IMG/VR virus record: IMGVR_UViG_3300032236_001850 | Location: 248,001 to 312,000 of that record | Length of the DNA: 64,000 bases | Reading direction: 5' to 3' (one strand) | Shown here: piece after piece, positions 1 through 64,000 of the stretch | Numbering within the stretch: position 1 is the first letter of the stretch | Layout of the letters: each line of letters starts with the position of its first letter | Position numbers and translations under genes: made by a program | The notes under the pieces: generated by a model | Database searches by the model: none | Seen by the model: only the letters and a program-made list of their open reading frames with translations | Told to the model about the DNA's origin: nothing

Positions 1-2
1 AA

Positions 3-293
3 GCAATGTGGATGATGTTACAGCAGGAAAAATCTGGAGATTATGTTTGTTCAACTGGCGTCTCGCATTCAGTGCAAGATCTTGTTGAGTATGTTTTTGG
101 AAAGCTTGGTCTAGATTGGAAACAATTCACTGAAACAGATCCCAAGTTTTTAAGACCAGAAGAACTGGAGGATCTTAAAGGTGATTCTACTAAACTTATA
201 AAAGAAACTGGATGGCAACCTAGATACACATTCGAATCAATGTTGGATGAAATGATAGAATATTGGTTAGATTATTATATGATTCCACAGTAA
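3..293 (+). CDS. gmd: GDP-mannose 4,6-dehydratase, C-terminal part (5' end outside window)
   Basis: AMWMMLQQEKSGDYVCSTGVSHSV...DPKFLRPEELEDLKGDSTK...GWQP matches the Gmd C-terminal pattern MWLMLQQ..P.DYV.ATGE.HSV...RP.EV..L.GD..K...LGW. Confidence 0.85.
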   Translation, partial: AMWMMLQQEKSGDYVCSTGVSHSVQDLVEYVFGKLGLDWKQFTETDPKFLRPEELEDLKGDSTKLIKETGWQPRYTFESMLDEMIEYWLDYYMIPQ

Positions 294-316
294 AGGTAAA
301 AATATCAGAAGCTAAC

Positions 317-350
317 AAAAACCATAACATATTACGTTATGGTTTTTTTT
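317..350 (+). terminator. Intrinsic terminator
   Basis: AAAAACCATAAC-atattac-GTTATGGTTTTT plus T-run after gmd. Confidence 0.75.
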
Positions 351-353
351 GTT

Positions 354-361
354 GATATATA
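354..361 (+). promoter_or_regulatory. Putative late promoter GATATATA
   Basis: Recurrent motif, about 25 nt upstream of ATG 386. Confidence 0.6.
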
Positions 362-385
362 CATTAAAAATTATACGTCATAAAT

Positions 386-1882
386 ATGAAAAGAGTATTA
401 GATTTTAGTGGATATAGCAAAATATTCGAAGCAGATACACCACCTGCACCTGCACCAGCGGGAGGAGCAACACCAGCTCCAACAACAGGAACAACACCTG
501 CACCAGCGGGAGGAGCAACACAAGCTCCAGCAACGGGAACAACACCTGCACCAGCGGGAGGAGCAACACCTGCACCAGCAGGCGATAAAAAAGAAGCTGC
601 TCCTGATAAAAAAGATGCCACTCCAGATAAAGCAAAATCATCCAATGCGCCAACAGCTGCCACATCAGTTGGGGATCAGCTATATAATGCTTTTATTGAC
701 ATATATTTCATATTAGTTTCAGGTATAGATGGGGGATATCCAGACGTGGTTGCTGATCTTCAAAGTGTTTCACAACAAACAGATGCAACTAAAAAAGGTG
801 ATGCAATGGCAGATGCTCTTAATAAGGTTTCGCAAAAATTAAATGCTGATTATAAATCACAAATAGGTGGAGATGTTAAAGGATTTAGCGACGATCTTAA
901 AAAAGCATACACTACACTTGTTACTTCTGACGAGGGTAAAAAATCATTGGATGGTATTAACAAGAGAATAGACGATTCGATTAATAAATATGTAACTGAA
1001 CTTGCTGCTGAGCTTAAAAAAGCAAAAGCACCTATTAAGGAATCATTCCAAGCTTGGAGAGAATCTGAACAATTAAACGAGGGATTATTTGATAAAAATC
1101 TATTTCCAGAAAGAAGACAAGAATTACTTAGCACCATAATAACTCCTAAAATGTCGCAATTTAAAACGATTGCTGACACCACGATGGATAGCGCTTACAA
1201 GCAAGCTGCTCAAACAGCATATGATGCAATGAGTAAGTTATCTGATGAATTATCCAAGGATGACACTTGGGACAAAATGAAGAGAAGAGAAAGAAAGGAT
1301 AGATTAGAAGCTATTCCTGGTGATGTTGATAAGATACAATCTGCAATGAATGATGCTACAACTAAATTTACTGCTCAACTTAAGATAGACAAGGATGTGA
1401 CTGATAGTCTTAAATCAGTTGATGATAAAGCTAAAGACATCAAATCAAAAGCAACGGAACTTGTTAATAAACAAGCTGCTGCTGAAGCTAAGAAAAAAGA
1501 AGAGGAAGAAAAGAAAAAAGGTGGTGATAAAAAAGAGGAAGATAAAAACGCTCCTAAAGAAATAAAATCGGGTAATATAGATAAAGATAATCTTAAGAAA
1601 ACTGGATCTAATTATCAAGCAATTAAAGACTTCCAAGGAAAACTTAATACAATTCTACCAGATAATCAGCAGATAAAAGCTGACGGTGGTTACGGTAAAA
1701 ATACAGAAGAAGCAATTAGAAGGGTTGCTAGACTTATAGGCGGTTCAACTGGTGAAGATCTAGTTAAGAGCACGGACGATGGTAAAAAACTAACACCAGA
1801 ATTCCAAACAATGGTTGCTAATTGGATAGATCCAAAGGTGCAGGCAAAAATGAAAGATCTAGTAAGCGGAAAGACATCATAA
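386..1882 (+). CDS. Putative internal virion protein with capsid-targeting-like N-terminus, Pro/Ala/Thr/Gly repeats, helical core and C-terminal peptidoglycan-binding-like domain
   Basis: N-terminus MKRVLDFSGYSKIFE|AD; C-terminal LKKTGSNYQAIKDFQGKLN...IKADGGYGKNTEEAIRR resembles PG_binding_1 (L..G......V..lQ..L.......DG.fG..T..A). Confidence 0.55.
   Translation: MKRVLDFSGYSKIFEADTPPAPAPAGGATPAPTTGTTPAPAGGATQAPATGTTPAPAGGATPAPAGDKKEAAPDKKDATPDKAKSSNAPTAATSVGDQLYNAFIDIYFILVSGIDGGYPDVVADLQSVSQQTDATKKGDAMADALNKVSQKLNADYKSQIGGDVKGFSDDLKKAYTTLVTSDEGKKSLDGINKRIDDSINKYVTELAAELKKAKAPIKESFQAWRESEQLNEGLFDKNLFPERRQELLSTIITPKMSQFKTIADTTMDSAYKQAAQTAYDAMSKLSDELSKDDTWDKMKRRERKDRLEAIPGDVDKIQSAMNDATTKFTAQLKIDKDVTDSLKSVDDKAKDIKSKATELVNKQAAAEAKKKEEEEKKKGGDKKEEDKNAPKEIKSGNIDKDNLKKTGSNYQAIKDFQGKLNTILPDNQQIKADGGYGKNTEEAIRRVARLIGGSTGEDLVKSTDDGKKLTPEFQTMVANWIDPKVQAKMKDLVSGKTS
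449..585 (+). repeat. Coding tandem repeat, about 48-bp period (PAPAGGATPAPTTGTT / PAPAGGATQAPATGTT / PAPAGGAT / PAPAG)
   Basis: cctgcaccagcgggaggagcaacac occurs three times. Confidence 0.9.
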
Positions 1883-2616
1883 TGGAAATTAAAAAATTCA
1901 GTGAATTTTCTGTTCTTCAAAGGGTATACGAAAAAAACGGAGACCCGGTTGAGCAGAACACACCAACAAAGACTGGCATAAAATATAGGGATAATATAAA
2001 TCTCCCAACCGAAGATACCGGAGACGACTCAGCGGGGCTATATACTATATTTCTAACACAAGCTTCATCTGTTATCAGTAGCATGTCAGATAATGTTGCA
2101 CCCATCAATCCAGATAAAGGGACTAAAGCAAGTAAAGACATAGCTGAATTAATAAAAAATCTGAAACCAACATATGAATCTCACAAGAATTTATGGAGTG
2201 AAATAGAAAAAATAAGTGACTATGTTGGCGGTGATTGGCAAAATATAAGCAAGGGGGAATTATCATCATTACATGCCTTTGATCCACAAGGAAATGTTTT
2301 GGGTACCTTTAAGCAGAATATGAAGAATCTTGATACTAGACTTAAATCAAAGGATATTACAGATTCACAATATGCAGACGAAGCTAAAAATCTTAGGATT
2401 GAAGCGAATAATAACCTGGATAGCTCAAGATCATTATACTATATGAAAATAGGTGAGGCTCTAGATTATTATATGCAGGCAACCAAGGTTTTTAAACAAG
2501 GAGCACTTTTATGCTTACAAAATATGGAATCTGAAGCAAAAGAAAATCCATCATCAGGAAAAAATTATCTGAATATTATAACGGAAAGTGCAAAAAACAT
2601 ACTAGGTCATAATTAA
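1882..2616 (+). CDS. Hypothetical protein, capsid-targeting-like N-terminus (start probably 1882, not 1822)
   Basis: TAATG stop-start overlap with upstream gene; MEIKKFSEFSVLQRVYE|KN. Confidence 0.65.
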   Translation: MEIKKFSEFSVLQRVYEKNGDPVEQNTPTKTGIKYRDNINLPTEDTGDDSAGLYTIFLTQASSVISSMSDNVAPINPDKGTKASKDIAELIKNLKPTYESHKNLWSEIEKISDYVGGDWQNISKGELSSLHAFDPQGNVLGTFKQNMKNLDTRLKSKDITDSQYADEAKNLRIEANNNLDSSRSLYYMKIGEALDYYMQATKVFKQGALLCLQNMESEAKENPSSGKNYLNIITESAKNILGHN

Positions 2617-3645
2617 ATGTCAAACATATCAAATAAAATAGTAAATGAAAGCTTTGGTTCTTGGCTTAATCAGGCAAGACAATGGGCAAGTGGTGTTGGT
2701 CAGGGTGCATTGAGTGGAACTGTATTTGACAAGGGAGACAAACAGGACTATAATGCACGAGTTCAGGATCAATTACAAAGAGCTGAAATATTACAAAGCG
2801 CAATTTTTGATGCAGGAAACACTATAGATAGTGTTCTTAATAGTCTAGAAGGCACAGATCTACAGAAAAAAGCAAAAAATGCTGCTTCTGATATGATATC
2901 ATTTCTACAGCAATCAATAAAAACTGTACAATCCATAATAAGCGAGGGAGGTCAGGGTGATATGACCAATAAATCTAGCTATGCAAATAATGGAGGATTG
3001 GATCCGGGTAGAAAAAAACAACTCGATGACGTTGCTGCAGGACTGGATAGAATCACTCAAAGAAGTGGGAGCAGCAAAGGCTATGAGAATAGTCCACTGG
3101 ATACATGGTGTAGAGAATTCTTAGGTAAACATAACGAGAACTTTGAATCCAACGAATATCTTTCAACGGGAAATTCACTTGTTGCTAAAGCACAATCCAT
3201 TATCAACGAAATAAGAAATGCAGCAGAGGTAGATAGAAAAATAGCAGAAAAAGACGTTGATAAGGTTATATCCAAAGGATTAAAACAGCTACAAAGATTT
3301 ATAGGTGGTAAAAGTGATACACAAGCAATATTAGTACCTAAACCAGGAAGTCAATTAGAGGAATTAATTAATAGGAATTCAAATAAGCCACAATCAGCAG
3401 CGGTACAGAAATTCAGAGAAGACCTAAGAAAACTCAACATTCAAACTTCAACCGAAGATGTTTGGTCAGAGAAGGACGATCCTTGTGCAGAAGAAGCTGC
3501 AACAGTCGTTAGTGCTATAACTAAGAAAAAATATGAACCTAAAGAAAAGGAGGGATTTAAAGAGTTACAGAGAGACGTTAAAACACTTGTGAAAAATCAA
3601 CCAAAGATAAAGGAGATATTAACACAAAAACCACCGAAAATTTAG
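2617..3645 (+). CDS. Hypothetical helical protein, possible internal virion protein
   Basis: Abuts previous stop; MSNISNKIVNE|SF resembles a prohead-protease site. Confidence 0.6.
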   Translation: MSNISNKIVNESFGSWLNQARQWASGVGQGALSGTVFDKGDKQDYNARVQDQLQRAEILQSAIFDAGNTIDSVLNSLEGTDLQKKAKNAASDMISFLQQSIKTVQSIISEGGQGDMTNKSSYANNGGLDPGRKKQLDDVAAGLDRITQRSGSSKGYENSPLDTWCREFLGKHNENFESNEYLSTGNSLVAKAQSIINEIRNAAEVDRKIAEKDVDKVISKGLKQLQRFIGGKSDTQAILVPKPGSQLEELINRNSNKPQSAAVQKFREDLRKLNIQTSTEDVWSEKDDPCAEEAATVVSAITKKKYEPKEKEGFKELQRDVKTLVKNQPKIKEILTQKPPKI

Positions 3646-3703
3646 GGTCCGTTAAAGTTTCGTTAAATAGTTAAAAAACCGAAACCAAAACGAAAAAACA
3701 CTG

Positions 3704-3850
3704 TAAGATAATTATCTTAATTTTCCCCCTGGTGAAGAATCTATTACTTATCTAATACATCTTAGAGCCCAAACTTTATTTTAAATAGATAAACATACCC
3801 CAATCTTAGACCCAGATTTTTAAATATAATAAAGATCCCCTAATCTTAAT
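3704..3850. repeat. 16-bp palindrome plus imperfect 40-44 bp tandem repeats in a non-coding gap
   Basis: TAAGATAATTATCTTA at 3704-3719; ATCTTA(G/A) units starting 3759, 3803 and 3843. Confidence 0.6.
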
Positions 3851-3918
3851 AATTCATTTAAAAAAGAAACAAAACACAAGATTTTCCATATTATAATAGA
3901 TAAAAATATTAATGTAAT

Positions 3919-5100
3919 ATGGCTAAAACAAACACAACAAAATCTTCATCCGGTTTTTCCTTTCTCAGCATGGACAAGGAGCTATCAAAAATATCCGGAT
4001 TTGAAACTGGATCAATCCTAGCAACAAATACTTTTAGTGAGGTTGACGAATGGATTCCAACAGGAAACTACCTATTAAATGCACAAATTTCTGGATCCCT
4101 ATTCGGCGGTGTACCAAACACTAGATCTTTTGGTGTTATGGGAGATCCTGGTACTGGTAAATCTTTCTTCTGTTTAAATGTGGTTAGGGAAGCACAAAAA
4201 ATTGGCTATGATGTTATCTATTGTGATACTGAAGGAGCCATTGATAAATCAGGAGCTGTTAAATTTGGTATAGATGTAAATAAGATTAGATACCAACCTA
4301 TACAAACTGTATCACAATTCCAGACTTTCGTTGCTAATGTTCTTGACATTGTCAAGAAAGCAAAAGCAAATGGTGATAATCCAAAAATCCTTATAGTTCT
4401 TGACTCCCTTGGTATGTTAAGTACTGATAAAGAATTGGCTGATGCAATGAAAGGTCATAACGCAGCAGATATGGGTGCTAAGGCTAAGGAACTTAGAAAG
4501 TTATTCAGAGTAATCACATTGGATCTTACTGCTGCTAAAATTCCGTTGATCTGTACCAATCACGTTTATGCTGGCGGTGGATATGTACCAACAAAAGAAA
4601 GCTCAGGTGGTGATGGACCTATCTTCGCTATGTCTGTTGTTGCTTTTCTTTCTAAAGCTCAATTGAAAGATGGATCTGGTACCAAAACTGGTATCGTTTG
4701 TACCTCGACATTAAAGAAAAGCAGATTCACTATACCTGAACAGATTAAATTCCATATATCATTCTCCCATGGTATGAATCCATATGTTGGGTTACAGGAT
4801 TATGTTACTTGGGAAGCATGCGGAATAGAAAGAGGTAAATTCGAGGAAGTTAAAAATGCTGATGGAAAGAAGGAATTGGTATTTAAACCAAGCGCATCTT
4901 CGACAAGATGGGGTGTTAGACATCTTGGTAAAACTGTTGCTTCCACTGAATTGTTTACTGATAAGGTTTTCACTATGGAAGTTCTTCAGCAACTTGATGT
5001 TAATGTAATAAAAGATAAGTTTAAATTTCCGGATCTTGCAGATCATTCAGAATTGCTTGACTCTATAGAGGATGAGGATTTAGAAGATGGAGAAGAATAA
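3919..5100 (+). CDS. uvsX: UvsX/RecA-like recombinase
   Basis: IPTGNYLLNAQISGSLFGG, Walker A GDPGTGKS, YCDTEGAID, IVLDSLGML, NHVY, SGGDG. Confidence 0.93.
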   Translation: MAKTNTTKSSSGFSFLSMDKELSKISGFETGSILATNTFSEVDEWIPTGNYLLNAQISGSLFGGVPNTRSFGVMGDPGTGKSFFCLNVVREAQKIGYDVIYCDTEGAIDKSGAVKFGIDVNKIRYQPIQTVSQFQTFVANVLDIVKKAKANGDNPKILIVLDSLGMLSTDKELADAMKGHNAADMGAKAKELRKLFRVITLDLTAAKIPLICTNHVYAGGGYVPTKESSGGDGPIFAMSVVAFLSKAQLKDGSGTKTGIVCTSTLKKSRFTIPEQIKFHISFSHGMNPYVGLQDYVTWEACGIERGKFEEVKNADGKKELVFKPSASSTRWGVRHLGKTVASTELFTDKVFTMEVLQQLDVNVIKDKFKFPDLADHSELLDSIEDEDLEDGEE

Positions 5101-5386
5101 AATAAAATTCAAATATATCATGGGTCTTTGGAAAACTCTTCCAAATTACCCAACAAAAGAGGATATAGTCTATGAGATTAGTCTATATCTTCTTAAGGAT
5201 AAAAGACCCAATGGTGAATTTTCTCCACAAACTTTTAATTCGATATTTGGTTCTAAATGGGAAAGTGGATCTCATGGGCTTGTAATCAAAAAAATGATTG
5301 AAGATGGTGATTTTATAGAAACAAAAAAAAGCACCGCAAGTAAGATATGGTATAAGATAAACAATAACCCTTATTATAAAAATTAA
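5087..5386 (+). CDS. Hypothetical protein
   Basis: 99-aa ORF overlapping uvsX stop, in operon with helicase. Confidence 0.65.
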   Translation: MEKNKIKFKYIMGLWKTLPNYPTKEDIVYEISLYLLKDKRPNGEFSPQTFNSIFGSKWESGSHGLVIKKMIEDGDFIETKKSTASKIWYKINNNPYYKN

Positions 5387-5388
5387 AA

Positions 5389-6687
5389 ATGGATTTAACA
5401 AACTCGGAAAATGTAATACTTAGGTATATTCTTCAAAATTCACCTTATCTCGACACGTGTAAACCCGACTTCTTCAAGAATGAATCTCTTGGTGTCATTT
5501 TTACCGGGGTCAAGGAGTTTTGGGACAGATACCATGAGATGCCCTCCGCTGAGCAGATGATAGAATCTTTTAAGATGAAAGGTGGGAATCTTGTGGATGC
5601 TTCCGAGATCAGATCAATCTATGCTATAGATCTTGCTAAGTACGAGGATGCTTGGTTAAAGGAAACAACCGAATTTTTTGTTGAGTATAAAAATCTAACA
5701 AAATCTGCTGTTGATGGATTAAAATATATTCAATCAACACCTGTTTCTTCTGAGAATATAAAAACTGTTATAGATACTTTCAAAAATATCATTGTTGAAA
5801 GAAACAGCATAAATTTTAGTTTTGATGAGGGACTAGATTTCTTCAATCCTGAAAACCATAAGCAGCTGACCCAAAATACCTTCTCTAGTGGATTTCCATT
5901 TATAGATACAGTTCTTGGTGGTGGATTTTCCGCTAAAGCTCTTTACGTTTTTATGGGTATGCCTAAGGTTGGAAAATCATTATGGCTGGGTAATATAGCA
6001 GCACAAGCGGTTAAGACTGGGCATAATGTTGCTGTTTTATCTTTAGAGATGAGTGATCGTAAATATGTTAAGAGAATGGGAGCTAATATACTTGGTGTTC
6101 CTGTATCTGAATATAATAAAATTGCTGACGATGAACAAGCAATGAAGAAAAAATTGGGATCGATGATGTATGACAATCTGAAGGTTCCTGGTCATTTAAC
6201 AATTAAGGAGTTTCCTACTTCACAAGCATCCGTTAATGACATTGAGAGATATTTGAAAAAAATGGAGGAAATTAAGGGTATCAAATTTAAGGTGATTGTG
6301 GTGGATTATATTAATATTATGAAGAACTGGAGGAATGCAAACTCCGAGAATACTTATATGAAGATCAAGCAAATTGCTGAGGATTTAAGAGGTATGGCCA
6401 TGCAAAACAATTGGTCAATCATTACCGCTACCCAAACTAAACAGGGTGATTTCGATGCTTCCGATTTAAGTATAAACTCGGCAGCTGAATCATCAGGTCT
6501 TGTTGCTACCGTTGACGGAATGTTCGGTATCATACAAGATCCAATTATGTATGCTAATAAGGAATATAAATTAAAAATTCTGGCAAACAGAGATGATGGC
6601 TATAAAAACGCCTACAAGGTATTTAGCGTTGATTACAGGTATATGAGAATTACCGAAGACGTGAATGTACCTATGCACGTAGAGTAA
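5389..6687 (+). CDS. gp41: Replicative DnaB-like helicase (T4 gp41-like)
   Basis: Walker A GMPKVGKS, SLEMS, IVVDYINIM, ITATQT, AESSGL..TVD. Confidence 0.92.
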   Translation: MDLTNSENVILRYILQNSPYLDTCKPDFFKNESLGVIFTGVKEFWDRYHEMPSAEQMIESFKMKGGNLVDASEIRSIYAIDLAKYEDAWLKETTEFFVEYKNLTKSAVDGLKYIQSTPVSSENIKTVIDTFKNIIVERNSINFSFDEGLDFFNPENHKQLTQNTFSSGFPFIDTVLGGGFSAKALYVFMGMPKVGKSLWLGNIAAQAVKTGHNVAVLSLEMSDRKYVKRMGANILGVPVSEYNKIADDEQAMKKKLGSMMYDNLKVPGHLTIKEFPTSQASVNDIERYLKKMEEIKGIKFKVIVVDYINIMKNWRNANSENTYMKIKQIAEDLRGMAMQNNWSIITATQTKQGDFDASDLSINSAAESSGLVATVDGMFGIIQDPIMYANKEYKLKILANRDDGYKNAYKVFSVDYRYMRITEDVNVPMHVE

Positions 6688-6703
6688 AAATAACCATTAA
6701 AAA

Positions 6704-7192
6704 ATGGAAGAAATCCAAGAAACCCCCGAGAATGAAAATGTAAATCCGGAGGTTGCAAAAAAACAGCTTGGTGATAAGATATTTGGAGCTCATAACAATC
6801 CAACAAAGGACAACGATTATAATGACAGTTTTGATATAGATCAGAGTCATAATATATTAAGCGAGTCCTATGATGAAGAGGAATATCTACATAGAAAAAA
6901 ATTAGAGGAATTGGTTTATGAAGCATTTCAAACTTCCAGATGGTTTCCTTTAAGTTACAAGAAGAAGATACCTAAGGATTTGGTACCTCATTTATTTCAA
7001 GAGATACTTGAAAAATTGGAGGATACTGAATTTTCATTTTCTGAAAAATTTGTTTCTATATGTGATTATGTTCAAATACCATACGCTAAAGCTTATGAAA
7101 TAACTCCTATCAAATATAAGGAGATTATTATAAACGAGCTGGAAGCAAAATACAGCATTTTAACAAAAAGAAAAATTAGAAAATTGTTTTAA
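6704..7192 (+). CDS. Hypothetical protein
   Basis: 162-aa ORF between helicase and gp47. Confidence 0.7.
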   Translation: MEEIQETPENENVNPEVAKKQLGDKIFGAHNNPTKDNDYNDSFDIDQSHNILSESYDEEEYLHRKKLEELVYEAFQTSRWFPLSYKKKIPKDLVPHLFQEILEKLEDTEFSFSEKFVSICDYVQIPYAKAYEITPIKYKEIIINELEAKYSILTKRKIRKLF

Positions 7193-7193
7193 T

Positions 7194-8312
7194 ATGAATG
7201 AGCCTATAAAATTAGTAAACGATAAAGCAAAAAGAGTTTGGTTTATAACGGATACTCATTTAGGTGTAAGAAACAATTCGAATGAATGGATAGACCAAAC
7301 AAGGGAATATTTCTTTGATTGGTTTTTTCCATTAGTTAGAAAAAATTATCAGCCGGGTGATATTCTTATTCATCTCGGCGATTTTTTTGATTCCAGACAA
7401 AGTATAAATTTAAAAGTGCTTAATCTTGGAATATCCATCGCCGAGGAAATGTCTTCCATATTCGTAGATGGTGTTTACGTGATAATTGGAAATCATGATA
7501 TTTTCGGTAAAAATACAAATGATGTTAACTCCCTTAAATCTATAAAATGGATTCCTGGAATAAATGTTTTAGAGGATCCCGTTACTCTTGAATTACCAGA
7601 TAAGAATTTCTTTTTAATGCCATGGAGGAGGGATCATAATGCAGAGATGGAAACACTCGATCTCATTAATCCGCATGATGTTCTTTGTTGTCATGCTGAT
7701 ATAAGAGGCTTGAAATTTAATAAATATGTTAATGTTGAATCAGGAGCAGATGTAACAAAATTTAGAAAATTCACAAAGGTGTATTCTGGTCATATCCATT
7801 ATGCTCAGAAGCATGAGAATATAACCATGCTTGGATCACCTTATGAACTGACCAGATCAGACATGGACAATCAAAAATCAATAACAGTTTTAAACATCAA
7901 GGATATGGTGGAAACTGTTTATGTTAATGATTTCTCTCCAAGGTTCAGAAAATTTTATTTCAGCGATATTTTGGAATCAACTCCTGAGGAACTTGAAATT
8001 AATTTCAGAAACAATTTTGTTGATATTATGATTGATCCTGTTATGGCTCTTAAAGCTCCTCTTAGCATGCTCACTGATATGGTGACCTCTCAGAGATTCC
8101 TAAAATTCCATCCGTATGATCCTGAAAAATCTACAAGTTTAACTGACCAGATTGTTGATTCTGATGGTGACACACAATTTAACGTTTTAGATTTCATTAA
8201 GACTTATGTTGAATCAATGGACTCCGACGAGGAGACAAAGAAAAAAATAATTGCTAGTTTATTTAAACTGCATACCATAGTAATAAACCAGGAACAAGAA
8301 AAGAAATTATAA
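7194..8312 (+). CDS. gp47: Recombination nuclease subunit, Mre11/SbcD-like (T4 gp47)
   Basis: Metallophosphoesterase motifs DTHLG, HLGDFFD, GNHD, GHIH, GSPY. Confidence 0.92.
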   Translation: MNEPIKLVNDKAKRVWFITDTHLGVRNNSNEWIDQTREYFFDWFFPLVRKNYQPGDILIHLGDFFDSRQSINLKVLNLGISIAEEMSSIFVDGVYVIIGNHDIFGKNTNDVNSLKSIKWIPGINVLEDPVTLELPDKNFFLMPWRRDHNAEMETLDLINPHDVLCCHADIRGLKFNKYVNVESGADVTKFRKFTKVYSGHIHYAQKHENITMLGSPYELTRSDMDNQKSITVLNIKDMVETVYVNDFSPRFRKFYFSDILESTPEELEINFRNNFVDIMIDPVMALKAPLSMLTDMVTSQRFLKFHPYDPEKSTSLTDQIVDSDGDTQFNVLDFIKTYVESMDSDEETKKKIIASLFKLHTIVINQEQEKKL

Positions 8313-9976
8313 TGAAAATACTGAAGATTGAATGGAGAAATTTCTCCTCTTATGGTAATAGATTACAAACTTTAGAATTTCCTAACGAGGCTTGTCTTTT
8401 TCAAATTGTTGGTGAAAATGGAGCAGGAAAAACTACAATATCTCAGGTAATAGCATTTGCTCTTTATGGAAAGGTAGAGGGTAAGAAACTTGGTGATATT
8501 CCTAATAGAATAAATGGACATGCATGGGTTAGGATAGAATTTGAAAATAATGGTAAAATAATATCAGTGGAGAGAGGTCTGGAGCCTTCTGTTTTCTCCC
8601 TTTCTATAAATGGTATACCCTATGATCAAGCAGGAAATAGTAATGTTCAATCTTATCTTGCCGACGATTTAATAGGTATTCCTTATTATGTTTTTAATAA
8701 TACAATATCCCTCTCAATAAATGATTTTAAATCTTTTGTGAAGATGTCACCTCAGGATAAAAGAGCCATTATAGATAAAATATTCGGGTTCAATATACTT
8801 AACCAAATGAGAGAATTATTAAAAGGAGAGATTAAAAAAATAAAGGAATCTTTGGACATTCTTTCAGGTAGCTTGGCTACTACTGAGTCAACCATTAATA
8901 AATCGACCGAGGAAATGGAATTATTAATAGAACAGATGGATGAGGATATAAAGAATGAAATGAGTTTGCTTTCTGAATCATTGGAGAAATTTCAGAATTT
9001 ACAAAAGCTTCATGCTGGTAAGATTACAGATTTCAAAGCAGAGGAATCAAAATTGGGTGATCTTATATACACATCAACAAAGGAACTTATAGAGATCAGA
9101 GGAAATATAGATACGTTAACAAATGGTCTAAAGTTATATGAGTCTGACATGTGTCCCACGTGCGAGAGCTCGCTCGAGGGGGAATTTCACAATCATAAGA
9201 AATCAATCATGGAATCTGATTTGGATTCATCAAAAAATAAATTGGATGAAGCTGAAGGTGTGATGGTTAAGCTAAGAGAGAAAGAATCAGAAATGATAAA
9301 AACCAAATCTGATCTTAGCGATAAAAATAATAAGATCCAGCAAAAAATAAGCGAAATCCTTAGAGATATAAAACTATTGAATGATAGAAAAAATGATGCA
9401 CAGGTAAAATCTCTAGAAAAAATTATAAAAAATCTGGAGGGCGAAAGAGATAGAATAAAAGAGGATGTTTTTAAATCTGCTGAAAAAAATGCTTGGATAA
9501 AAACTTTAGATGACATCTTAAGCGAGAAGGGTGTTAAGCAAATGGCTATAAAAACAATACTTCCCTCATTAAATTCCGAAATAATGGATCTACTAGAGGC
9601 TCTCCATCTGGATTATCAGGTTATTTTTGACGAAGAATTCAAAGCTTCCATTTATCAGATGGGTATAGAAATACCTGTCCAGACTCTAAGTACTGGTGAG
9701 ATGAAAAAGGTTGATTTCGTGGTTCTTATCGCCATAATGAAACTGATGAAATTAAAATTTAGTTCGATAAATCTTTTGTTTCTTGATGAATTATTCAGTT
9801 CTGTAGATCCTGATGGTGTAACATCAATACTTAGAATTCTACAAAAAAATTCTAGAGAGATGGGTCTTAATATATTCGTTATAAATCATGCTCCGATGCC
9901 ACATGAAATATTCGATTGGAAAATAGATATTAAAAAGACAAATAGTTTTTCTTCTATGACGATAGATCAATTTTAA
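8312..9976 (+). CDS. gp46: Recombination ATPase, Rad50/SbcC-like (T4 gp46)
   Basis: GENGAGKTT, coiled coil with zinc hook CPTC, LSTGE signature, LFLDE. Confidence 0.93.
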   Translation: MKILKIEWRNFSSYGNRLQTLEFPNEACLFQIVGENGAGKTTISQVIAFALYGKVEGKKLGDIPNRINGHAWVRIEFENNGKIISVERGLEPSVFSLSINGIPYDQAGNSNVQSYLADDLIGIPYYVFNNTISLSINDFKSFVKMSPQDKRAIIDKIFGFNILNQMRELLKGEIKKIKESLDILSGSLATTESTINKSTEEMELLIEQMDEDIKNEMSLLSESLEKFQNLQKLHAGKITDFKAEESKLGDLIYTSTKELIEIRGNIDTLTNGLKLYESDMCPTCESSLEGEFHNHKKSIMESDLDSSKNKLDEAEGVMVKLREKESEMIKTKSDLSDKNNKIQQKISEILRDIKLLNDRKNDAQVKSLEKIIKNLEGERDRIKEDVFKSAEKNAWIKTLDDILSEKGVKQMAIKTILPSLNSEIMDLLEALHLDYQVIFDEEFKASIYQMGIEIPVQTLSTGEMKKVDFVVLIAIMKLMKLKFSSINLLFLDELFSSVDPDGVTSILRILQKNSREMGLNIFVINHAPMPHEIFDWKIDIKKTNSFSSMTIDQF

Positions 9977-9991
9977 TAGGTTGATCTTTCG

Positions 9992-9999
9992 AATATATA
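9992..9999 (+). promoter_or_regulatory. Putative late promoter (AATATATA variant)
   Basis: Motif upstream of TTG 10015. Confidence 0.5.
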
Positions 10000-10014
10000 G
10001 AATAAAAAACTAAA

Positions 10015-11244
10015 TTGAGACCTAGACAATCAATAAGAGTAAATCCGGATCCCAAGGAGCTAAGTCCTAAACAGGAGAATGCACAAATAAAAAGCAATAA
10101 GGATCAAATTCCTGAGCTTATTAATGTTCCTGTTACTAGTTTTGAAATTCCTCCTTCCAACACCCAACAAAATATGCTTATAAAAAGCACAAAAAATAAG
10201 GTTGATGGAACTCAGGCTATTTCTATAGAGGACTTAAATGTTTTACCTTCTGAGACAAAACAGATGGGTATATTTGGTGTTGGTCTTCTTGCCCCTAGAA
10301 CAAATATACCTAATGAATATCTAACAAATGTTGTTTCACCAAGAAATATACCTGTTGTTTCTAAAGTTACTACGAGCACTTATTTTTTTATAATTTATGA
10401 TAATCCAAATATAGCTAGAGTTACAATAGAAAGCACAGTTAAATCTTTTGCTGTTATAGAAACCCTAAATCCGTGTACAGTTAGAGATTGTTCGGAGATG
10501 CTTAGATTGCATTATACAAACATAACTGCCATATCGGAATCTGATTATCTTACTGGGTTCTTTGAGCATCCAACTTATTGTAATGATTCTGGGTATCCCT
10601 TACAGATAAGGTATGCAGAAATTCCTATTATTAAACAGAAAACTCCGGGAAGATTGGATAATATTCCTTTAGGATATCCTAATTTTGATAGCACACCCGA
10701 TGGTGTCATAACAAGACAAGGTCCTGTTCCAACCCCTCCTTATACTAATTTTTCTTATTCTGGTAGTCCCAATGAATACATATCATATCCAGGTGCTACT
10801 AGTTCAGGATCTACAATCTATGTTTCGAGTACAATTGGATTAACTGCTGGTATGTACTTAACTATAACAACCCAAGGTGTAGGGACGCTTAGTCCAAATA
10901 CTAAGGTCATTAGTGTTTTGGATATTGGAAGATTTACAGTTAGTCCATCACCGCTTGTTCAACTTAGTGGAAAAAATAACGTTGTTACTGGGATCCTTCC
11001 TGCAAAAATAATACCGGGGGGAACGGTTCAATTTTCAGATACTAGTGTTAGAAACCCTTGGCAATTTGCTCCAACCGGATGGAAATGGACTTTTGGCCCT
11101 AGTGCTTCACCTACTGGTAGTACTGGAAGAAATCCACTTGTTACGTACGGAGCAACTGGTATCTATAGTGTTACGCTGACTGCATCTAATCAATCTGGTG
11201 CTACAACAAAAACAAAAACAAATTTTATAATAGTAACAAATTAA
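10015..11244 (+). CDS. Virion structural protein with C-terminal PKD (Ig-like) domain
   Basis: VQFSDTS...WKWTFG...NPLVTYGATGIYSVTLTASN is a typical PKD signature; TTG start uncertain. Confidence 0.7.
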   Translation: MRPRQSIRVNPDPKELSPKQENAQIKSNKDQIPELINVPVTSFEIPPSNTQQNMLIKSTKNKVDGTQAISIEDLNVLPSETKQMGIFGVGLLAPRTNIPNEYLTNVVSPRNIPVVSKVTTSTYFFIIYDNPNIARVTIESTVKSFAVIETLNPCTVRDCSEMLRLHYTNITAISESDYLTGFFEHPTYCNDSGYPLQIRYAEIPIIKQKTPGRLDNIPLGYPNFDSTPDGVITRQGPVPTPPYTNFSYSGSPNEYISYPGATSSGSTIYVSSTIGLTAGMYLTITTQGVGTLSPNTKVISVLDIGRFTVSPSPLVQLSGKNNVVTGILPAKIIPGGTVQFSDTSVRNPWQFAPTGWKWTFGPSASPTGSTGRNPLVTYGATGIYSVTLTASNQSGATTKTKTNFIIVTN

Positions 11245-11245
11245 T

Positions 11246-11992
11246 ATGTCTGGATTTTTAGAAAAGTTTAATATGGATGATGTGTATTTAAGAAACCTTA
11301 TAATAGGTTTACTTAGATCGCTAAATGATAAAGTTACTTATTTCCAAGTGAATGATCAGCAGGAAAAAATAGAGGTTTATGTTCCTTTCTTTTTCTCGCT
11401 TACCGGGGATGAAGCTTTTTTGGAAGATTCTTTCATAGAATATCAAAATTGTGTAACAGATCTTCCTCACGCCGAAGGAAATTATGATATTCTACCTAGA
11501 GGTGTGGTTTCTTATCAGTCAAGTTCAATTGATGCTCAAGCATTAACTAATAAATATGTTAGAATGTCTTATGCTGTTGAAGATGTTAAGGGTGAAATGA
11601 AAACATTGTCTGCACATACCACATCAATACCACTAAACATTACGTTTAACGTAGCTATGAAAATAGATACACTCCTTGATTCATTTAAGATGTATCAGAG
11701 TGTAATTAGAACTTTCTATAAAACTTATGGTTATAGTTTTGAATTTGAAGGTATGAGAATACCAGTTACTGTTGGATTTCCTGAGGAATATGAGTCTACA
11801 AAACAATATGAGTTTACTTACCAAAATGAGGAACCAATAACTTTTAACTTTTCAATAGCTCTTGAAACTTATTTTCCTGATAAGGATCTATCAACCGAAA
11901 GATTCAGAGGTAATCTTATGCAGGCTGGGCTTAAAGCTAAACAAGTAATATCTAAAAATACAAATCCACCTAATAACAGGGAGATACTATAA
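11246..11992 (+). CDS. gp15: Tail sheath stabiliser/terminator (T4 gp15-like)
   Basis: YLRNLIIGLL...EVYVPFF...ILPRG...IPLNITFNV pattern; located in neck/tail cluster. Confidence 0.6.
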   Translation: MSGFLEKFNMDDVYLRNLIIGLLRSLNDKVTYFQVNDQQEKIEVYVPFFFSLTGDEAFLEDSFIEYQNCVTDLPHAEGNYDILPRGVVSYQSSSIDAQALTNKYVRMSYAVEDVKGEMKTLSAHTTSIPLNITFNVAMKIDTLLDSFKMYQSVIRTFYKTYGYSFEFEGMRIPVTVGFPEEYESTKQYEFTYQNEEPITFNFSIALETYFPDKDLSTERFRGNLMQAGLKAKQVISKNTNPPNNREIL

Positions 11993-12005
11993 AAAAATTA
12001 AAAAC

Positions 12006-12296
12006 ATGGCAATAGACGATAGAATATTATCTATAGAAAATAGAATAATAGACGGAAGTGACAGTAAAACGAGAGACCAATTATATTTTATTGGTACTGG
12101 TGATGATTACGTTAGAAAAACTGATACCATAGAAATTATGACTGCTAAGTCGTCGGGGAATTTTTATTCCAATCCAAATCCAGTGGGTAAAGATTTTAGT
12201 GATATATTAGACGGCGGAGATTCGAGAAAAGGTGCATCACAATTTATTGCTCCTATAATCGGTGGGGTATTTCCAACAAGAAGAAGTGGGATATAA
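12006..12296 (+). CDS. Hypothetical protein
   Basis: 96-aa ORF in structural operon. Confidence 0.55.
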   Translation: MAIDDRILSIENRIIDGSDSKTRDQLYFIGTGDDYVRKTDTIEIMTAKSSGNFYSNPNPVGKDFSDILDGGDSRKGASQFIAPIIGGVFPTRRSGI

Positions 12297-12340
12297 TTGA
12301 AACAATAACAGCTAATATTAGTATAAATTAAAAAATAAAA

Positions 12341-12613
12341 ATGAGTCAAGAAATTAAACTAAGCGATGAGCTATTATTAGAGGTCCAAACATTAAAGGAC
12401 GAACTTACCGAAAATGTTGTAAAAATTGGTAGGTTGAATGTTCAGGTTTCTTTCTATGAAAGGGATTTGAAATTAATGAATCAGGAGCTTGAATACCTTT
12501 ATGAGGAAGCTGCTAAGATAAATATCAGAGAAGAGGAATTACAAGCTAAAGTTGTTGCTGAACACGGTGAAGGAAAACTGGATCTCATCAGCGGGATATA
12601 CAGAAAAGAGTAA
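12341..12613 (+). CDS. Hypothetical coiled-coil protein
   Basis: 90-aa ORF with heptad pattern, followed by terminator. Confidence 0.6.
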   Translation: MSQEIKLSDELLLEVQTLKDELTENVVKIGRLNVQVSFYERDLKLMNQELEYLYEEAAKINIREEELQAKVVAEHGEGKLDLISGIYRKE

Positions 12614-12631
12614 TTCTCACAAAACAGGTTT

Positions 12632-12662
12632 AAAAGAGGATCCATTGGATCCTCTTTTTTTG
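12632..12662 (+). terminator. Intrinsic terminator
   Basis: AAAAGAGGATCC-att-GGATCCTCTTTT plus T-run. Confidence 0.8.
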
Positions 12663-12682
12663 TTTATAGTCTAACATTTTTT

Positions 12683-12690
12683 GATATATA
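12683..12690 (+). promoter_or_regulatory. Putative late promoter GATATATA
   Basis: About 20 nt upstream of ATG 12710. Confidence 0.6.
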
Positions 12691-12709
12691 ATAAAAAGTA
12701 TAAACAAGA

Positions 12710-15202
12710 ATGAGTTTTTACCCAGAAAATAGATTTCCTAAGAAAGGTACTCCCGTATACAATACTGAGGGTGAACAATACGATATTTCCGATCCTAGAT
12801 ATGCATATCATGATGGACTTCAGAATACTGATAAAGTTCTTGAATCTTCGGTTGATAATATATTTAGCACTGAAGGTGGTGCAATGGCAAGAGCTAAACA
12901 AATAGGCTGTGGAGGATTTCACGAGGTTATTGTAAACGGCAATAAGATGTATATGCCATGCGAAAGCCCGGAGTATTATGGTTTAAGAATAGAGCAACTT
13001 GAAAGTGCCTTAAACTTCACCTATATAGGTAGTTACAGGGTATTAACATGGGATAAACCATTTGAAAATGTTACAAAGTTTAAAGGATGGATAATAGATA
13101 CTGTTTACTCCAATAATAATGGATCTATACTCGATTCCAATGATATAGCCATAGATTTTAGATATAGCATAGATGGAAAGACATGGTCGTTATGGACAAA
13201 TGTTGGTACAGCATTAAATGGATTAACAAACGATTTTTCTGATATATTCGTAATAAATCTTGATCCCTCTAATAAATTCTATCCGGAATTTAGATTCACC
13301 TCCGTTCTGATTGGTCCCGATGGCGGAATAATTTATAATAGTAACGAACCAATAGATCCATCCATAGTAATAGTTAGTTTTGATTTGGATCTTGAATTTG
13401 GTGATAGTCCAGAGAAAGTTCAAATTAAACCCGCACCTGTGTGTTCTGCTGAGATATCTAATCGCCCTGTTGTTTTTTCTGATTGCGGATTTACTTTCAA
13501 ACCTTATGCTGTTAATAAAGCTCTAAACATATATCAAGATTTAAGTCTTATGGTTAATAAAATGTTTGGACTGGATGCAAACTATTATTCTGTTCAACCA
13601 CAGGCTAGAGGTAGGGATGTTGTTCTTAGAGAATATACGCTGTTTAATGTTGTTGCTGAGAAGTGTGTTAAATTGATGGTAAATCAAAATCAGTTTCCTG
13701 ATAATAAAATCAATTTTGATCCATTCGGATTAAATTATGAGGATCCTTTTGAGGTTCAAATGGATAAAAGATATTTTGAATCTATCTTTGGTAAAGGATC
13801 TCAACCAAGAAAAAGAGATATTATATACTTCCCAATAACGAATAGGATATATGAAATAAATTCAACATATTTGTTTAGAGATTTCATGAATGCGCCAGTT
13901 TATTTTAAAATGGAGCTTAAGAAATATAATCCTAAGAGCAATACTTATTTCAGAGATCCGGCTCACAAGGAGGAACTTGATGGTATTAGCCTAACTACTA
14001 ATGATCTTTTTGGTGCTGAAGTTGAGAGTGAGGAATTAAAATTTGCTAATCCTCAACAATATGCAACAACAATAACACAGATGTCTCAGGATCCTATAAG
14101 ATCATATGTTTACAAGGATCTACAAATAATAGGATACGATCTTAATAATAATTGGACAATAGTATTTAATGATTATTATGATCTCTATGCAGCTTTTACC
14201 GATGATTCTGATTTTACCTATGATCCAAGACAATACAGACAAGCAATAAGATATAAGCTTCTTCCTAAAATAAGCATAGGTGAGGAACTAGCTTTTACTT
14301 CTTGGTTTAATATAAGAAATCTTTATAATAATCAGCAGTTATTGAAAAAACCATACCCTGTAATAAATGTTACCTTGGAATCTCATGATGATAATTATCT
14401 AACTTTTAATTCGTATCCAAGGAAGCATAATCTTCATAGATGGGAATCCTATAGTACAAATCCGGAGGGCTATGTTGCAATAAAAGGTGATGCTACACAC
14501 AGTGGTGGATATCAGGTTGAATTGGTATTGGATGAATATAGATTTACTGTTATAAATAAATCTCAGAATTTTTCATTACAACCAACAACCTGGAGAATGC
14601 AAAAAGCACAATCTAGAAATTTAATAAGTGGTCTATATCAAGATCAGAATGGCGATACTAAAGGATTTAGAGCTGATATAATACATTCCGGAATTATTGA
14701 CGAATTAACAAATCAATTTTTAGAAACAGGTAGTCTTGTTGTCAGATTTAATGATCTTATAATCAATTCTACTCTTCAGTTTGTTCCTCAAATTGATGAA
14801 TGGTATGGTATAGTTATAAATTTCTCCAATGTCTATAAACAAATATCGTCTATAATTTGGGGAATGACTTATGATCCAACAAATAGTTCACCTGACCAAT
14901 CTAGCAAATTACAGAAGCTTCACGAGGATTCTAGAATGTTTACTGATCATATAGTTTTTAATGCTCCTTCAGATATAGTAACTGATAAATTCAGTCCATA
15001 TTACGGAACGGATAATAATTCGTATAAAATATACACTGGACCAATATACCTTAGTAATATTAGATTATTCAAAAATATGATAGATATAGATAACCAGTCA
15101 ACTGTGCTTAATCAAAATATAGTTAGAGATTCACAGTTAGCACATATAATAGATAATGCTAAACCATTGCTAAATATACCAAAATTTGCAAGAAATAAAT
15201 AA
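12710..15202 (+). CDS. gp14: Neck protein, T4 gp14-like domain in a large multidomain protein
   Basis: FDPFGLNYEDPFEVQMDKRYF...PRKRDIIYFPITNRIYEI resembles gp14 (KFG...DE..F.I....F...P.EGDLIYFP....FEI); C-terminal beta-rich LamG-like part. Confidence 0.55.
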   Translation: MSFYPENRFPKKGTPVYNTEGEQYDISDPRYAYHDGLQNTDKVLESSVDNIFSTEGGAMARAKQIGCGGFHEVIVNGNKMYMPCESPEYYGLRIEQLESALNFTYIGSYRVLTWDKPFENVTKFKGWIIDTVYSNNNGSILDSNDIAIDFRYSIDGKTWSLWTNVGTALNGLTNDFSDIFVINLDPSNKFYPEFRFTSVLIGPDGGIIYNSNEPIDPSIVIVSFDLDLEFGDSPEKVQIKPAPVCSAEISNRPVVFSDCGFTFKPYAVNKALNIYQDLSLMVNKMFGLDANYYSVQPQARGRDVVLREYTLFNVVAEKCVKLMVNQNQFPDNKINFDPFGLNYEDPFEVQMDKRYFESIFGKGSQPRKRDIIYFPITNRIYEINSTYLFRDFMNAPVYFKMELKKYNPKSNTYFRDPAHKEELDGISLTTNDLFGAEVESEELKFANPQQYATTITQMSQDPIRSYVYKDLQIIGYDLNNNWTIVFNDYYDLYAAFTDDSDFTYDPRQYRQAIRYKLLPKISIGEELAFTSWFNIRNLYNNQQLLKKPYPVINVTLESHDDNYLTFNSYPRKHNLHRWESYSTNPEGYVAIKGDATHSGGYQVELVLDEYRFTVINKSQNFSLQPTTWRMQKAQSRNLISGLYQDQNGDTKGFRADIIHSGIIDELTNQFLETGSLVVRFNDLIINSTLQFVPQIDEWYGIVINFSNVYKQISSIIWGMTYDPTNSSPDQSSKLQKLHEDSRMFTDHIVFNAPSDIVTDKFSPYYGTDNNSYKIYTGPIYLSNIRLFKNMIDIDNQSTVLNQNIVRDSQLAHIIDNAKPLLNIPKFARNK

Positions 15203-15205
15203 ATT

Positions 15206-16003
15206 ATGCCAAGAAGAAAACCAAAACCGGAGAAAGTAATAGAGGAAAGAATAAAACAAAATCTTGATTCTATATTAATGGACGAGGGATTTAATGCTTC
15301 ATTCACTGCAGATTCTTTAGATCTACCAAGAATAAAAACAACAGATCTTATGGATTTTGCAGGAGCTCAGTCTTCTGCAGCTTCTGATGCTAAAGTTTTA
15401 ATGGATTCACTAGCTGAATTTTATGTTGATTTATCAACTGAGAATCAATCAGCTTTTCATGTCGAGCAGAAGAAAAAAATGGACACGATGAATGTTTCTG
15501 CCATGATGTTTCAACTAAAAACAGCACAACACACAATAACAAAGATTCTTGAGGAAATAGATCTTGGTAATACTAATCCAAGATTATTTGAGGTTTTAGC
15601 TCAAATGCAATCCCAGATAATGCAGATGCCTAAGGACTATCAGGCTTACCTCGAAAAGATGGAACAAAATTATAAGAAATCTAGAATTGAGATAGACGAG
15701 AAGAAACAATCCAATAGTGTTGTTATGAGTCAAGATTCCAATAGTGATTCATACAGTAGTCAATCTTCATCTGTTACTGAAAATGGCGGAATAAAATCAA
15801 GAGGAACTAGAGGTATAATGGAGGGTCTTAGGGATATAATAGGATCTGAGGTTGTTGATATCACGCCAGAGATAGTTGAACCAAATGCAGTAGTGAACGC
15901 TAAACATAAAAAAGTAATGGACCTTGATAATCCAAATGTTTCAAGAATTGATAACGATTCCGATGATTCGGATGGATTTATTATAGAGGATGATCTTTAT
16001 TAA
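15206..16003 (+). CDS. gp16: Probable terminase small subunit (T4 gp16-like)
   Basis: NPRLFEVLAQMQ resembles the gp16 PR..EV...L motif; directly upstream of the large terminase. Confidence 0.6.
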   Translation: MPRRKPKPEKVIEERIKQNLDSILMDEGFNASFTADSLDLPRIKTTDLMDFAGAQSSAASDAKVLMDSLAEFYVDLSTENQSAFHVEQKKKMDTMNVSAMMFQLKTAQHTITKILEEIDLGNTNPRLFEVLAQMQSQIMQMPKDYQAYLEKMEQNYKKSRIEIDEKKQSNSVVMSQDSNSDSYSSQSSSVTENGGIKSRGTRGIMEGLRDIIGSEVVDITPEIVEPNAVVNAKHKKVMDLDNPNVSRIDNDSDDSDGFIIEDDLY

Positions 16004-16005
16004 TA

Positions 16006-17832
16006 ATGGGTGAATTAATACAAAAGAAACAAGAACAGATAGAAACCTCTCTGTGGAACACCGAGAGAGTAAATGAGCTTCTTAGAAGAATAGATGAGGA
16101 GGGATTGGACTACAAAGATGTGGATAATCCTTTTTATGAACAAGATCCGGAATTAAAAAAACCTAGTCTTCAGTGGGAATATACTAGGGAGGAGGTTTTT
16201 GAGATGAAGAAGTGTGCAGAAGACGTCTCATATTTTGCAAAATATTGCAAAGTTATGACGGACGTTGGATTGGAATATATTCATCTTAGAGATTATCAGG
16301 AATCTGTTCTTAGAGAATATCAATCAAATAGATTCAACATATTTTTAGCTCCAAGACAGGTTGGTAAATCTATAACGTCTTCTATAATATTAGTTTGGTA
16401 TCTCCTTTTTAACCATGATAAAAATGCGATGATCCTTGCTAACGTCGGTGACACTGCGGAGGAGTTAATGGATAAGATAAAATCCATAATCAAAGGGCTT
16501 CCATTTTTTCTTAAACCTGGAATGATTATTAATAATGTGATGTCAATGCGTTTCGATAACGGATGTAGGGTATTAGCTAAAACAACCACGAAAACATCTG
16601 GTATTGGTTTTACCATTCACTTTCTATACATGGACGAGTTTGCACACATTAATGAAAACTTCATGGAAGCTTTCTTCAGATCAACCTATCCAACTGTATC
16701 TTCTTCCAAGGTTTCACGTATTATAATTACGTCAACCCCAAACGGGATGAATAAATTCTATGAGCTTTACCAGGGTGCATTAGATGGTGACAACAGTTTC
16801 AATCCGATAAGGGTTGACTGGTGGCAAGTACCTGGTAGAGATGAAGCTTGGAAACAAAGAGAAATTGGTAACCTTGGTAGTGAGGAGTTGTTCAACCAGG
16901 AGTATGGTAACCAGTTTTTAAGTTCATCCAGTTTATTATTAGGATCGGACGAACTAAAAAGAATCAAGAAAAACGAGACTGAATATGAATGGAAGGAAAT
17001 AAGTGAACTGCATAATAATAATATAAATTATGAAAACTTCAGATGGCATCCTAAATTCGATATTGATAAGTGTGATGAACCAGGCAAAAAGTTCGTTCTG
17101 TCTATAGATCTTAGTGGTGGTGGAAAGGGAGATTTTACAGTTATTAATATATTTAAAGTTACACCTCTTCCCAAAGTTATTATAGAAAAGATGACCGAAT
17201 ATGAGGATGAATCTGATTTCTTTGGATTGATTCAGGTTGGTGTGTTCAGAGACAATGAGATAAAACTAGAGGATGTTGTTAAGCTTCTTCAGATATTGTG
17301 CGAGAATGTATTCACTGTGGATAGGGTTAAAATAGCCCTTGAGATGAATTTTAAAGGTGAGCTTCTTTATGATAAATTAATATCTAGAGATGAATTTTTC
17401 GATGAAATGTTTCTTTTTACTAAACACACGGAGAGCGCAAGAACTCTAAAACCAGGCATAAAATACAACGAAAAAAACAAAATGAAATATTGTGAGTTGT
17501 TAAGAAGCTTGATAAGGGAAAACAGAATACTGGTAAATGAAAAGAAATGGACAATTCCTGAATTATTTACTTTTGGTTTAAATAACAGAGGAACTTATTC
17601 CAGTCAGAGTGGACATGATGACGTTGCGATGACTCTAGTTAATCTTCCTGGTTTATTGGATGGATACGATTTCAATCACATGGTCGGTGAGGTGTTTGAT
17701 GAAATGGTGGACAGTCCCTATAGGGATATAATAATTAGAAAACTTGAAGGTGATCAGATTTTTGATGAGGATAGGAAGGGACCTTCGACCAAGGAAGGTA
17801 AATCATATAGTGACTTCAATAACTTAATGTAG
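16006..17832 (+). CDS. gp17: Terminase large subunit (T4 gp17-like)
   Basis: LRDYQ, PRQVGKS, YMDEFAH, STPNGMNKFY, SIDLSGGGKGDF, HDDVAM. Confidence 0.96.
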   Translation: MGELIQKKQEQIETSLWNTERVNELLRRIDEEGLDYKDVDNPFYEQDPELKKPSLQWEYTREEVFEMKKCAEDVSYFAKYCKVMTDVGLEYIHLRDYQESVLREYQSNRFNIFLAPRQVGKSITSSIILVWYLLFNHDKNAMILANVGDTAEELMDKIKSIIKGLPFFLKPGMIINNVMSMRFDNGCRVLAKTTTKTSGIGFTIHFLYMDEFAHINENFMEAFFRSTYPTVSSSKVSRIIITSTPNGMNKFYELYQGALDGDNSFNPIRVDWWQVPGRDEAWKQREIGNLGSEELFNQEYGNQFLSSSSLLLGSDELKRIKKNETEYEWKEISELHNNNINYENFRWHPKFDIDKCDEPGKKFVLSIDLSGGGKGDFTVINIFKVTPLPKVIIEKMTEYEDESDFFGLIQVGVFRDNEIKLEDVVKLLQILCENVFTVDRVKIALEMNFKGELLYDKLISRDEFFDEMFLFTKHTESARTLKPGIKYNEKNKMKYCELLRSLIRENRILVNEKKWTIPELFTFGLNNRGTYSSQSGHDDVAMTLVNLPGLLDGYDFNHMVGEVFDEMVDSPYRDIIIRKLEGDQIFDEDRKGPSTKEGKSYSDFNNLM

Positions 17833-17857
17833 CATCAATAATTCTTATTTCTTTTTT

Positions 17858-17865
17858 GATATATA
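17858..17865 (+). promoter_or_regulatory. Putative late promoter GATATATA
   Basis: About 30 nt upstream of sheath ATG 17895. Confidence 0.6.
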
Positions 17866-17894
17866 GTACAGAAGTAAAAATATATTGAAAAATA

Positions 17895-20800
17895 ATGGCA
17901 AATAAGGTAAAAATAGACTATTCTCAATTTAGAGCATCTGGTGTCTATACGCTTGAATTTGACGCATCACAAAACGTCATACTTACATCACAAACAATAA
18001 GACTGGTTATAGGTTTCTCAAATAAGGGACCTTTCAATACTCCTGTCTATATTCCTGATGCAACAACGATGATATCAATCTTTGGTGACATTGACGCGTC
18101 TCTTGAAAATAAAGGATCTTTCTTCCATAGATCAATATTAACCTGTTTAAATGCTGGACCAGTTTTCGCATTGAATCTTTTAAAATTGAACGATAATTTG
18201 GAAACTTCTGATCCTGATATGGTTACGTATAGATCTTTTTCGGTTGATACTGAGGAATACAATGGCGAAGTTACTAGTGAATTATACTCTTCCTATTACA
18301 ATAAGGAGAGATTCTGGTTTGCAGATCCTAATTATTTCTTAGCAACTTTAAGTTTTGCAGATCAGGGTAAATTACTAAGTTTAACTAATCTTGGTAAATC
18401 ACCTATGAGTTTAATAATCAGAAAATCTACTGATTCAACTACACCTCTACTTGGATATAATATATTTGCCATTGATTGGTATGGTGCTAACAATGTACCT
18501 ACATTTATGCACCCATATGATTATATAAGTGATTATTTTATAGATGTAATAGCAGTTTATGGTAATTGGACAAATTACCAAGCATTGTCTGTAGATCCAT
18601 ATTGGGGAGCTACTGGCCTTCAAATGTTTACTAATAATGGATTTGTAAAGAACAAAATAGATCAATTCCTTGCTAATCCAAATGTTTCAATAGTTACTTC
18701 TGTTACTGGATGTATCATCCCAGATTTTGTTGATCTTAATGGTGTTAATAAATACATTCAAACCCTTATAAATAACAATACAGCATCAACAGGTTTATTC
18801 TGTGCAATAGATGAACAAGCCTTTGATGATCTTTGTAACAATCCATATAGAATTGATCTTGTTGGAAATCACTTAATAGATGAACTTAGCGGTGATAGGG
18901 ATCTTCCAAATCCAAGAATAAATTTCTTAAGTTACGATCAGGCATTAGAGGCTGATTACCTATACACACAAAATGTAGTTGGTATAACCGGTGCTACTGG
19001 ATTTGTTAGTCCTGTTGGGGTTACCGGTTTTACAAAAGGTGCTAAGGTTGGTACTCTATTTACTATAGGTGGAGGAACAGGAGCTACTGCTGGTGTTTAT
19101 CAGGGATCCTTTGTTACTTATGATCCAAATGCATATGATACAGGTATGCATTATCTTTTAACTAAAAGTATTACTGGTACAACCGGAGGTATTTTACAAA
19201 ATGCTGCTCAGAAAGCTGCTCTTAAATCTTTCCTTAGCGTAACCTCATCCGATGACGAAAAATTCATTCTTGGAGTTGTACAGGGTGTAGCTGGTTTAAC
19301 CGGAGCTCTTATAAGTCAATTCAACGAAGCTGATATAGTAAAACTTAAAGTTACTGGAACTAAGGATGTTAGTGGGGAATTACTTATTTGGTGGACTCAT
19401 CCTCTAGATACTGCACAATACAGATCTCAAGGAGTTACTGTTAAACCTACATATAACTTATCAACATACAACACTGGTGCTTCTGGAAGTAATAAACCAT
19501 ATTATCCTAATTCCTATCAGTTTGGTAATTCTGATTATTTTGATATAATAAGTTTAGCAACACCAACTGGAGCTACTGGACCTGGTGCTCCTACTGGTTA
19601 TACAAATTCTGTTGTTGCTTATAATGCATCAACATTCTTTCAGAATCACAAATATAAGGAGATAGTTGATGGAGATTCTATTTGGATCACACCAACGGGT
19701 ACACCGTACGAACAATATCTTGGATTCCAGAATACTGTTGATAGAGATCAATTTGATCTTACATATGCTAGAGCATATTCACAACAAGGTACTCTTGATT
19801 CTAGTACGATAGTAAATATTGCAGATTTCGGTACATCTTATGCTTCTAATAATATAGGTCTTCCCGTAAGTGCACAAAAGCTTGATATAATTTCTCAAAT
19901 AGGTTCAATCAATCAATTTATAGATTGTACTAAATTAGATGTTAGTAAATTTACAATAAACACTGTTAATAACGTTTCACCTTTATCTGTGGGAGATTGG
20001 GTAGTTTCTACGGATCTTGATATATGTGTGCCAGCTAATGGTAATAGACAAAGTAGACTTACTAAAGTTAAATCTGTTGCACAAACAGGAACTCCTGGTT
20101 TATTGAAAGTTGAAACTACGAGACCAGTTTTATATTATTCTGGCGTTGGTGGTGCTCTTAGAGTACAAAAATTCAAATCAATACCACAGTTTACAACATC
20201 TTTTGATTTTACATTCCTTAAAGGATTTACAATGAAGGAAAGACATAGACCTAATGGAACTGACGCAAGATTAAATGAGATACTTAACGTTTTATATGAT
20301 ACAAATATTGCTAAGACACTTGCTTCTAAGGATGTAATCTCATTCAGATATATCGTGGATACTTTTAGTGGTATTATAGGACCAGAATCTAAATCACAAT
20401 ATAGTAGACTTGCAAAAATGAGACAGCAAGCTTTGGCTATTATAAATGCGCCATCTATGGCACAATTTAGAGCTAGTACTGATCCTAGATTTACTGATGC
20501 AGCTACTGCTTCTAATCCTTATCCTCCACTAAATACAGCTTATATTGCTGATGGTGGTAATCTTTCATTGAATCCATCATACACATTTAGTTTACCGACT
20601 GAGGAAGATGGATCTAAATTCTGTGCATTCTATTCTCCTTATATAGTTATAAGAAATGGTAATAAGAATCTTAGTGTTCCACCAGCTGCTTACGTTTCTA
20701 ACAATTTCATTAGAAAATTTGCAAACGGTGAACCATATGCTATCGTTGCTGGTCAGAAAAGAGGTATCATAAGCGGTGGTAATATAGTTGGTGTTGAATA

Positions 20801-21263
20801 TGACTTTACTAATGAGGATAGAGGAAATCTTGAACCTTTTGGTATCAATCCAATTATTAAAAGAAAAGGCATCGGTGTGGTTATATACGGTAACCAAACA
20901 GCTTATCAGCAAGTAAACTCAGCATTCAACCTAGTTCATGTTAGAGATTTGTTGATCAGTATTGAGAATGACGTTCAGGAGATATTAGCAAACTATCTTT
21001 TTGATTTCAATGAAGATTCAATAAGATTGGAGATTAAGACATTAGTTGATAACTATCTTGATGGAGTTAGATCAGGTGGTGGTATTTATGCTTACCAAAC
21101 GATAATGGACTCGTCAAATAACACTCCAGCTATTATAGACATGAATATGGGTATAATAGACATCATAATCGAACCTGCTAGAGGTATTCATAAATTCATC
21201 AATAGAATTACAGTTACCAGAACAGGTGGAATAGCTGCTGGAGGATTTATACAGTTCGTATAA
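17895..21263 (+). CDS. gp18: Contractile tail sheath protein (T4 gp18-like) with large insertion
   Basis: SGVYTLEFD, GFSNKGPFNTP, INPII, GNQT, NVRDL-like HVRDLL, FDFNE..IR, IEPARG. Confidence 0.92.
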   Translation: MANKVKIDYSQFRASGVYTLEFDASQNVILTSQTIRLVIGFSNKGPFNTPVYIPDATTMISIFGDIDASLENKGSFFHRSILTCLNAGPVFALNLLKLNDNLETSDPDMVTYRSFSVDTEEYNGEVTSELYSSYYNKERFWFADPNYFLATLSFADQGKLLSLTNLGKSPMSLIIRKSTDSTTPLLGYNIFAIDWYGANNVPTFMHPYDYISDYFIDVIAVYGNWTNYQALSVDPYWGATGLQMFTNNGFVKNKIDQFLANPNVSIVTSVTGCIIPDFVDLNGVNKYIQTLINNNTASTGLFCAIDEQAFDDLCNNPYRIDLVGNHLIDELSGDRDLPNPRINFLSYDQALEADYLYTQNVVGITGATGFVSPVGVTGFTKGAKVGTLFTIGGGTGATAGVYQGSFVTYDPNAYDTGMHYLLTKSITGTTGGILQNAAQKAALKSFLSVTSSDDEKFILGVVQGVAGLTGALISQFNEADIVKLKVTGTKDVSGELLIWWTHPLDTAQYRSQGVTVKPTYNLSTYNTGASGSNKPYYPNSYQFGNSDYFDIISLATPTGATGPGAPTGYTNSVVAYNASTFFQNHKYKEIVDGDSIWITPTGTPYEQYLGFQNTVDRDQFDLTYARAYSQQGTLDSSTIVNIADFGTSYASNNIGLPVSAQKLDIISQIGSINQFIDCTKLDVSKFTINTVNNVSPLSVGDWVVSTDLDICVPANGNRQSRLTKVKSVAQTGTPGLLKVETTRPVLYYSGVGGALRVQKFKSIPQFTTSFDFTFLKGFTMKERHRPNGTDARLNEILNVLYDTNIAKTLASKDVISFRYIVDTFSGIIGPESKSQYSRLAKMRQQALAIINAPSMAQFRASTDPRFTDAATASNPYPPLNTAYIADGGNLSLNPSYTFSLPTEEDGSKFCAFYSPYIVIRNGNKNLSVPPAAYVSNNFIRKFANGEPYAIVAGQKRGIISGGNIVGVEYDFTNEDRGNLEPFGINPIIKRKGIGVVIYGNQTAYQQVNSAFNLVHVRDLLISIENDVQEILANYLFDFNEDSIRLEIKTLVDNYLDGVRSGGGIYAYQTIMDSSNNTPAIIDMNMGIIDIIIEPARGIHKFINRITVTRTGGIAAGGFIQFV

Positions 21264-21303
21264 TTTTCGTTCTTTTGATCATCAAAGATAAATATAAGTA
21301 ATT

Positions 21304-21858
21304 ATGGCAGGACTATCACATTATCAAAACTCACTATCAGCAATAAACAAGTATGAACCTGTTTATCTGAACCAATTTGAAGTAACAATAATACCTCCAG
21401 CTGCTGTGGCAGGGGGTAGTATTTTGTTACAGCACGTTAGCAAAGTTAATGGACTTTCGTTAGATAAAAATCCAGGAACAGTTCAACAAAAATATAAATT
21501 TGCTAAAAGGAATTATGCGGGATCAAAGCCTGAAAATACCTTTATGGATCTTAGTATCACTTTCAGTGTCAACCTTAATGATGCGAATTCAATGTACGTT
21601 TTTAAAACATTAAGACAGTGGTCTGATTTGATCTATAATCCATTAACTGGAGCAATGGGTCTAAAAAACGATTACACAGGAAGTATAATCATCTCTGTTT
21701 TTAATAAAGCTGGTGACGTTTATAGAAGAATAACATGTAAAGATACGTTTCCGACTAAACCTATCTCGCCAATGAACTTGAACTATACAAGTACTGATCT
21801 ATATAAAATAGATGATATGGTGTTTGCGGTTGATTATTGGGACGATCTATTCCTATAA
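21304..21858 (+). CDS. gp19: Tail tube protein, copy 1 (T4 gp19-like)
   Basis: Follows sheath; EPVYLNQFEV...WSDLIYNP.TG.MG...DY...FP pattern. Confidence 0.85.
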   Translation: MAGLSHYQNSLSAINKYEPVYLNQFEVTIIPPAAVAGGSILLQHVSKVNGLSLDKNPGTVQQKYKFAKRNYAGSKPENTFMDLSITFSVNLNDANSMYVFKTLRQWSDLIYNPLTGAMGLKNDYTGSIIISVFNKAGDVYRRITCKDTFPTKPISPMNLNYTSTDLYKIDDMVFAVDYWDDLFL

Positions 21859-21872
21859 AATAAAAAACATAA

Positions 21873-22448
21873 ATGGCTGGATTACCACATTTTACAAATT
21901 CTCTTGCAGGTATAAATAATTTTGAGCCTGTATACCTTAATCAGTTTGAGGTACTGATAAGCCCACCTGCTGCTATTGTTTCAGCAAGTACGACTTTCCA
22001 TGGTGAGAGTATATTAACTCAACAGGCTAAATCCATAACTGGATTAGCTGTTGATATTGCTCCAGCACAAACGGTAAACCAAAACTATAAGTTTGCAACT
22101 AGAAGATATGCTGGGGGTGAACCTCAAACGAGTGATATGAATTTAACCATTGAATTCGAGGTTAACCTTAACAAGTCAAATTCTATGGAACTTTATAAAA
22201 TTCTTAGACAATGGTCTGATTTGATCTATAATCCATTAACTGGAGCAATGGGTCTAAAAAACGATTATGTTGGTTCCATACTTATCTCAATATTCAACAA
22301 ACAAGGGGACGTTTTCAGAAGAATAAGAATTCCTTCGTGTTTTATAAGTGAACCTATAAACGCTATGGATCTTGATTACGAAACTCCTGCTATCTATACT
22401 ATAAGAACTTCGTGGGTCTGTGATTATTGGGAAGATCTATTCCTATAA
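21873..22448 (+). CDS. gp19: Tail tube protein, copy 2 (paralogue)
   Basis: Same motifs as copy 1; 56-bp identical tract shared. Confidence 0.85.
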   Translation: MAGLPHFTNSLAGINNFEPVYLNQFEVLISPPAAIVSASTTFHGESILTQQAKSITGLAVDIAPAQTVNQNYKFATRRYAGGEPQTSDMNLTIEFEVNLNKSNSMELYKILRQWSDLIYNPLTGAMGLKNDYVGSILISIFNKQGDVFRRIRIPSCFISEPINAMDLDYETPAIYTIRTSWVCDYWEDLFL

Positions 22449-22466
22449 GAAATAAAATTTTAGAAG

Positions 22467-22492
22467 AAGGTCAAATTTTGACCTTTTTTTTT
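22467..22492 (+). terminator. Intrinsic terminator
   Basis: AAGGTCAA-att-TTGACCTT plus T-run. Confidence 0.75.
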
Positions 22493-22525
22493 GTGGTATG
22501 TTATATAGAATAAAATTAATTTTTT

Positions 22526-23638
22526 ATGAATAATATGGACATATCACCGGAAGAGATATTAAAAAGAAGAGAGGAACTGAGCGGAATCGTTTACGATGAT
22601 CCGGTAGAAGACGAAGAAGTTCCAGTAATAAATCAACCAGTATTAAATCAGGAACCAGAAATTGTAAAAACACAAGATCAACCAATTTTCAAACAACCTG
22701 AGGTATTATCAACTCTTGGTAATATAAATGACGGTAAACCGGAACCTGAACCAATTACATCATTTGGTAAAGCTCAATCTTACGCCGATTCACCATCATT
22801 CGATATCGGATGGAAGAATCTTCCTGTGGATCTGTTACCTTCTGGTGGACTATTTTATCCAAGTGGAACAAAAATAGCTATTAGAGCTGCTGAGGTTAAA
22901 GAGATAAGACACTTCTCTGCTATTGACGAGGACGATAGACTTGATATAGAGGAAAAACTTGGTTATATTATTGAAAGATGTCTCAGAATGGATTTTCCTG
23001 GTGAAGGTGTGGTTTCTTTTAAAGATCTTGTTCAGGAAGATAGATTTTTTGCAATTATGGCTATAAGGGATTTAACCTTTATAAATGGTGAAAATTCAAT
23101 TATACTCATGCCTAAAATAAAATGTGATGATAATGCTGAATGTCCATTTTCTAGAGGTATTGAATTAAGAACGGGAGCATTGAGATCCTATGATTTGGAT
23201 CCTCAGATAACAAAATATTATAATCCATCCAGTAGAAGTTTTACATTCGATGTTAAAAAAATAGGAAAAACAATAGAGATGACTGTACCTACTATAGGTA
23301 TAAATAGAGCTATTAGTGATTTTATAGTTTATTGTTCTGCAAGAAGTATAGATATAGATGAGGGATTTTTAAAAATAGCACCTTTCATTCTTAAAGAATG
23401 GAGAGGACTAACAAATGAAAAGATTCTAATGAGAATGAGAGAGGCTGATTATTGGTCCAAAGAGGAATATAGTTTATATTTTGGGCTTTCTGAGAAAATA
23501 AAGATCGGCACAGAGATTGACGTAAAACAAGTTTGTCCGGTTTGTGGTAAGGAGGTCACTGCGGACATTGCCTTTCCCTCAGGGCTCAGATCTCTTTTCG
23601 TTATTTCAGATATCTTTGGAGAATTACTTGGAAATTAA
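22526..23638 (+). CDS. Baseplate hub / tail assembly chaperone (T4 gp26-like)
   Basis: LLPSGGLFYP...IRAAEVKE, C-terminal CPVCG and FPSGLRSLF; lies between tube and tape-measure genes. Confidence 0.6.
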   Translation: MNNMDISPEEILKRREELSGIVYDDPVEDEEVPVINQPVLNQEPEIVKTQDQPIFKQPEVLSTLGNINDGKPEPEPITSFGKAQSYADSPSFDIGWKNLPVDLLPSGGLFYPSGTKIAIRAAEVKEIRHFSAIDEDDRLDIEEKLGYIIERCLRMDFPGEGVVSFKDLVQEDRFFAIMAIRDLTFINGENSIILMPKIKCDDNAECPFSRGIELRTGALRSYDLDPQITKYYNPSSRSFTFDVKKIGKTIEMTVPTIGINRAISDFIVYCSARSIDIDEGFLKIAPFILKEWRGLTNEKILMRMREADYWSKEEYSLYFGLSEKIKIGTEIDVKQVCPVCGKEVTADIAFPSGLRSLFVISDIFGELLGN

Positions 23639-23804
23639 ATTCAGATTGTTTTATGAGCACGATTTAGACATGAATTGGGTAGAGAATGTTCCATACTACG
23701 AATATCAAATATTTCTAGCTAATCTCAATAAAAAGATAGAGGCTGAAAATCTGGAGAGTCAGGAAAGCGAAGGTCTTAAACAGCTATTCAACTTTTCCAA
23801 GTAA
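23544..23804 (+). CDS. T4 gp51-like hub assembly protein; start unclear, overlaps previous gene in +1 frame
   Basis: SLENYLEIKFRLFYEHDLDMNWVENVPYYEYQIFL resembles gp51-like SLENYY..NF.LM.HH..SL.EIE.M.PWE..IY. Confidence 0.55.
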   Translation: MVRRSLRTLPFPQGSDLFSLFQISLENYLEIKFRLFYEHDLDMNWVENVPYYEYQIFLANLNKKIEAENLESQESEGLKQLFNFSK

Positions 23805-23811
23805 ATTTTAA

Positions 23812-23819
23812 AATATATA
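23812..23819 (+). promoter_or_regulatory. Putative late promoter (AATATATA)
   Basis: Upstream of ATG 23832. Confidence 0.45.
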
Positions 23820-23831
23820 GAATAAACCTAA

Positions 23832-25406
23832 ATGGCTACAGACCAAAAACTTGTTGCTCAATTATTAGATCTTAGCAGAAATGTAGAGAAACTTTCTGGT
23901 GAGATAAAAAAGAATACAAGTGTAAATAAGGACCTAGTAAAATCCGATGCAGCAGAAACAAAATCTCCTGTTGAATCTAAGGATGCAGCAAAGATAGCGG
24001 AAGGATTAAAATCTCTTGATTTTAAGGGTCTTAAGGATGAATTTAAAGGACTTAAAGATGGATTAAAGGGTATAGATAAGCTTGACTTTAAAGGCCTTGA
24101 AAATGGTCTTAAAAGTCTTGATTTCAAAGGCCTTGAAAAAGGATTGAAAGGTTTAGATTTTAAAGGTCTTGAAGCTGGTTTAAAAGGATTTGATGTAAAG
24201 AGTATTACAGAATCATTTAAGGGCATCAGTGATCTCAAAAATATTGATATTGGTGGGATTACTAAAAACCTTGCTTCTGGCGGAGGAGTTAAGGATCTCA
24301 TATCTGGATCGATTGGTAATCTAGGAAAGGGACTTCTTGGCGGATTTGCAAGCGGAGGTGTTGTTAAAAATCCTGGTGCTTATTTAGTGGGAGAAAAAGG
24401 TCCAGAGATTGCTAATCTTCCAAAGGATGCCACTGTAATACCCAATGATAAAACTGAGGCCATTTTATCCGGAAATCCATCGTCAATAAATGCTAAGCTT
24501 AAAGCAAAGAATGGTACACAATATCCATCCAAGGAAGAAATAGAAGCAAAGAAAAGTGAACTTTTAAAAAGTGATCCAATTTTCTATTCTGATCCTACTG
24601 AACTCAATGATGAACTTGAGTATTACATTAATAATTATAAAGCAGTTAAACAATTAGATGCTTACAACAAAGGAGGTTTAGAACAGCTTGGTAAAAGTAC
24701 AGCTAAACCAGCAACAGAACAAACATCTGAGGTTAAAAAAACTGCAGATGAGTTAACAAAAGTTAATCCAATTCAAAATAAAAAAGAAACCAAGGCTGAG
24801 TCAGTCGAGAAAAAACCTGGACTTTTTTCCAAAATATTTTCCAAAGAAAATATTAAAAATATTGGGGGTAAGATTGAAGCAGGTGCAGCTGGTTTATTAG
24901 GTGGTGGATTAAAAGATAAGCTAACTGGTACATTGAAGGGATCTGCAGAATCATTGATTAATAAGGAAAGTTTAGGAATACCAGATTTTGCTAAAAGCTC
25001 GTTAGCATCGGGTCTTTCATTTCTCAATAAAGAACCAAAAAAACAGTCTGCTGATCTTGGTATTGCTGTGCCTGATATCAAACAGAATTTACCGTCTCTT
25101 TCTAATCTACCGATAGTAAAACCTAAAAATGAGCCTGTACAAAAAAATGAGCCACAAGCACCTGTTGCTAAAGCCGCGCCAGTAAATGATGCTCAGACAA
25201 ATCCGGTCGCAAGCGCTCCCGCGGGAGAAACAGAGTCTCCAGGTAGCAATATTACGGAAACGAAATCACAGGCAGAGTCACCAATAACAAAAAAAGATAT
25301 AGATACAATAATTTCCTTACTTTCCAGAATGGGATCTCTATTGGAAGGACCACTGAGCGTGGCATCTCTAGATTCTCCTTTTAGACCAGATTCCAGAAGA
25401 ATTTAA
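23832..25406 (+). CDS. Tape-measure-like tail protein
   Basis: 11-aa repeats GLK(S/G)LDFKGLE; GFASGGVV...LVGEKGPE motif common in tape-measure proteins; position after the chaperones. Confidence 0.6.
   Translation: MATDQKLVAQLLDLSRNVEKLSGEIKKNTSVNKDLVKSDAAETKSPVESKDAAKIAEGLKSLDFKGLKDEFKGLKDGLKGIDKLDFKGLENGLKSLDFKGLEKGLKGLDFKGLEAGLKGFDVKSITESFKGISDLKNIDIGGITKNLASGGGVKDLISGSIGNLGKGLLGGFASGGVVKNPGAYLVGEKGPEIANLPKDATVIPNDKTEAILSGNPSSINAKLKAKNGTQYPSKEEIEAKKSELLKSDPIFYSDPTELNDELEYYINNYKAVKQLDAYNKGGLEQLGKSTAKPATEQTSEVKKTADELTKVNPIQNKKETKAESVEKKPGLFSKIFSKENIKNIGGKIEAGAAGLLGGGLKDKLTGTLKGSAESLINKESLGIPDFAKSSLASGLSFLNKEPKKQSADLGIAVPDIKQNLPSLSNLPIVKPKNEPVQKNEPQAPVAKAAPVNDAQTNPVASAPAGETESPGSNITETKSQAESPITKKDIDTIISLLSRMGSLLEGPLSVASLDSPFRPDSRRI
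24002..24195 (+). repeat. Coding 33-bp (11-aa) amphipathic repeats
   Basis: GLKSLDFKGLK / LDFKGLEN / GLKSLDFKGLEK / GLKGLDFKGLEA. Confidence 0.8.
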
Positions 25407-25435
25407 AAATAATTCAAAAATAATTCAAAAATTAT

Positions 25436-25466
25436 TTTTTTATCCCGTATTTTTAATTTATATTTG
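25436..25466 (+). promoter_or_regulatory. Putative early promoter, Bacteroidota-type TAnnTTTG
   Basis: TTTTTTATCCCG then TATATTTG at 25459-25466, upstream of dCMP deaminase and ECF sigma. Confidence 0.6.
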
Positions 25467-25488
25467 TAGGTAATAAAAATTGTTCCCT

Positions 25489-26043
25489 ATGAAATTTGAA
25501 ATCTACCGAGATACCTCATTTATAACTGAGGATTTTCTCAAAAAACCTACCTGGAAAATTAAGAAAAATAAACTTGAGAATTATTTCGAGGTTTATTTTT
25601 CTGAATCAATAAATTCTAAGCTTGACTCAGAACCTAGAGAACACCAGAAGGACTCGATATACATGGAGATGTCCCAGGTGTGGGCTAAAAATTCTAAATG
25701 TAAGAGAATGCAGGTTGGATCCTTGATAGTTAAGGATAAATCTATCATATCCGATGGATATAATGGTTCACCCAGTGGATTCCCTAATATCTGTGAGGTT
25801 GATGATGTTACCCTACCTTATGTGCTTCATGCTGAAGCTAACGCAATAACAAAATTAGCCAGAGGAACTCAAAGTTCCGATGGCTCGACATTATATGTAA
25901 CCTTATCTCCCTGTTACGAATGTTCAAAACTCATAATACAATCAGGAATCAAGAGGGTTGTATTTTCAGAAATTTATAGAAAGCCAGAATCAATATCTTT
26001 TCTTGCTGAAGCCGGAATAGAGATTTTAAGAAAACCCAAATAA
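25489..26043 (+). CDS. dCMP deaminase (ATG 25489 preferred over TTG 25480)
   Basis: CKRMQVG, GYNGSPSG, HAEANAI, PCYECSKLIIQSGI. Confidence 0.92.
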   Translation: MKFEIYRDTSFITEDFLKKPTWKIKKNKLENYFEVYFSESINSKLDSEPREHQKDSIYMEMSQVWAKNSKCKRMQVGSLIVKDKSIISDGYNGSPSGFPNICEVDDVTLPYVLHAEANAITKLARGTQSSDGSTLYVTLSPCYECSKLIIQSGIKRVVFSEIYRKPESISFLAEAGIEILRKPK

Positions 26044-26044
26044 T

Positions 26045-26713
26045 ATGCAAGGAAAAGAAAAAAATATACAAAAATTAGCAAGTGAATTTATAAAACATAG
26101 AAATGACAGATCCTTTAGAAATCTATTTGAAAGATTAAAACCTGGTATATTAAATCATTGTTTTTTAATAGTAAAAGATCCTTCTCTTGCGGAGGATGCT
26201 TTTTTGAACACCATGTCAAAGATCTGGCAAAAGATAGATCAATATAATGACGAGAGAGGTAATTTTTCAACCTGGTGTTACAACATAGCAAGGAATGAAA
26301 CTTTACTTCTAATGAAGGAGGAAAAGAAGTATAATGCAAGAACAAGTCTGGAGATGGAATTTTTCTCTTCTAATAATGAAGTAGGTGATATTGGTGGAAC
26401 CTACAGCATGGAGGAGGATCAGACAAATTCTTTTTTCAACGAAACAAGTAAATTTGATGAAATATATGGTTCTGTTATAGATGAAATAGAAGGACTTCCG
26501 GATCTTTATAAGAATATTATGATTGATAGGGAGATCAATAATATGAAATATAAAGATATAGCTGAAAAATATGATTTAAAGAAAAGATCAGTAGCAACAA
26601 GAATTAGAAGGGCTAGAAGCAAAATTACAAAGAATGTTGGTACGGAAGCTGTTGAAATTATAACAGGTAAAAGCAGAAACGTTACGAGAAATTCAACATC
26701 AAAGAAACTTTAA
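26045..26713 (+). CDS. ECF-type sigma70 factor
   Basis: Region 2 AEDAF...IWQKIDQY...FSTWCYNIARN; region 4 LPD...KYKDIAEKYDL...VATRIRRAR. Confidence 0.88.
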   Translation: MQGKEKNIQKLASEFIKHRNDRSFRNLFERLKPGILNHCFLIVKDPSLAEDAFLNTMSKIWQKIDQYNDERGNFSTWCYNIARNETLLLMKEEKKYNARTSLEMEFFSSNNEVGDIGGTYSMEEDQTNSFFNETSKFDEIYGSVIDEIEGLPDLYKNIMIDREINNMKYKDIAEKYDLKKRSVATRIRRARSKITKNVGTEAVEIITGKSRNVTRNSTSKKL

Positions 26714-26745
26714 GTGATTTTTTCTGTATAAAATAATAAATTGTT

Positions 26746-27192
26746 ATGTTTAAATTGCATAGAGTAATTAAAGAAATAGCACTATATAGAGAATTTACTA
26801 AACAGATAAAATCTGAGGAACTCAATTCACCTTCATGGAGTAGAAGAAATTTAAGAAGAGATTATTTGAATAGAATATACACTGTGGTAAATCTACCACC
26901 TGAGGTTCTCCTGTCTAATGATCTACCAAAGGAAGCTAGACCTTCTTTCGTTCTTAATGAGATAAAACCAATAAACGATTATCTAAAATCTTTAAATCTA
27001 GAAGAAATACTGACACTTTGGATAGATCCAGTTAAAGGTACAAATGAGGAATCATATCTAGTTGTCTACCAGTTTGTTTTTAGAGAAATAAGTTGGTTAT
27101 GGATATTTAGATTTATTATCGAGCTTGGTGTTATTGGGTTTGCCGTTATAAAATGGCCATGGATTTCTAATCTATTACACCTTCCATGGTAG
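26746..27192 (+). CDS. Hypothetical protein with C-terminal membrane anchor
   Basis: Hydrophobic WLWIFRFIIELGVIGFAVIKW. Confidence 0.65.
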   Translation: MFKLHRVIKEIALYREFTKQIKSEELNSPSWSRRNLRRDYLNRIYTVVNLPPEVLLSNDLPKEARPSFVLNEIKPINDYLKSLNLEEILTLWIDPVKGTNEESYLVVYQFVFREISWLWIFRFIIELGVIGFAVIKWPWISNLLHLPW

Positions 27193-27998
27193 AGGCAATA
27201 GAGAAGGCAAGACTTGAGATAAATGCCAAGCTAAAGTTTTTTGAAGATAATAAATTCAATTTTGATGAGCCCAGTCATGTTTATAGATATAATGGAGTAA
27301 AGTTTGATTCTGTTACTACATATCTTAAAACATTTAAAACTCCGTTTGACAAGGAATATTGGTCCAAGAAGAAAGCTAGGGAGCAAGGAGTCGATCAATC
27401 CGTTATATTGAACGAATGGAAAAAGAAAGGAGATGTTGCTAATGATCTTGGAACAAGAGTACATAAATTTATAGAGGATTTCTGGAGTGGATTAAATCCT
27501 GAATTACCGGAGGAGGGAACTGAATATAGAACAAGAGTTGATAAATTTTTGGATTTATATAACAGAAAATTCCATTCTCTCGTCCCTTTAAAATCTGAAT
27601 TAAGAATATTTTCTAAGAAGTGGAGACTAGCAGGAACCATAGATCAACCATTTCTTTTTTGGGATTCTAAAAGAAATAGAGTACTCTTTATATTGGGTGA
27701 TTGGAAAACGAATGGTGAATTTAAGGATGACAACCATCCTAAGGGAAAATACAAAAAGCTTCTTAGACCATTTACATTCCTTTATGAAAATCACCATAAT
27801 GAGTATTCCATTCAAATATCCCTTTATAGATTAATATTGGAAGAAGAATTGGGTATAGAAACAGAGAGCGGATTTTTGTGTCATATTGGACCTGATGATG
27901 AGCCCAAAATATATCCTGCTAAAGATCTAAGAGAACCGTTAAAGGCATATTTGGATCAAAATAGATGTAATAATCTTGATATTTTTGATCTAGCATAG
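27186..27998 (+). CDS. PD-(D/E)XK exonuclease (lambda-exo/Cas4-like fold)
   Basis: SVTT, GTRVH, E-LRIF, AGTID, DWKT, Y..Q..LY motifs. Confidence 0.8.
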   Translation: MVEAIEKARLEINAKLKFFEDNKFNFDEPSHVYRYNGVKFDSVTTYLKTFKTPFDKEYWSKKKAREQGVDQSVILNEWKKKGDVANDLGTRVHKFIEDFWSGLNPELPEEGTEYRTRVDKFLDLYNRKFHSLVPLKSELRIFSKKWRLAGTIDQPFLFWDSKRNRVLFILGDWKTNGEFKDDNHPKGKYKKLLRPFTFLYENHHNEYSIQISLYRLILEEELGIETESGFLCHIGPDDEPKIYPAKDLREPLKAYLDQNRCNNLDIFDLA

Positions 27999-28024
27999 AA
28001 ACAAAAAATAAAAATCAACTAAAA
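27998..28024 (+). promoter_or_regulatory. Putative middle promoter GAAAC...AACTAAAA
   Basis: Shared motif class upstream of 28046. Confidence 0.45.
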
Positions 28025-28045
28025 ATATAAAATATAAAAACTATT

Positions 28046-28573
28046 ATGTCAAAACAAGGTAAAAAATTAGAAAAAATTGAGGCTATAAATGATGGCCCTG
28101 ACGCATCATCAGCTGTTGATTTTAACGATACAGATTTTGTTAGTACTCTTGATGATGCTTTAATTAAAGAATTAAAAGAAAAGCTTGAGAATAAAAAATC
28201 GGAAATCAGAACTAAAGTTTATGCTGTTTCTTGTACTAAAGAGATTTTCTCTCTATATAGCGACTTCATAAAAAATAAAGCTGAATGGGCTTCCACTGAA
28301 GCTCTTGGTATCATCCAAATCAACAAGGAGATTCAAAAAATTGAGAAAGACGGAATAAAAGATAATGTTATCTTTTTAGGAGCTCTTCCTCTTGAGGCTA
28401 GTCACTATTTCATATCTAAATCTAAAGGTATAGGAGTTGATAGTGCAACTGAATTTATTACACTTTATAAAGCTTTTGATCAGGCACTTTCTGATGCTAA
28501 GAAAGATGCAACAGAGGTTAAGGAGATTGAATCTCAGCTTAATGCAGCAATGCAAGGTGTATCATTGGGATAA
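28046..28573 (+). CDS. Hypothetical protein
   Basis: 175-aa ORF followed by terminator. Confidence 0.7.
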   Translation: MSKQGKKLEKIEAINDGPDASSAVDFNDTDFVSTLDDALIKELKEKLENKKSEIRTKVYAVSCTKEIFSLYSDFIKNKAEWASTEALGIIQINKEIQKIEKDGIKDNVIFLGALPLEASHYFISKSKGIGVDSATEFITLYKAFDQALSDAKKDATEVKEIESQLNAAMQGVSLG

Positions 28574-28593
28574 TAACAACACATACAAAAAAT

Positions 28594-28620
28594 AAAGCTA
28601 GGTTATCCTAGCTTTTTTTG
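28594..28620 (+). terminator. Intrinsic terminator
   Basis: AAAGCTAGG-ttat-CCTAGCTTT plus T-run. Confidence 0.8.
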
Positions 28621-28634
28621 TGATTATTTTTTTG

Positions 28635-28642
28635 GATATATA
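28635..28642 (+). promoter_or_regulatory. Putative late promoter GATATATA
   Basis: Upstream of ATG 28669. Confidence 0.55.
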
Positions 28643-28668
28643 AAAAATAAACATTTAAACTTGTGAAG

Positions 28669-28944
28669 ATGAACAAATTTTTAAACGAAAACGGAAACAA
28701 AATAATTATAGGACTTCTGATTCTGATATTTTTTAAGTCGTGTTTTAATGGCAGTGACATTAAATCAATAAGAAAGGAATTATCAAAAGTTGAATCTAAG
28801 GTTGATACATTAGCTACAAAAAAAGATATCACAATAGAGGGTCTTAGAGTTGAAAAAAGAATGATACAGTCCACTGACAGAAAAATACTTGATGTTAATA
28901 GACAAAGCGAGATTGACAAGGAAATATCTAGATTAAATAAATAA
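28669..28944 (+). CDS. Small membrane or lipoprotein-like protein with coiled coil
   Basis: MNKF...IIIGLLILIFFKSC followed by a heptad region. Confidence 0.6.
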   Translation: MNKFLNENGNKIIIGLLILIFFKSCFNGSDIKSIRKELSKVESKVDTLATKKDITIEGLRVEKRMIQSTDRKILDVNRQSEIDKEISRLNK

Positions 28945-29553
28945 TTGATGGAAAATAGGAGCAAACTGGTTAGAGGATTTGTTATAACTACATTTGTACT
29001 TTTATATCTGATTGTTTCCATCATTTCAACAATACATGTTATAGATTTCTTTAAATTGTCAAATCCTGAATGGCTTGCTATATCATTAGCATTGGCATTT
29101 GAGGTTGGTGCTGCTGCATCATTAGCTTCTTTGGTTGTTTTACATAAGATGAACAAATTTATAGTTTGGAGTCTTTTTATATTATTAACATTGGTACAAG
29201 CGATGGGTAATACATACTACGCTTATTCACATCTTGCCAATTTTAATAAATGGATAGAACTATTTGGTCTTGTTGATGAGGATGTAATCTATCAGAAAAG
29301 AATACTTTCTATAATAAGCGGTGCAATATTACCATTGGTTTCTTTGGGTTTTATTAAATCCCTTGTCGATTACATAAGACCGGAAGAACAAATGGAAAAT
29401 CAAATTGAGAATAGCGAACCTGAAGTTTTGGAAGATTCCCACAAGATAGAAGATATCGTGGATATAGAAAATCCACAGGAGAAAAAGATTACACCACTGA
29501 GAGATATGGTTTACACAGAAGCTCCACATATAGATCCAACTCTTCTTAGATAA
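28945..29553 (+). CDS. Integral membrane protein, about four TM helices
   Basis: Four hydrophobic segments in the N-terminal 140 aa. Confidence 0.7.
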   Translation: MMENRSKLVRGFVITTFVLLYLIVSIISTIHVIDFFKLSNPEWLAISLALAFEVGAAASLASLVVLHKMNKFIVWSLFILLTLVQAMGNTYYAYSHLANFNKWIELFGLVDEDVIYQKRILSIISGAILPLVSLGFIKSLVDYIRPEEQMENQIENSEPEVLEDSHKIEDIVDIENPQEKKITPLRDMVYTEAPHIDPTLLR

Positions 29554-29569
29554 AATAACAAATATAAAA

Positions 29570-30259
29570 GTGCAAAATTTAGAAACACCCAGCATTAACA
29601 ATTACGACGGTGGATCCTCAGCAAGTCCTGGAGGCAACGAAATATTCGGTGGAAATTCTGGATTTCCCATAGGTCCTGGACAATACCCAACAAACGGTGC
29701 TACTGGTTCTTTTAAAACAGAATATAAAAACATAGTAAATACTAGGGATCAATTTAAACTAATAGAGGCTACCTTTCAGAGGTTTAATGAACCAGTGGGA
29801 GTAAAATTTATAAAAGAATCTTTTGATGTTGTCTATCAGTCTCAGGTTTTAGATTTTCTTGATGTTGCTGAATTTTTTCATCCACTGCAGGATTTTTCAA
29901 ATTATCAAAAGCAAACAATAATAATAAATCCAACAACATCATTCAATCTTGATTCTGGATCATTTACTGACACAAATGGAGAAATATCTATGTTGATTGC
30001 AAGAGCTGAGTATCTACCAGAGGCTGCTAATAATGATAGAGTTTTATTATGGGACTATTTGGGTTCTCAGAGAAATTTAATGGGAGATTTTATGGTTCTA
30101 ACCGGAGCTATAAAAAAAGGATACAATTGGAAAGGATGGGATATAGATCCTTTCAGTAATTATGCACATAACGGATTAGCAAATAGTGCTAACGGTGGAT
30201 TTATATTTACCAATCCAACAAGTATGGTTGTAAAACTAACAATAATAACAGCAAACTAA
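29570..30259 (+). CDS. Putative structural protein, paralogue A
   Basis: GTG start; shares MGDFMVLTGA / GW / NGGFIFTNP motifs with the next gene. Confidence 0.6.
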   Translation: MQNLETPSINNYDGGSSASPGGNEIFGGNSGFPIGPGQYPTNGATGSFKTEYKNIVNTRDQFKLIEATFQRFNEPVGVKFIKESFDVVYQSQVLDFLDVAEFFHPLQDFSNYQKQTIIINPTTSFNLDSGSFTDTNGEISMLIARAEYLPEAANNDRVLLWDYLGSQRNLMGDFMVLTGAIKKGYNWKGWDIDPFSNYAHNGLANSANGGFIFTNPTSMVVKLTIITAN

Positions 30260-30260
30260 C

Positions 30261-30746
30261 ATGGCAACAAGACCAATAGCGTGTCCTTATGACGCACCTG
30301 AAGGATTTAGATTTTATAGAGATAATCTAGTTTTAGATGATGGTACAAAATCATCTCCTCCTAAATATCTTTCTATGAAGGATCTTTTTATTGGAGTTGA
30401 TTCTTTTTCGAAAAGTAGGGTTTCTTTAAATCCTGGTGAATCTTTTCTGTTGAGTCAAAGTGACATTGGTGATGATATGGGCTATGTTTCTTTTATTGCA
30501 ATAAAAGCAAAATTCCCGGACACTGTTGTTGAATCTAGGAAATATTTAACCTGGACATATAAGGGTCAAATGATGAATATGGGAGAGTTAATGATTCTTT
30601 CTGGTGCTAAACAATATGCAACAGATTCATCATACGATGGATGGAATTTATCTAAACCTAATGAATACCTTAATAATGGCGGAATGATATTTAATAATCC
30701 ACATACGGATTTTCAGATAAAATTAGAGATATTGATAGGTAGATAG
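30261..30746 (+). CDS. Putative structural protein, paralogue B
   Basis: MGELMILSGA / GW / NGGMIFNNP. Confidence 0.6.
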   Translation: MATRPIACPYDAPEGFRFYRDNLVLDDGTKSSPPKYLSMKDLFIGVDSFSKSRVSLNPGESFLLSQSDIGDDMGYVSFIAIKAKFPDTVVESRKYLTWTYKGQMMNMGELMILSGAKQYATDSSYDGWNLSKPNEYLNNGGMIFNNPHTDFQIKLEILIGR

Positions 30747-30798
30747 CAAAATATTTTGTTTAGTAAATATATAGTAAAAAGTTTCTTGTCCTTGTATG

Positions 30799-30806
30799 GA
30801 TATATA
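30799..30806 (+). promoter_or_regulatory. Putative late promoter GATATATA (second copy AATATATA at 30766)
   Basis: About 22 nt upstream of ATG 30829. Confidence 0.6.
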
Positions 30807-30828
30807 ATCAATAAAAAAAAAGTAAACC

Positions 30829-33402
30829 ATGGACTTTATAAATCAAGTTAAAAAAGTAAAAGAATCAACAAAATCTCCTGAGGTGAAGGCTTTATGTGAA
30901 AGTTACCTTAGTGGTGGTACAGTTTCTAGAGAGAAATTAGTACTTTTGATTAGTGAGAATAACGCATCCGTGGAATCAGATAATACTGGAAATAACATAC
31001 AAAATCATATGGATTTAATAAAAAGAGAAGAGTCGGAGATCTCTAAAAAAGCTGCTGCTTCCCTAATGGAATCATGGGGAGGATTAGGAAAATCTACAAC
31101 AGGTAGTAATTCTGGATCTTATAACGGTAAACCGAATGAGACCAAAAATGATGAAAACTCTCTTTATGAAAGTATTAGTAGTTTAGAATCTTTAGATCCT
31201 GCTGCAAAATCATTTATTGAAACACAGAGTATCAAAAATCTTGGTGTTAGAGGTGCTATAGAGAAAATAAAAGAATCTTCAATATACACATATCCTAAAG
31301 CAAAAATGGTTTGCGAACAATATCAGTACCTTTTGGAAAACAAAGGCATTCCTGAATTTTCACTTATTCATAATTTTGTAAATGAACTTGCTTCATTTTC
31401 TTGGGATTCTTCAATAGCTCCTATTGCTGAGGAACTTAAGGAAAAAACTAAAAAATTATCTAGAGAAATAGAGGTTGCTAAAGTTTTAGAATCTATTAAA
31501 GGAAGCGGAAGCTCTTCATTCTACTCTGAACTTTCTGATACCCTTAATACCTGGTTGGTTTCTGAGAGCAAATCTAATGGATTGTTAATTAGAAACATCT
31601 CTAAGTATTCATTTAACCCAGTAGTAAAAAATCTTATTAATTTCTTAAATATTCAAGAAAGTACAGATAGTAGAAAATTAGAGGTTCCTGTTAATGTACA
31701 AGGTGAATCTACGGTTTCTAAAGTTTATTCTCCCGTTCTTTTTGAAGGTGGAAGAACATTCTTCTTTATTGGCGGATGTATATTCGAAGCAACTTCAAAT
31801 TCATTAAGAAAGTTAGCAAAATCTGAGTATTCTGCTTTATCAGAAGGTTATTTAAGACTTTCTTTAACTACAATGAAACCACACGTTAAAATAAACGAAT
31901 CTGGTATTTCTGTTAAACTGGGTAACAAGATAGTTACTATGGTTGAAGAAAATGATAAAGTTTCTGTTTATCTTGGAAAAGATAAACTTAGATTTGGTGA
32001 CACAATAGGTTTAGCTAAGATCGTTGGTCTTGAATCCTCATCATATTTCGGAGTTAATGAATCTGAGGCTGTTGATGATATCATGACACTTTATACAAAC
32101 TATTCAAATGTTGTTGAATTGGATTTCGCTAAATCGATAACTTCCAATGTTTATGAAGGACTTGCTATTAATCTTTTCAAATGGAATGGACAAATTTATC
32201 TTCAGAAGATAAACGAGGCTATGAGAGAAAATTCACTTTATGAAGTTAATGGATCTCAAGCAGTTGCGATGGTTAAAAACTTTATGAGATATGATATATC
32301 TGAGGGATTAACAGAATTCTTAGAAGGTGAATCTAGAATTAAATCAGTAATGATTAATGATAGAAACAAGGTTCTTGAAAATATTTCTAAGATAGAAGGA
32401 GAAATCAATAAGGTTGAATCTCTTATGGAATCAAATCCATTATACAAAAACTCTAAGGAAATAAGAGTTGCTCATTCTATGTTGGAAAAAGAATTACAAT
32501 CGCTTAAAACTAAATGGAATCAAATAAACATAGAAATCCAAAAAATTGAGGAAGATATAGAGCTTCAGCCAAATCCGGATTTATTTGAGGATCAAAAATT
32601 CAATATTGGTTCTTTTGTGAAAGTTAAAGAATCTGGGGAAACTGGTAAAGTTATCTCTATAGATGGATCATCGGGAAGATACACAGTTCTTTTAGACAGC
32701 GGTAAAACTGCTGATCATCAAATAAACGAGCTTGCTGATTTAGACGAGGCTTTAAACAAAGCTGCTGATGATAATGCAGAATCTGCTGAGGATAACAATG
32801 ATGATGCTGGAGAAGTTAAAGAATCAAACAACCTTAATAAATCTCAGCTTCCTATAGGAGAGCAAAAGAAAATGCTTAAAAAACTTGCAGGAATGCACGG
32901 ATTCTCAAAAGCACCTGGTGCTAATAACGAGAAAATAGATATGGACGGTGATTCATTACATGGATACAACAGAACAATGAACGAGGGTAAAGCTGATCTT
33001 AAGAACGGAACACCTAAAACTAATTATTCTAAAGCTCCTGGTAACGATAAAAAAGCTCCCGCTTCAACTCCTAAAAATAAAACATTAGCAAGTGCTCCTA
33101 ATAAAAAAGGAAATTCTAAGCTTACTAAAGGAACAACAGATCCTAATTTTTCTGATGCTCCTGGTGATGATGTATTAGGCAAAGGTAAAAATGCAAATCC
33201 AAAAAAGAGTTTAGCTGTTGCTCCTGGTGATGGTGCTAGAATAAAAGCTAAAGAATACGGTAAGGATAAACTTAGAGAAGCACCAGATGATAAAAACGGT
33301 GATTTAAGATTTGACGTTTCTGGAGTTAGAGATGAAAAAGAGTACAAAGCTGGATACAATCTTAAGGATCTTAAAGAATCTGAAGAAGTAAAAAAAAACT
33401 AA
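30829..33402 (+). CDS. Large putative head/core protein with coiled coil, KOW/SH3-like module and KAPG-repeat tail
   Basis: FNIGSFVKVKESGETGKVISID..GRYTVLL; repeated (K/S/D)AP(G) motifs; ends at A-AAA-AAC-TAA. Confidence 0.65.
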   Translation: MDFINQVKKVKESTKSPEVKALCESYLSGGTVSREKLVLLISENNASVESDNTGNNIQNHMDLIKREESEISKKAAASLMESWGGLGKSTTGSNSGSYNGKPNETKNDENSLYESISSLESLDPAAKSFIETQSIKNLGVRGAIEKIKESSIYTYPKAKMVCEQYQYLLENKGIPEFSLIHNFVNELASFSWDSSIAPIAEELKEKTKKLSREIEVAKVLESIKGSGSSSFYSELSDTLNTWLVSESKSNGLLIRNISKYSFNPVVKNLINFLNIQESTDSRKLEVPVNVQGESTVSKVYSPVLFEGGRTFFFIGGCIFEATSNSLRKLAKSEYSALSEGYLRLSLTTMKPHVKINESGISVKLGNKIVTMVEENDKVSVYLGKDKLRFGDTIGLAKIVGLESSSYFGVNESEAVDDIMTLYTNYSNVVELDFAKSITSNVYEGLAINLFKWNGQIYLQKINEAMRENSLYEVNGSQAVAMVKNFMRYDISEGLTEFLEGESRIKSVMINDRNKVLENISKIEGEINKVESLMESNPLYKNSKEIRVAHSMLEKELQSLKTKWNQINIEIQKIEEDIELQPNPDLFEDQKFNIGSFVKVKESGETGKVISIDGSSGRYTVLLDSGKTADHQINELADLDEALNKAADDNAESAEDNNDDAGEVKESNNLNKSQLPIGEQKKMLKKLAGMHGFSKAPGANNEKIDMDGDSLHGYNRTMNEGKADLKNGTPKTNYSKAPGNDKKAPASTPKNKTLASAPNKKGNSKLTKGTTDPNFSDAPGDDVLGKGKNANPKKSLAVAPGDGARIKAKEYGKDKLREAPDDKNGDLRFDVSGVRDEKEYKAGYNLKDLKESEEVKKN

Positions 33403-33560
33403 GCCGCAACTTCTATTTCGCTCCTAAGGGCGAGAATCAGGATAAACCTGGACAACCATTCGTTCAATCGATGAAGGGAAAATTCGCTAAAGCACCCACG
33501 GGTAAGGACACCAATCCCAAGGATGAGGAGGAAGATGATTCAGGCGAAAAGAAACAATAA
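33399..33560 (+). CDS. Putative -1 frameshift extension of the 857-aa protein (53 aa)
   Basis: -1 frame reads LSRNFYFAPKGENQDKPGQPFVQSMKGKFAKAPTGKDTNPKDEEEDDSGEKKQ*, continuing the KAP motifs. Confidence 0.55.
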   Translation, partial: LSRNFYFAPKGENQDKPGQPFVQSMKGKFAKAPTGKDTNPKDEEEDDSGEKKQ

Positions 33561-33566
33561 TTTATA

Positions 33567-33600
33567 AGAATGTAGTATTTTTTACTACATTCTTTTTTTA
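33567..33600 (+). terminator. Intrinsic terminator
   Basis: AAGAATGTAGTA-ttttt-TACTACATTCTT plus T-run, placed just after the -1 frame stop. Confidence 0.8.
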
Positions 33601-33605
33601 TGAAT

Positions 33606-33633
33606 GAAATCTTTTAGCATTTAGCAACTAAAA
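33606..33633 (+). promoter_or_regulatory. Putative middle promoter GAAAT...AACTAAAA upstream of gp55-like gene
   Basis: Shared motif class. Confidence 0.45.
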
Positions 33634-33664
33634 TACTAAATACCCAAATATAACCCAAATATTA

Positions 33665-34024
33665 ATGGCAAAAGTTTATGTAAAGAATAGTGAACTCATG
33701 GCAGCAGTGATTGAATCAAAAAATGCTGGAAAATTGACACCCGAAACTATAGAGATGTTCAATCTTATGATTGAAGGTATATCTAAGAAGATGTCATACA
33801 AAGATCCTGAGGATAAAGAGGATTGTATGGCTTTTGCCATGGAAGATCTTTGTAAATATTGGAATAGATTCAATCCAGAAAAATCAAATAATCCATTTGC
33901 TTATTTTACTCAGATAGCAAAACACGGATTTGCTAAGGGATGGAAAAAATTACATCCACCAAAAAATCCAGTAACGATACCATTTAGTTATATTACTGGT
34001 GATGATAATTCATATAACGTATAG
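33665..34024 (+). CDS. gp55: Minimal late sigma factor (T4 gp55-like)
   Basis: RFNPEKSNNPFAYFTQIA matches the gp55 FDP.KS.NPFAYFTQ signature; only 119 aa. Confidence 0.8.
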   Translation: MAKVYVKNSELMAAVIESKNAGKLTPETIEMFNLMIEGISKKMSYKDPEDKEDCMAFAMEDLCKYWNRFNPEKSNNPFAYFTQIAKHGFAKGWKKLHPPKNPVTIPFSYITGDDNSYNV

Positions 34025-34027
34025 ATT

Positions 34028-34513
34028 ATGACTGATATTAAAAAGATAAAACCTAACGGTGAATATAAATCTGGTAAATATGATCCAAAAAATCCAGAAA
34101 AGTATATAGGCGATATCCATAATATCATATACAGATCATCATGGGAATATAGATTCTGTACATATTGTGACACTAATGAAGCAATATTAAAATGGAGTTC
34201 TGAACCCGTGGTTATACCATATTATAATCCTCTTGATAAAAAAGACCATAATTATAATGTCGATTTCTATATTAAGGTTTTGAAAGAAGATAATAGTGAG
34301 CAGGAATGGATCATAGAGATAAAACCTGAAAAACAAACGGTTAAACCTATAATGGAAGGGGTTGTAACGATGGCTAAATTGAAATCCTATAATAGAAATA
34401 TGCAAATATGGATAACAAATCAAGCTAAATTTAAAGCAGCCAAGGAATGGGCTGATAAAAGAGGATATAGATTTGGTGTTATCGATGAAAACTTCCTATT
34501 CAAGAGCAGATAA
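34028..34513 (+). CDS. gp4: Head completion nuclease (T4 gp4-like, TnsA N-terminal fold)
   Basis: KYIGD..NIIYRSSWE...WSSE...IPY...DFYI...IEIKP...NQAKF.AA. Confidence 0.85.
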   Translation: MTDIKKIKPNGEYKSGKYDPKNPEKYIGDIHNIIYRSSWEYRFCTYCDTNEAILKWSSEPVVIPYYNPLDKKDHNYNVDFYIKVLKEDNSEQEWIIEIKPEKQTVKPIMEGVVTMAKLKSYNRNMQIWITNQAKFKAAKEWADKRGYRFGVIDENFLFKSR

Positions 34514-34523
34514 CAAAAATATC

Positions 34524-34531
34524 GATATATA
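34524..34531 (+). promoter_or_regulatory. Putative late promoter GATATATA
   Basis: About 20 nt upstream of portal ATG 34552. Confidence 0.6.
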
Positions 34532-34551
34532 CATATCAAATAATAAATTAA

Positions 34552-36186
34552 ATGGCAGGTTTTGTAGATAATAATAAACCATCAGAGTCACCGGTTATAC
34601 AGAGGATAAGGGAATCAGTTAAAAAATTGAGTACCTTTGGTATGAAGTATGATGACATGGTAATAAGAAATTCGCAAGCTGTCGGTGTAACTGAAGCTGC
34701 ATTTCTTAACAAGAATAAAGCTAACGTTGAAGACGAAAGCATGCTATGGTCTCTAGCCAAGCAGGATATTACATCCAGACAATTCATAGGTTACTTTGAC
34801 AAGGATTATAAGGGAAAAAGAGATTTTCTAAGAATGTTTTCTTTGAATCCTGAAGTTGAATGGGTTCTTGATACCATTTGTGACGAGGCTATAACATATG
34901 ATCCAGCAAACTTTTTTGCGTACCCAGATTTTATAGATCTTTCCGATGTAAACGAAAAGGTAAAAGACGAGCTTTATGACGTTTATAAGAACCTATACGA
35001 TATATGGGGATTCTCCGATGATATAACAGCATGGCAATATTTTAGACAGTTTATAATTGATGGATTTCTAGCTTTTGAAATTGTTTACGATGACAGCGGA
35101 AAAAATATAGTTGGCTTCAAGGAACTTGATCCTATAACATTAATTCCTAGCGTTGAAAAACAACTTGATGGAAGTTTTGTTAGTACATGGACACAATATC
35201 CGCAAGATCCTAAAAAGAAGCGTACTCTCTACGATCCACAAATAATCTATATCTCATATGCTAAGGGTAACTCCATATCGAGAGTTAGTTACATTGAAAG
35301 ATTAATAAGACCTTATAATATATTAAGAATTATAGAATATACTAGGGTTATATGGTCTGTAATGAACGCTTCATTCAAATTGAAAATGACCGTTCCAATT
35401 GGTACCAAATCTCAACAGAAAGGCATGCAAACTCTGGGTGAACTTATGAGTGTATATAAGGAGGACATACAACTTAATGATGAGAGTGGTGAACTTACAG
35501 TTGATGGTAGACCTAAGATTCAATTTTATAAAAATTACCTTATGCCATCAGGTGTTAATGGTACACCAACAATAGAACCAATTAATACGGAGGGACCTAA
35601 TCTTAACGATCCAGCTCCTCTTACATATTTCTTTGATAAATTCATACTTGAATCTAAGGTTCCACCTTCAAGATTTCATAACCCAGATGGTGGTAGCACT
35701 TCACCATATTCAAATGGAGCTGAAGGTCTAGATAAAGAGGAGATAAGATTTTATAAATTTATTTCTAGACTGAGATCAGTGTTTCAGGAGATATTGGTTA
35801 AACCTATGTGGATACAAATGGTTAAAAAATATCCTCATTTAGAAAAGGATTTTCTTTTCAAAAGTCAACTTGGACTTAATTATTGGTCTGATAATCCATT
35901 TAAGGAAAATCAGGAAATTGGTAAAATGACTCAAAGAAAAGAAACAATTACCGGTCTTGGTGCTCTTATGAACGATGACGGTAAACCTTTCTTCTCGAAT
36001 GCTTTTCTTATAGAGGAATTTTTAGGTATGTCTAAACAAGACATAGCAGCAAACAAAGAGGCTAAAGAAAGAAAAATAAAGGAAAAAGCAGCAGCTGAGA
36101 AAAAAGCAGCAGGAGCAACTGGAGCAGCAGGCGGCGGGGGTAAAAAAGAAGGCGGTGAAGAAAAACCACCACAAGTAACACTATAG
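34552..36186 (+). CDS. gp20: Portal vertex protein, copy 1 (T4 gp20-like)
   Basis: FRQFIIDG, ELDP, SYIERLIRPYN.LRI.E...VIW, KNYLMP, EEIRF.KFI.RLR. Confidence 0.9.
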   Translation: MAGFVDNNKPSESPVIQRIRESVKKLSTFGMKYDDMVIRNSQAVGVTEAAFLNKNKANVEDESMLWSLAKQDITSRQFIGYFDKDYKGKRDFLRMFSLNPEVEWVLDTICDEAITYDPANFFAYPDFIDLSDVNEKVKDELYDVYKNLYDIWGFSDDITAWQYFRQFIIDGFLAFEIVYDDSGKNIVGFKELDPITLIPSVEKQLDGSFVSTWTQYPQDPKKKRTLYDPQIIYISYAKGNSISRVSYIERLIRPYNILRIIEYTRVIWSVMNASFKLKMTVPIGTKSQQKGMQTLGELMSVYKEDIQLNDESGELTVDGRPKIQFYKNYLMPSGVNGTPTIEPINTEGPNLNDPAPLTYFFDKFILESKVPPSRFHNPDGGSTSPYSNGAEGLDKEEIRFYKFISRLRSVFQEILVKPMWIQMVKKYPHLEKDFLFKSQLGLNYWSDNPFKENQEIGKMTQRKETITGLGALMNDDGKPFFSNAFLIEEFLGMSKQDIAANKEAKERKIKEKAAAEKKAAGATGAAGGGGKKEGGEEKPPQVTL

Positions 36187-36190
36187 TAAC

Positions 36191-37843
36191 ATGGCAGGAT
36201 TTTTAGACTTTTTAAAACCCAATCAAGCAGCTTTGGGTAACATACTTAAAAATTTGGGTAGCATATCCAAATTTGGTATGCAGTACGATGACATGGTTGT
36301 TAGAAATTCGCAGGCTATTGGTAGAACCGAGGGTGCTTTTTTCAATCAGGAAGGAACAGGATATACTAAGGATAGCGCATTTCAATGGACAGCTTCGTAT
36401 CATGACACTAAGGTAAGAAAATACATAGCTTATTTTGATAAATCATATGGAGAAAAAAGAGATTATTTAAGAAAGTTTTCCATAAATGGTGAGATAGAAT
36501 TCATACTGGATATCATAACAGATGAGGCCATAGTATATGACGATAGAAACTATTTTGCGCAGCCTTCATTTTCCAATCTTGATCTTAAGGACAAAGTTAA
36601 GGAGAGGGTAAGCACACATTTCAATAGACTTTATAATATATTTCAGTTCCAGAATACAGTATTGGGCTGGCAATATTTCAGACAATTTATAATAGATGGA
36701 TTCTTGGCTTTTGAGATAATCTATGATAATAAGGGAAAGGAGATAATAGGATTCAAGGAACTTGATGCTATTTCTTTACAACCAACGGTAGAAAAAGTTG
36801 GTGAAAATGAATATAAGCAGTTCTGGATACAATATCCAAGTAATCCACAAATGTTTAGAAAACTTACTAATGAACAAGTTATCTACATATCATATGCGAA
36901 GGGTAATACTATATCAAGAACAAGTTACGTTGAAAGACTTGTAAGATCTTATAACATTCTAAGAATTATGGAGAATTCTAGAGTTATCTGGAACGTAATG
37001 AATGCCAGTTATAGAATGAAATTCATAATTCCCATAGGAACACAGTCTCCACAAAAAGCCATGCAAACTTTGGGACAACTTATGTCCAACTATAAGGAAG
37101 AGATTAGCATAAATGATTCATCCGGAGAATTAACAGTAAACGGTAGACCTAAGGTTCAATTCTATAAGAATTATTTATTTCCCGAACAGAATGGAGTTTC
37201 ACCAGAGATATCTTCTCTGAATCCAGCTGGACCTGATTTCAATGTTATGGATAATGTTCTTTATTTCTTCAATAAATTAAAAATGGATTCTAAAATCCCA
37301 TATGCTAGATTTGCTGCAAAAAATGGAACACCTGCTAATTACCAAATAGCAATAGATCAGCTTGAAAGAGATGAAATAAGATTCGAAAAGTTTCTAAGAA
37401 GACTTCGTTCAATATTCCAGGAAATCCTGGTTAAACCACTCTATATACAAATGTGTTTGGAATACCCAGAATTGGCTAAAGATAGAAATTTTAAAACCAA
37501 CATAGGTTTAAATTTTAATAGAGATCTTGAATTCGAGGATCAGGTTGAAATGACTAATCTTAAAAAGAAAAGTGAATTTGTAACTGCTCTTTCAGATTTA
37601 AAGGTAAAAGCTGGGGAGGAGGATGTACCTTATTTCGATAATGACTTTCTGATACAGAGATTTTTAGGTATGTCTCCTGATCAATTGAAATTGAACGAGG
37701 AATACAAGAAAAAAGAGGAAAAAGCCGGAGCTGCACCTCCTGCTGCTGGCGGAGAATCAGCACCCGCTGCCGGATCGGCTGCTCCCGCGGGAGAAACCCC
37801 ACCAGCAGGTGGCGAAGCAAAAGCACCACAGGTAACACTATAA
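36191..37843 (+). CDS. gp20: Portal vertex protein, copy 2 (paralogue)
   Basis: Same motifs: FRQFIIDG, SYVERLVRSYN, KNYLFP, DEIRFEKFLRRLR. Confidence 0.9.
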   Translation: MAGFLDFLKPNQAALGNILKNLGSISKFGMQYDDMVVRNSQAIGRTEGAFFNQEGTGYTKDSAFQWTASYHDTKVRKYIAYFDKSYGEKRDYLRKFSINGEIEFILDIITDEAIVYDDRNYFAQPSFSNLDLKDKVKERVSTHFNRLYNIFQFQNTVLGWQYFRQFIIDGFLAFEIIYDNKGKEIIGFKELDAISLQPTVEKVGENEYKQFWIQYPSNPQMFRKLTNEQVIYISYAKGNTISRTSYVERLVRSYNILRIMENSRVIWNVMNASYRMKFIIPIGTQSPQKAMQTLGQLMSNYKEEISINDSSGELTVNGRPKVQFYKNYLFPEQNGVSPEISSLNPAGPDFNVMDNVLYFFNKLKMDSKIPYARFAAKNGTPANYQIAIDQLERDEIRFEKFLRRLRSIFQEILVKPLYIQMCLEYPELAKDRNFKTNIGLNFNRDLEFEDQVEMTNLKKKSEFVTALSDLKVKAGEEDVPYFDNDFLIQRFLGMSPDQLKLNEEYKKKEEKAGAAPPAAGGESAPAAGSAAPAGETPPAGGEAKAPQVTL

Positions 37844-37870
37844 AGGAATATTCATATATTCCTTTTTTTG
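37842..37870 (+). terminator. Intrinsic terminator
   Basis: AAAGGAATAT-tcat-ATATTCCTTT plus T-run. Confidence 0.75.
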
Positions 37871-37880
37871 TGTCTATTAT

Positions 37881-37910
37881 TTTTTTATCCGAATAATTTT
37901 ATTAAATTTG
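37881..37910 (+). promoter_or_regulatory. Putative early promoter, Bacteroidota-type TAnnTTTG
   Basis: TTTTTTATCCG then TAAATTTG at 37903-37910, upstream of ligase. Confidence 0.6.
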
Positions 37911-37931
37911 TAGAGAATTAAAAAATTAAAC

Positions 37932-39269
37932 ATGATAGAGAAATTAAAACTTTTTAAAGAGCTTGAATCATTAACAGGCAACGGGTCACAAAAATCAAAA
38001 CAGGATTTAATCAGAAGTAACATTGACGATGAACTAAAGTATATTCTTGATGTTTGCTTCAACCCATTCGTGACAACAAAACTTCATAAGATTACTTTTA
38101 ATGAAACTATATCGGAAAGTAATCATAATCTATGGGAAGATTTTAGATCTCTCTTAGAGGAGCTTAAAACAGCTCCAGCAGCAAACGATTTCCTTAGAGG
38201 TAGAGCAAGCAACCTCATTTCATCAAGAATTAGTGATGATCCCAAAGAGGATCTTGAACTTAGATCCATTTTGATGAAGATCATAACTAAAAGAATGAAT
38301 ATAGGAATCGGTGCTAAATTAATAAACAAAGCACTTTCCTATGAGCTTATACCAGATCCTTCCGTGATGCTTGCTACTGATGACCAGGAAACAATTGAAT
38401 CGTGGAAAAAAATATATTGTGAGGAAAAATATGACGGTGTAAGAGTTATTGCTATATGTAAATCTGGTGAAATCTCATACTTTACCAGGGCTTTCAATGA
38501 GCTTGATCCAACTTGTCTTTCCCGTATTTCTTTCTCGTTAAAAACAGCCATGATTAATAGTGGACAAGGAATATTGGGAGACTGGTTCTTTGATGGCGAA
38601 TTGACAGATCTTAATAGAAAATCGGTAAGTGGTAAGGTGACACAAATACTAAAGGGAACAGCACCTAAAAACATAGATGATAATATGTTATTTAATGTTT
38701 TTGATTTTGAGGAAGTTTCAACACTAACTCATGGATCTGGTGTTCTAGATTATCTTACAAGAAGAGCAACCCTAGAAAAGGTCACTTCTTTCCTTCCTGA
38801 GAATAGTCCGGTAGTTCTTGCTAGAATGTGGGAGCTTGATAATTCTGCGGATGTTACTGAGATTTATAAAAAAATAGTTGCTGATGGTGGTGAGGGTGTT
38901 ATCTGTAAAAGCAACTCGGTTTATGAATGTAAAAGATCTAAAACATGGATCAAGCTGAAAGAAGTTAATGATTGTGATTTAGTTGTTAGTGGATGGTATC
39001 CAGGTGAAGGTAAAAGGGAGGGATTTATAGGTGGTTTCATTTGTACCGATGCATCGGGAACACTGAACGTGAAGGTTGGTTCCGGTTTTACCGATAATGA
39101 TCTTAAAACTTTAAGTGAAACACCGGATCAGCATATCGGTAAAATAATTGCAGTTCAATATAATGTTACGATAGAAGACAAGCATGGTAATAGATCTTTA
39201 TTTTTACCTAGATTTATCGAAATAAGAAATGATAAGGATACTGCTGATGATTTAAGTAATAAATTTTAA
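37932..39269 (+). CDS. ATP-dependent DNA ligase
   Basis: EEKYDGVR, FDGE, FDFE, EGVICK, WIKLK, GSG. Confidence 0.95.
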   Translation: MIEKLKLFKELESLTGNGSQKSKQDLIRSNIDDELKYILDVCFNPFVTTKLHKITFNETISESNHNLWEDFRSLLEELKTAPAANDFLRGRASNLISSRISDDPKEDLELRSILMKIITKRMNIGIGAKLINKALSYELIPDPSVMLATDDQETIESWKKIYCEEKYDGVRVIAICKSGEISYFTRAFNELDPTCLSRISFSLKTAMINSGQGILGDWFFDGELTDLNRKSVSGKVTQILKGTAPKNIDDNMLFNVFDFEEVSTLTHGSGVLDYLTRRATLEKVTSFLPENSPVVLARMWELDNSADVTEIYKKIVADGGEGVICKSNSVYECKRSKTWIKLKEVNDCDLVVSGWYPGEGKREGFIGGFICTDASGTLNVKVGSGFTDNDLKTLSETPDQHIGKIIAVQYNVTIEDKHGNRSLFLPRFIEIRNDKDTADDLSNKF

Positions 39270-39276
39270 TTAATAC

Positions 39277-40221
39277 ATGATACAAGAATTATTAACAGAA
39301 AAGCTCCGACCAAAGAAGCTGGAGCATATGATATTACCATCCAGAATATCAAAGGTTTTTGAAAATGGATTGGGTCAGAATGTTTTATTAAGTGGATCTC
39401 CAGGATGTGGCAAAACTACATTAGCAAAAATATTAGCCTCCCCATTTCCCCATTTATTTATAAATGTATCCGATGAGAGCTCTGTGGAGGTCATCAGAAC
39501 TAAAATAACGGACTTTTGTTCAACTATATCCGTTATGGATGGTAAATCTTCCAAAAAGGTTGTCGTATTGGATGAGTTTGATGGTGCATCTGATCAATTT
39601 TATAAAGCATTAAGAGGAACTGTTGAAAAATATGCAGCAAACACAAGATTCATAGCAACCTGTAACTACATAAATAAAGTTCCGGATGCTATGCAAAGCC
39701 GATTTGAAGTTATTGACTTCAATCCAATAAGTACCTCTGAGGATGAAGCTTTGAAAGGGGAATGGTCGAATAGAGTAAAACTCATTCTTGGTAAGATTAA
39801 CGTTACTATAGAGGAGGAAGCACTTTCTGAATTTCAAAAGAGTTATTATCCAGATTTCAGAGCAGCACTAAATAAGATTCAAGCATGGATGATTGAAGGT
39901 GTTACTAATATAGATTCAGCTAGAGTTAAGGAGTTTGGCTGGTCATATGAACATCTTTACAATTTATTAGTTTCATCTAAGGATCCGGTTAAGAATTACC
40001 AGATGCTTGTCGGTGAATATCAAGGAAAAACTGATGATGTCATGTCAGCTCTTGGCGAAGAGTTCATAAATTGGATAATAAACAATAAACCAGAATTATC
40101 TAAAATTATACCAGCAGTTATCGTTCTCGTTGCTGAACATCAGGCTCAGAGGATCCAAGTAATAGATCCAATGGTTTCTTTGCTATCCTTATTCTTTCAA
40201 ATTCAGAAACTTATAGAATAA
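39277..40221 (+). CDS. gp44: Clamp loader ATPase subunit (T4 gp44/RFC-like)
   Basis: GSPGCGKTT, VVVLDEFD, FIATCNY, QSRF, YPDFR. Confidence 0.9.
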   Translation: MIQELLTEKLRPKKLEHMILPSRISKVFENGLGQNVLLSGSPGCGKTTLAKILASPFPHLFINVSDESSVEVIRTKITDFCSTISVMDGKSSKKVVVLDEFDGASDQFYKALRGTVEKYAANTRFIATCNYINKVPDAMQSRFEVIDFNPISTSEDEALKGEWSNRVKLILGKINVTIEEEALSEFQKSYYPDFRAALNKIQAWMIEGVTNIDSARVKEFGWSYEHLYNLLVSSKDPVKNYQMLVGEYQGKTDDVMSALGEEFINWIINNKPELSKIIPAVIVLVAEHQAQRIQVIDPMVSLLSLFFQIQKLIE

Positions 40222-40742
40222 TGGATAATAAAAGAATTATATTAGTTGGAAAGGGTGCATGTGGTAAAGATTATGCAAGACAACAATTAGAAAATTACGG
40301 CTTTAGATACTGTGTTTCCCATACAACCAGACCTCCTAGGGAAGGTGAAATAAATGGTACCGATTATCATTTTATAAGTTTGGATTCTGCAATACATCAT
40401 TTTATTGCAAAGAATCTGTTTTACGAGTATGTAGAATTTAATGGCTGGATATATGGGACTACCATAGAGGAATTTCAAAAATCTAATCTTTTTATCATGA
40501 CTCCAGGGGGTATAAGTAAATTAAAAACCTTTGATAGGGAGGAATCATGGATAGTCTATATAGATATACCAGAAAACATCAGAAGGGAGAGACTACTCAA
40601 ACGTAACGATGCTGATGATGTCGAGAGAAGATTGGCTGCTGACGAAAAAGATTTTGAAAACTTTACTGATTTTGACGCTAGAATAACTGATCCTAACTTT
40701 AATATAGAAGGTGAATTAAAATGGATAAACTTATCCAATTAA
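40221..40742 (+). CDS. gmk: Guanylate kinase
   Basis: GKGACGKD, VSHTTRPPREGEINGTDYHF. Confidence 0.85.
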   Translation: MDNKRIILVGKGACGKDYARQQLENYGFRYCVSHTTRPPREGEINGTDYHFISLDSAIHHFIAKNLFYEYVEFNGWIYGTTIEEFQKSNLFIMTPGGISKLKTFDREESWIVYIDIPENIRRERLLKRNDADDVERRLAADEKDFENFTDFDARITDPNFNIEGELKWINLSN

Positions 40743-40758
40743 TTAAAAAAAATTAATA

Positions 40759-41913
40759 ATGATAAACATATGTATAGATGGTAATCACCATTTCCATAAA
40801 ACCTTTGGAGTTTTTGCAGGTTATGGAAATCTTGATCCAGGAAAGGTCCTTAAGGAAAAATCGGAACAAGCTGCTTTTATAAGAAAAGTTGCTACTGATC
40901 TTTGTGCATCTCTTAAAATGCTTCCACAAGGTGGAAGAATGATATTTACTGCGGATAGCAGAAGTTGGAGAAAGGACGTTGAGATAGAGGATGGCGGGTA
41001 TAAATCAGGGAGAGTAAAAGATGAAAATGTGGATTGGACTATATTCTTTGAACTTATGGCATCCTTTGGTGAGCAATTAGAAAAAATGGGATTTATATTT
41101 TCAAGGGTTGAAGGAGCGGAGGGAGACGATCTTCTGATGTTTTGGTCCGATTATTTCAATTTGCTTGGTGAAAACTGTTTAATTATAAGCGGGGATCACG
41201 ATATGCACCAATTAGCAAAAATGAATGATAAGGCTTGGACTGCTGTTTGGAATACAAATTCTAAAAAGAATATGCTTTCTGTGCATGGTGGATGGGAGAA
41301 TGAATGGTTGAATAAGAATGAATCTGTTGGAATGAGTATATTTAATATGTCATCCGCAATTTCACCAGAGAAGGATAGATTTAAGGAATTTCTAAAAAAA
41401 GTAAATATAGAAAAAATTGATAGCTACGCTTTTATATTTCATAAGATACTAATTGGTGATGATGGTGATTCTGTTCCTAGTGTTTGGGAATATAAAGTTA
41501 AGGACAAAAATGGTGAAGATAAGGTTGTTAGGTTTACTGACAGTAAAGCAAAGAAAGTTTATTCTGCATTTCTTGAAACTGAATGGATTAATATACCATT
41601 TGATAAACTAATTAAAAATCAGGATTTTCTTAATTGGATAAGCGGTTTAATTCTGAGAACAACTAAAGATCTTGATAGCATGGACAATAGAAAGAAAGTT
41701 TCTAGTAATCTTGAAAGAAATTTAATTCTTATGTGGCTTAATCATAAAGTTATTCCGCAGTTTGTCATTAAGGGTGCATCTCAAGAAATTTTAAGAGGGA
41801 TGGAGATGCAAAAGAAAAATGTTACTCTCGATCGCATAAAAATACTTGAAGGTAGCGAATGGGTAACTTCTGGATATCAACCGAAAGGATTTGATCCTTT
41901 CTCATATTTATAA
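40759..41913 (+). CDS. 5'-3' exonuclease / RNase H (FEN/PIN fold)
   Basis: IDGN, D..SWRK, YK..R, EGDD, SGDHD..QL, ILIGD.GD.VP. Confidence 0.8.
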   Translation: MINICIDGNHHFHKTFGVFAGYGNLDPGKVLKEKSEQAAFIRKVATDLCASLKMLPQGGRMIFTADSRSWRKDVEIEDGGYKSGRVKDENVDWTIFFELMASFGEQLEKMGFIFSRVEGAEGDDLLMFWSDYFNLLGENCLIISGDHDMHQLAKMNDKAWTAVWNTNSKKNMLSVHGGWENEWLNKNESVGMSIFNMSSAISPEKDRFKEFLKKVNIEKIDSYAFIFHKILIGDDGDSVPSVWEYKVKDKNGEDKVVRFTDSKAKKVYSAFLETEWINIPFDKLIKNQDFLNWISGLILRTTKDLDSMDNRKKVSSNLERNLILMWLNHKVIPQFVIKGASQEILRGMEMQKKNVTLDRIKILEGSEWVTSGYQPKGFDPFSYL

Positions 41914-41915
41914 AA

Positions 41916-42338
41916 ATGGAACTTTTTGATATAGTAAAAAATATATTCTCAAAAAATCAAAGAATCTGGGATTCCGTAGGAAAAAACGACAAGACTCGTA
42001 ATTTTTTTATGATCAACAGAATAATGGCTATACAGTTTCCTGTACAAGCAAACCAATTCAACAAAATGAGGGTTACTCCACATTTTGTTGTCGATTGGTG
42101 GAGAAACACATTATCTAATAGATTTTCAAAACCACCAACCTGGATATACACGAAAACAATAAAGAAAGAAACTGTAAATAAAAAAACAAAAACATCAGAT
42201 TATAGCGAAGTTGAAAATTTTATTTGTGATAAATATAAGATATCCAAGAGGGATCTTCTGCAAATAAAGGAATTCTATCCCGATAGATATAATGCCTGGA
42301 TGATTGACGTTGCAGATCAGTTAGGTTTAAAAAAATAG
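41916..42338 (+). CDS. Probable clamp loader small subunit (T4 gp62-like)
   Basis: FMINRIMA...ANQFN...W..K...ICDKYKIS resembles gp62 (FIINR.LS...ANEMN...KW.K...EYYGYS). Confidence 0.5.
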   Translation: MELFDIVKNIFSKNQRIWDSVGKNDKTRNFFMINRIMAIQFPVQANQFNKMRVTPHFVVDWWRNTLSNRFSKPPTWIYTKTIKKETVNKKTKTSDYSEVENFICDKYKISKRDLLQIKEFYPDRYNAWMIDVADQLGLKK

Positions 42339-42349
42339 ATATATAGAGG

Positions 42350-42886
42350 ATGAAAAAGGAAACCGATAAAGTTATTGATAAGATCCTTTCCGGGATGGAT
42401 TGGGATGTTATATTTGAGGTTAATAAATGTTTTAAACATGGTGTCGGTGACGGGGTATCTGTCATTCCTGGTGTTAAAAGAAAAGCATTTGCCGACGGAA
42501 TCACTAAAAATGATTTAAAAAATGAATTAAAAAGTCTCCTTAAGTATGTCATAGAAAACAATATTCCTGAATTAATATACGGTTATTGGATGATATTTTG
42601 GAATAATCCTTTATGGACTGATGAATATCTTGATGAAATCAAGGAAGAAATGGGTGAGGATGAGAGTGATCTAATAGGAGATCTTATAATAGATCCAACA
42701 TTAGAGGTAATATATTCTCCTCAAAGAATGTACATCATAGCTAATAATATAAAAAATCAACAGGAGACTGTAAGTACAGATTCCGATGCTCTTGAGACAA
42801 TGTTAAATAAAGCACTTGGTGATGAAAAATTTGAACTTGCTGCTAAGATAAGAGACGTTATCAATTTGCAGAAGGATCAAAAGTAA
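42350..42886 (+). CDS. Hypothetical protein with C-terminal UVR (UvrB/UvrC) motif
   Basis: LNKALGDEKFELAAKIRDVI. Confidence 0.65.
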   Translation: MKKETDKVIDKILSGMDWDVIFEVNKCFKHGVGDGVSVIPGVKRKAFADGITKNDLKNELKSLLKYVIENNIPELIYGYWMIFWNNPLWTDEYLDEIKEEMGEDESDLIGDLIIDPTLEVIYSPQRMYIIANNIKNQQETVSTDSDALETMLNKALGDEKFELAAKIRDVINLQKDQK

Positions 42887-42901
42887 AATAATAATCTTTA
42901 G

Positions 42902-43381
42902 ATGAAACACATTAAGAGCATATACGAGTACCTTGACGGCGGAGTATTTGGTGACACGTACGGTCTAGGTAGCGGTAACGGTGTTATGAAAGTTAGTTAT
43001 AAACCATATAACGATCTTTCAGTATCCGTTGGTCCTGATCCTAATATAGATAGAACTGTGAAAGGTTCAGAATTTCAGCTTGGTGATGTTGTAGAATCAC
43101 AACCCTTGGATTCTAAGAAAAAGGTTATTGGTGTTATAGTGAGATGTTTCAGAAACCCAGACAATAAGCAATATAGATACTTTATACAAGCTTATTATAA
43201 GGGTAAGAAAAGTAAGAAAATCATAGAAATAAAATCAGATTGTATTAAATTTGCTGAAGGTGGAGATCATGGAAACATGGAAACAATATCAAAATCTAAA
43301 GCAAGTGATATACCAGGATCAGCTTATAATTCTAAAACTGTTTATGGATCTAGTGAATTAGGTCAAGAAAACAACGTTTAG
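42902..43381 (+). CDS. Hypothetical protein, capsid-targeting-like N-terminus
   Basis: MKHIKSIYE|YL. Confidence 0.6.
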   Translation: MKHIKSIYEYLDGGVFGDTYGLGSGNGVMKVSYKPYNDLSVSVGPDPNIDRTVKGSEFQLGDVVESQPLDSKKKVIGVIVRCFRNPDNKQYRYFIQAYYKGKKSKKIIEIKSDCIKFAEGGDHGNMETISKSKASDIPGSAYNSKTVYGSSELGQENNV

Positions 43382-43382
43382 A

Positions 43383-43410
43383 GAAACCAATTCAATCATT
43401 TATAGTACAA
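43383..43410 (+). promoter_or_regulatory. Putative middle promoter GAAAC...AGTACAA
   Basis: Shared motif class upstream of 43427. Confidence 0.45.
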
Positions 43411-43426
43411 ATAAGAAACCCTATAG

Positions 43427-44332
43427 ATGATATTCGGACACAATCAAACAAACATATCGTATCTTGGTATCCCCAAGAAATCAATAACAGTAGACAAGAG
43501 GATATGCTCATATGAGGATATCCTCGATCTTATTTTGGCACTATGCATTGTCAATTCTAAAATATCCTCAAAAATAGTTTGTCTAAATCTTGGTGAACTT
43601 GAAATAACTGGTGAATTCCTGAATTCTGATTTTATAGAGGAGGAAGATCCAATTATATCCGAAAGAATAAACGAGATAAACTCCATAATAAATAAGAACT
43701 CCATGAGAGTTGTATTTTTTATAGGAAAGGATTATTTTTTAGGTAGTCAGCTTGAGGAGGTTAAGGAAAAAACAATAAAAGTTTTAAACAAACTTTCGGA
43801 TGTCCTAGAAGCTATAGGTATGAATGGTCCATCAATTGTTATAAGAATTGGATCAGCATACGGGAACAGAAAAAGAACAATGTCCGAGTTTTGTACCATG
43901 ACCAAGAAGCTGAATTATTCAACAATACAAAGATTGACCGTAATGAATGACGAGAAACCTAGTTTATTCTCTATTACGGATCTACTCTCTGGGGTTTACT
44001 ACGAAACCGGTATTCCTTTATGTTTTAGAATATTACCACATCAATTTAACGACGGTGGTTTAACAATAAGGGAAGCCATGTTTCTTGCAGCTTCAACATG
44101 GAAAGTTAATTCAAAACCTTTCTTTTTTCATTCGGAAGCATCTGATATTGATAGCAATGGTAAAGCATTATCTCCCGAATGTTCAGATTCACTAACTATG
44201 AGAATACCAACATTCGGTCTTGATATTGATGTTATAATCGATTCACCAAGCAGAGAACTTTGCTATCTTGGTTACCTGAAATCCCATAGAGGTTTACCTC
44301 CAACTGTTATTAATAAAATTTCAAAGAAATAA
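43427..44332 (+). CDS. UvdE/UvsE UV-damage endonuclease homologue with degenerate active site
   Basis: IGSAYGNRK, RLTVMNDEK.SLFS, IPLCF, GGL..REA..LA.STW, GLDIDVII follow the UvdE pattern. Confidence 0.7.
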   Translation: MIFGHNQTNISYLGIPKKSITVDKRICSYEDILDLILALCIVNSKISSKIVCLNLGELEITGEFLNSDFIEEEDPIISERINEINSIINKNSMRVVFFIGKDYFLGSQLEEVKEKTIKVLNKLSDVLEAIGMNGPSIVIRIGSAYGNRKRTMSEFCTMTKKLNYSTIQRLTVMNDEKPSLFSITDLLSGVYYETGIPLCFRILPHQFNDGGLTIREAMFLAASTWKVNSKPFFFHSEASDIDSNGKALSPECSDSLTMRIPTFGLDIDVIIDSPSRELCYLGYLKSHRGLPPTVINKISKK

Positions 44333-44335
44333 TTT

Positions 44336-44363
44336 TTATTTCCGTAATTATTGATTATATTTG
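44336..44363 (+). promoter_or_regulatory. Putative early promoter, Bacteroidota-type TAnnTTTG
   Basis: TTATTTCCG then TATATTTG at 44356-44363, upstream of the 3'-5' exonuclease. Confidence 0.55.
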
Positions 44364-44378
44364 GATAAAATTATAATT

Positions 44379-45077
44379 ATGTTCAAACTAGAAACAATAG
44401 AAAATTACCTTTATTTTGATGTTGAAACAGTCTGCTCAGAGAAGGATCTTTCAACACTACAGATTAAAAATCCAAGACTTGCTGAGCTATGGAAAAAAAG
44501 AGCCACTTATTACAGAGGTGCCAATCCTGAGATCTCACAATGGAGTGATGATGATGTATATCTAGCTAAGGCATCACTGGAACCTGAATTTTCTAGAGTT
44601 GTTTGTGTTTCCTTTGGATCTTTTAGTAATGGAGAAAAAGTTTTTAAATCTTTTTACGGAACCGATGAAATAGACATTTTAGAAAAAAGTAACAAAGTTT
44701 TTAATAACGCATTGGCAAAAAATTGGAAATTATGTGGACATAACATAAAGGGTTTTGATGTACCTTGTTTAGGTAAGAGAATGGTTTATAATGGTATAAA
44801 TCCATCTTTAAATTTGCAGGTATGGGATAAAAAACCCTGGGAAATACCTTATATTGATACCTCAGATGTTTTTGCTTTTGGAAGCTGGACTCAACAAAAA
44901 TACCTAAGTCTGGATCTTCTCTCGTGTTCACTTGGTATTAAATCACCCAAAGAAAATATGGATGGCTCCAAAGTTAATGAACATTTTTGGAATAATCAAG
45001 CATATGAGGAGATAAAGGATTATTGCGAGATAGATGTCAGAACAGTCATGGACGTTCTCCAGAAAGTCTGCTTCTAA
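44379..45077 (+). CDS. 3'-5' exonuclease (DnaQ/PolB-exo-like)
   Basis: FDVETV, GHNIKGFDVP, YCEIDV (DEDD motifs). Confidence 0.85.
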   Translation: MFKLETIENYLYFDVETVCSEKDLSTLQIKNPRLAELWKKRATYYRGANPEISQWSDDDVYLAKASLEPEFSRVVCVSFGSFSNGEKVFKSFYGTDEIDILEKSNKVFNNALAKNWKLCGHNIKGFDVPCLGKRMVYNGINPSLNLQVWDKKPWEIPYIDTSDVFAFGSWTQQKYLSLDLLSCSLGIKSPKENMDGSKVNEHFWNNQAYEEIKDYCEIDVRTVMDVLQKVCF

Positions 45078-45095
45078 AAAACAATCAAATACATT

Positions 45096-45132
45096 AAAGC
45101 TTTCCTTGGATATATAAAGGAAAGCTTTTTTT
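45096..45132 (+). terminator. Terminator hairpin whose loop is the late promoter motif
   Basis: AAAGCTTTCCTT-GGATATATA-AAGGAAAGCTTT plus T-run. Confidence 0.7.
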
Positions 45133-45948
45133 GTGGACAAAATATTCAATTTTAATTTATTTATAGAAAATGATGGTGACTCAATTTTTGAAAAGAAAGT
45201 TGGAGCATTCTATCATGATGAATTAAATCCAATTTTCTGGAAAAAGAAAAAGGATAAAAATGGAAATATCGAATGGGTATTCGATCAGCGAGTTAGAAGA
45301 AAACTTTTAAGAATAGCTAACGATTTCTATGAAAAATACTCCGAATTGTTAAAAGGAAGAGTAATAAAGGACATCCAACTAACCGGATCCTTATCTAATT
45401 ATAACTACACTAATTTCTCTGATCTTGATGTACATATCATTGTAAATCTTGATGGTATAGATGACGAGAATCCAAAAATACTTAAGACTGCCATTGATGG
45501 TATAAGATTTGTCTGGAATCTTAGACATAATATATCAATTAGAGGATATGACACCGAACTATATCTTCAGAGTGAGGATGAACCACATGACTCATCCGGT
45601 CTTTTCTCACTATTAAATAATGAATGGATAAAGACACCAGTATTTTCACCGCCTGTAGTGGATGAGATGGATGTGAATAAAAAGTATGGATCCATAGTTT
45701 TTGAGATAGACAAATTACAAACGAAATTAAGAGATCTTTCGGATCTTCCAAGTAATGCCAAGTCTTTATACAAAAGATGTATTAAACTTAAAGATAAGAT
45801 CCAAAAAATGAGGAAAGAAAGCCTTTCTAGAGACGGTGAGATGTCAATTGGTAATCTTGTATTTAAAAAGCTAAGAAATGAGGGATATATAGAAAAATTA
45901 ATAGATACCATATCTAAATCTTACGATAAAATTTACACTGAAAAATAA
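45133..45948 (+). CDS. Pol-beta-superfamily nucleotidyltransferase with capsid-targeting-like N-terminus
   Basis: LTGSLSNYNYTNFSDLDVHI (GS...DxD) and GYDTELY; N-terminus MDKIFNFNLFIE|ND (GTG start). Confidence 0.7.
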   Translation: MDKIFNFNLFIENDGDSIFEKKVGAFYHDELNPIFWKKKKDKNGNIEWVFDQRVRRKLLRIANDFYEKYSELLKGRVIKDIQLTGSLSNYNYTNFSDLDVHIIVNLDGIDDENPKILKTAIDGIRFVWNLRHNISIRGYDTELYLQSEDEPHDSSGLFSLLNNEWIKTPVFSPPVVDEMDVNKKYGSIVFEIDKLQTKLRDLSDLPSNAKSLYKRCIKLKDKIQKMRKESLSRDGEMSIGNLVFKKLRNEGYIEKLIDTISKSYDKIYTEK

Positions 45949-45956
45949 TTTGAATT

Positions 45957-48740
45957 ATGAATATAATTTTACCTAAAGCTGGAAAATATAACATGGGTGA
46001 TGACTTTCCTATGATAAGTATTCCAACTGATATATCATCACTTAACCCAGAGGAAAAAACATTCGATGATTTTCAATGGTGGGCACAAACAAGTGAGTTC
46101 AAAAAGTGGATGGACAAAAATAAGAGAGAATGGCAAGCTGATTCTGAGGATATGTCTAAATATGGTGGTTCAATAACAGATATAATTAAGGAACATGTTG
46201 AATCATACATTCTTGATAATCAATTGAATGAATCTGATGTTCTTTCTTTTAATGAATTTGATACCATTAACGAGGCTGACGAGAATGCTCTTTCTGAGGA
46301 TGCAAAAAAAGGTATTAAATTTCATTATGCTTACAATAAACTCAAATCAGAAGGAAAATTAAAAAATATAACAAATGTTGATGCAGATTTTCCTACTGGT
46401 GCTGAAAAAGCAGTTTTTATAAGTATGGAAGATCAGGAGACTAAAAAAAATATAGATGAGACATTGAAAGCCTTCAAAATGATAGGTTTACAAAGCTCTT
46501 CTGAATCAAAAGTAAAAATAATTTCAGTTACTGAATCTCTACCTGGCGGAAAATTAGATCCTGATACAACTATGCAGGAACTTGTTGAGGGAATGTTAAA
46601 AACAGCTGGTGAATATGCTGCTATTGGTGTTGGTGTAGGTATAGCATGGGCGGTATTAAAAAGAGTTGGTTACGGGGTTAGCGCTGGATATGTTCTTAAA
46701 AAAATAAAAGGCCTTGCTCCTGTAGCCAAGGAAGGCGAGGAAGTGGTAAAAACAACAGGGGCTTTAGCTAAAGCCGGTAAATATGTTAAGGGTCTTGCAT
46801 CCGGAGGTATTAAAAAAGTTAAAGTTCTTGGTAGTGGATTGGTGGATCTTGCTCAATTTAAGAATATAAGAAATGCGGGGGTTGGTGCTTATAAGGGTTT
46901 TACATCATCCTTTAAATTTACTAGAGGTCAATCGTCAGCAACAAGAATAGGAAAGGCTTTATTAAAGGGTAAAAATTTAGGTGCCGAGGGTGCTGTTAAA
47001 ATAGCAACAGAAGCCGGTGCTAAGGGAGCTTCTAGATTTATCCCCTTTGTCGGCGAAGTTCTTTTAGCAATAGACGCCATTGGGTCAACTTTCAACTGGT
47101 TTGGTACAAATCAAGCACCAAAATGGGATGAAATTGAAGGAACTATTGCAACAGGTAAGGGTGGTAAAGAATTCGATCCTGGTAAAATAGCGGATGGTAC
47201 TTCAATTACGATATGCTGGAGACAACCGGCAGGAACCGGTCTTGGTATCGCTGCAAGTTTTGCTTGGAATAATGATACAAGAACAACAGCCGAATTATTT
47301 AAGATTGGTAAGGGTAAGGATGGTGATTCCATATTTATATTAACTGCAATAAATTCTAAGGAATACCAAAAAGCTCTATCCGATCATGCAGTTACGTTAG
47401 TATCCATTAAGAATGGTCCTATAAATTCACAGAGTGGATTTTCAGCATTAAGAAGAATCGTTGATAATGAGGATATGGACGTTAAAGTAGCTTATTTAGA
47501 TACTCCAGATAAGATTGCAAGTAGTTTTAATTTTATGGGTATATGTGACTGGAATCTTCTTATGCAATATTACGATCAGGCATCTGATCAGTATTTAATA
47601 ACAGATAGTAATGCTCCAGAAACATACGAATATTACTATCAGACAGCAAGAAAGGATTATGTGAACGTTTCTGGTAAGCTTCTAAATAATGAAGAATTAG
47701 GTGCAAAAAGTATTACTGATATAGATGAAATATTCGCAGATTCTAATAAAAAATTAAATAATAAAAAGCCTGAGGAGAAAGAAACTGAAAAAAAGAAGGA
47801 AAAACATGTTGTTAATCCTGGAGATAATGGACCACCTAAATACGATGAAAAGAAGCAGGGTGCAACAGGATCTTCTGAGCCTAAGGTAAATGATTCCGAA
47901 AATAACAAGGAACTTTGGATGGTTCCTATGATCTCTGAAGCATCTAATAGTGGTTTAGTTATTCGTAAGTTTTCTGAATTTGAGGATGTTCTTGAATATG
48001 TAAATACCATAGGTAAATACCCGGAACATATGAAAATTAACGAGAGTAAAGGTGATGATGTATTAAGACCGACCGCGGAGGAAGCATCAGGCCCTGCCAA
48101 ACTAGCAGTATATGACGTTACAAGTATGCAATATGCAAACCCTGCAGATAAACAATATACACCAAATGCCTTCAAATACTTCATCATAGGTCCTGATGAT
48201 TTTGATGCCAAAGTTGGATCCAGTATAGAGGTAGGTATTAGTACAGATGAGACCTTAATAGATCCTAGAAGAGGTGTTTATGAATACAAGGAAGAGGTTA
48301 AGAAGAAAGACGAGGAAGAAGGAAAAACGTCAACGAATCCTGAAGAGAATCCAAAACAAAATGACGAAGAATCTGGTGACGACCAAACAAAGCCTAGAAA
48401 GGATGATTACTTCATAACAGCAGATCCTGATGATATAAGCATTAAAAACAGAAAGAATGCTACAGTGATAAGGGATCATAATTTCAAGGGCGGTATAAAC
48501 ATTGTGGACGAATTCCTTACAGATAAGGAAAAAGAAGTTTTAGGAATACCTACATGGAAAGCAATAACATTAGCTAAAACATTCATGAATGGACAAGGTG
48601 AAGTTATAAAAGTTAAGCTTAAAAATAGATATGCTCCTATGTTTAATACTGTAAAAACATATGAAGTTAGGGATGGTGAAGCTTTCCAAATTGCTAAAAA
48701 ATTCGCTAAAGAGGTTGAAGATAGAATAAAATTTCAATAA
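45957..48740 (+). CDS. Large putative internal virion/ejection protein
   Basis: Gly/Ala-rich hydrophobic segments (AAIGVGVGIAWAVL; IPFVGEVLLAIDAIG); several (L/I)NE sites. Confidence 0.55.
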   Translation: MNIILPKAGKYNMGDDFPMISIPTDISSLNPEEKTFDDFQWWAQTSEFKKWMDKNKREWQADSEDMSKYGGSITDIIKEHVESYILDNQLNESDVLSFNEFDTINEADENALSEDAKKGIKFHYAYNKLKSEGKLKNITNVDADFPTGAEKAVFISMEDQETKKNIDETLKAFKMIGLQSSSESKVKIISVTESLPGGKLDPDTTMQELVEGMLKTAGEYAAIGVGVGIAWAVLKRVGYGVSAGYVLKKIKGLAPVAKEGEEVVKTTGALAKAGKYVKGLASGGIKKVKVLGSGLVDLAQFKNIRNAGVGAYKGFTSSFKFTRGQSSATRIGKALLKGKNLGAEGAVKIATEAGAKGASRFIPFVGEVLLAIDAIGSTFNWFGTNQAPKWDEIEGTIATGKGGKEFDPGKIADGTSITICWRQPAGTGLGIAASFAWNNDTRTTAELFKIGKGKDGDSIFILTAINSKEYQKALSDHAVTLVSIKNGPINSQSGFSALRRIVDNEDMDVKVAYLDTPDKIASSFNFMGICDWNLLMQYYDQASDQYLITDSNAPETYEYYYQTARKDYVNVSGKLLNNEELGAKSITDIDEIFADSNKKLNNKKPEEKETEKKKEKHVVNPGDNGPPKYDEKKQGATGSSEPKVNDSENNKELWMVPMISEASNSGLVIRKFSEFEDVLEYVNTIGKYPEHMKINESKGDDVLRPTAEEASGPAKLAVYDVTSMQYANPADKQYTPNAFKYFIIGPDDFDAKVGSSIEVGISTDETLIDPRRGVYEYKEEVKKKDEEEGKTSTNPEENPKQNDEESGDDQTKPRKDDYFITADPDDISIKNRKNATVIRDHNFKGGINIVDEFLTDKEKEVLGIPTWKAITLAKTFMNGQGEVIKVKLKNRYAPMFNTVKTYEVRDGEAFQIAKKFAKEVEDRIKFQ

Positions 48741-48777
48741 TTCAATAAAAAATCGAAAAAATACAGATATATCCGTT

Positions 48778-48785
48778 GATATATA
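48778..48785 (+). promoter_or_regulatory. Putative late promoter GATATATA
   Basis: Upstream of ATG 48799/48808. Confidence 0.6.
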
Positions 48786-48798
48786 AGTAACATAAAAT

Positions 48799-50763
48799 AT
48801 GTACAAAATGCCAACAACTAAAAAATTAAACGAAGAATTAGTTTTCATTCTAGAAAGACAATCATCCGTTCTTGAATCTTCAAGAAACGATAATGATGAT
48901 TATGTCCTTGAAGGTATTGCTGCTGTTTTCGGTAAAGAGAACAACAATAATAGAATATATGAAGAAGCTGAATATCTTCCTCACTTAAACTATCTTAATG
49001 AGAAAATAGCTCAGAGAAGATTGGTTGGAGAATTGGATCATCCTGAAAAATTTGACGTTTCTCTTAAAAACATTTCCCATATAATCGAAAAACTTGATTA
49101 TGATAAAAATGGAAGAGAAATTAAAATTAAAGTTAGACTTTTAGATACACCAATGGGTCAGATAGCTAAAAATCTTGTTGATGCAGGAGTTCCTCTTTCT
49201 ATTTCTTCCAGAGCAGCTGGTTCTGTTGGTAATGATAAAAAAGTTCAAATTAAAAAAATATTCACATATGACCTAGTTGCTGATCCTGGTTTTCAAGACG
49301 CACAACTAGAAAGAGTATATGAAAGCGCTGGTTATCATTTTAGTGATTTCTTCGAAATGAGAAATAAAAGTGTAACTAACGATCTACTTTGTGTAAATGA
49401 ATCATTAGGTCTAAAAAATGATTCAGATGTGAAGATATATAAAGTTGAAAATAACGAAGAATTTAATAACCTCGTATCAAAATCAGATAAAAATAAGACG
49501 ATCCTCATGGAGAATAATGAATTTGTGACTGCAGAAGAATTAAACCAATATTCTGTTTTCTTGAAAAAAGAGATGGAAGCAATGAATTCTAAAATTGCAG
49601 AAATTAAAGAACAAAAGCAAGTATTAACTGAATCTAGCTTTGAAGATAAAAATTCAAACCTTGAAGAAAGAGTTGCTAAATTAGAAAAATATTCTGAGTA
49701 TTTAGCTGAGAATTTAGATAATGCTATTAAGTATGGTGAATACCTTGCTGAAAACTTAGACGAGAGTATAAGTTATAGCAAATATTTAGCTGAAAACTTA
49801 GATAAGAATATTTCTTATTCTAAATATCTTGCTGAAAATGTTGACAAATCAATTTCTTATACTGAGTACGTTGCTGAATCAACAGATAAAGGTATAGAGT
49901 ACACTAAATATCTTGCTGAGAAATTAGATCAGAACATTCAATACTCTGAGTACTTAGCAGAAAACTTAGACAAAGGTATTTCTTATTCTGAATATCTTGG
50001 TGAGAACTTAGACAAAGGTATAGCTTACTCTGAGTACCTAGCAGAAAAATTAAATGATGGTATCGAGTATTCCGAATACCTTGCAGAGAATCTTAACAAG
50101 AATATCCAATATTCCGATTACCTAGCAGAAAATGTTAATAAAGGTTTAGATTATTCTGATTACTTAGCAGAAAAATTGAAAAAATCAATCTCTTACAGTG
50201 AATATATAGCTGAGACAGTTAATACAACTAAATACAAAGCTACTGACTCATTAAGAGAAAGTGTAGATCTTTCAGCTTCAGCAGGATTAAATGAATCAGG
50301 ATTTGCTGGAGATTATACAGATCTTACAACAAGAATAGATAGTTTGATAGAATCAGTTAAAACACAAAAAACTGAGTCAAATATAAATGAAGCTTCTAAA
50401 TCAATGAAGCAAACAGCCAACACACAAAAGGCAGACGAAGTTCTTAACGAAAATGAGAACAAAAACAAAACAGGTCTTAATTTTATTGACACAATGCCTG
50501 AAGAATACACACAAGTTTGGGAATCACTTACTGAAGGACACAAGCAATCAATTATTGCTCAAAGTAACTTCTATAGATTAGATACACCTTACCAAGTGAA
50601 AAACTTCTGGTCAACACGTCAATTAGGAACTGCACCAGTTGGAGTTCAAAAATTAGACGAGAGCGAAAATATCGCAATGCCTAATGCACAAACAAGCGGT
50701 TATTCTAACGAATATATGAACGCTATTGCTGCTGCATTAGAGAAAAAATTTCAAACAAGATAA
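48799..50763 (+). CDS. gp21: Prohead protease (T4 gp21-like) fused to scaffold/core domain
   Basis: NNNNRIY, GELDHP, ISHII, LDTPMG, SSRAAG, TYDLVADPG; C-terminal coiled-coil repeats. Confidence 0.9.
   Translation: MYKMPTTKKLNEELVFILERQSSVLESSRNDNDDYVLEGIAAVFGKENNNNRIYEEAEYLPHLNYLNEKIAQRRLVGELDHPEKFDVSLKNISHIIEKLDYDKNGREIKIKVRLLDTPMGQIAKNLVDAGVPLSISSRAAGSVGNDKKVQIKKIFTYDLVADPGFQDAQLERVYESAGYHFSDFFEMRNKSVTNDLLCVNESLGLKNDSDVKIYKVENNEEFNNLVSKSDKNKTILMENNEFVTAEELNQYSVFLKKEMEAMNSKIAEIKEQKQVLTESSFEDKNSNLEERVAKLEKYSEYLAENLDNAIKYGEYLAENLDESISYSKYLAENLDKNISYSKYLAENVDKSISYTEYVAESTDKGIEYTKYLAEKLDQNIQYSEYLAENLDKGISYSEYLGENLDKGIAYSEYLAEKLNDGIEYSEYLAENLNKNIQYSDYLAENVNKGLDYSDYLAEKLKKSISYSEYIAETVNTTKYKATDSLRESVDLSASAGLNESGFAGDYTDLTTRIDSLIESVKTQKTESNINEASKSMKQTANTQKADEVLNENENKNKTGLNFIDTMPEEYTQVWESLTEGHKQSIIAQSNFYRLDTPYQVKNFWSTRQLGTAPVGVQKLDESENIAMPNAQTSGYSNEYMNAIAAALEKKFQTR
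49690..50235 (+). repeat. 13 tandem 42-bp (14-aa) coding repeats, consensus YSEYLAENLDK.I.
   Basis: Counted directly in the translation. Confidence 0.9.
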
Positions 50764-50780
50764 AAAAAAGTAAATAAATC

Positions 50781-52505
50781 ATGAAATTGATTAACGAACA
50801 AGAAATCTACGATACATGGTCACCGCTTATCGAGAGCAAAGCTGGTATCACAGATGAAGGAAAAAAAGGGTGGTTAACTAAATATTGCCACTATCACTCA
50901 TTAAACGAGTCTGCTGGTGCTTATAACACTTTAGGTGTTGTAAATGGTATGGGTAACGTTGCTCCTCCTGCATTCCCAGGAATGAATATGGGTGGTACAA
51001 CATTATCTACACAAGCTAATGCTGGTTTCTACAACACACAATGGCAAGGTTCAGGTGATAAATTCCCATCATTATTACCTTTAGCAATTCAAGTTGCTGC
51101 AAAAACTATCGGTTTCGACATCGTTCCGGTTATCCCTATGTCAGGTCCAACTGGTATCTTATCATACTTGGATTATGTTTATGCTGGTGGTAAAATTGCT
51201 GCTGCTGCTGGTACTGATGCTGCTTCTCAGTTAGCTAGTGCCCCATCAATGATCAAATTCCCAGTTTATCAGTCATCTACTGGTGCTACTGGTGCTACTG
51301 GTGCTACTGCAGGTACATTTACAGCTGGTGCTACTGGTAACATTGGAACATTAAACTTAACATTCATAGGTCTTTCTAGAATTGATGGTTTCCCAATCTT
51401 CCAAGTAACTGGTATGGCTGCTGGTTCTAACATTGCTAGCTATATTAACGGTACTCCTACTGTACTTACTAACTTTGGTTCTAGTGGTTTCTATACTGGT
51501 GCTACATATTCTAGTAACGGTTATACAGCTCAATTAGTTAAAGCTTTAGAGGATCACATCCAAGGTTTCTCTGGTGCTGGTTTTAATAATACTGATGCTT
51601 GGCAAGGTCCTTACGTTGATGGTACTAAAACTTACAATCCTATGTTAAGAGGTGTTGGTGAGTCTACTTACTTCAACTCAATGGGTCTTTCGACTTTCAC
51701 TAAATTCGTTGAAGCTGAGACATTCCAAGTAGCTGCTTCTGTTACAACAGAGCAAATACAAGACCTTAACAAACAATTCGGTATCGATGTTATTTCAATG
51801 ATCGAGAACGCATTGGTTAATGAGGTATCTCAAGCTATTAACAAACACATCTTAGCAAGAGCATTTGCTTTAGGTTGGTCAAATCACGTTTTATTCAACA
51901 GTGTTGAAAACCAAAACTTGAACTTAAACCTTGTGATCAACGGTTCTGCTGGTACAACATTCTCTTACATCAACAAAATTGATGCTAACGTTGCAATGGC
52001 AATTCCAGCTGGTCCTGCTTCAGGCGGTTATGAGAACTTATCAACTCTTCAAAGAAGATTATTCTCAAGAATCCTTGCAGCTGCAAACGTAGTAGCTAAC
52101 AGAGGTAGAAGAGGTCCTGCTAACTTCATCGTTACTAACGCTGCTGTAGCAAGTGCACTTCAAGATATCTCTCAGTTCACTTTCGCTCCATTCTCTAACA
52201 CATTAACTCAAAACAATGGTACTTTATACCCTGTAGGTTCTCTTGCTGGTATGACTGTTTACGTTGATCAGAATATGCAGTATTCTGATACGAGAGTATT
52301 AGTTGGAAGAAAAGGTGGTGATGATGAACCAGGATTAAAATTCATGCCTTACATGATGGCAGAGTCTATTCAGACAATCTCTGAAGGTACTATGTCACCT
52401 AAGATCGCAGTTAAATCTAGATATGCTTTAGTAGAAGCTGGTTTCTTACCAGAAACTATGTACTTAACATTCTTTGTTAACGTACCTGCTGGTGGTTTAG
52501 CATAA
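50781..52505 (+). CDS. gp23: Major capsid protein (T4 gp23-like)
   Basis: W.PLIE, LNE|SAG propeptide, VIPMSGPTG, QDL..QFGID, RGRRGPANF, MPY, KSRY. Confidence 0.95.
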   Translation: MKLINEQEIYDTWSPLIESKAGITDEGKKGWLTKYCHYHSLNESAGAYNTLGVVNGMGNVAPPAFPGMNMGGTTLSTQANAGFYNTQWQGSGDKFPSLLPLAIQVAAKTIGFDIVPVIPMSGPTGILSYLDYVYAGGKIAAAAGTDAASQLASAPSMIKFPVYQSSTGATGATGATAGTFTAGATGNIGTLNLTFIGLSRIDGFPIFQVTGMAAGSNIASYINGTPTVLTNFGSSGFYTGATYSSNGYTAQLVKALEDHIQGFSGAGFNNTDAWQGPYVDGTKTYNPMLRGVGESTYFNSMGLSTFTKFVEAETFQVAASVTTEQIQDLNKQFGIDVISMIENALVNEVSQAINKHILARAFALGWSNHVLFNSVENQNLNLNLVINGSAGTTFSYINKIDANVAMAIPAGPASGGYENLSTLQRRLFSRILAAANVVANRGRRGPANFIVTNAAVASALQDISQFTFAPFSNTLTQNNGTLYPVGSLAGMTVYVDQNMQYSDTRVLVGRKGGDDEPGLKFMPYMMAESIQTISEGTMSPKIAVKSRYALVEAGFLPETMYLTFFVNVPAGGLA

Positions 52506-52527
52506 TCTTAGGATTAACAAATATATC

Positions 52528-52557
52528 AAAAGTCCCGGATATACCGGGACTTTTTTT
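52528..52557 (+). terminator. Intrinsic terminator
   Basis: AAAAGTCCCGG-atata-CCGGGACTTTT plus T-run. Confidence 0.85.
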
Positions 52558-52590
52558 ATGACCTGAACTTAAATAAAAAATCTCTGTTGG

Positions 52591-52598
52591 GATATATA
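52591..52598 (+). promoter_or_regulatory. Putative late promoter GATATATA
   Basis: About 22 nt upstream of ATG 52621. Confidence 0.6.
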
Positions 52599-52620
52599 GA
52601 TGATAAAAATAAATCAATTT

Positions 52621-53775
52621 ATGAAATGTATTCCATCTTTTGAGGATTTTGAAGAATATGAGGGTCTTATCGAAAATCTAGATCCTTCGCTACTTAAAGA
52701 ATTAAGATCCATAGAAATACCAGAATTAGAATCTCCTATAAACGAGGGAAGAATAGCAAATTTTCTAACAAATAAACTTTCCAGATTCCTTCTTGGATCA
52801 TTTTCTGGTGTTGGTATGATAGATGAAGCTATTAGAGCAATTCTTTCAATTGAACTTGATCTTATAAGAAAAAATAGTGATTTCAAAAAAGTTATAGCTA
52901 AGTATGATGATCAAATAGATCAACTTGCTAAAGAAGGAAATAAAGATAAAATCTCTGCAGTTTCAAAGGAAAGAGAAGCTAAAACTAACGAGTTTGATGC
53001 ATATGAAAAAGCTCAGAATCTTAAACTTAAGAAAGCTAAAGAGCTAGCTAAACATATTGTTAATGGTAATGCGAGAAGAAAAGAATATATTGAGTCTTGC
53101 TATGCTGAAAATGAAATAGAAATGGCTGAACTTGAATATAAATTAGCTAAGGAGAGATCCGAGGATCAGACAGCATTAAAAGCTTATGAGGAAAGAATAG
53201 CTAAAGCTAAGGAAGAAGCAGAAGCTAAAGCTAAGGAAATAGAAGATCAGATGAAGGATGCAGAGGAGAACGAACCAAAAGAATCCAAATCCGATGTTTC
53301 TATGGATGTGGAGAAGGAGAAAAAGGTTATTTCTAGAAAAAGAGGTGGTGACGTGATTAAAAGAAAAAATGAATTGGAGAAGGAAATAGCTGATATTAAA
53401 TCCGACATGGAAAGAAAGCTAAATCAAATATCCAATAAAATTAAAAAGTCTCAAAAGCCTTTAACTGAAAGATATCTTGAAAACGCTAAGCTTGATCTAA
53501 TAGAGATGGCTACAGCTTTGGATTATAAAAAAGAGCTTCTAACAACATTTAGAAATCTTGGCAAAAATGCAGCAGAAATCGAGAAGAAATTAGATAATAA
53601 TAAAGAATTCAAGGATGCTATTGAGAAAATCAATAGAGGTGCAGGTAATGCTAAACAAATCAAGGGTGAGGTATTAAAAGCATTTAGAGATGCTTTCTCG
53701 TCGGTTGGTATAGGTAAATCTGGGGTTTTAACCACAGAAATTATAGACAAACTTAAGGAAAAATTAAATAACTAA
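52621..53775 (+). CDS. Coiled-coil putative internal head protein, paralogue A (start 52621 preferred)
   Basis: MKCIPSFEDFEEYEGLIE...INE|GR. Confidence 0.6.
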   Translation: MKCIPSFEDFEEYEGLIENLDPSLLKELRSIEIPELESPINEGRIANFLTNKLSRFLLGSFSGVGMIDEAIRAILSIELDLIRKNSDFKKVIAKYDDQIDQLAKEGNKDKISAVSKEREAKTNEFDAYEKAQNLKLKKAKELAKHIVNGNARRKEYIESCYAENEIEMAELEYKLAKERSEDQTALKAYEERIAKAKEEAEAKAKEIEDQMKDAEENEPKESKSDVSMDVEKEKKVISRKRGGDVIKRKNELEKEIADIKSDMERKLNQISNKIKKSQKPLTERYLENAKLDLIEMATALDYKKELLTTFRNLGKNAAEIEKKLDNNKEFKDAIEKINRGAGNAKQIKGEVLKAFRDAFSSVGIGKSGVLTTEIIDKLKEKLNN

Positions 53776-53777
53776 TC

Positions 53778-54680
53778 ATGACTTTAAAATTTAAGGAGTG
53801 GGATCAGCTTAATGAAGCTAGCTTAATCGATAAAGTAAAAAATTGGTTTAGTAGTAAATTTGGTGGTCCGGTGGGCAAGATTGACGACCTTATAGAGGAG
53901 TACAAGTCCGCGGAAAGTGACTATGTTGATGAATGGGAAAAATTACAATCCGAACTTGATAAGCTTGACCTAGAAAAAGGACAAACTAAAAGCGATCCTG
54001 CTGAATTAAAAAGAATTGAAAAATTCATAGATAAGAATACTCATGCACTCGAAGCTGGTGAAAAAGCACACGCTAAGAGAATAGATCTTTTGATGGCTAA
54101 GGTTAAACAAGAAATCAATGGTGACACAAAACTCAAGAAGTATTGGGAATTCAATAAAACAAAAGTTGATGCTGAAATTGCAGAGGACATGTATAAGAGA
54201 GCTAAAAATTTAGCGGATGCAACTTTAGGTAAATCCCTCTATAATAAATACAAAGCAACAGTACTTAGAGCAAAAGAAAAAGATGCTGAATTTAGAAAAC
54301 TGTATGGTGATCTAATAAATGGTACCGGAAGAGACAGGGAAAATGAACCAAATTCAAAAGTACCAGGTGGAGGATCTACAGGTTTAAGTGATTCTCAGAT
54401 GGAGCAATTCCTAAACATGTCAATAACCGAATTTGCCAAGGAGGTAAGAACAATGGAAAAAGGTGATATAAGAGAACTTGTTTCTTTTCTTATAAGAAAA
54501 AGAAATGATCTTTATGTGCAAATGGACACTGAAAGAGATGCACTCAATGAATTGATTGCTAAGAAACAAGGTGCAGGTGCAACCAAAGAAAGCGCAGCAG
54601 CTAAGCTTAAAGAAATCCGTGAAAAATACATGGACAAGATTAGAGATCTTAGAGGAAAAATAACAATAGTTAGAAGATGA
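53778..54680 (+). CDS. Coiled-coil putative internal head protein, paralogue B
   Basis: MTLKFKEWDQLNE|AS. Confidence 0.6.
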   Translation: MTLKFKEWDQLNEASLIDKVKNWFSSKFGGPVGKIDDLIEEYKSAESDYVDEWEKLQSELDKLDLEKGQTKSDPAELKRIEKFIDKNTHALEAGEKAHAKRIDLLMAKVKQEINGDTKLKKYWEFNKTKVDAEIAEDMYKRAKNLADATLGKSLYNKYKATVLRAKEKDAEFRKLYGDLINGTGRDRENEPNSKVPGGGSTGLSDSQMEQFLNMSITEFAKEVRTMEKGDIRELVSFLIRKRNDLYVQMDTERDALNELIAKKQGAGATKESAAAKLKEIREKYMDKIRDLRGKITIVRR

Positions 54681-54937
54681 TAACATTTAATACTTTCAGA
54701 TTATTGGAGGATGATTCCGAAGCAACAAAGGTTCAGGAACTCAGATTACAATTATCACAAAATTTTGATGAACTAACAGATGCTAAAGCTCTTAAGAAGG
54801 AAGGTGATCCTGCTTCGGAATCTGCAAGTTTAGATAAGCAATCTGCTATTTATGTACAGATATCAAACACAATGAAGGCTCTTTCTGCCGAAATCAAAAA
54901 ACAACAAACAACAGTAGCAACGCCTACTACAACATAA
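54677..54937 (+). CDS. Small putative internal head protein
   Basis: MITFNTFRLLE|DD. Confidence 0.55.
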   Translation: MITFNTFRLLEDDSEATKVQELRLQLSQNFDELTDAKALKKEGDPASESASLDKQSAIYVQISNTMKALSAEIKKQQTTVATPTTT

Positions 54938-54949
54938 AAAGATAAAGAG

Positions 54950-57526
54950 ATGAATCAATATTTAAAAAATAATCCAGTAGCTAGAGCAATCTTTGAAAAC
55001 CATAGAGCTGAAAGACTATTTGAAAATGAAGCTGTTGATAATGTTTTAAGAACAATTACTGATGCTTGTATGGGCATATATCAGAAATTAGTTTTTGATA
55101 TGGCACCTTCCAGAGAAAGAAATCCCGATGGTACAAGAACTAAGCTTTCTCCAATAATAGATGCAAAGGATATCGATGGATTAGTGGCAGTACTTAGAAA
55201 CGATTCAGCAGAAAGCGGGGTTAAATCCACAAATTATACCGAAGCTAAGAATTTATATTTACAAGCATTAGAAAAATATACCGAAGCTTTAGTAAGTGCA
55301 TGTAAGGTAAACAAGGCTAATGAAAAATTCATTCTTGATTATGCTAAAAATAGTGCACAGACTATGCAGAGGAGAACTGAACAACTTGCAAAATCTGCTA
55401 AGGAGGAAAACGAAGCTAAGATGAATGATTCAGAATCTTTTTATTTTAATGGAGAACTTTCACGTCTCTACGAGAGCGGAATTTTTACTGGTTATAAAGG
55501 AAGAGTTGAGGATCTTAGAAAACTTTTAGCTAATCTTATACTTGCTTCAAATGGTAAAACATCCAAAAATGGCTATGGAAGGGATTGGCAAACAACATTT
55601 GTTGATCTGGACGAAAAAAGAAAATCCCTTGATACATCTAAAGGTGCATTTGGGGAAAAGGATAAAAAAGCACTTGATGACCTTGAAGCTCAAGTTGATA
55701 AATACAGACTTGAGTTTATAAAGGCTTCTAATGCTGCAGTGGATAAATCTTTAGCTGCTGTTGAAAGTGACGAGGAGCTTAATGGTTCGTATGGTGACGT
55801 TAATACCCTTTGTGACGAGGCTAAATTGCTTAAGACAAGAGCAGATTCACAATATGCAACAGCTCTAACAACAATAAAGGATGATCACAAGGAGAAGGAA
55901 GAGGTTTTCAATAAAACATTATTTCCTATAAAGAAAGGTGACACCGATGCTGATGATAAATTCAAAGATAGTGGATTGATATTTGCTATACAAAAAGCTC
56001 TTTGTGACGGAATACCTGCAGCTGGTAAATTAATAAAATCAAAAGGTGGACCTAATGGTAAATATGGTCCAGCTACAAAATCTGTTATTGCAACATTACA
56101 AAAAATGGAGGGTAATAAGAATGTTAATGGTGATTTGGATCAGGCATTACTTTCTGATATTCTTTCATCCGATTGGGTTTCTGACGAGAACAAAAAGGCT
56201 GTACACAAAGCACTCGATATAGCAAAGGTAAAGATGAATGAAAGTTTATCGACAGTTTTTTCTTTTGCTGATTTTGCTAAATCCTCTACGATTAATGAGA
56301 ATAAGATTGTTTTCAATAATGATGATTTTTCTAAGGAACTTGATGCTCAGTATAAAGAAACTGTTTCAAGTGAACCTCTTTCTCAGGAAGGTGGGACAGA
56401 CACAAAAGAAGGTGATGATAAATCAGAATCTAATAAGTCTGCTGATGTTGATAAATTATCCAAATTACTTAGAGTAATATATGGTGTTATTAAGGAGCCT
56501 GAAACTTTCAATAGAGAAAATGGATCACTTAAACAAGCATATAGTCCCAATTTTATAAAAGCTTGGATATCTGCACTAGAAAGTGTTAAGGACAAGGAAC
56601 CTAAAAGTTATGCATATTTTTTCTATGATGGTGGATTATACAGAATAGATTCAATCAAGACTTCACTGAAGTCACCATGTAACTGGCCTAAGTTTGAGAA
56701 GGTTGATGATACTGATGATCCTAAATTGTTCCTTACAAATTATCTAAAACCTTTTGACGATAAGCCTATTGGAAGTCTTGGTTTAATAAACGGAGAAAAT
56801 AGACTCGCTGCGGTAAAGAAACTTATGGATGCAAGTAGCTCAGCTGAAGATTCAAATGATATACTACGTACAGGTGGGATGGGCAGGGTATATGGAAAAT
56901 TATCCGCTTTTATTGTTAATAAGGAAATGCCATATATCACTATAGACGATCTTAAGGAGGTAAAGGATGCTTTCAAGAAAGCAATTGATGATTATAGTGA
57001 TGATCCAGACATGGGATATGAGAATTTTATAGCTCTAAACAATCTGATGGTTATATCTGCAAATATGATAGCTTATAATAAAAACAAGGATAATTTTGTG
57101 AGTGTTGTAAAATGGCTACATGATAATTTATTGACTGAGACTGTTATTGACAGAATAATGAATGATAATATAATGAGTTCTCCATCATGGGCGAAAAATA
57201 GAAACTCACCGTCCATACTTAAATTTGATGGTAAGGGAGGAATAGTCATGGTCAGCTTTAATGATTATCAGAATTATATAGCTAAACATCAATTTACTAA
57301 ATTTGATTTAACTAAGGATCTTTCAGGTTTCAGTAAAGCAGTAAACTATGAAAGCAAAAATAGTAATGCTGATAAATCTGTACCAAGAAATGCATTTGTT
57401 ATAAACCTAAGAAAAATAGCTAGCAGTATCTATCCTAATTTAAAAATCCAATTAAGAAGGATAAATTCACAGCAGTTTTCTGATGTGCCACAGCCTGGTA
57501 AATTTAATTGTACTGAAGTAAAATGA
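54950..57526 (+). CDS. Large putative internal virion protein with peptidoglycan-binding-like domain
   Basis: IKKGD...IFAIQKAL...PNGKYGPATKSVI; RAIFE/RLFE and internal NE sites. Confidence 0.55.
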   Translation: MNQYLKNNPVARAIFENHRAERLFENEAVDNVLRTITDACMGIYQKLVFDMAPSRERNPDGTRTKLSPIIDAKDIDGLVAVLRNDSAESGVKSTNYTEAKNLYLQALEKYTEALVSACKVNKANEKFILDYAKNSAQTMQRRTEQLAKSAKEENEAKMNDSESFYFNGELSRLYESGIFTGYKGRVEDLRKLLANLILASNGKTSKNGYGRDWQTTFVDLDEKRKSLDTSKGAFGEKDKKALDDLEAQVDKYRLEFIKASNAAVDKSLAAVESDEELNGSYGDVNTLCDEAKLLKTRADSQYATALTTIKDDHKEKEEVFNKTLFPIKKGDTDADDKFKDSGLIFAIQKALCDGIPAAGKLIKSKGGPNGKYGPATKSVIATLQKMEGNKNVNGDLDQALLSDILSSDWVSDENKKAVHKALDIAKVKMNESLSTVFSFADFAKSSTINENKIVFNNDDFSKELDAQYKETVSSEPLSQEGGTDTKEGDDKSESNKSADVDKLSKLLRVIYGVIKEPETFNRENGSLKQAYSPNFIKAWISALESVKDKEPKSYAYFFYDGGLYRIDSIKTSLKSPCNWPKFEKVDDTDDPKLFLTNYLKPFDDKPIGSLGLINGENRLAAVKKLMDASSSAEDSNDILRTGGMGRVYGKLSAFIVNKEMPYITIDDLKEVKDAFKKAIDDYSDDPDMGYENFIALNNLMVISANMIAYNKNKDNFVSVVKWLHDNLLTETVIDRIMNDNIMSSPSWAKNRNSPSILKFDGKGGIVMVSFNDYQNYIAKHQFTKFDLTKDLSGFSKAVNYESKNSNADKSVPRNAFVINLRKIASSIYPNLKIQLRRINSQQFSDVPQPGKFNCTEVK

Positions 57527-57548
57527 TAATTTTTTTTAAAATAAAGCA

Positions 57549-57577
57549 AGGAGGATCTTAAAAATCCTCCTTTTTTT
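57549..57577 (+). terminator. Intrinsic terminator
   Basis: AAGGAGGAT-cttaaaa-ATCCTCCTT plus T-run. Confidence 0.8.
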
Positions 57578-57595
57578 GTGTAATTTTATAGGGTC

Positions 57596-57623
57596 GAAAT
57601 CAAATTAATTTTTGCATCTATAA
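57596..57623 (+). promoter_or_regulatory. Putative middle promoter GAAAT...ATCTATAA
   Basis: Shared motif class upstream of kinase 57629. Confidence 0.45.
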
Positions 57624-57628
57624 TATTT

Positions 57629-58183
57629 ATGATATACGTATTTGAAGGACCTAGAAATTCTGGCAAGAGCTATCTTTCCAAAGCTATAGAAAAAAGCTTG
57701 ATTATACCAAGATTCCAATTTGACTTTGGAAGTTATTTTAATATGCTTGAACTAAAAAGCAAAGATAACAGGGAGGCTCATTCTTTCTCTATGGGTAAGG
57801 AACTTATGATAATGCAAATAGCTAAAGATCTTAAAAGATCCCTTCCTGATTACATACATGATAGAGGTATATTAACTGTACTGGCTTGGGGTTTATCCGA
57901 GAATAGAATAACTGAGGATGATGTTATAAAACAGATAGAATTTATAAAGGAACATGATCTCATGTCAGAAATTACAGTTATCTATGTCAATGGTGACAAT
58001 CCTGATAAATCCAACAGAAATAAAGATCAGTGGGATTATGCAGAACTTGATGATAAGGAAAGATCAGCTTTTAAATTTGTTATCTTTAAATTTATGGAAC
58101 TCGGATTCCAAAATATAAAGATTTTTGAAAATAAGTTTGATGACGAAAGTGTTGAGAGATTAAAGAATTATATAAACGATTAA
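57629..58183 (+). CDS. P-loop (d)NMP kinase, thymidylate-kinase-like
   Basis: FEGPRNSGKS and HDRG (DR motif). Confidence 0.7.
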   Translation: MIYVFEGPRNSGKSYLSKAIEKSLIIPRFQFDFGSYFNMLELKSKDNREAHSFSMGKELMIMQIAKDLKRSLPDYIHDRGILTVLAWGLSENRITEDDVIKQIEFIKEHDLMSEITVIYVNGDNPDKSNRNKDQWDYAELDDKERSAFKFVIFKFMELGFQNIKIFENKFDDESVERLKNYIND

Positions 58184-58193
58184 ATAGAAATAT

Positions 58194-59600
58194 ATGTGTG
58201 GTATCATATTAACTACCGGAGCTAAGACAAATCCTGAAATATTAGATTCCATAAAACATAGAGGTATAGAGAGTCATAGTGAGTCTTTTGGAAATGTAAC
58301 TTTATGTCACCATAGGCTTCCAATTCAAACCTTGGATGGTGATGATTGGGGTCAACCGATTAATGTCTCTAAAGACATCTATATGATGTTTAACGGTGAG
58401 ATATTCAATTACGATCAAAAACAATTCTCCTCAGATACCGAATATCTTTGTAATTTGTTTTCCAAACTTGATGGTACCAATCTTGAATTTTTTGCTGCGA
58501 TGTATATTCCACATATTTGTACATGGGATGGTTTCTGGTCGATAGTTCTATATAGTACTGTAACTGGTCAAGTGATAGCATTTACAGATCCACTTGGAAA
58601 GAAATGTCTTTATAAGAATGAGCTTGGTGAAGTTTGCTCGGAGATAAAAGGTTTATACACTAGCAATTCTAAAATGGATGAGAAATTCATAAGCACTGTC
58701 AGAAAGTTTGGTTATAATACAGATAATAGAACTGCTTACACCAACATAAAAAGATTGCTACCAAACACGATATATTCATGGAATATGGGATCTCCGATGT
58801 TCGAACAAACCTATAACGAGTATTATAGAATATGGGATACACCAATACCTGAACTGGTTGGGGAGGATTATGAAACACATAAGGATTGGCTATGGGATAG
58901 GATGTTTGAGAGCGTTAACAATAGATTGGTATCCAGAAACTATCCTATATCAATATTGGTTTCTGGTGGACTGGATTCTGCTATAATCGCAGCAATTCTA
59001 AAGGAATTAAATGCTGATGTTAAATGGTTCAGCATAGAGAATGGAGAAACCCCCTTTGTTAATGATTTAGAAGCTCATTTAGGCACTTCTACAAATTTTC
59101 TAGGATATGATATGGATCCGGAAAAAAATGCTCTTATATACGCCCAATGGAATGAATCTCCAATAGATCTAGGATCCGTGATTCCACAATTCCATCTCTT
59201 TGAAACTATCAGAAAAAATACCGACTATAGAATAGTTTTAAGCGGTGATGGTTCTGATGAGTTATTCGGCGGGTACTCACGCATACACGAGTACGACTCT
59301 CAGAAATCTGACATCTTTCAAGAATTAAGTTTTTATCATTTACCTAGACTTGATAAAATGTCCATGGCCCACACCCTTGAATTGAGATCACCATTCCTAA
59401 ATAATGATATAGTGAGATTTGCGATGCATCTTCCACTGGAATGGAGAACTGATAAAAAAATACTTAAGGACACCTTTGGTCCTATGCTTCCCGATTCCGT
59501 TGTCAATAGAAAAAAAGAAGCTCTAAAAAATCCTGAAATAAAGGAGGATAAATTAGCCTACAGACAGAAGGCCGTTGATCTTTTTCTTTCTAAAGCATAG
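58194..59600 (+). CDS. asnB: Asparagine synthetase B-like glutamine amidotransferase
   Basis: N-terminal MCGI, HRL.I, NGEIFN, SDTE, SGGLDS, SGDGSDELFGGY, RSPFL. Confidence 0.88.
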   Translation: MCGIILTTGAKTNPEILDSIKHRGIESHSESFGNVTLCHHRLPIQTLDGDDWGQPINVSKDIYMMFNGEIFNYDQKQFSSDTEYLCNLFSKLDGTNLEFFAAMYIPHICTWDGFWSIVLYSTVTGQVIAFTDPLGKKCLYKNELGEVCSEIKGLYTSNSKMDEKFISTVRKFGYNTDNRTAYTNIKRLLPNTIYSWNMGSPMFEQTYNEYYRIWDTPIPELVGEDYETHKDWLWDRMFESVNNRLVSRNYPISILVSGGLDSAIIAAILKELNADVKWFSIENGETPFVNDLEAHLGTSTNFLGYDMDPEKNALIYAQWNESPIDLGSVIPQFHLFETIRKNTDYRIVLSGDGSDELFGGYSRIHEYDSQKSDIFQELSFYHLPRLDKMSMAHTLELRSPFLNNDIVRFAMHLPLEWRTDKKILKDTFGPMLPDSVVNRKKEALKNPEIKEDKLAYRQKAVDLFLSKA

Positions 59601-59624
59601 TCTTTATTAATCTGAATCTTCTTG

Positions 59625-59632
59625 GATATATA
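59625..59632 (+). promoter_or_regulatory. Putative late promoter GATATATA
   Basis: About 20 nt upstream of ATG 59652. Confidence 0.6.
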
Positions 59633-59651
59633 CATAAATAAAAATCTAAGA

Positions 59652-60302
59652 ATGACAAGAATAGTTAAGGATTTTGATTCTTTCTACAATGAAGAACCAA
59701 TTCATGAAGACTTTGATATAATGGGATTACTTGGTAAAACCATTGGATATTTAGGTGATGGTTTTATTGACACAATAAAGCAGAAATTTGCAGCTATGTT
59801 GATGGAAAAACTTGGAATAAGAGAAAAATCCATAGCTTCTGAGTTTGTGCAACAGGTTGTTTCGAGTATAGACATGAAAGAATGGCCAGGTATACTTAGT
59901 GGAGAAAACGACAATAAGAAATTCTTTATACCTAAAATTGCAGAAGCGATACAATACACATTAGAAAGAAAGGGATTTGAAGGGATTGCAAATTCTATTG
60001 GTCTTGAATCCGAGGGATTGATAATGAGAACTTTAATAAATACGATACAGAATAAAGCAACAGGTAAAGCTAAAATAGAAAAATTTCTTTTTGATCTTTT
60101 TGGTGACGAGAATGTTGGTGGAAATATCATATCCTCTCTAGATAGCAAAGATAAACAACAATTTAGTGATGCTCTTTCTAAAGCAGCAAGTAAAAAAGTA
60201 AATTACAAACCAGGATCTTCTAATTCTGATGGTGGTGAATCGTTTATTGGTAATATAATGGGAGGTTTACTAGGCGGTAGCAAAGGAATAGCAACAGCAT
60301 AA
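59652..60302 (+). CDS. Putative internal head protein (start 59652 preferred)
   Basis: MTRIVKDFDSFYNE|EPIHE. Confidence 0.6.
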   Translation: MTRIVKDFDSFYNEEPIHEDFDIMGLLGKTIGYLGDGFIDTIKQKFAAMLMEKLGIREKSIASEFVQQVVSSIDMKEWPGILSGENDNKKFFIPKIAEAIQYTLERKGFEGIANSIGLESEGLIMRTLINTIQNKATGKAKIEKFLFDLFGDENVGGNIISSLDSKDKQQFSDALSKAASKKVNYKPGSSNSDGGESFIGNIMGGLLGGSKGIATA

Positions 60303-60317
60303 AATAAAAGATAAGCA

Positions 60318-60653
60318 ATGAATCAAAAAGATGTAAGCAAAAGAGATATATTGGACTTTGAAAAGTTTTTGACAAAGGTTCATGATGACAAATATAAACC
60401 ATTTGCTCCTGTAAATCAAGAAGATAGGGAGGATGCTAATGGTTTATCCAAAATAAAAAGAGAGGCAAGATACGATTTTGTTGGCTATGCTGATGCAGTA
60501 TTTGGACATAATTCAAAAATAAATGTACCTGGATATAGAGTTGATGTCGGAGGTAAACCTGGTATGGCAGATGCTGGTGCATTTGGTACTGCTTTCAATA
60601 CAAGTGAATCTGAAAACAATGATAGCTTTATTAAGAAACTATCGGATTTCTAA
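60318..60653 (+). CDS. Hypothetical protein
   Basis: 111-aa ORF; contains ILDFEKF near N-terminus. Confidence 0.6.
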   Translation: MNQKDVSKRDILDFEKFLTKVHDDKYKPFAPVNQEDREDANGLSKIKREARYDFVGYADAVFGHNSKINVPGYRVDVGGKPGMADAGAFGTAFNTSESENNDSFIKKLSDF

Positions 60654-60667
60654 TCGAATGCAATTAT

Positions 60668-60699
60668 AAAAAAAAGAGAGCATCTGCTCTCTTTTTTTA
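60668..60699. terminator. Bidirectional terminator between convergent genes
   Basis: A-run GAGAGCA-tc-TGCTCTC T-run. Confidence 0.8.
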
Positions 60700-61422
60700 T
60701 GTGATTGTTTCTATAAATTTTTCTTTTGCTAGTTTGTAGATATCAGAATCTTCATCGAAATCCTCATATATTTCTATAACAAAAAGTTCAGGAGATACGT
60801 TTTTTTCTATTGAAAATTCTTCCAGAATCTCGTGGTATATGAATTCATAATTCATCGAGTATCTTGAATTTTTCAAATTTATCCTTTTTAGAACACATAT
60901 TTGTTTGTTACCGTGCTCAGTTTTCATTGTAACTGCACCTTGCCAGTAGTATGGTATGATTTTATCCGTTACCATGTTTCTTATGATGAGTATACCAGAA
61001 TTAGCTGGTTCCTTCTTCTCCGCATTGAATTTAGATTGAACCTTAAATATTTTGATCTTAGATTCCTCATCCTTTAGCATATCCAAAAATATTTCTGAAT
61101 ATTCATAGAGTGTTTCTAGGGATGATTCTATAATTGATTCGATGGTATCCCTTTTTTCTTTGCTTAGCTTTTTGAAATCGAAATTATTTATGTACTCTCT
61201 TTCCTCTTCGGTTAGCTGGGAAATTATAGTTTTTCCTATAGTGTTGTTTTTCTTAAATTCGTTAAGAGATTTAACTATCTTGGAAACAGCCCGTAATATT
61301 GGATAACAGTTTTTTGAATTTATATTTTTGCTTATAGATTTTAGGTAATCTAAAAGAACATATTCTTTATGTTCTGTGTCTATTGGTTCCTTAATAAACC
61401 AAATTGTGCTTAAATTTTTCAT
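60697..61422 (-). CDS. Hypothetical protein, the only credible minus-strand gene
   Basis: 241-aa ORF filling a gap with no + strand ORF; bidirectional terminator at its 3' end. Confidence 0.75.
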   Translation of the reverse strand: MKNLSTIWFIKEPIDTEHKEYVLLDYLKSISKNINSKNCYPILRAVSKIVKSLNEFKKNNTIGKTIISQLTEEEREYINNFDFKKLSKEKRDTIESIIESSLETLYEYSEIFLDMLKDEESKIKIFKVQSKFNAEKKEPANSGILIIRNMVTDKIIPYYWQGAVTMKTEHGNKQICVLKRINLKNSRYSMNYEFIYHEILEEFSIEKNVSPELFVIEIYEDFDEDSDIYKLAKEKFIETIT

Positions 61423-61449
61423 CTTTAACTTTTAAAAGTTGGATCCTAT

Positions 61450-61488
61450 TATATATTTACATTCTAATTTTTTCAAAATGGATATATA
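61450..61488. promoter_or_regulatory. Divergent late promoters
   Basis: AATATATA on the - strand (61450-61457) and GATATATA on the + strand (61481-61488). Confidence 0.5.
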
Positions 61489-61508
61489 CTTTAAAATATT
61501 TTCTAGAG

Positions 61509-61955
61509 ATGAAAAGAATCAACGAGGGAAGAATTTATGATTATTCTGCTTTTACCGATAGTAAAAAACCAACTAATAGCAATGATTATACATTTGGTAT
61601 AGAATTGGGATATACTGATATAGACATAACCAATAGGCCTGACGAATACGAGGACATATCCGATGCTAAGATATTTATAGATTACTCAGTAAATTTGATC
61701 ATTAAGAAAAGTGGAATAGATGCTATTGATATGGTTGTGAACTCAATGGAACTTGATTTTGAAGTTGATGATTATCCTAATGAAACTAAGGAATTTGATA
61801 TAGATCTAATACCTGGTAGAACTGTAGATTATAATCAGATAGAGATTGATAAGAACGATATACTTATACCAACCTATCCAAAATCTGTTCAAATTGATAT
61901 GAATAAATCAACGGAAGCTAAAAATTTTAAAATAAACGTGGTTTTTGGATCATAA
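61509..61955 (+). CDS. Hypothetical acidic protein (start 61509 preferred)
   Basis: MKRINE|GRIYDYSAF. Confidence 0.6.
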   Translation: MKRINEGRIYDYSAFTDSKKPTNSNDYTFGIELGYTDIDITNRPDEYEDISDAKIFIDYSVNLIIKKSGIDAIDMVVNSMELDFEVDDYPNETKEFDIDLIPGRTVDYNQIEIDKNDILIPTYPKSVQIDMNKSTEAKNFKINVVFGS

Positions 61956-61966
61956 TAAATAAAAAC

Positions 61967-62929
61967 ATGAGAATTTTAGACTTTAGAAATTTTATATTAA
62001 ACGAGGAGGCTTCTCCCATGTATGACGAGATACCAGAAGTAAAATCAATATCTGATGATGGATATGAGATAGAGGCAGAAAGATTTGATGATGAAAATCA
62101 GGATCCACCATTTGGTAAGGTGTTACTAACAAAGGATTCTCCTAAAAATGTTAGACTTTCCTTTCATAACTATAAAGGTAAAAAAATTAAGGATTTGTGG
62201 ATACCTAAGGATCATTGCCAGATTAAGGACGGTAAGGATGATTCGTGTTTGGTGACAATACCTGGTGATAGCAATTGGTTAAATTCTGATGAGAATAGAA
62301 ATAAACTTGAGGATTTTATAGAGGGATTATATAATAGTAAGATGAGGGATAAGCTTTATTCCGATGATATAATTGAAACCATAAAAAATGACGTGTATCA
62401 TATAATGGATATGATCGGTATACCTTGTGAGGTTGTAAGTGTTAATAAACTTGATGGTGATAACGAATATGAGGTTGTGTTGGATAATGATATTTCAATA
62501 GACGTTAATAAAAAATCAGCAAAAGAGCTTCTTGGAAATTTTAAGATGTACAAGAACAATAGAGAAACATCTCCTTCGGTTGAGATAAAAAGCAAGGGTG
62601 GAAAGCATAATTTTTATTTCTATAACGAAGATTTGCCAAATTTAGAGGATGAATCAGATTTAATAGACGTTAAGAAGAATCATAGATTATATTACTTGCT
62701 TAAAAAATCATTAGGTGTTGATAATAATGAGGATAGAGAAATTTTTTACAATCATTTTGAGGCGAAATCTAAAAATTTTAACAATGAGAATGGCGAAAAA
62801 CTAAATCCTGAAATGAAAAGAATGAGAATTGAGGACGGTAAAAAGTTAAAAGATCTTAAGAATATTGCAAGTACTTTTAAACCAGAGAATGAAATAATAA
62901 AAATATTTCCAAAAAACTTAGTAAATTAG
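61967..62929 (+). CDS. Hypothetical protein, capsid-targeting-like N-terminus
   Basis: MRILDFRNFILNE|EA. Confidence 0.65.
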   Translation: MRILDFRNFILNEEASPMYDEIPEVKSISDDGYEIEAERFDDENQDPPFGKVLLTKDSPKNVRLSFHNYKGKKIKDLWIPKDHCQIKDGKDDSCLVTIPGDSNWLNSDENRNKLEDFIEGLYNSKMRDKLYSDDIIETIKNDVYHIMDMIGIPCEVVSVNKLDGDNEYEVVLDNDISIDVNKKSAKELLGNFKMYKNNRETSPSVEIKSKGGKHNFYFYNEDLPNLEDESDLIDVKKNHRLYYLLKKSLGVDNNEDREIFYNHFEAKSKNFNNENGEKLNPEMKRMRIEDGKKLKDLKNIASTFKPENEIIKIFPKNLVN

Positions 62930-62939
62930 TAAAAATAAC

Positions 62940-62990
62940 GAAACAAAACTCCATTATGTAATCTACAATGTTTATGTAATGGAGTTTTTG
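62940..62990 (+). promoter_or_regulatory. Putative middle promoter GAAAC...ATCTACAA inside a terminator-like hairpin
   Basis: Arms AAAACTCCATTA (62945) and TAATGGAGTTTT (62977). Confidence 0.45.
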
Positions 62991-63031
62991 TATGTGAAGA
63001 ACTCGAAAAAGAAAAAAGAAACTCTAAAATA

Positions 63032-63688
63032 ATGATATCAGGTATTAAAAATCTTTTTTCCTCAAAAAATAAAAAACCTAAAAGAATGAATTTAGCTGAA
63101 ATTAAAACTATTGATGAAGTAAAAGCGCTTTATAACAATATGGAATTCCAATGGATCAAGGGTGATGATGTTGGTGCTATTGAATCTTATAAGAATGTGA
63201 CATCTGTTGGTGATGATTTTTTCCTTGAGTTTAACAGTGGCAAAAGAATGAATGTGAATCTTGTGGATGAGTTTCTGATGTACTATCCAGCCCCACCTAA
63301 ACAGGATCTTGGAATAAAAGCTGAATTTGTTGAGGTCTCTAAACCTTCAAGTGTTACGTCAATAATCTATAATGACACTCCGACTAGAAATGAATTCGAA
63401 GAATCACCGATATATAAGCTGTTAAAAAAGCAGAAAAAAAATTCTGTTGAGGTTGGAATAAAACTCAAATTAAACCTTCCATCAAAAGAACTCTATGGCG
63501 TTTTATCAAGTTCATTTGAAGATGCGGAGAAAGAAATAATAGATTTTGTTCTCTCTGGTGTTGATATAGATGATATTAAGGCATCACTTGCTGATTCGAT
63601 AAAAAGAACCTATTACGTTTCTGAAGATAAAAAGGAAACAGTGAAACCTGCTAGAGGTCAAGCAAATAAAAAAGAAACAAATGAGTAA
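63032..63688 (+). CDS. Hypothetical protein
   Basis: 218-aa ORF overlapping the next start. Confidence 0.65.
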   Translation: MISGIKNLFSSKNKKPKRMNLAEIKTIDEVKALYNNMEFQWIKGDDVGAIESYKNVTSVGDDFFLEFNSGKRMNVNLVDEFLMYYPAPPKQDLGIKAEFVEVSKPSSVTSIIYNDTPTRNEFEESPIYKLLKKQKKNSVEVGIKLKLNLPSKELYGVLSSSFEDAEKEIIDFVLSGVDIDDIKASLADSIKRTYYVSEDKKETVKPARGQANKKETNE

Positions 63689-64000
63689 AGAAAAAATATT
63701 ACTTGAAACCCCCAAATTTGATGTTGTAGAAAGAGGTGAAAAACCTGGTGTAGTTTCAAGAGTTGAGACTGTTATGATCCTCCCCTTTATAAGCGACGAT
63801 CAGGGGCTACCTTTAATGATTGGTGTTCTTAAAGAACAAAATCTTTTCAGAGATGGCGGAAATGCTCAAAGTCTAATAACAGGAACATGTGACGAGGAGG
63901 ATCCTGATTATTTAGCAACAGCAAAAAGGGAGCTTCTTGAGGAATCAGGCTATGATGTACCTGATAATAATAAGTGGTATTTTTTAGGTACAGTTTCCGG
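63681..64000 (+). CDS. Nudix hydrolase, 3' end outside window (not in ORF track)
   Basis: My translation: MSKEKILLETPKF...ITGTCDEEDPDYLATAKRELLEESGY (Nudix box). Confidence 0.8.
   Translation, partial: MSKEKILLETPKFDVVERGEKPGVVSRVETVMILPFISDDQGLPLMIGVLKEQNLFRDGGNAQSLITGTCDEEDPDYLATAKRELLEESGYDVPDNNKWYFLGTVS

What the first reader, a model, noticed from the sequence alone, without database searches (positions are those of the whole stretch)
354..61488. Candidate late promoter (G/A)ATATATA at consistent spacing before structural genes
Seen: GATATATA at 354, 12683, 17858, 28635, 30799, 34524, 42338, 45109, 48778, 52591, 59625 and 61481. Variants occur at 9992, 22500, 23812 and 30766. Most lie about 12-30 nt upstream of a start codon, often right after a terminator; 42338 is only 5 nt from its ATG. 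The single minus-strand gene has the motif in reverse orientation (61450-61457). Known: T4 gp55 recognises a single -10 box, TATAAATA. Inference: this is the equivalent box for the 119-aa gp55-like factor.
Basis: partly seen in the sequence, partly recalled or inferred. Interest (0 to 1): 0.6.

Follow-up and report, generated by a model that had tools for sequence, protein, structure and literature searches.

The report
Late-type promoter box of a huge phage
GATATATA is a real, oriented and conserved signal upstream of genes in a 434-kb phage that probably infects Bacteroidota; it is most likely this lineage's version of the phage T4 late promoter box, read by a very small (119-aa) gp55-type sigma factor.

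Summary
All 12 listed GATATATA copies are present, with three more (45884, 49434, 63409), and all 15 lie on the + strand (6.2 expected over both strands). The window belongs to a complete 434.5-kb phage genome. GATATATA is the most enriched 8-mer upstream of its genes: 92 copies, 74 intergenic, 66 sense in upstream spacers against 3.5 expected. It is strongly under-represented inside coding DNA. There is no -35 element. An A follows 4 nt downstream in 84% of sites. The gap to the ATG is either exactly 4 nt (14 sites, probably leaderless mRNAs) or 13-29 nt. Across 80 related contigs the count is 290 forward to 6 reverse, and the box stays before the same genes while the spacers diverge. In the window it heads the neck/terminase, sheath/tube, portal and protease/capsid units. 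Ligase/clamp-loader, dCMP-deaminase and exonuclease units carry a Bacteroidota-type TAnnTTTG box instead. The 119-aa protein is a true gp55 homologue (PHROG 2e-15; best fold match T4 gp55). Not shown: the transcription start, late timing, and which factor reads the box, since two other phage sigma factors exist. Elsewhere the box also precedes non-structural genes. Verdict: new variant of a known kind.

The parts
354..361 (+). GATATATA box. An A lies 5 nt downstream (366) and the ATG at 386 (498-aa protein, function unknown). It follows a hairpin plus T-run.
9992..9999 (+). AATATATA variant box before the 10015 gene (409 aa, unknown), after the SbcC-like gene.
12683..12690 (+). GATATATA box heading the neck-like (12710), 15206 and large-terminase (16006) unit. 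It follows a terminator-like hairpin.
17858..17865 (+). GATATATA box heading the tail sheath (17895) and two tail-tube paralogues (21304, 21873).
22500..22507 (+). GTTATATA one-mismatch variant with the usual N4-A and A-rich leader, after a T-run, before 22526 (weak baseplate-hub match).
23812..23819 (+). AATATATA variant box before 23832 (524 aa, weak tape-measure-like matches).
28635..28642 (+). GATATATA box after a terminator-like hairpin, before four genes of unknown function (ATG 28669). Present in 10 of 10 distinct orthologous upstream regions.
30766..30806 (+). Tandem AATATATA (30766) and GATATATA (30799) before the 857-aa gene at 30829. GATATATA is present in 38 of 38 relatives at 21-24 nt.
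33665..34024 (+). Gene for the 119-aa gp55-type sigma-like factor, the proposed reader of the box. Its own upstream region holds neither this box nor the early box.
34524..34531 (+). GATATATA box before two tandem portal genes (34552, 36191). RATATATA is present in 48 of 48 distinct relatives at 20-65 nt from the ATG.
42338..42345 (+). GATATATA box exactly 4 nt before ATG 42350 (178 aa, unknown): probable leaderless mRNA. RATATATA is present in 28 of 39 relatives, mostly at 4-6 nt.
45109..45116 (+). GATATATA box in the 9-nt loop of a perfect 12-bp hairpin followed by T7, between the exonuclease gene and the 45133 gene. Present in 18 of 18 relatives.
45884..45891 (+). GATATATA box inside the 3' end of the preceding gene, 65 nt before the 927-aa gene (45957). 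Present in 5 of 5 relatives.
48778..48785 (+). GATATATA box heading the prohead protease (48799) and major capsid protein (50781). RNA-library contigs of ~90% relatives cover 48821-52536 only.
52591..52598 (+). GATATATA box after the capsid-gene terminator hairpin. The probable start is ATG 52621 (coiled-coil protein, weak matches only).
59625..59632 (+). GATATATA box before ATG 59652 (unknown function).
61450..61488 (.). Divergent pair of boxes: AATATATA on the - strand (61457-61450) for the only minus-strand gene (60697-61422), and GATATATA on the + strand (61481) for ATG 61509.
49434..49441 (+). Intragenic GATATATA (protease gene) without the downstream A; probably a chance copy. The same applies to 63409-63416. 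AATATATA at 50201-50208 is also intragenic.
25459..25466 (+). Contrast class: TATATTTG box with upstream T-run (Bacteroidota sigma-A type) heading the dCMP deaminase, 222-aa sigma and exonuclease unit. Sister boxes lie at 37903-37910 (ligase, clamp loader, GMP kinase, RNase H-like) and 44356-44363 (3'-5' exonuclease).
26045..26713 (+). Rival reader: 222-aa sigma factor with region 2 and region 4 (ECF-like).

Best explanation
GATATATA (G preferred, A tolerated at the first base) is the promoter element of the main phage-specific transcription class of this 434-kb, T4-related phage, whose host is inferred to be a member of the Bacteroidota. It acts alone, without a -35 element. It lies at about -12 to -5 relative to a start at the conserved A five bases downstream. 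That is the position of the host sigma-A '-7 box' in Bacteroidota and close to that of T4's TATAAATA (-13 to -6). Host RNA polymerase core is directed to it by the phage's 119-aa gp55 homologue, which consists of little more than a sigma region-2 domain. Transcripts either begin at the A of the ATG (leaderless; 14 sites) or carry short A-rich leaders of about 9-25 nt. By analogy with T4 and from the genes served (neck, terminase, sheath, tube, portal, protease, capsid), the class is late, or middle-to-late. Shown: the motif's reality, orientation, architecture, conservation and gene association, and the gp55 homology. Inferred: the start site, the timing and the identity of the reading factor.
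For: Statistics. It is the top 8-mer upstream of genes (65 of 92 copies within 60 nt of a start, 20-fold). 74 of 92 copies are intergenic, where 12.4% of the genome is. 66 sense copies lie in upstream spacers against 3.5 expected.
Architecture. There is no information upstream of the box (at most 0.14 bit per position), while an A follows N4 in 62 of 74 sites, then an A/T-rich tract. The same method does find a strong -33 T-run and a CGAAA element for the TAnnTTTG class.
Spacing. There is a sharp class at exactly 4 nt (14 sites against about 2 expected) and a broad class at 13-29 nt.
Avoidance. In coding DNA there are 7 sense copies against 26 expected and 1 antisense against 18. One-mismatch words such as GATATATT or GATATATG are not depleted.
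Conservation. In 80 loci with portal identity 66-97% the count is 290 forward to 6 reverse. The box is present before orthologues of 28669, 30829, portal A, 45133 and 45957 in 100% of distinct upstream regions. It is absent before the gp55-like, gp4, ligase, clamp-loader, cd and sigma-222 genes (0%) and nearly absent before portal B (1 of 53).
Gene class in the window. Units headed by the box whose first gene has a recognisable function are all structural. Units headed by TAnnTTTG are all DNA metabolism.
Factor. The 119-aa protein hits PHROG 234 'late sigma transcription factor' at 2e-15. Its only PDB sequence hit is T4 gp55. The AlphaFold model (pLDDT 85) best matches 7d7c_F, with TM 0.71 and rmsd 1.8 A. 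Of the T4 pocket residues, N13, F86, Y97 and T99 are identical (PMC7892883).
Comparative control. The same k-mer test returns ATAAATA as the top upstream 7-mer in cyanophage Syn1, Tenacibaculum phage pT24 and Lak-A1, and ATATATA in LR756500. No phage RNA polymerase was found.
Against: There are no 5'-end or time-course data. The RNA runs held only assembled contigs of ~90% relatives. The phage encodes two more sigma factors (222 aa and 300 aa). The box also precedes dCTPase, followed by the nrd genes, and a 177-aa gene followed by the topoisomerase gene, and many small genes at 120-230 kb, so 'late = structural' is too narrow. No gp33 or gp45-type clamp was detected. The protein lacks the HLH motif that T4 gp55 needs for open-complex formation (PMC7892883). 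Gene calls are from my own crude ORF caller. The relatives are not independent samples.
Confidence: 0.62

Rival explanations
1. The box is a promoter, but one of the other two phage sigma factors reads it (222-aa ECF-like, window 26045-26713; or the 300-aa sigma-70-like protein at genome 204386-205288), not the gp55 homologue.
For: Both genes exist and sit behind early-class boxes, so they are made before most box-headed genes could be. The gp55-like protein lacks the HLH motif and no gp33 or gp45 was found.
Against: The 222-aa sigma has a Pfam region-4 domain, and the 300-aa sigma aligns to a sigma-70-type PHROG profile over nearly its whole length. Such factors would be expected to use a -35 element. 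None is present at this class, although the method detects one for the TAnnTTTG class. The box is 6/8 identical, in register, to the T4-family late box. Gp55-bearing relatives (Syn1, pT24, Lak) show ATAAATA as their top upstream 7-mer.
Confidence: 0.17
2. The octamer acts at the RNA level, as an endonuclease processing site or a translation-enhancing element for mRNAs that lack Shine-Dalgarno sequences, rather than as a promoter.
For: It is oriented with genes, intergenic and close to start codons. Bacteroidota do not use Shine-Dalgarno sequences (PMC6847099).
Against: The distance to the ATG varies from 4 to 65 nt for the same gene across relatives. The box heads minus-strand blocks and divergent spacers, where there is no upstream transcript to process. 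It is purged most strongly from the antisense strand of genes (1 against 18), which an RNA signal would not explain.
Confidence: 0.06
3. It is the operator of a DNA-binding regulator (activator or repressor) that lies over promoters of another kind.
For: The ATATAT core is partly palindromic, and the motif is tightly fixed.
Against: Strict strand asymmetry (290:6). Fixed N4-A geometry and an exact 4-nt class before ATG. No other conserved promoter element lies nearby.
Confidence: 0.05
4. It is a chance product of AT-rich spacers.
For: The genome is 65% A+T, and RATATATA as a whole is not enriched in the window.
Against: There are 66 copies against 3.5 expected in dinucleotide-shuffled spacers. 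Orientation, conservation and coding avoidance also argue against chance.
Confidence: 0.01

Closest known systems
Phage T4 late promoters (TATAAATA at -13 to -6) read by gp55 with gp33 and the gp45 sliding clamp (PMC2988020, PMC7892883)
   Same: Both are a single 8-bp -10-type box with no -35, followed by an A/T-rich tract. The first position is variable. They match 6/8 in register. A gp55 homologue is encoded in the genome. The box heads structural-gene units and occurs on either strand.
   Different: The consensus has G/A at position 1 and T instead of A at the fifth base (T4 -9). The inferred position is one base closer to the start. The gp55 homologue is 119 aa, with no HLH motif. No gp33 or gp45 homologue was detected. 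There is a class of probably leaderless transcripts.
In-silico late boxes of other T4-like phages (KVP40, 44RR, S-PM2; Aeh1 with a/gC at -13/-12; PMC2988020). Cyanophage Syn1, Lak-A1 and pT24 were analysed here.
   Same: The same kind of inference, and the same behaviour in my k-mer test: the box is the top 7-mer upstream of genes.
   Different: Those lineages keep ATAAATA. This clade and LR756500 use ATATATA.
Bacteroidota sigma-A promoters: -7 box TAnnTTTG at -12 to -5, plus a -33 element (PMC9723704)
   Same: The inferred position relative to the start is the same (-12 to -5). Leaders are short and lack Shine-Dalgarno sequences.
   Different: The sequence is different and there is no -33 element. 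In this phage the sigma-A-type boxes form a separate class of about 90 sites, concentrated at 10-230 kb.
Huge Bacteroidota phages: LR756500 (462 kb) and other huge-phage genomes (PMC7162821), and the Lak megaphages of Prevotella
   Same: The portals are the closest matches (44% and 34-37% identity) and the gp55 homologues are 45-50% identical. All have a compact gp55.
   Different: The searches I ran found no description of this box. I did not read what the huge-phage papers say about promoters, so this is not a check of them. Lak appears to keep the T4-type ATAAATA.

Membership tests
T4-type late transcription (gp55-dependent promoters) | The genome encodes a gp55-family sigma-like factor | tested here: met
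   PHROG 234 at E 2e-15. The only PDB sequence hit is T4 gp55, E 2.5e-4. The AF2 model best matches 7d7c_F, TM 0.71. Annotated cyanophage gp55 proteins are 30-36% identical.
T4-type late transcription (gp55-dependent promoters) | The promoter is a single -10-type octamer without a -35 element | tested here: met
   No upstream position exceeds 0.14 bit across 74 sites. The control class shows clear upstream elements with the same method.
T4-type late transcription (gp55-dependent promoters) | Consensus TATAAATA | tested here: not met
   The consensus is GATATATA (6/8 in register). GATAAATA and TATAAATA are not enriched upstream. It is a variant consensus.
T4-type late transcription (gp55-dependent promoters) | The box lies at -13 to -6 from a mapped start | not testable with these tools
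   No raw RNA reads were available. The conserved A and the exact N4-ATG class imply -12 to -5.
T4-type late transcription (gp55-dependent promoters) | It serves virion and assembly genes and is expressed late | tested here: inconclusive
   In the window every recognisable structural unit is headed by the box. Elsewhere the box also precedes the dCTPase, nrd and topoisomerase genes and many small genes. Timing was not measurable.
T4-type late transcription (gp55-dependent promoters) | gp33 co-activator | tested here: not met
   phrog_254 gave no hit. PF16805 gave only a spurious 11.7-bit hit containing a stop codon. phmmer with T4 gp33 found nothing.
T4-type late transcription (gp55-dependent promoters) | gp45 sliding clamp as activator, with a clamp-binding tail on gp55 | tested here: inconclusive
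   No hit with phrog_223, PF09116, PF02916, PF02768, T4 gp45 or Syn1 gp45. A gp44 clamp-loader homologue is present. The conserved tail TIPFSY resembles the T4 motif SLDFLY; this is resemblance only.
T4-type late transcription (gp55-dependent promoters) | gp55 HLH motif (from T4 R114 onward) that stabilises the template strand | tested here: not met
   The alignment ends at T4 residue ~113. The remaining 23 residues are modelled as a low-confidence tail (pLDDT ~57). The length of 119 aa is invariant in 70+ relatives.
Bacteroidota sigma-A promoters | -7 box TAnnTTTG with a -33 element | tested here: not met
   The GATATATA sites lack both elements. TAnnTTTG sites form a separate class.

The most novel reading that the evidence does not exclude
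A 119-aa protein that is essentially a bare sigma region-2 domain, with no HLH motif, no gp33 partner and no recognisable T4-type clamp, is sufficient to direct Bacteroidota RNA polymerase to a single octamer at -12 to -5. That octamer would be potent enough on its own for the genome to have purged it from coding DNA on both strands. This would be the smallest working sigma-like specificity factor, with a retargeted base preference (A to T at the T4 -9 position) whose structural basis is unknown.
Probability: 0.3. Interest if true: 0.7.

Novelty: new variant of a known kind. Interest (0 to 1): 0.5.

Why it matters
Huge phages of uncultivated hosts are known almost only as gene lists. Here a regulatory map can be read from sequence alone. 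About 90 host-type early promoters are concentrated in the left half of the genome. About 90-110 box-type promoters serve the virion genes and much else. A probable leaderless class exists as well. The map gives transcription-unit boundaries for annotating this widespread freshwater and wastewater clade. It also gives a testable sigma-promoter pair for Bacteroidota genetics. The natural contrast between ATATATA and ATAAATA lineages could be used to find how gp55-type factors read the base at T4 position -9.

Tried and rejected
1. Co-variation idea, rejected. T4 H95 lines the -9 pocket and is F here, while the -9 base changes from A to T. But cyanophage Syn1 gp55 also has F and uses ATAAATA.
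2. RNA evidence. The one run search found only Logan contigs holding 5-6% of the words. Laid on 48001-53900, contigs of ~90% relatives cover 48821-52536. This fits the protease-capsid unit but cannot show a start, and sequence divergence or DNA carry-over could explain it.
3. A third promoter class, GAAA-N19-TAnAAT, is conserved before the gp55-like gene and within the portal leader of relatives. It is not clearly enriched genome-wide, so it is left unexplained.
4. Megablast of 12 kb against the phage collection found no match.
5. My own terminator scan is noisy: it makes more calls on the - strand than on the + strand. I used it only for individual hairpins, which I checked by folding.
6. A search for an extended -10 'TG' found only a weak T/G preference at -2/-1.
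7. PHROG annotation of 10 box-headed and 10 early-headed genes outside the window returned mostly unknowns. It showed only that none of the early-headed genes is structural, and that one box-headed gene has a weak match to tail-fibre families.
8. For ORF calling in the Lak-A1 locus only, TAG was read through, following the published recoding of Lak phages (from my own knowledge). No alternative code was used for the window.
9. The large protein searches were not needed and were not run.

Full report
Context. The window is bases 248001-312000 of a single 434,509-bp virus record with direct terminal repeats, rated complete. The genome is 35% G+C, and about 90% of roughly 550 ORF-called genes are on the + strand. 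It is a distant T4 relative. It has a Portal_T4 portal, sheath, tube, prohead protease, gp23-like capsid protein, large terminase, gp4, UvsX, gp41, gp46/47, gp44, gp32, gp43 and others. Its closest public genomes are the 462-kb huge phage LR756500 (portal 44% identical), other huge-phage records and the Prevotella Lak megaphages at 34-37%. IMG/VR holds at least 80 related contigs with portals 66-97% identical. Start codons lack Shine-Dalgarno sequences. The second most enriched upstream 8-mer is TATATTTG, which matches the Bacteroidota sigma-A -7 box TAnnTTTG (PMC9723704, PMC6847099). The host is therefore very probably a member of the Bacteroidota. This is an inference.

The observation. All 12 listed GATATATA sites exist, with three unlisted ones, and all 15 are on the + strand. 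The expectation was 6.2 over both strands, and no shuffle of 100 reached 15. The listed variants are AATATATA (9992, 23812, 30766) and GTTATATA (22500). The minus-strand copy at 61450-61457 faces the only minus-strand gene. Taken loosely, RATATATA is not enriched in the window. The signal lies in the G form and in where the copies sit.

More than chance. Genome-wide there are 92 copies. Of these, 74 are intergenic, although spacers make up only 12.4% of the genome, and nearly all point at a start codon less than 30 nt away. That includes the 27 copies on the - strand, which precede minus-strand genes. GATATATA is the most enriched 8-mer in the 60 nt before genes, at 20-fold. I shuffled the spacers themselves, preserving dinucleotides. 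The oriented count is 66 against 3.5 +/- 1.8 for the genome and 9 against 0.54 for the window. Among one-mismatch words only AATATATA is clearly intergenic (21 of 43).

Anatomy. Aligning the 74 intergenic sites shows no information upstream (at most 0.14 bit). An A stands at the fifth base after the box in 62 of 74 sites, followed by an A/T-rich, G/C-poor tract. As a control, the same treatment of the 128 intergenic TAnnTTTG sites reveals a T-run at the -33 position, a CGAAA element, and a consensus of roughly ATTTTTTTAtcCGaA-N8-TATATTTGCAT. So the lack of a -35 in the GATATATA class is meaningful. The gap from the box to the first ATG that opens an ORF of at least 40 codons is bimodal: exactly 4 nt at 14 sites, and 13-29 nt at about 55 sites. 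In the 4-nt class the A of the ATG is the conserved A. The simplest reading is that transcription starts at that A. The box then occupies -12 to -5, the place of the sigma-A -7 box in Flavobacterium (PMC9723704), and one base closer to the start than T4's -13 to -6 (PMC2988020). The two intragenic GATATATA copies in the window (49434, 63409) lack this A.

Avoidance. Inside genes (ends trimmed, codon-shuffle expectation) GATATATA occurs 7 times in sense against 26 +/- 5 expected, and once in antisense against 18 +/- 4. All nATATATA words are depleted, whereas GATATATT, GATATATG, GATATAAA, GATTTATA and T4's TATAAATA are not, or only mildly. Purging from the non-transcribed orientation fits a DNA signal that works on its own. 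It does not fit an RNA signal. Some general avoidance of (TA)n repeats cannot be excluded.

Conservation. In the 80 related loci (1.37 Mb, oriented by the portal gene) there are 290 forward and 6 reverse copies. I counted distinct upstream sequences gene by gene. The box precedes the orthologues of 28669 (10/10), 30829 (38/38), portal A (48/48), 45133 (18/18) and 45957 (5/5), and 42350 in 28/39. It is absent before the gp55-like gene (0/46), gp4 (0/48), ligase (0/43; TAnnTTTG in 37), clamp loader (0/48), dCMP deaminase (0/25) and the 222-aa sigma (0/36), and nearly absent before portal B (1/53). Before the portal gene the box is retained while its distance to the ATG ranges from 20 to 65 nt and the flanks differ. 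In LR756500, ATATATA is again the top upstream 7-mer.

Genes served. In the window, boxes head these units: neck-like, 15206 and terminase; sheath and two tube genes; a hub-like gene (variant box); a tape-measure-like gene (variant); two tandem portals; prohead protease and capsid protein; and several units of unknown function. The dCMP deaminase / 222-aa sigma / exonuclease unit, the ligase / clamp loader / GMP kinase / RNase H-like unit and a 3'-5' exonuclease each carry a high-scoring early-type box instead. Early-type boxes number about 90; 80 of them lie between 10 and 230 kb, before small genes (median 129 aa, against 210 aa for box-headed genes). The picture is not purely structural versus replication, however. 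A GATATATA stands 61 nt before the dCTPase gene, which the nrd genes follow, and another stands before a 177-aa gene followed by the topoisomerase gene. About 50 more serve small genes at 120-230 kb. UvsX-gp41-gp47-gp46, gp32, gp61, gp43 and the gp55-like gene itself carry neither box. From my own knowledge, T4-like cyanophages that lack MotA/AsiA also place late-type boxes before replication genes, so this does not contradict a gp55 class.

The factor. The 119-aa ORF (33665-34024) matches PHROG 234 'late sigma transcription factor' (2e-15) over profile positions 8-110 of 181. Its only PDB sequence hit is T4 gp55, and annotated cyanophage gp55 proteins are 30-36% identical. An AlphaFold model built from 22 clade sequences (pLDDT 85) has four helices and a floppy tail. 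Its best PDB match is gp55 in the T4 open complex (7d7c_F; TM 0.71, rmsd 1.8 A), followed by sigma region-2 domains. Of the seven T4 pocket residues that hold the flipped -12, -9 and -8 bases (PMC7892883), N13, F86, Y97 and T99 are identical, L54 and R57 are conservatively replaced, and H95 is F. A-12 and A-8 correspond to box positions 2 and 6, which are A here as well. The protein stops where T4's HLH motif begins. Its length of 119 aa is fixed in more than 70 relatives. Comparably short forms occur in LR756500, Lak-A1 and the cultured Tenacibaculum phage pT24, where the 119-aa protein is annotated as hypothetical. The conserved tail TIPFSY resembles T4's clamp-binding SLDFLY; this is resemblance only. 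Neither gp33 nor a gp45-type or beta-type clamp was found with six profiles and two protein queries, although a gp44 homologue is present. No phage RNA polymerase was detected. The T7-type search had no positive control.

Comparative control. The same upstream k-mer test returns ATAAATA, the T4-family late box, as the top 7-mer in cyanophage Syn1 (13 forward, 1 reverse), in pT24 and in Lak-A1. It returns ATATATA in LR756500. In every gp55-bearing lineage I examined, the leading upstream word is a late-box-type heptamer. This clade and LR756500 differ at one base, T4 position -9. This is the best available link between the box and gp55. It also disposed of my H95-to-F co-variation idea, because Syn1 has F too.

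Rivals. Two other sigma factors exist: a 222-aa protein with regions 2 and 4, and a 300-aa sigma-70-like protein. Both lie behind early-type boxes. Such factors would be expected to use a -35 element, and this class has none, so they are less likely readers, but only biochemistry can exclude them. An RNA-level role (processing or translation) fits poorly with the variable distance to the ATG, with boxes at the heads of divergent and minus-strand units, and with the antisense purging. A dimeric regulator fits poorly with the 290:6 strand asymmetry.

RNA data. Contigs of ~90% relatives cover 48821-52536. That is the unit between the 48778 box and the hairpin after the capsid gene; the flanks carry only a few short pieces. 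This is compatible with the model but proves nothing about starts or timing.

Verdict. I found no description of this consensus in the paper library. It is a new variant of the T4-type late promoter, paired with an unusually small gp55.

Noticed in passing
window 34552-36186 and 36191-37843: Two tandem portal (gp20-type) paralogues. Both are present in all 80 related loci, and only the first is preceded by the box.
   Followed up: partly
window 25459-25466, 37903-37910, 44356-44363; genome-wide about 90 sites: A second promoter class with a long consensus (T-run, CGAAA, TATATTTGCAT) of Bacteroidota sigma-A type. It is concentrated at 10-230 kb and, together with the lack of Shine-Dalgarno sequences, points to a Bacteroidota host.
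   Followed up: yes
window 33560-33664; related loci upstream of the gp55-like gene and of the portal gene: After a terminator hairpin, relatives conserve a T-run, (T)GAAAT, about 19 nt, then ACTA(A/G)AAT before the gp55-like gene. A similar CGAAAT...CTAGAATA pair lies between the GATATATA box and the portal ATG in most relatives. This may be a third promoter class, but it is not clearly enriched genome-wide.
   Followed up: partly
window 45096-45135: The 45109 box lies in the 9-nt loop of a perfect 12-bp hairpin followed by seven T's: a terminator with a promoter box in its loop. The box is conserved in 18 of 18 relatives.
   Followed up: partly
genome 18384, 93968, 127970, 130689, 131910, 170614, 175532, 200206, 212651 and others (outside the window): Most genes in the exact N4-ATG (probably leaderless) class open with a shared N-terminus of the type M-[KR]-x-I-K-x-F-x-E-L-F. 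This suggests a paralogous family expressed from the box.
   Followed up: no
genome 204386-205288 (-) and window 26045-26713: Two further phage sigma factors (300 aa sigma-70-like; 222 aa with regions 2 and 4), both placed behind early-type boxes. This suggests a sigma cascade.
   Followed up: partly
L113 (Tenacibaculum phage pT24) 19971-20330; L112 (Lak-A1) 20001-20288: Comparably short gp55 homologues (119 aa in pT24, about 128 aa in Lak-A1) occur in other Bacteroidota phages, and in pT24 the protein is annotated only as hypothetical. These phages keep the T4-type ATAAATA word upstream of genes.
   Followed up: partly
whole genome, coding regions: All nATATATA words are strongly depleted in coding DNA in both orientations (TATATATA 0 against 42 expected). 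One-mismatch words are not depleted.
   Followed up: yes
genome about 211-228 kb (outside the window): Spacers here contain tRNA-like sequence (T-loop GTTCGAAT), which indicates a tRNA gene cluster. I did not scan it.
   Followed up: no
window 3646-3918 and genome 366335-366572, 379060-379128: The UvsX-helicase-SbcCD unit, gp32 and the gp43-like gene have long upstream spacers with neither promoter class. Their promoters are unidentified.
   Followed up: partly

What the first reader, a model, noticed from the sequence alone, without database searches (positions are those of the whole stretch)
386..62929. About 14 unrelated ORFs share a T4 capsid-targeting-like N-terminus, implying a large packaged protein cargo
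Seen: MKRVLDFSGYSKIFE (386), MEIKKFSEFSVLQRVYE (1882), MSNISNKIVNE (2617), MKHIKSIYE (42902), MDKIFNFNLFIE (45133), MKCIPSFEDFEEYEGLIE (52621), MTLKFKEWDQLNE (53778), MITFNTFRLLE (54677), ..RAIFE..RLFE (54950), MTRIVKDFDSFYNE (59652), ILDFEKF (60318), MKRINE (61509), MRILDFRNFILNE (61967). None of the replication enzymes has it, and most of these genes or their operons follow the GATATATA motif. Known: T4 internal proteins use a 10-aa capsid-targeting sequence (MKTYQEFIAE) removed by gp21 after (L/I)xE. Inference: this phage loads many proteins into the head with one zip-code and ejects them into the host.
Basis: partly seen in the sequence, partly recalled or inferred. Interest (0 to 1): 0.8.

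Follow-up and report, generated by a model that had tools for sequence, protein, structure and literature searches.

The report
T4-style capsid zip-code in a huge phage
A 434-kb uncultivated phage puts the same short N-terminal tag that phage T4 uses to load proteins into its head on at least eight mostly unrelated late proteins, so the packaged protein cargo of such huge phages can probably be read from sequence; packaging itself is not yet shown.

Summary
The real signal has two parts: an aromatic-x-x-aromatic box at about residues 4-10, then hydrophobic-x-E (often hydrophobic-N-E) 0-9 residues later. These are the positions shown experimentally to drive targeting (Y4, F7) and processing (I8, E10) in the T4 IPIII capsid-targeting sequence.

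Eight families carry it (386, 1882, 45133, 52621, 53778, 54677, 59652, 61967). It is kept in orthologues from up to 80 related contigs even where body identity falls to about 25%. Three ORFs (2617, 42902, 54950) have only a conserved short cleavage-like N-terminus. Two (60318, 61509) have only the box.

The window encodes a gp21-type protease, a gp23-type capsid protein and a gp55-like late sigma. GATATATA sits 14-30 nt upstream of these operons and of structural genes.

An independent 462-kb relative (LR756500) carries about 30 near-identical leaders. Lak-A1 shows none.

The protease carries 13 in-phase 14-residue repeats whose core resembles the T4 tag.

Packaging, cleavage and ejection remain inferred. 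This is a new member of a known kind.

The parts
386..1882 (+). Leader protein, 498 aa. Leader is aa 1-15 (nt 386-430), with box F7..Y10 and cleavage-like IFE|A. It is followed by a P/A/T/G-rich linker (aa 16-86), a helical bundle and a C-terminal PG_binding_1-like module.
   Evidence: Leader in 11/11 distinct orthologue N-termini with body identity down to 28%. AlphaFold model pLDDT 69, aa 1-86 disordered. PF01471 hit in 3/13 members. GATATATA at 354-361.
1882..2616 (+). Leader protein, 244 aa. Leader is aa 1-17, with box F6..F9 and VYE|K. Its start overlaps the stop of the upstream gene by one base.
   Evidence: 6/6 orthologue N-termini keep the box and hydrophobic-x-E, with spacer length varying by 1-5 residues.
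2617..3645 (+). 342-aa protein with a short cleavage-like N-terminus (IVNE|SFGSW) and no aromatic box.
   Evidence: (I/V)-I/V-N-E|SFGSW is kept in close relatives. In L091 and L092 the homologue is the C-terminal part of 674-aa and 567-aa ORFs; the 674-aa one begins with a box plus LLE.
33665..34024 (+). gp55-like late sigma factor (region 2 only). Candidate reader of the GATATATA late-promoter-like element.
   Evidence: phrog_234 'late sigma transcription factor', E 2e-15. Sigma70_r2 E 5.9e-5, 23.2 bits, just under Pfam's 24-bit cut-off.
42902..43381 (+). 159-aa protein with a short conserved N-terminus M-K-[HY]-I-K-x-[IL]-[NY]-E and no box. It resembles the T4 gp24 N-terminus (MAKINE).
   Evidence: Conserved in most of about 25 distinct orthologue N-termini. 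T4 gp24 N-terminus read from NC_000866.
45133..45948 (+). Leader protein, 271 aa, GTG start. Leader is aa 1-12, with box F7..F10 and FIE|N. The body belongs to phrog_36119, and one cyanophage homologue is annotated as a nucleotidyltransferase.
   Evidence: 48 distinct orthologue N-termini were read off at the start that follows a GATATATA-type motif by 15-22 nt (45 GTG, 2 TTG, 1 ATG). By inspection nearly all carry box + 0-9 residues + hydrophobic-x-E. Homologues in Maribacter phage and cyanophage lack the leader.
48799..50763 (+). gp21-type (S77) prohead protease fused to a long acidic C-terminal extension. The true start is probably the second ATG at 48808. It has the highest density of hydrophobic-x-E sites among the window's long proteins (5.7 per 100 aa).
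   Evidence: phrog_207 E 1e-39; PF03420 E 1.8e-8. Site density and pI 4.7. Weak similarity of the extension to T4 gp22, E 0.001.
49690..50235 (+). 13 in-phase 14-residue repeats, Y-[ST]-[EK]-Y-L-A-E-N-[LV]-[DN]-K-x-I-x (protease aa 298-479). Each holds the compact form of the tag (aromatic-x-x-aromatic-hydrophobic-A-E), like the T4 core Y-Q-E-F-I-A-E.
   Evidence: Exact 14-residue phase, 13 copies. 10-14 copies (mostly 13) in about 60 orthologues. The 7-mer pattern occurs 13 times here against 4 times in all other window proteins. Tandem repeats at DNA level.
50781..52505 (+). gp23-type major capsid protein with a T4-like N-terminal delta region and three conserved cleavage-like sites (LINE-6, LIE-18, SLNE-44).
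   Evidence: PF07068 E 7e-42. Alignment to T4 gp23. Sites conserved in all orthologues.
52621..53775 (+). Leader protein, 384 aa. Box F7..F10, then LIE|N at aa 18. 20% D+E and 20% K+R. Likely a prohead core or scaffold-like protein.
   Evidence: 30/42 orthologue N-termini match. Orthologues start at this ATG, and GATATATA ends 23 nt upstream. Composition.
53778..54680 (+). Leader protein, 300 aa. Box F5..W8 and LNE|A at aa 13. Highly charged.
   Evidence: 48/50 orthologue N-termini. Indels of 2-6 residues between box and LNE, with both elements retained.
54677..54937 (+). Leader protein, 86 aa. Box F4..F7 and LLE|D at aa 11. Its orthologues are the closest look-alikes of the T4 IPII/III leader.
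   Evidence: 24/24 orthologue N-termini.
54950..57526 (+). 858-aa protein with conserved N-P-V-A-[RK]-x-hydrophobic-F-E, then hydrophobic-F-E|N-E at aa 25, and no box. The N-terminal half is a remote paralogue of 386 and includes a PG_binding_1-like module. The C-terminal alpha/beta domain has unknown function.
   Evidence: hhalign against the 386 family: probability 95.6%, E 1e-8, cleavage sites aligned. PF01471 in 5/27 members. Three homologues named by JGI as peptidoglycan-binding/hydrolase-like. Model pLDDT 76.6.
59652..60302 (+). Leader protein, 216 aa. Box F8..F11, then YNE at aa 14 and IHE|D at aa 19.
   Evidence: 25/39 orthologue N-termini match. The spacer varies by 3-12 residues, with box and [IV]-[NQH]-E kept. 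GATATATA ends 20 nt upstream.
60318..60653 (+). 111-aa protein with a conserved [IV]-L-D-F-x-x-F box at aa 11-17 but no following hydrophobic-x-E. Status ambiguous.
   Evidence: Box conserved in nearly all of the 27 distinct orthologue N-termini scored; none matches the full pattern.
61509..61955 (+). 148-aa protein. The conserved element is the box R-I-Y-D-Y-x-A-F. The 'MKRINE' prefix exists only in the window's clade and resembles the capsid protein's own N-terminus.
   Evidence: Orthologues begin M-x-R-I-Y-D-Y. N-terminal similarity to the capsid protein. GATATATA ends 21 nt upstream.
61967..62929 (+). Leader protein, 320 aa. Box F6..F9 and LNE|E at aa 13.
   Evidence: 5/5 orthologues.
354..61488 (+). 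GATATATA late-promoter-like elements at 354, 12683, 17858, 28635, 30799, 34524, 42338, 45109, 48778, 52591, 59625 and 61481. Most are 14-30 nt upstream of a start codon.
   Evidence: 15 copies, all on the + strand, against 6.2+-2.6 expected. They precede the neck, sheath, portal and protease genes and the leader-gene operons.

Best explanation
The window is positions 248001-312000 of a 434.5-kb uncultivated, distantly T4-like myophage. The absence of Shine-Dalgarno sequences and the nature of its relatives suggest a Bacteroidota host.

At least eight late-expressed protein families, mostly unrelated to one another, begin with a portable 9-26-residue leader of the T4 capsid-targeting-sequence type.
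- The first part is M-x-[KR]-[IV]-L-x-F-x-[DE]-[FWY]. Its aromatic pair at i and i+3 would dock the protein onto the prohead core.
- The second part, 0-9 residues later, is [LIV]-[N/x]-E. The gp21-type protease would cut there once the shell has closed.

The likely docking partner is the protease's own C-terminal scaffold-like extension. It contains 13 in-phase 14-residue repeats, each a compact copy of the same box-plus-cleavage unit. After maturation it would be chopped into 14-mers.

Mature cargo would stay in the head with the DNA. The cargo includes two paralogous proteins with peptidoglycan-binding-like modules and a nucleotidyltransferase-like protein. The charged helical proteins encoded next to the capsid gene may instead be core parts that are degraded.

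Shown here: the motif, its conservation, its portability, its match to the T4 determinants, and the presence of the protease, capsid protein, late sigma factor and promoter-like element.

Inferred: docking, cleavage, retention in the virion and ejection.
For: 1. Match to T4.
- T4 IPII and IPIII begin M-K-T-Y-Q-E-F-I-A-E|A. IPI has F-K-E-F, a 9-residue spacer, then I-T-E|A.
- Mutagenesis places targeting at residues 4 and 7 and processing at residues 8 and 10 (PMC9026906).
- The same two-part pattern finds all three T4 IPs.

2. Enrichment in the window.
- 9/61 N-termini match, against 4.0% of internal positions (p=7e-4).
- Composition-preserving shuffles give 2-3 matches.

3. Distribution across orthologue families is bimodal.
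- 64-100% of orthologue N-termini match in 7 leader families, against <=12% in 26 other families.
- An eighth family, 45133, has 48 distinct orthologue N-termini read off at the start that follows a GATATATA-type motif (47 GTG/TTG, one ATG). By inspection nearly all carry the leader.
- Spacer indels leave the box and the cleavage motif intact.

4. Features the pattern did not impose are also conserved.
- Positions -3 and -2 are I/V then L, and position +2 is D/E.
- P2 is Asn in 44% of leaders. The capsid protein (LINE, SLNE) and the protease (LNE) have the same P2.

5. Portability.
- 46/293 ORFs in related loci that have no homologue in the window also match the pattern; many of these are textbook leaders.
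- In the independent 462-kb genome LR756500, 56/625 N-termini match against 3.95% internal (p=2e-8) and 28-30 in shuffles.
- 27-31 of those LR756500 ORFs carry near-identical M-K-Y-I-x-x-Y-x-x-F-hydrophobic-x-E leaders, spread over 19 BLAST clusters.
- 32% of identical residues in those leaders use different codons, so selection acts on the peptide.

6. Specificity control. Lak-A1 (295 kb scanned) shows no enrichment: 14/266 against 9.4+-2.6 in shuffles.

7. Machinery.
- S77 gp21-type protease, gp23-type capsid protein and gp20-type portals.
- gp55-like late sigma factor.
- GATATATA upstream of structural genes and leader operons.

8. Scaffold repeats. 13 copies in the window and 10-14 in about 60 orthologues.
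Against: - There is no proteomic or experimental evidence that any of these proteins is in a virion or is cleaved.
- Within the window alone the similarity among leaders is weak by general scoring. The pattern was designed after looking at the window.
- Averaged over all positions, leaders are not clearly better conserved than protein bodies.
- A strict position matrix built from the protease repeats does not rank the leaders. The repeats use Y where the leaders use F, and the spacing is fixed, so the link between repeats and leaders is at pattern level only.
- The repeats in LR756500 are degenerate and do not obviously co-vary with that genome's leaders.
- PTm1 (25 kb around its capsid gene) and Lak-A1 lack such leaders, so the tag is not universal in the wider group.
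- The pattern gives false positives, for example Rad50-like 8312 and about 4% of random positions.
Confidence: 0.75

Rival explanations
1. The targeting and cleavage mechanism is the same, but the fate differs. Most tagged proteins are prohead core or scaffold components, analogous to T4 gp22, gp67 and gp68. They would be degraded and expelled at maturation, so the delivered cargo would be small or absent.
For: - 52621, 53778 and 54677 lie directly after the capsid gene. 52621 and 53778 are about 20% acidic plus 20% basic with coiled-coil-type weak hits, and 54677 is small like T4 gp67.
- In T4 every core protein, not only the internal proteins, starts with a short hydrophobic-x-E N-terminus.
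- The protease extension looks like a scaffold made to be chopped up.
Against: - 386, 54950, 45133 and 61967 have few internal hydrophobic-x-E sites (0.8-1.1 per 100 aa, against 5.7 in the protease). AlphaFold models of 386 and 54950 show folded helical and alpha/beta regions, and members of both families carry PG-binding-like modules; 45133 has a nucleotidyltransferase-like body.
- LR756500 tags about 30 proteins in 19 families scattered through the genome, far more than a core needs.
Confidence: 0.15
2. The resemblance is a by-product of composition. In an AT-rich genome without Shine-Dalgarno sequences, 5' coding regions are rich in K, I, N, F, Y and E codons, so 'MK.I..F..F..E' arises by chance or by selection on the mRNA rather than on the peptide.
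For: - Bare hydrophobic-x-E is common everywhere: 51% of N-termini against 37% of internal 20-mers.
- Pairwise similarity of leaders within the window is only modestly above that of internal segments.
Against: - Shuffles that keep N-terminal composition, and column permutations, give 2-3 hits against 9 observed in the window. In LR756500 they give 28-30 against 56.
- Lak-A1 is even more AT-rich and shows no enrichment.
- Family-level presence or absence is bimodal.
- Synonymous codons differ at 32% of identical residues among the LR756500 leaders.
- Spacer indels preserve both elements.
Confidence: 0.04
3. The leader is a real shared signal but for another destination or purpose. It could direct assembly into the tail or baseplate, or association with a membrane or replication compartment. 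It could also mark a recombination cassette boundary that moves genes behind late promoters.
For: - The promoter-plus-leader unit recurs in front of unrelated bodies. This is also what cassette exchange at the T-even internal-protein locus would produce (from general knowledge of that locus, not tested here).
- PG-binding-like modules would also suit envelope-associated proteins.
Against: - The signal combines the T4 targeting residues with a gp21-type cleavage motif. The capsid protein and the protease share the same P3, P2 and P1 preferences.
- The leaders are not hydrophobic enough for secretion or membrane insertion.
- Peptide-level selection argues against a purely DNA-level role.
Confidence: 0.06

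Closest known systems
T4 capsid-targeting sequence (CTS) of internal proteins IPI, IPII, IPIII and Alt, removed by the gp21 protease
   Same: - N-terminal propeptide of 10-19 residues.
- Aromatic pair at i and i+3, followed by hydrophobic-x-E|small or charged residue.
- IPI shows the same variable spacer.
- The tag sits on otherwise unrelated proteins.
- An S77 protease and a gp23-type capsid are encoded.
- Late, gp55-type transcription.
   Different: - The host lineage is different and very distant: capsid protein identity to T4 is detectable only at E 1e-8.
- The box starts at residues 4-9 rather than exactly 4.
- P2 is mostly Asn rather than Ala.
- More tagged families: 8 in 64 kb, and about 30 proteins in the relative LR756500.
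- Several cargo proteins are large (up to 858 aa).
- Nothing has been shown experimentally.
T4 prohead core proteins gp22, gp67, gp68 and the vertex protein gp24
   Same: - Short M-x-x-hydrophobic-x-E N-termini. T4 gp24 MAKINE compares with the window capsid protein MKLINE, and with M-K-[HY]-I-K-x-I-N-E in orthologues of 42902.
- Multi-site cleavage of an acidic helical scaffold.
- The genes are clustered with the protease and capsid genes.
   Different: - Here the scaffold-like segment is fused to the protease and is built from 13 exact 14-residue repeats.
- Similarity to gp22 is weak (E 0.001).
Propeptides of head and ejection proteins in phiKZ-like giant phages (phiKZ, 201phi2-1, SPN3US)
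   Same: - A giant phage packages many proteins.
- A gp21-related protease cuts after Glu.
- The propeptides are thought to target proteins into the prohead (PMC5694885).
   Different: - Those propeptides are mostly longer than 100 residues, with a small P3 residue (S/A/G-x-E).
- Here the leaders are 9-26 residues, P3 is L/I/V in 91%, and there is a defined aromatic box.
Tenacibaculum phage PTm1 'prohead core scaffolding protein and protease' (BBI90692)
   Same: Protease-scaffold fusion with aromatic-containing repeats in the C-terminal part. Jumbo myophage of a Bacteroidota host. Capsid protein 38% identical.
   Different: The repeat unit is different (W-I-containing units of about 16-17 residues). 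No box-type leaders were seen in the 25 kb around its capsid gene.
Encapsulin cargo-loading peptides
   Same: A short portable peptide directs unrelated proteins into an HK97-fold shell.
   Different: The encapsulin peptide is typically at the cargo's C-terminus, binds the shell protein itself and is not removed. There is no protease or scaffold.

Membership tests
T4-type capsid-targeting sequence (CTS) | Located at the extreme N-terminus, about 10-20 residues long | tested here: met
   Leader length (position of the Glu) is 9-26 residues, with modes at 11-19, across 7 families and 147 distinct leaders.
T4-type capsid-targeting sequence (CTS) | Targeting determinants are two aromatic residues at i and i+3 (T4 IPIII Y4 and F7) | tested here: met
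   An F/Y-x-x-F/W/Y box is conserved in 8 families. Not met in 2617, 42902 and 54950.
T4-type capsid-targeting sequence (CTS) | Processing determinants are hydrophobic P3 and Glu P1 (T4 I8 and E10) | tested here: met
   P3 is L/I/V in 91% of leaders, and P1' is A/K/E/S. P1 Glu and a hydrophobic P3 were required by the pattern itself. Not met in 60318.
T4-type capsid-targeting sequence (CTS) | The genome encodes a gp21-type (S77) prohead protease and a gp23-type capsid protein with its own cleaved N-terminal region | tested here: met
   phrog_207 E 1e-39 and PF03420. PF07068 E 7e-42. Conserved LINE, LIE and SLNE sites in the capsid protein N-terminus.
T4-type capsid-targeting sequence (CTS) | The same tag is carried by proteins that are otherwise unrelated | tested here: met
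   Mature parts show no BLAST similarity except 52621/53778 (E 5e-4). 386 and 54950 are remote paralogues by hhalign only. LR756500: 27 tagged proteins in 19 clusters.
T4-type capsid-targeting sequence (CTS) | The tag is sufficient for incorporation into proheads and is removed by the protease | not testable with these tools
   This needs virion proteomics or reporter fusions. No cultured member of this clade was found.
T4-type capsid-targeting sequence (CTS) | Mature proteins are ejected into the host with the DNA | not testable with these tools
   Inference from T4 only.
phiKZ-type head and ejection-protein propeptides | Long propeptides (usually more than 100 residues) cut at S/A/G-x-E | tested here: not met
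   Leaders are 9-26 residues with P3 L/I/V. The phiKZ and SPN3US features are taken from PMC5694885.
T4 gp22-type scaffold (tested for the protease C-terminal extension) | Acidic, helical, cut at many hydrophobic-x-E sites into small peptides, with sequence similarity to gp22 | tested here: inconclusive
   pI 4.7, and 5.7 sites per 100 aa with one Y-L-A-E|N every 14 residues. BLASTP to T4 gp22 gives only E 0.001, with biased composition.

The most novel reading that the evidence does not exclude
The zip-code is a single copy of the scaffold's own repeat. The protease-scaffold fusion carries 13 in-phase units of aromatic-x-x-aromatic-hydrophobic-A-E. Cargo proteins would carry one such unit and be recruited by co-assembling with this array. 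One protease specificity would then both release the cargo and dismantle the scaffold into 14-mers.

If so, the packaged proteome of uncultivated huge phages could be predicted from sequence alone. That proteome would amount to dozens of proteins per genome, including envelope-binding and enzyme-like proteins. The T4 CTS would be an ancient feature of the whole T4-like assembly line.
Probability: 0.25. Interest if true: 0.8.

Novelty: new member of a known kind. Interest (0 to 1): 0.62.

Why it matters
Huge phages (over 200 kb) are known almost only from metagenomes, and what their very large capsids carry besides DNA is unknown. A sequence-readable packaging tag would allow three things.

- It would let one list candidate virion-delivered proteins, such as first-strike effectors, envelope-penetration factors and anti-defence proteins, without cultivating the phage.
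- It shows that the residues mapped genetically in the T4 tag are conserved across a very large evolutionary distance. That gives a testable model for what the tag binds.
- It offers a natural set of portable tags for loading foreign proteins into large capsids.

The searchable literature links 'capsid targeting' to T4, P1 and phiKZ-like phages. None of the listed papers on huge phages or megaphages contained the term.

Tried and rejected
- A home-made ZOOPS expectation-maximisation motif search on the first 25 residues over-fitted a vague motif and was discarded.
- A strict position matrix built from the protease repeats did not rank the leaders, so I claim only pattern-level similarity.
- Regex-free pairwise BLOSUM scoring of N-termini inside the window had little power.
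- Mean conservation of the leader against the protein body showed no clear difference.
- Pfam and PHROGs gave no domain for any leader protein in the window itself.
- ESM Atlas searches of 54950 and 61967 scored below the noise level.
- A Foldseek search of the 386 model found only generic helical bundles.
- A profile search of the PDB with the 386 and 54950 families gave nothing convincing.
- Exact-peptide searching with 2617 found only the window's own contig.
- PTm1 (25 kb around its capsid gene) and Lak-A1 (295 kb) show no such leaders, so I do not claim the tag for all relatives.
- The rest of the window's own 434-kb contig could not be fetched, so its genome-wide count of tagged genes is unknown.

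Full report
**What the window is.** Nearly all genes are on the + strand, GC is about 33%, and start codons are preceded by A-rich sequence without a Shine-Dalgarno motif.

The window encodes a distant T4-like virion module:
- large terminase, 16006-17832
- tail sheath, 17895-21263
- two tail-tube paralogues
- two gp20-type portal paralogues, 34552-36186 and 36191-37843
- an S77 gp21-type prohead protease, 48799-50763
- a gp23-type major capsid protein, 50781-52505

It also encodes RecA/UvsX-like, DnaB-like, Mre11/Rad50-like, ligase, clamp-loader and exonuclease genes.

The window is positions 248001-312000 of IMG/VR contig IMGVR_UViG_3300032236_001850, which is 434,509 bp long. No GenBank phage is close at DNA level. 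The nearest capsid proteins in GenBank belong to the 462-kb metagenomic phage LR756500 (45% identity) and to the Lak megaphages (44%). Jumbo phages of Tenacibaculum and Flavobacterium are further off.

**Checking the observation.** It occurs in 31 of 61 N-termini against 37% of internal 20-residue windows, so on its own it proves nothing.

Reading the sequences side by side shows a more specific two-part signal. An aromatic-x-x-aromatic box starts at about residue 4-9, and hydrophobic-x-E follows a few residues later.
- Written as a pattern, it hits 9 of 61 N-termini against 4.0% of internal pseudo-N-termini (p=7e-4).
- Shuffles that keep each N-terminus' composition, or the position-specific composition of all N-termini, give 2-3 hits.
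- I designed the pattern after seeing the window, and a regex-free pairwise comparison inside the window is weak. The case therefore rests on independent sequences.

**Comparative evidence.** Capsid-anchored, RecA-anchored and 61967-anchored searches returned more than 100 related loci. Across orthologue families the pattern is essentially all or nothing. The fractions of distinct orthologue N-termini that carry it are:
- 386: 11/11
- 1882: 6/6
- 52621: 30/42
- 53778: 48/50
- 54677: 24/24
- 59652: 25/39
- 61967: 5/5
- 26 other families: at most 12%

Body identity in the positive families falls to 25-30%. Insertions and deletions change the spacer between the box and the Glu, yet both elements stay.

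The 45133 family had been hidden by its start codon. For 48 distinct orthologue N-termini I took the first start codon 10-40 nt after a GATATATA-type motif. It lay 15-22 nt downstream, was GTG or TTG in 47 of them (ATG in one), and by inspection nearly all of the encoded N-termini are canonical leaders.

Positions the pattern did not constrain are also conserved. These are I/V and L at -3 and -2, D/E at +2, and Asn at P2 in 44% of leaders. The capsid protein (LINE, SLNE) and the protease (LNE) show the same P2 preference.

The Rad50-like 8312 is a pattern false positive caused by its conserved ATPase N-terminal strand.

- Eight carry the full leader: 386, 1882, 45133, 52621, 53778, 54677, 59652 and 61967.
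- Three have only a conserved short cleavage-like N-terminus without a box: 2617, 42902 and 54950. In two relatives the 2617 homologue is the C-terminal part of a longer ORF, and one of these (674 aa) begins with a box plus LLE. The 54950 site aligns with the 386 cleavage site.
- Two have only the box: 60318 and 61509. The 'MKRINE' quoted for 61509 is not conserved. It does resemble the capsid protein's own N-terminus and T4 gp24's MAKINE.
- The mature parts are unrelated by BLAST. Profile comparison shows that 386 corresponds to the N-terminal half of 54950 (probability 95.6%, E 1e-8).

**Link to T4.** I read the T4 sequences from NC_000866.
- IPII and IPIII begin M-K-T-Y-Q-E-F-I-A-E|A. IPI has F-K-E-F, nine more residues, then I-T-E|A.
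- gp24, gp67, gp68, gp21, gp22 and Alt all begin with short hydrophobic-x-E N-termini.
- A review of the original mutagenesis states that targeting depends mainly on residues 4 and 7, and processing on residues 8 and 10, of the IPIII tag (PMC9026906). These are the aromatic pair and the hydrophobic-x-E.
- The pattern derived here recovers all three T4 internal proteins among 169 T4 ORFs scanned, with 12 hits in total.

By every feature that sequence can test, the leaders belong to the T4 capsid-targeting class. They do not fit the phiKZ/SPN3US class of long propeptides cut at S/A/G-x-E (PMC5694885).

**Portability and independent genomes.**
- In the related loci, 46 of 293 ORFs with no homologue in the window also match the pattern, and many of them are textbook leaders. 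Some come from a more distant 482-kb phage (L101).
- I scanned the whole of LR756500 in pieces as a genome that played no part in defining the pattern. There, 56 of 625 ORF N-termini match, against 3.95% of internal positions (p=2e-8) and 28-30 in shuffles.
- In LR756500, 27-31 ORFs begin with nearly the same 13 residues, M-K-Y-I-x-x-Y-x-x-F-hydrophobic-x-E. They lie in clusters across the genome and fall into 19 BLAST clusters.
- Among these leaders, 32% of identical residues use different synonymous codons, so the peptide rather than the DNA is conserved.
- Lak-A1 (295 kb, TAG read as X) shows no enrichment. This limits the claim and also shows that AT-rich composition does not create the signal.
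- PTm1 shows no leaders in the 25 kb around its capsid gene.

**Expression context.** GATATATA occurs 15 times, always on the + strand, against 6.2 expected. Twelve copies lie just upstream of start codons, most of them by 14-30 nt. These starts belong to the neck, sheath, portal and protease genes and to the operons beginning at 386, 42350, 45133, 52621, 59652 and 61509. A region-2-only sigma factor of the gp55 'late sigma' family is encoded at 33665-34024. The leader genes are therefore most likely transcribed together with the structural genes.

**The protease-scaffold repeats.** The protease has the usual N-terminal domain (aa 20-177) followed by a 470-residue acidic extension. It has the highest hydrophobic-x-E density among the window's long proteins. 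Residues 298-479 are 13 perfectly phased 14-residue repeats, Y-[ST]-[EK]-Y-L-A-E-N-[LV]-[DN]-K-x-I-x. About 60 orthologues have 10-14 copies. Each repeat contains aromatic-x-x-aromatic-hydrophobic-A-E, the compact form of the tag, very like the T4 core Y-Q-E-F-I-A-E.

My preferred reading is that this array is the gp22-equivalent scaffold. It would be cut every 14 residues at maturation, and single-copy leaders would dock on it. This is inference, and several results weaken it:
- A strict matrix built from the repeats does not rank the leaders.
- Similarity to T4 gp22 is weak (E 0.001).
- The LR756500 repeats are degenerate.

**What the cargo may be.**
- No leader protein in the window reaches a Pfam or PHROG function.
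- Some members of the 386 and 54950 families hit the peptidoglycan-binding domain PF01471 (3/13 and 5/27, best E 2e-4). JGI names three homologues accordingly.
- The models show a disordered linker after the 386 leader, helical bundles, and an uncharacterised alpha/beta C-terminal domain in 54950.
- The 45133 body has leaderless homologues in Maribacter phages and cyanophages, one of them annotated as a nucleotidyltransferase.
- 52621, 53778 and 54677 lie directly after the capsid gene. 52621 and 53778 are very highly charged (about 20% D+E and 20% K+R) and 54677 is small (86 aa), so they may be core components rather than delivered cargo.

**Conclusion.** This is a new member of the T4 capsid-targeting kind in a very distant huge-phage lineage, used on many more proteins. 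A previously undescribed repeat array in the protease-scaffold fusion suggests what the tag may bind.

Noticed in passing
window 34552-36186 and 36191-37843: Two tandem gp20-type portal paralogues, 49% identical over their full length. Both end in the same A/P/G-rich tail and ...PQVTL. LR756500 has a single portal at the corresponding place.
   Followed up: partly
window 49690-50235 (protease aa 298-479): 13 exact-phase 14-residue repeats Y-S-E-Y-L-A-E-N-L-D-K-x-I-x in the protease C-terminal extension. Copy number is 10-14 in about 60 orthologues. The LR756500 version is degenerate, and PTm1 has a different aromatic repeat.
   Followed up: yes
window 386-1882 and 54950-57526: The two proteins are remote paralogues (hhalign probability 95.6%). 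Both families contain a PG_binding_1-like module, which is unexpected for proteins predicted to sit inside the head.
   Followed up: partly
window 33665-34024 and 26045-26713: Two sigma-like genes. One is a region-2-only gp55-like late sigma factor, and the other is a 222-aa protein with regions 2 and 4. GATATATA looks like the matching late promoter.
   Followed up: partly
LR756500 (L118-L127), e.g. 12631-17016, 124308, 180972, 198758, 313382, 331856: Eleven proteins share a C-terminal motif ending N-A-D-D-F-G-F-F-D-N, right at the stop codon. All but one (411169-411819) begin with an M-K-[YF]-type leader. It may be a second signal or a family signature, and the window has nothing similar.
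   Followed up: no
T4 NC_000866: gene 61.1 (18966-19130) and 57B (73952-74410): Both begin with N-termini that fit the CTS pattern. gp61.1 starts M-K-T-F-K-E-F-I-K-E, almost the IPI/IPIII tag. I did not check whether this is already known.
   Followed up: no
window 21304-21858 and 21873-22448: Two adjacent tail-tube-like paralogues with nearly identical N-termini.
   Followed up: no
window 60654-61480: This is the largest stretch without a + strand gene. It holds a 241-aa minus-strand ORF (60697-61422) with no Pfam hit, and its + frames are hydrophobic junk ORFs.
   Followed up: partly
window 34028-34513, 43427-44332, 58194-59600, 6-293: Accessory genes lie among the virion genes: a TnsA-like endonuclease between the late sigma factor and the portal, a UvdE-type UV endonuclease, an asparagine synthase-like protein, and the 3' end of an ORF whose N-terminus looks like an NAD-dependent sugar dehydratase (by eye, not searched).
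   Followed up: no
window 52600-52620: The upstream ATG at 52600 begins one base after the GATATATA element ends and is absent from most orthologues. The real start is 52621. The protease likewise probably starts at 48808 rather than 48799.
   Followed up: yes

What the first reader, a model, noticed from the sequence alone, without database searches (positions are those of the whole stretch)
21304..22448. Two tail-tube paralogues sharing a 56-bp identical tract: gene-conversion footprint
Seen: 21619-21674 equals 22212-22267 (TGGTCTGATTTGATCTATAATCCATTAACTGGAGCAATGGGTCTAAAAAACGATTA), including all synonymous positions. The 3' ends also nearly match (GATTATTGGGA[C/A]GATCTATTCCTATAA), while the flanking protein sequence differs considerably. 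Inference: recent or recurrent conversion keeps the WSDLIYNPLTGAMGLKNDY interface identical in both subunits, as expected if they co-assemble in one tube.
Basis: partly seen in the sequence, partly recalled or inferred. Interest (0 to 1): 0.65.

Follow-up and report, generated by a model that had tools for sequence, protein, structure and literature searches.

The report
Gene conversion between tail-tube paralogues
Two neighbouring tail-tube genes of a 434-kb freshwater megaphage share a real 56-base identical stretch because the first gene has repeatedly overwritten a short patch of the second; this is a clean but ordinary case of gene conversion, and it is not what keeps the protein motif the same.

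Summary
Window 21619-21674 equals 22212-22267 (56 nt) inside two tandem tube-fold genes, T1 (184 aa) and T2 (191 aa). They are 60% identical in protein, and their synonymous sites are saturated everywhere else (pS 0.69 outside the tract, 0.09 inside). Chance is excluded: P is about 1e-6 from codon usage, and the longest run in 2,756 cross-genome T1xT2 comparisons is 42 nt. Mis-assembly is excluded by a second assembly with the same sequence and by a separate 56-nt k=31 unitig at twice the flanking depth. Comparison with 53 distinct related genomes and several close strains shows short-patch ectopic gene conversion. It is recurrent, with at least three to five independent events, and every event I could polarise runs T1 to T2. 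A relative (L003/L004) has its own 56-nt identical tract with the same borders but six different synonymous bases. A sister strain about 2% away still keeps T2-type bases at the 3' end of the tract. The peptide WSDLIYNPLTGAMGLKNDY is conserved in both paralogues in nearly all relatives even though their codons differ at 5-18 of 57 sites. Purifying selection therefore keeps the motif, not conversion, and in the window the conversion changes no amino acid. The phage encodes RecA/UvsX-, Mre11- and Rad50-like proteins. The duplication is specific to this clade. The role of T2 and co-assembly of the two proteins remain untested.

The parts
21304..21858 (+). T1, tail-tube paralogue 1 (184 aa). It is the conservative copy and the donor in every conversion event I could polarise.
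   Evidence: phrog_32623 E 6e-38 and phrog_3629 'tail tube protein' E 4e-9. AF2 model pLDDT 70; Foldseek best hits are Afp1, Pvc1, T4 gp19 and KP1 tube, E 1e-5 to 1e-4. It is closer than T2 to the single-copy tubes of PAU, LR756500 and Lak-A1. dN/dS against L004 is about 0.02.
21873..22448 (+). T2, tail-tube paralogue 2 (191 aa). It is the faster-evolving tandem duplicate and the recipient of the conversions.
   Evidence: phrog_32623 E 2e-30. AF2 model pLDDT 70 with the same fold; a 7-aa insert forms a short helix at residues 36-42. Its stem branch in the tree is longer, 0.53 against 0.25. dN/dS is about 0.026.
21619..21674 (+). Copy 1 of the 56-nt identical tract, in T1 (residues 106-124: end of the long helix plus the following loop).
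22212..22267 (+). Copy 2 of the 56-nt identical tract, in T2. This is the converted patch. Its last three codons before GAT TA (CTA AAA AAC) are T1-type; sister strain L088 still has T2-type CTT AAG AAT there.
21831..21858 (+). 3' end of T1 (DYWDDLFL and stop), which nearly matches the 3' end of T2 at 22421-22448.
   Evidence: One difference in 27 nt. 2.1% of cross-genome pairs are as alike, so conversion is not demonstrated here.
17895..21263 (+). Tail sheath gene (1122 aa), immediately upstream.
   Evidence: phrog_34521 E 4e-118; Pfam Phage_sheath_1C at 24.4 bits, just under the cut-off.
22526..23638 (+). Downstream tail gene of unknown role (370 aa).
   Evidence: phrog_36717 E 6e-26; weak match to baseplate hub phrog_150.
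23832..25406 (+). Tape-measure-like protein (524 aa).
   Evidence: Weak PHROG tape-measure matches, E 4e-7.
3919..5100 (+). The phage's own RecA/UvsX-like recombinase, the likely engine of the conversion (inferred).
   Evidence: Pfam RecA E 1e-13, 51.8 bits, above the cut-off.
7194..9976 (+). Mre11-like nuclease (7194-8312) and Rad50-like ATPase (8312-9976), a pair of the T4 gp47/gp46 type.
   Evidence: Metallophos E 2e-10; AAA_23 and SMC_N. The assignment as a gp46/47-type pair is from my own knowledge of T4.

Best explanation
T1 and T2 are tandem paralogues of the contractile-tail tube protein. They arose by one duplication at the base of this megaphage clade, and both are kept under strong purifying selection.

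Their most conserved segment is the end of the single long helix plus the following loop, WSDLIYNPLTGAMGLKNDY. Because of that constraint it is also the stretch where the two DNA sequences are most alike, about 79% against 72% or less elsewhere. During the phage's recombination-dependent replication (inferred) this stretch repeatedly serves as a short homology patch for ectopic gene conversion. A piece of about 60 nt or less of T1 is copied into T2.

In the window's lineage a first event made about 45-50 nt identical. A second, very recent event, after the split from a strain about 2% away, extended the identity to 56 nt. Because the peptide was already the same in both genes, these events change only synonymous sites. 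They are most likely neutral by-products of recombination, not a device that maintains the motif.

Shown: the identity, its significance, that it really is present in two copies, the recurrence, the T1-to-T2 polarity, and the conservation of the peptide without conversion. Inferred: the recombination mechanism, the neutrality, and the roles of T1 (major tube) and T2 (specialised ring or co-polymer).
For: **The tract**
- 56-nt exact identity; pS 0.09 inside and 0.69 outside; P about 1.4e-6.
- The cross-genome null has a maximum run of 42 nt. Within-genome runs are 56 (window), 56 (L003/L004) and 41 (L056 group).

**Recurrence**
- The L004 tract has the same borders but differs from the window's at 6 synonymous sites, while T1 equals T2 within each genome. 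Between the two genomes the tract diverges at the background rate: dS 0.85 against 0.59-0.70 in the flanks.
- Across genomes, the distance between a genome's own T1 and T2 is lower than the cross-genome distance only in and just upstream of the tract (ratio 0.85; 10.9 against 12.6 differences; 0 of 5,000 permutations as low). This holds after removing the three obvious lineages. There is no effect in the N-terminal or middle regions.

**Polarity, T1 to T2**
- ATC and GAC are T1-type in close relatives.
- Window T2 carries T1-type CTA AAA AAC where sister strain L088 keeps T2-type CTT AAG AAT. These are three clustered changes (cluster P 0.045).
- L056 T2 carries the AGT serine codon that is T1-type in its relatives L054 and L044.
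- L090 T2 carries T1-type CTG..GAC, unlike L091/L092, which are 1-2% away in these genes (9-10 differences per gene).

**It is real in the DNA**
- Identical sequence in a second assembly, and a 56-nt unitig at twice the flanking depth.

**History of the genes**
- With the tract masked, T1 and T2 each form one group and together are sister to single-copy outgroups (96/95 support).
- All 74 loci of the clade that reach far enough carry both genes. In the sister clade, 80 of 80 loci carry one.

**Machinery**
- RecA/UvsX-, Mre11- and Rad50-like genes lie in the window.
Against: - The exact sharing of both tract borders between the window and L004 fits inherited, continuing homogenisation better than independent accidents. 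Some selective or mechanistic constraint on the tract is therefore not excluded.
- The permutation test ignores the relatedness of the genomes.
- Five polarised events all in one direction is only suggestive (two-sided binomial p 0.06). A few single sites (CAA and TTA in L088 T1, CTT in L056 T1) could be read as T2-to-T1 transfer.
- In unconverted genomes the longest perfect T1/T2 match in the tract is only about 14-20 nt. That is short for RecA-type exchange, so template switching at a replication fork is an equally good mechanism.
- No raw reads were available, only contigs. Rare intermediates or T1/T2 deletion hybrids could not be sought.
Confidence: 0.85

Rival explanations
1. Selection-driven concerted evolution. 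The two proteins touch through this segment, and conversion is favoured because it keeps the two surfaces matched.
For: - At one variable position of the motif (K-x-DY) the two paralogues of a genome agree slightly more often than paralogues of different genomes: 0.28 against 0.19. Examples are L041 V/V, L046 T/T and L079 R/R.
- The tract borders are shared by the window and L004.
- T1 and T2 pair prediction: weak support, ipSAE 0.42 against a best control of 0.00.
Against: - The peptide is the same or nearly the same in both paralogues in almost all 53 genomes without nucleotide identity.
- All conversion events seen in the window's own group are synonymous.
- The motif is also conserved in single-copy tubes (Lak-A1) and resembles a stretch of T4 gp54.
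- No interface was returned by the pair prediction.
Confidence: 0.1
2. Assembly artefact: a de Bruijn-graph collapse or chimera wrote the T1 tract into T2. 56 equals k+1 for k=55.
For: Only the numerical coincidence with a common k-mer size.
Against: - A scaffold from another ENA accession has identical T1 and T2 (L087).
- Logan's k=31 contigs of run X1 give a separate 56-nt unitig at depth 55.6, against 27-34 in the flanks, and contigs that break at the tract edges. That is what a true two-copy repeat gives.
- Two further assemblies (L003, L004) show the same structure with other bases.
- Both borders coincide with real substitutions in T1 (CAG, TAC).
Confidence: 0.02
3. Chance identity from codon bias in an AT-rich genome acting on a conserved peptide.
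For: Codon bias is strong (33% GC), and the peptide is conserved in both genes.
Against: - P is 1.4e-6 from codon usage.
- None of 2,756 cross-genome pairs reaches 56 nt; the maximum is 42.
- None of 104 cross comparisons involving the window has 1 or fewer differences in the tract; the minimum is 5.
Confidence: 0.01
4. A nucleotide-level functional element (an RNA structure, a regulatory site or a recombination site) is present in both genes and is selected as DNA or RNA.
For: The tract has sharp borders, and they are conserved in two lineages.
Against: - Between genomes the tract changes at synonymous sites as fast as the flanks: dS 0.85 against 0.6-0.7.
- Most relatives lack the identity.
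- No joint, meaning a deletion between the two repeats, was seen in the contigs of four runs. Contigs cannot show rare forms, however.
Confidence: 0.02

Closest known systems
Ectopic (interlocus) gene conversion between tandem paralogues, that is concerted evolution as described in bacteria and eukaryotes, for example tandem paralogue clusters (PMC2568036) and beta-globin duplicates (PMC6209878)
   Same: A short tract with near-zero synonymous divergence inside otherwise saturated paralogues. Within the tract the paralogues group by genome; outside it they group by orthology. It happens repeatedly in one place.
   Different: Here it occurs in an uncultured virus, in a tail structural gene pair, with very short patches (about 60 nt or less). 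It is silent at the protein level, and every event I could polarise runs the same way.
Recombination at conserved motifs in T-even phage tail-fibre genes (the 'His boxes' of Tetart and colleagues, recalled from memory, not checked here)
   Same: A conserved peptide motif supplies the short nucleotide homology at which phage recombination acts.
   Different: That case swaps adhesin segments between phages and changes host range. This one copies a patch between two genes of one genome and changes no residue.
Tube and tube-like paralogues in contractile systems: T4 gp19 with gp48/gp54, Afp1 with Afp5/Afp7, phiKZ gp30 with the initiator gp88 (PMC13250141), A-1(L) gp10 with gp18 (PMC10966104)
   Same: A major tube protein plus a second protein of the same fold that forms a compatible ring. 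T1 and T2 both have that fold.
   Different: T1 and T2 are adjacent, almost equal in length and 60% identical. T2 has no extra domain of the kind A-1(L) gp18 has. Whether T2 is an initiator, a terminal ring or a co-polymer is unknown.
Single-copy tube genes of related large phages (Sphingomonas phage PAU gp92, Lak phages, LR756500, Tenacibaculum PTm1)
   Same: 30-44% identical to T1, same length class, and next to or near the sheath gene in PAU.
   Different: They have one copy. The duplication is limited to the window's clade.

Membership tests
Contractile-tail tube protein (T4 gp19 / Afp1 / Hcp fold) | Tube fold: a beta-sandwich with one flanking helix and a long hairpin | tested here: met
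   T1 model (pLDDT 70): Foldseek matches Afp1 (6rap/6rao), Pvc1 (6j0b), T4 gp19 (5w5f) and the KP1 tube at E 1e-5 to 1e-4, probability 1.00, TM 0.42-0.55. The T2 model has the same order of secondary-structure elements.
Contractile-tail tube protein (T4 gp19 / Afp1 / Hcp fold) | Sequence match to a curated tube family above its threshold (Pfam PF06841 Phage_T4_gp19 or PF23849 Phage_TTP_2) | tested here: not met
   No Pfam hit for T1 or T2 even at E 10. Orthologues P0005 and P0120 reach only 13-14 bits for PF06841, whose cut-off is 28.2. PF23849 was not found in the window's own genome at E 0.01, although some orthologues carry a precomputed hit. PHROG tail-tube family phrog_3629 does match (E 4e-9 and 7e-7).
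Contractile-tail tube protein (T4 gp19 / Afp1 / Hcp fold) | Gene context: directly after the sheath gene, within a tail module | tested here: met
   Order is terminase, sheath (17895-21263), T1, T2, tail gene, tape-measure-like gene.
Contractile-tail tube protein (T4 gp19 / Afp1 / Hcp fold) | Present in the virion as stacked hexamers inside the sheath | not testable with these tools
   Uncultured phage; no proteome or structure exists.
Ectopic gene conversion / concerted evolution | A tract whose synonymous divergence between the paralogues is far below that of the flanks | tested here: met
   pS 0.086 against 0.685. The sliding window dips only at alignment codon columns 105-125.
Ectopic gene conversion / concerted evolution | Paralogues group by genome inside the tract and by orthology outside it | tested here: met
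   The window and L004 tracts differ at 6 sites, yet T1 equals T2 within each genome. With the tract masked, T1 and T2 each form one group.
Ectopic gene conversion / concerted evolution | Donor and recipient can be told apart with outgroups | tested here: met
   T1-type bases are found in T2 of the window, L004, L056 and L090, while their nearest relatives keep T2-type bases.
Ectopic gene conversion / concerted evolution | Not explained by assembly or by chance | tested here: met
   The peptide is identical or nearly so in both paralogues in almost all 53 genomes, with 5-18 nucleotide differences in 57 nt.
   The tract is the end of helix 98-110 plus loop 111-125; the loop has lower confidence, with the pLDDT block for residues 111-120 at about 60. 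The pair prediction gave weak support and reported no contacts.
Tube initiator or adaptor ring (a possible role of T2) | One ring per tail at the baseplate or neck, often with an added domain | not testable with these tools
   T2 has only a 7-aa insert and no added domain. Its copy number per tail is unknown.

The most novel reading that the evidence does not exclude
The tract is more than a neutral scar. T1 and T2 may build a two-component tube, as mixed or alternating rings. The strictly T1-to-T2, border-respecting homogenisation would then be a maintained feature, for example keeping a shared helix-loop contact and its codons matched. Alternatively the 56-bp direct repeats could allow occasional T1/T2 hybrid genes. 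Either would make this the first phage tail tube known to be built from two co-evolving subunits.
Probability: 0.1. Interest if true: 0.65.

Novelty: new member of a known kind. Interest (0 to 1): 0.38.

Why it matters
This is a well-resolved natural example of intragenomic gene conversion in an uncultured megaphage. Related strains from separate metagenomes let the events be dated against one another, from the split with a strain about 2% away back to lineages at dS about 0.6, and polarised from T1 to T2. It shows that very short conserved motifs are enough for the recombination system of large phages to homogenise paralogues. It also warns against reading identical tracts as evidence of selection on an interface.

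It identifies a tube-gene duplication specific to this clade and conserved in all 74 complete loci. Its function, a second tube component, is an open structural question for these phages. The practical value is modest, because the mechanism itself is textbook.

Tried and rejected
- **De Bruijn artefact (56 = 55+1).** Rejected by the second assembly and by the unitig at twice the flanking depth.
- **3'-end near-match as a second conversion patch.** Not significant: 2.1% of cross-genome pairs are as alike. I note that T2 ends in Leu in the window, L088 and L004 but in Met in the other close relatives, which could be a small non-silent transfer. This is unproven.
- **Pfam scans of T1 and T2.** Nothing found, even at E 10. 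A sequence search of PDB gave only weak gp54 and gp19 matches, E 0.3-1.2.
- **RecT and ERF annealing proteins.** None in the genome.
- **Pair prediction of T1 with T2.** Weak support only. The median ipSAE is 0.42 against a best control of 0.00, with the runs at 0.01, 0.42 and 0.47. The runs agree in at least 0% of contacts, and the partner's pLDDT is at least 74. In the tool's calibration the mark was reached by 58 of 80 solved complexes and 2 of 110 mismatched pairs, but scores of 0.60 or under came from only 7 of those 80 and from both mismatches. My own alignments were used, so these counts hold only roughly. Tube complexes are solved, so the score may also reflect memory of them. No contacts were returned, so the tract could not be mapped onto an interface.
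- **Deletion hybrids between the two repeats.** No joints in the contigs of four runs, but contigs cannot show rare forms.
- **Raw reads.** None were on offer; every run was served as contigs.
- **Diversity-generating retroelement.** Considered and dropped. The two copies are identical rather than differing at adenines, and the tract encodes the least variable part of the protein.
- **The big representative-protein search.** Not used, because the word search and the locus scans sufficed.

Full report
**What is there**

The window is bases 248001-312000 of an IMG/VR virus record of 434,509 bp with direct terminal repeats. It is 33% GC, and nearly all long ORFs are on the + strand.

Around the finding the gene order is:
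- large terminase, 16006-17832
- a 1122-aa tail sheath, 17895-21263
- T1, 21304-21858, 184 aa
- T2, 21873-22448, 191 aa
- a 370-aa tail gene
- a tape-measure-like gene

T1 and T2 match PHROG 32623 strongly and the tail-tube PHROG 3629 more weakly. They match no Pfam family. AlphaFold models of both have mean pLDDT 70. They show the tube fold, and Foldseek puts T1 next to Afp1, Pvc1, T4 gp19 and other myophage tubes at E 1e-5 to 1e-4. "Two tail-tube paralogues" is therefore right at the level of fold and context. Membership of the curated Pfam tube families fails by score.

**The observation**

Window 21619-21674 and 22212-22267 are identical for exactly 56 nt.

The proteins are 60% identical and the genes 65% identical. 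Outside the tract, amino acids shared by the two genes use the same codon 49% of the time, against 47% expected from codon usage. pS is 0.685 there (dS about 1.8), so silent sites are saturated. Inside the tract pS is 0.086.

Given the peptide and the window's codon usage, 18 identical codons have probability 1.4e-6. As an empirical null I compared T1 of each of 53 distinct related genomes with T2 of every other genome. The longest exact in-register run has median 14 nt, 99.9th percentile 33 and maximum 42.

The second observation, the near-identical 3' ends, is real but unremarkable. One difference in 27 nt is matched or beaten by 2.1% of cross-genome pairs.

**Not an assembly artefact**

A 434,721-bp ENA scaffold from another accession carries identical T1 and T2 (L087).

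Only Logan contigs, not raw reads, were on offer. They are built with k=31 and so are informative here. In run X1, possibly the source sample, the contigs end 30 nt into each copy. The tract appears as its own 56-nt unitig with depth 55.6, while the flanks have 27-34. That is the signature of a true two-copy repeat. No joints were seen.

**History of the two genes**

The search for related loci returned 80 loci whose T1 is 70-98% identical to the window's. All 74 loci that reach far enough carry T1 and T2 in tandem, with clear orthology.

Single-copy tubes are found in Sphingomonas phage PAU (gp92), in Lak-A1, in the 462-kb phage LR756500, and in all 80 IMG/VR loci of the LR756500-like sister clade.

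In a protein tree with the tract masked, T1 and T2 each form one group (81/81 and 100/97). Together they are sister to the single-copy outgroups (96/95). The stem of T2 is twice as long as that of T1.

I read this as one duplication at the base of this clade. T1 is the conservative copy, being closer to every outgroup, and T2 is the derived one. Both are under strong purifying selection, with dN/dS about 0.02-0.03 against L004.

**What the relatives say about the tract**

The peptide WSDLIYNPLTGAMGLKNDY is the same or nearly the same in both paralogues throughout the clade. Yet in most genomes the two coding sequences differ at 5-18 of 57 positions. The motif also survives in the Lak-A1 tube, and a similar stretch aligns in T4 gp54. 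The peptide is therefore kept by selection on an old structural element, not by homogenisation.

Against that background three lineages stand out.

1. **The window.**
2. **L003/L004.** These are two assemblies from other metagenomes. They also have a 56-nt identical tract with exactly the same borders. It differs from the window's tract at six synonymous sites (CCA/CCT, TTA/CTA, GCA/GCG, CTA/CTT, AAC/AAT, GAT/GAC). Between these two genomes the tract has diverged as fast as the flanks (dS 0.85 against 0.59-0.70), while staying identical within each genome. This needs at least two conversion events, or continuing homogenisation.
3. **The L056 group.** It has a 41-nt identical run that includes an AGT serine codon. 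That codon is T1-type in its relatives L054 and L044, whose T2 has TCA.

Finer sampling adds more. L088 and L089, about 2% from the window and its sister in the tree (98/90), differ between T1 and T2 at four tract sites. Their T2 keeps T2-type CTT AAG AAT where the window's T2 has T1-type CTA AAA AAC. These are three adjacent third-position changes among 13 in the gene (cluster P 0.045). The same three differences appear in contigs of three runs from other studies. L090 differs from L091 and L092, which are 1-2% away in these genes (9-10 differences per gene), by T1-type CTG and GAC in its T2.

Across all genomes, the tract distance between a genome's own T1 and T2 is lower than the cross-genome distance (10.9 against 12.6; 0 of 5,000 permutations as low). 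This still holds without the three obvious lineages. The N-terminal and middle regions show no such effect. That test ignores the relatedness of the genomes and should be read as supportive only.

Every event I could polarise runs from T1 to T2. With five events this is suggestive, not established.

**Mechanism**

From the cross-genome comparison, the tract is the segment where T1 and T2 are most alike in DNA: about 21% differences against 28% or more elsewhere. The window itself encodes a RecA/UvsX-like recombinase (3919-5100), a DnaB-like helicase, and an Mre11-like/Rad50-like pair (7194-9976). No RecT or ERF gene is present.

I infer that short heteroduplex patches, or template switches during recombination-dependent replication, copy T1 into T2. 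The patches are bounded by the sharp drop in homology on both sides, where T1 reads T-G-S and T2 reads V-G-S after the tract.

Both borders in the window and in L004 coincide with derived T1 substitutions (CAA to CAG, TAT to TAC) that were not transferred. That fits edge sites being less easily included once the patch is established.

Because the peptide was already shared, the events are silent and most simply neutral.

**Where the tract sits in the protein**

In the T1 model the tract covers the C-terminal turns of the only long helix (98-110) and the following loop (111-125). The loop is modelled with lower confidence. The low-confidence N-terminal arm and the hairpin at 54-75 are the parts that usually mediate ring contacts in tubes. 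That last statement is from general knowledge of the fold, not tested here.

I could not map the tract onto a ring. The T1-T2 pair prediction gave weak support and no contacts; its scores and calibration counts are under Tried and rejected. The claims that the tract is "the interface" and that the two proteins share one ring remain open.

Solved myophage tails offer a precedent for a second tube-fold protein forming a compatible ring: the initiator gp88 of phiKZ (PMC13250141) and gp18 of A-1(L) (PMC10966104). T2, however, lacks any extra domain and sits beside T1.

**Verdict**

The gene-conversion reading is right and, notably, the conversion is recurrent. The functional gloss, conversion as keeper of a shared interface, is not supported.

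The phenomenon is a known kind of event in a new and nicely resolved setting. The lineage-specific second tube gene is the more interesting open question.

Noticed in passing
window 3919-9976: A T4-style recombination and replication cluster: a RecA/UvsX-like protein (3919-5100), a DnaB-like helicase (5389-6687), an Mre11-like phosphoesterase (7194-8312) and a Rad50/SMC-like ATPase (8312-9976).
   Followed up: partly
window 25480-26713: A dCMP deaminase (25480-26043) and a sigma-70-family factor (26045-26713) lie directly after the tail module. This fits a large phage with its own nucleotide metabolism and transcription control.
   Followed up: no
window 12710-15202: An 830-aa protein with weak matches to the T4 neck protein family and to head-closure PHROGs. 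It is much longer than usual for that role.
   Followed up: no
window 22443-22448 and the T2 3' ends in L005-L010 and L090-L098: T2 ends in Leu (CTA, CTG or TTA) in the window, L088 and L004, but in Met (ATG) in the other close relatives. T1 always ends in Leu (CTA). This may be a small non-silent transfer from T1, or independent point changes.
   Followed up: partly
L033 T1 against L045 T2 (loci): This pair gives the longest cross-genome T1xT2 exact run, 42 nt. It suggests older conversion events whose products have since been inherited or exchanged between lineages.
   Followed up: no
L085:5001-5579 (Prevotella phage Lak-A1): The single tube gene of Lak-A1 has one in-frame stop codon under table 11. 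This fits the stop-codon recoding reported for Lak phages (from memory). I did not check which stop codon it is, and no alternative code was applied.
   Followed up: no
window 10015-11244: A 409-aa protein with a C-terminal PKD domain lies between the recombination genes and the head/neck genes. It may be a virion decoration or adhesion protein.
   Followed up: no
window 22449-22525: The gap after T2 holds GGTCAAATTTTGACC followed by a run of T. This looks like an intrinsic terminator closing the sheath-tube operon. It was seen by eye and not scanned.
   Followed up: no
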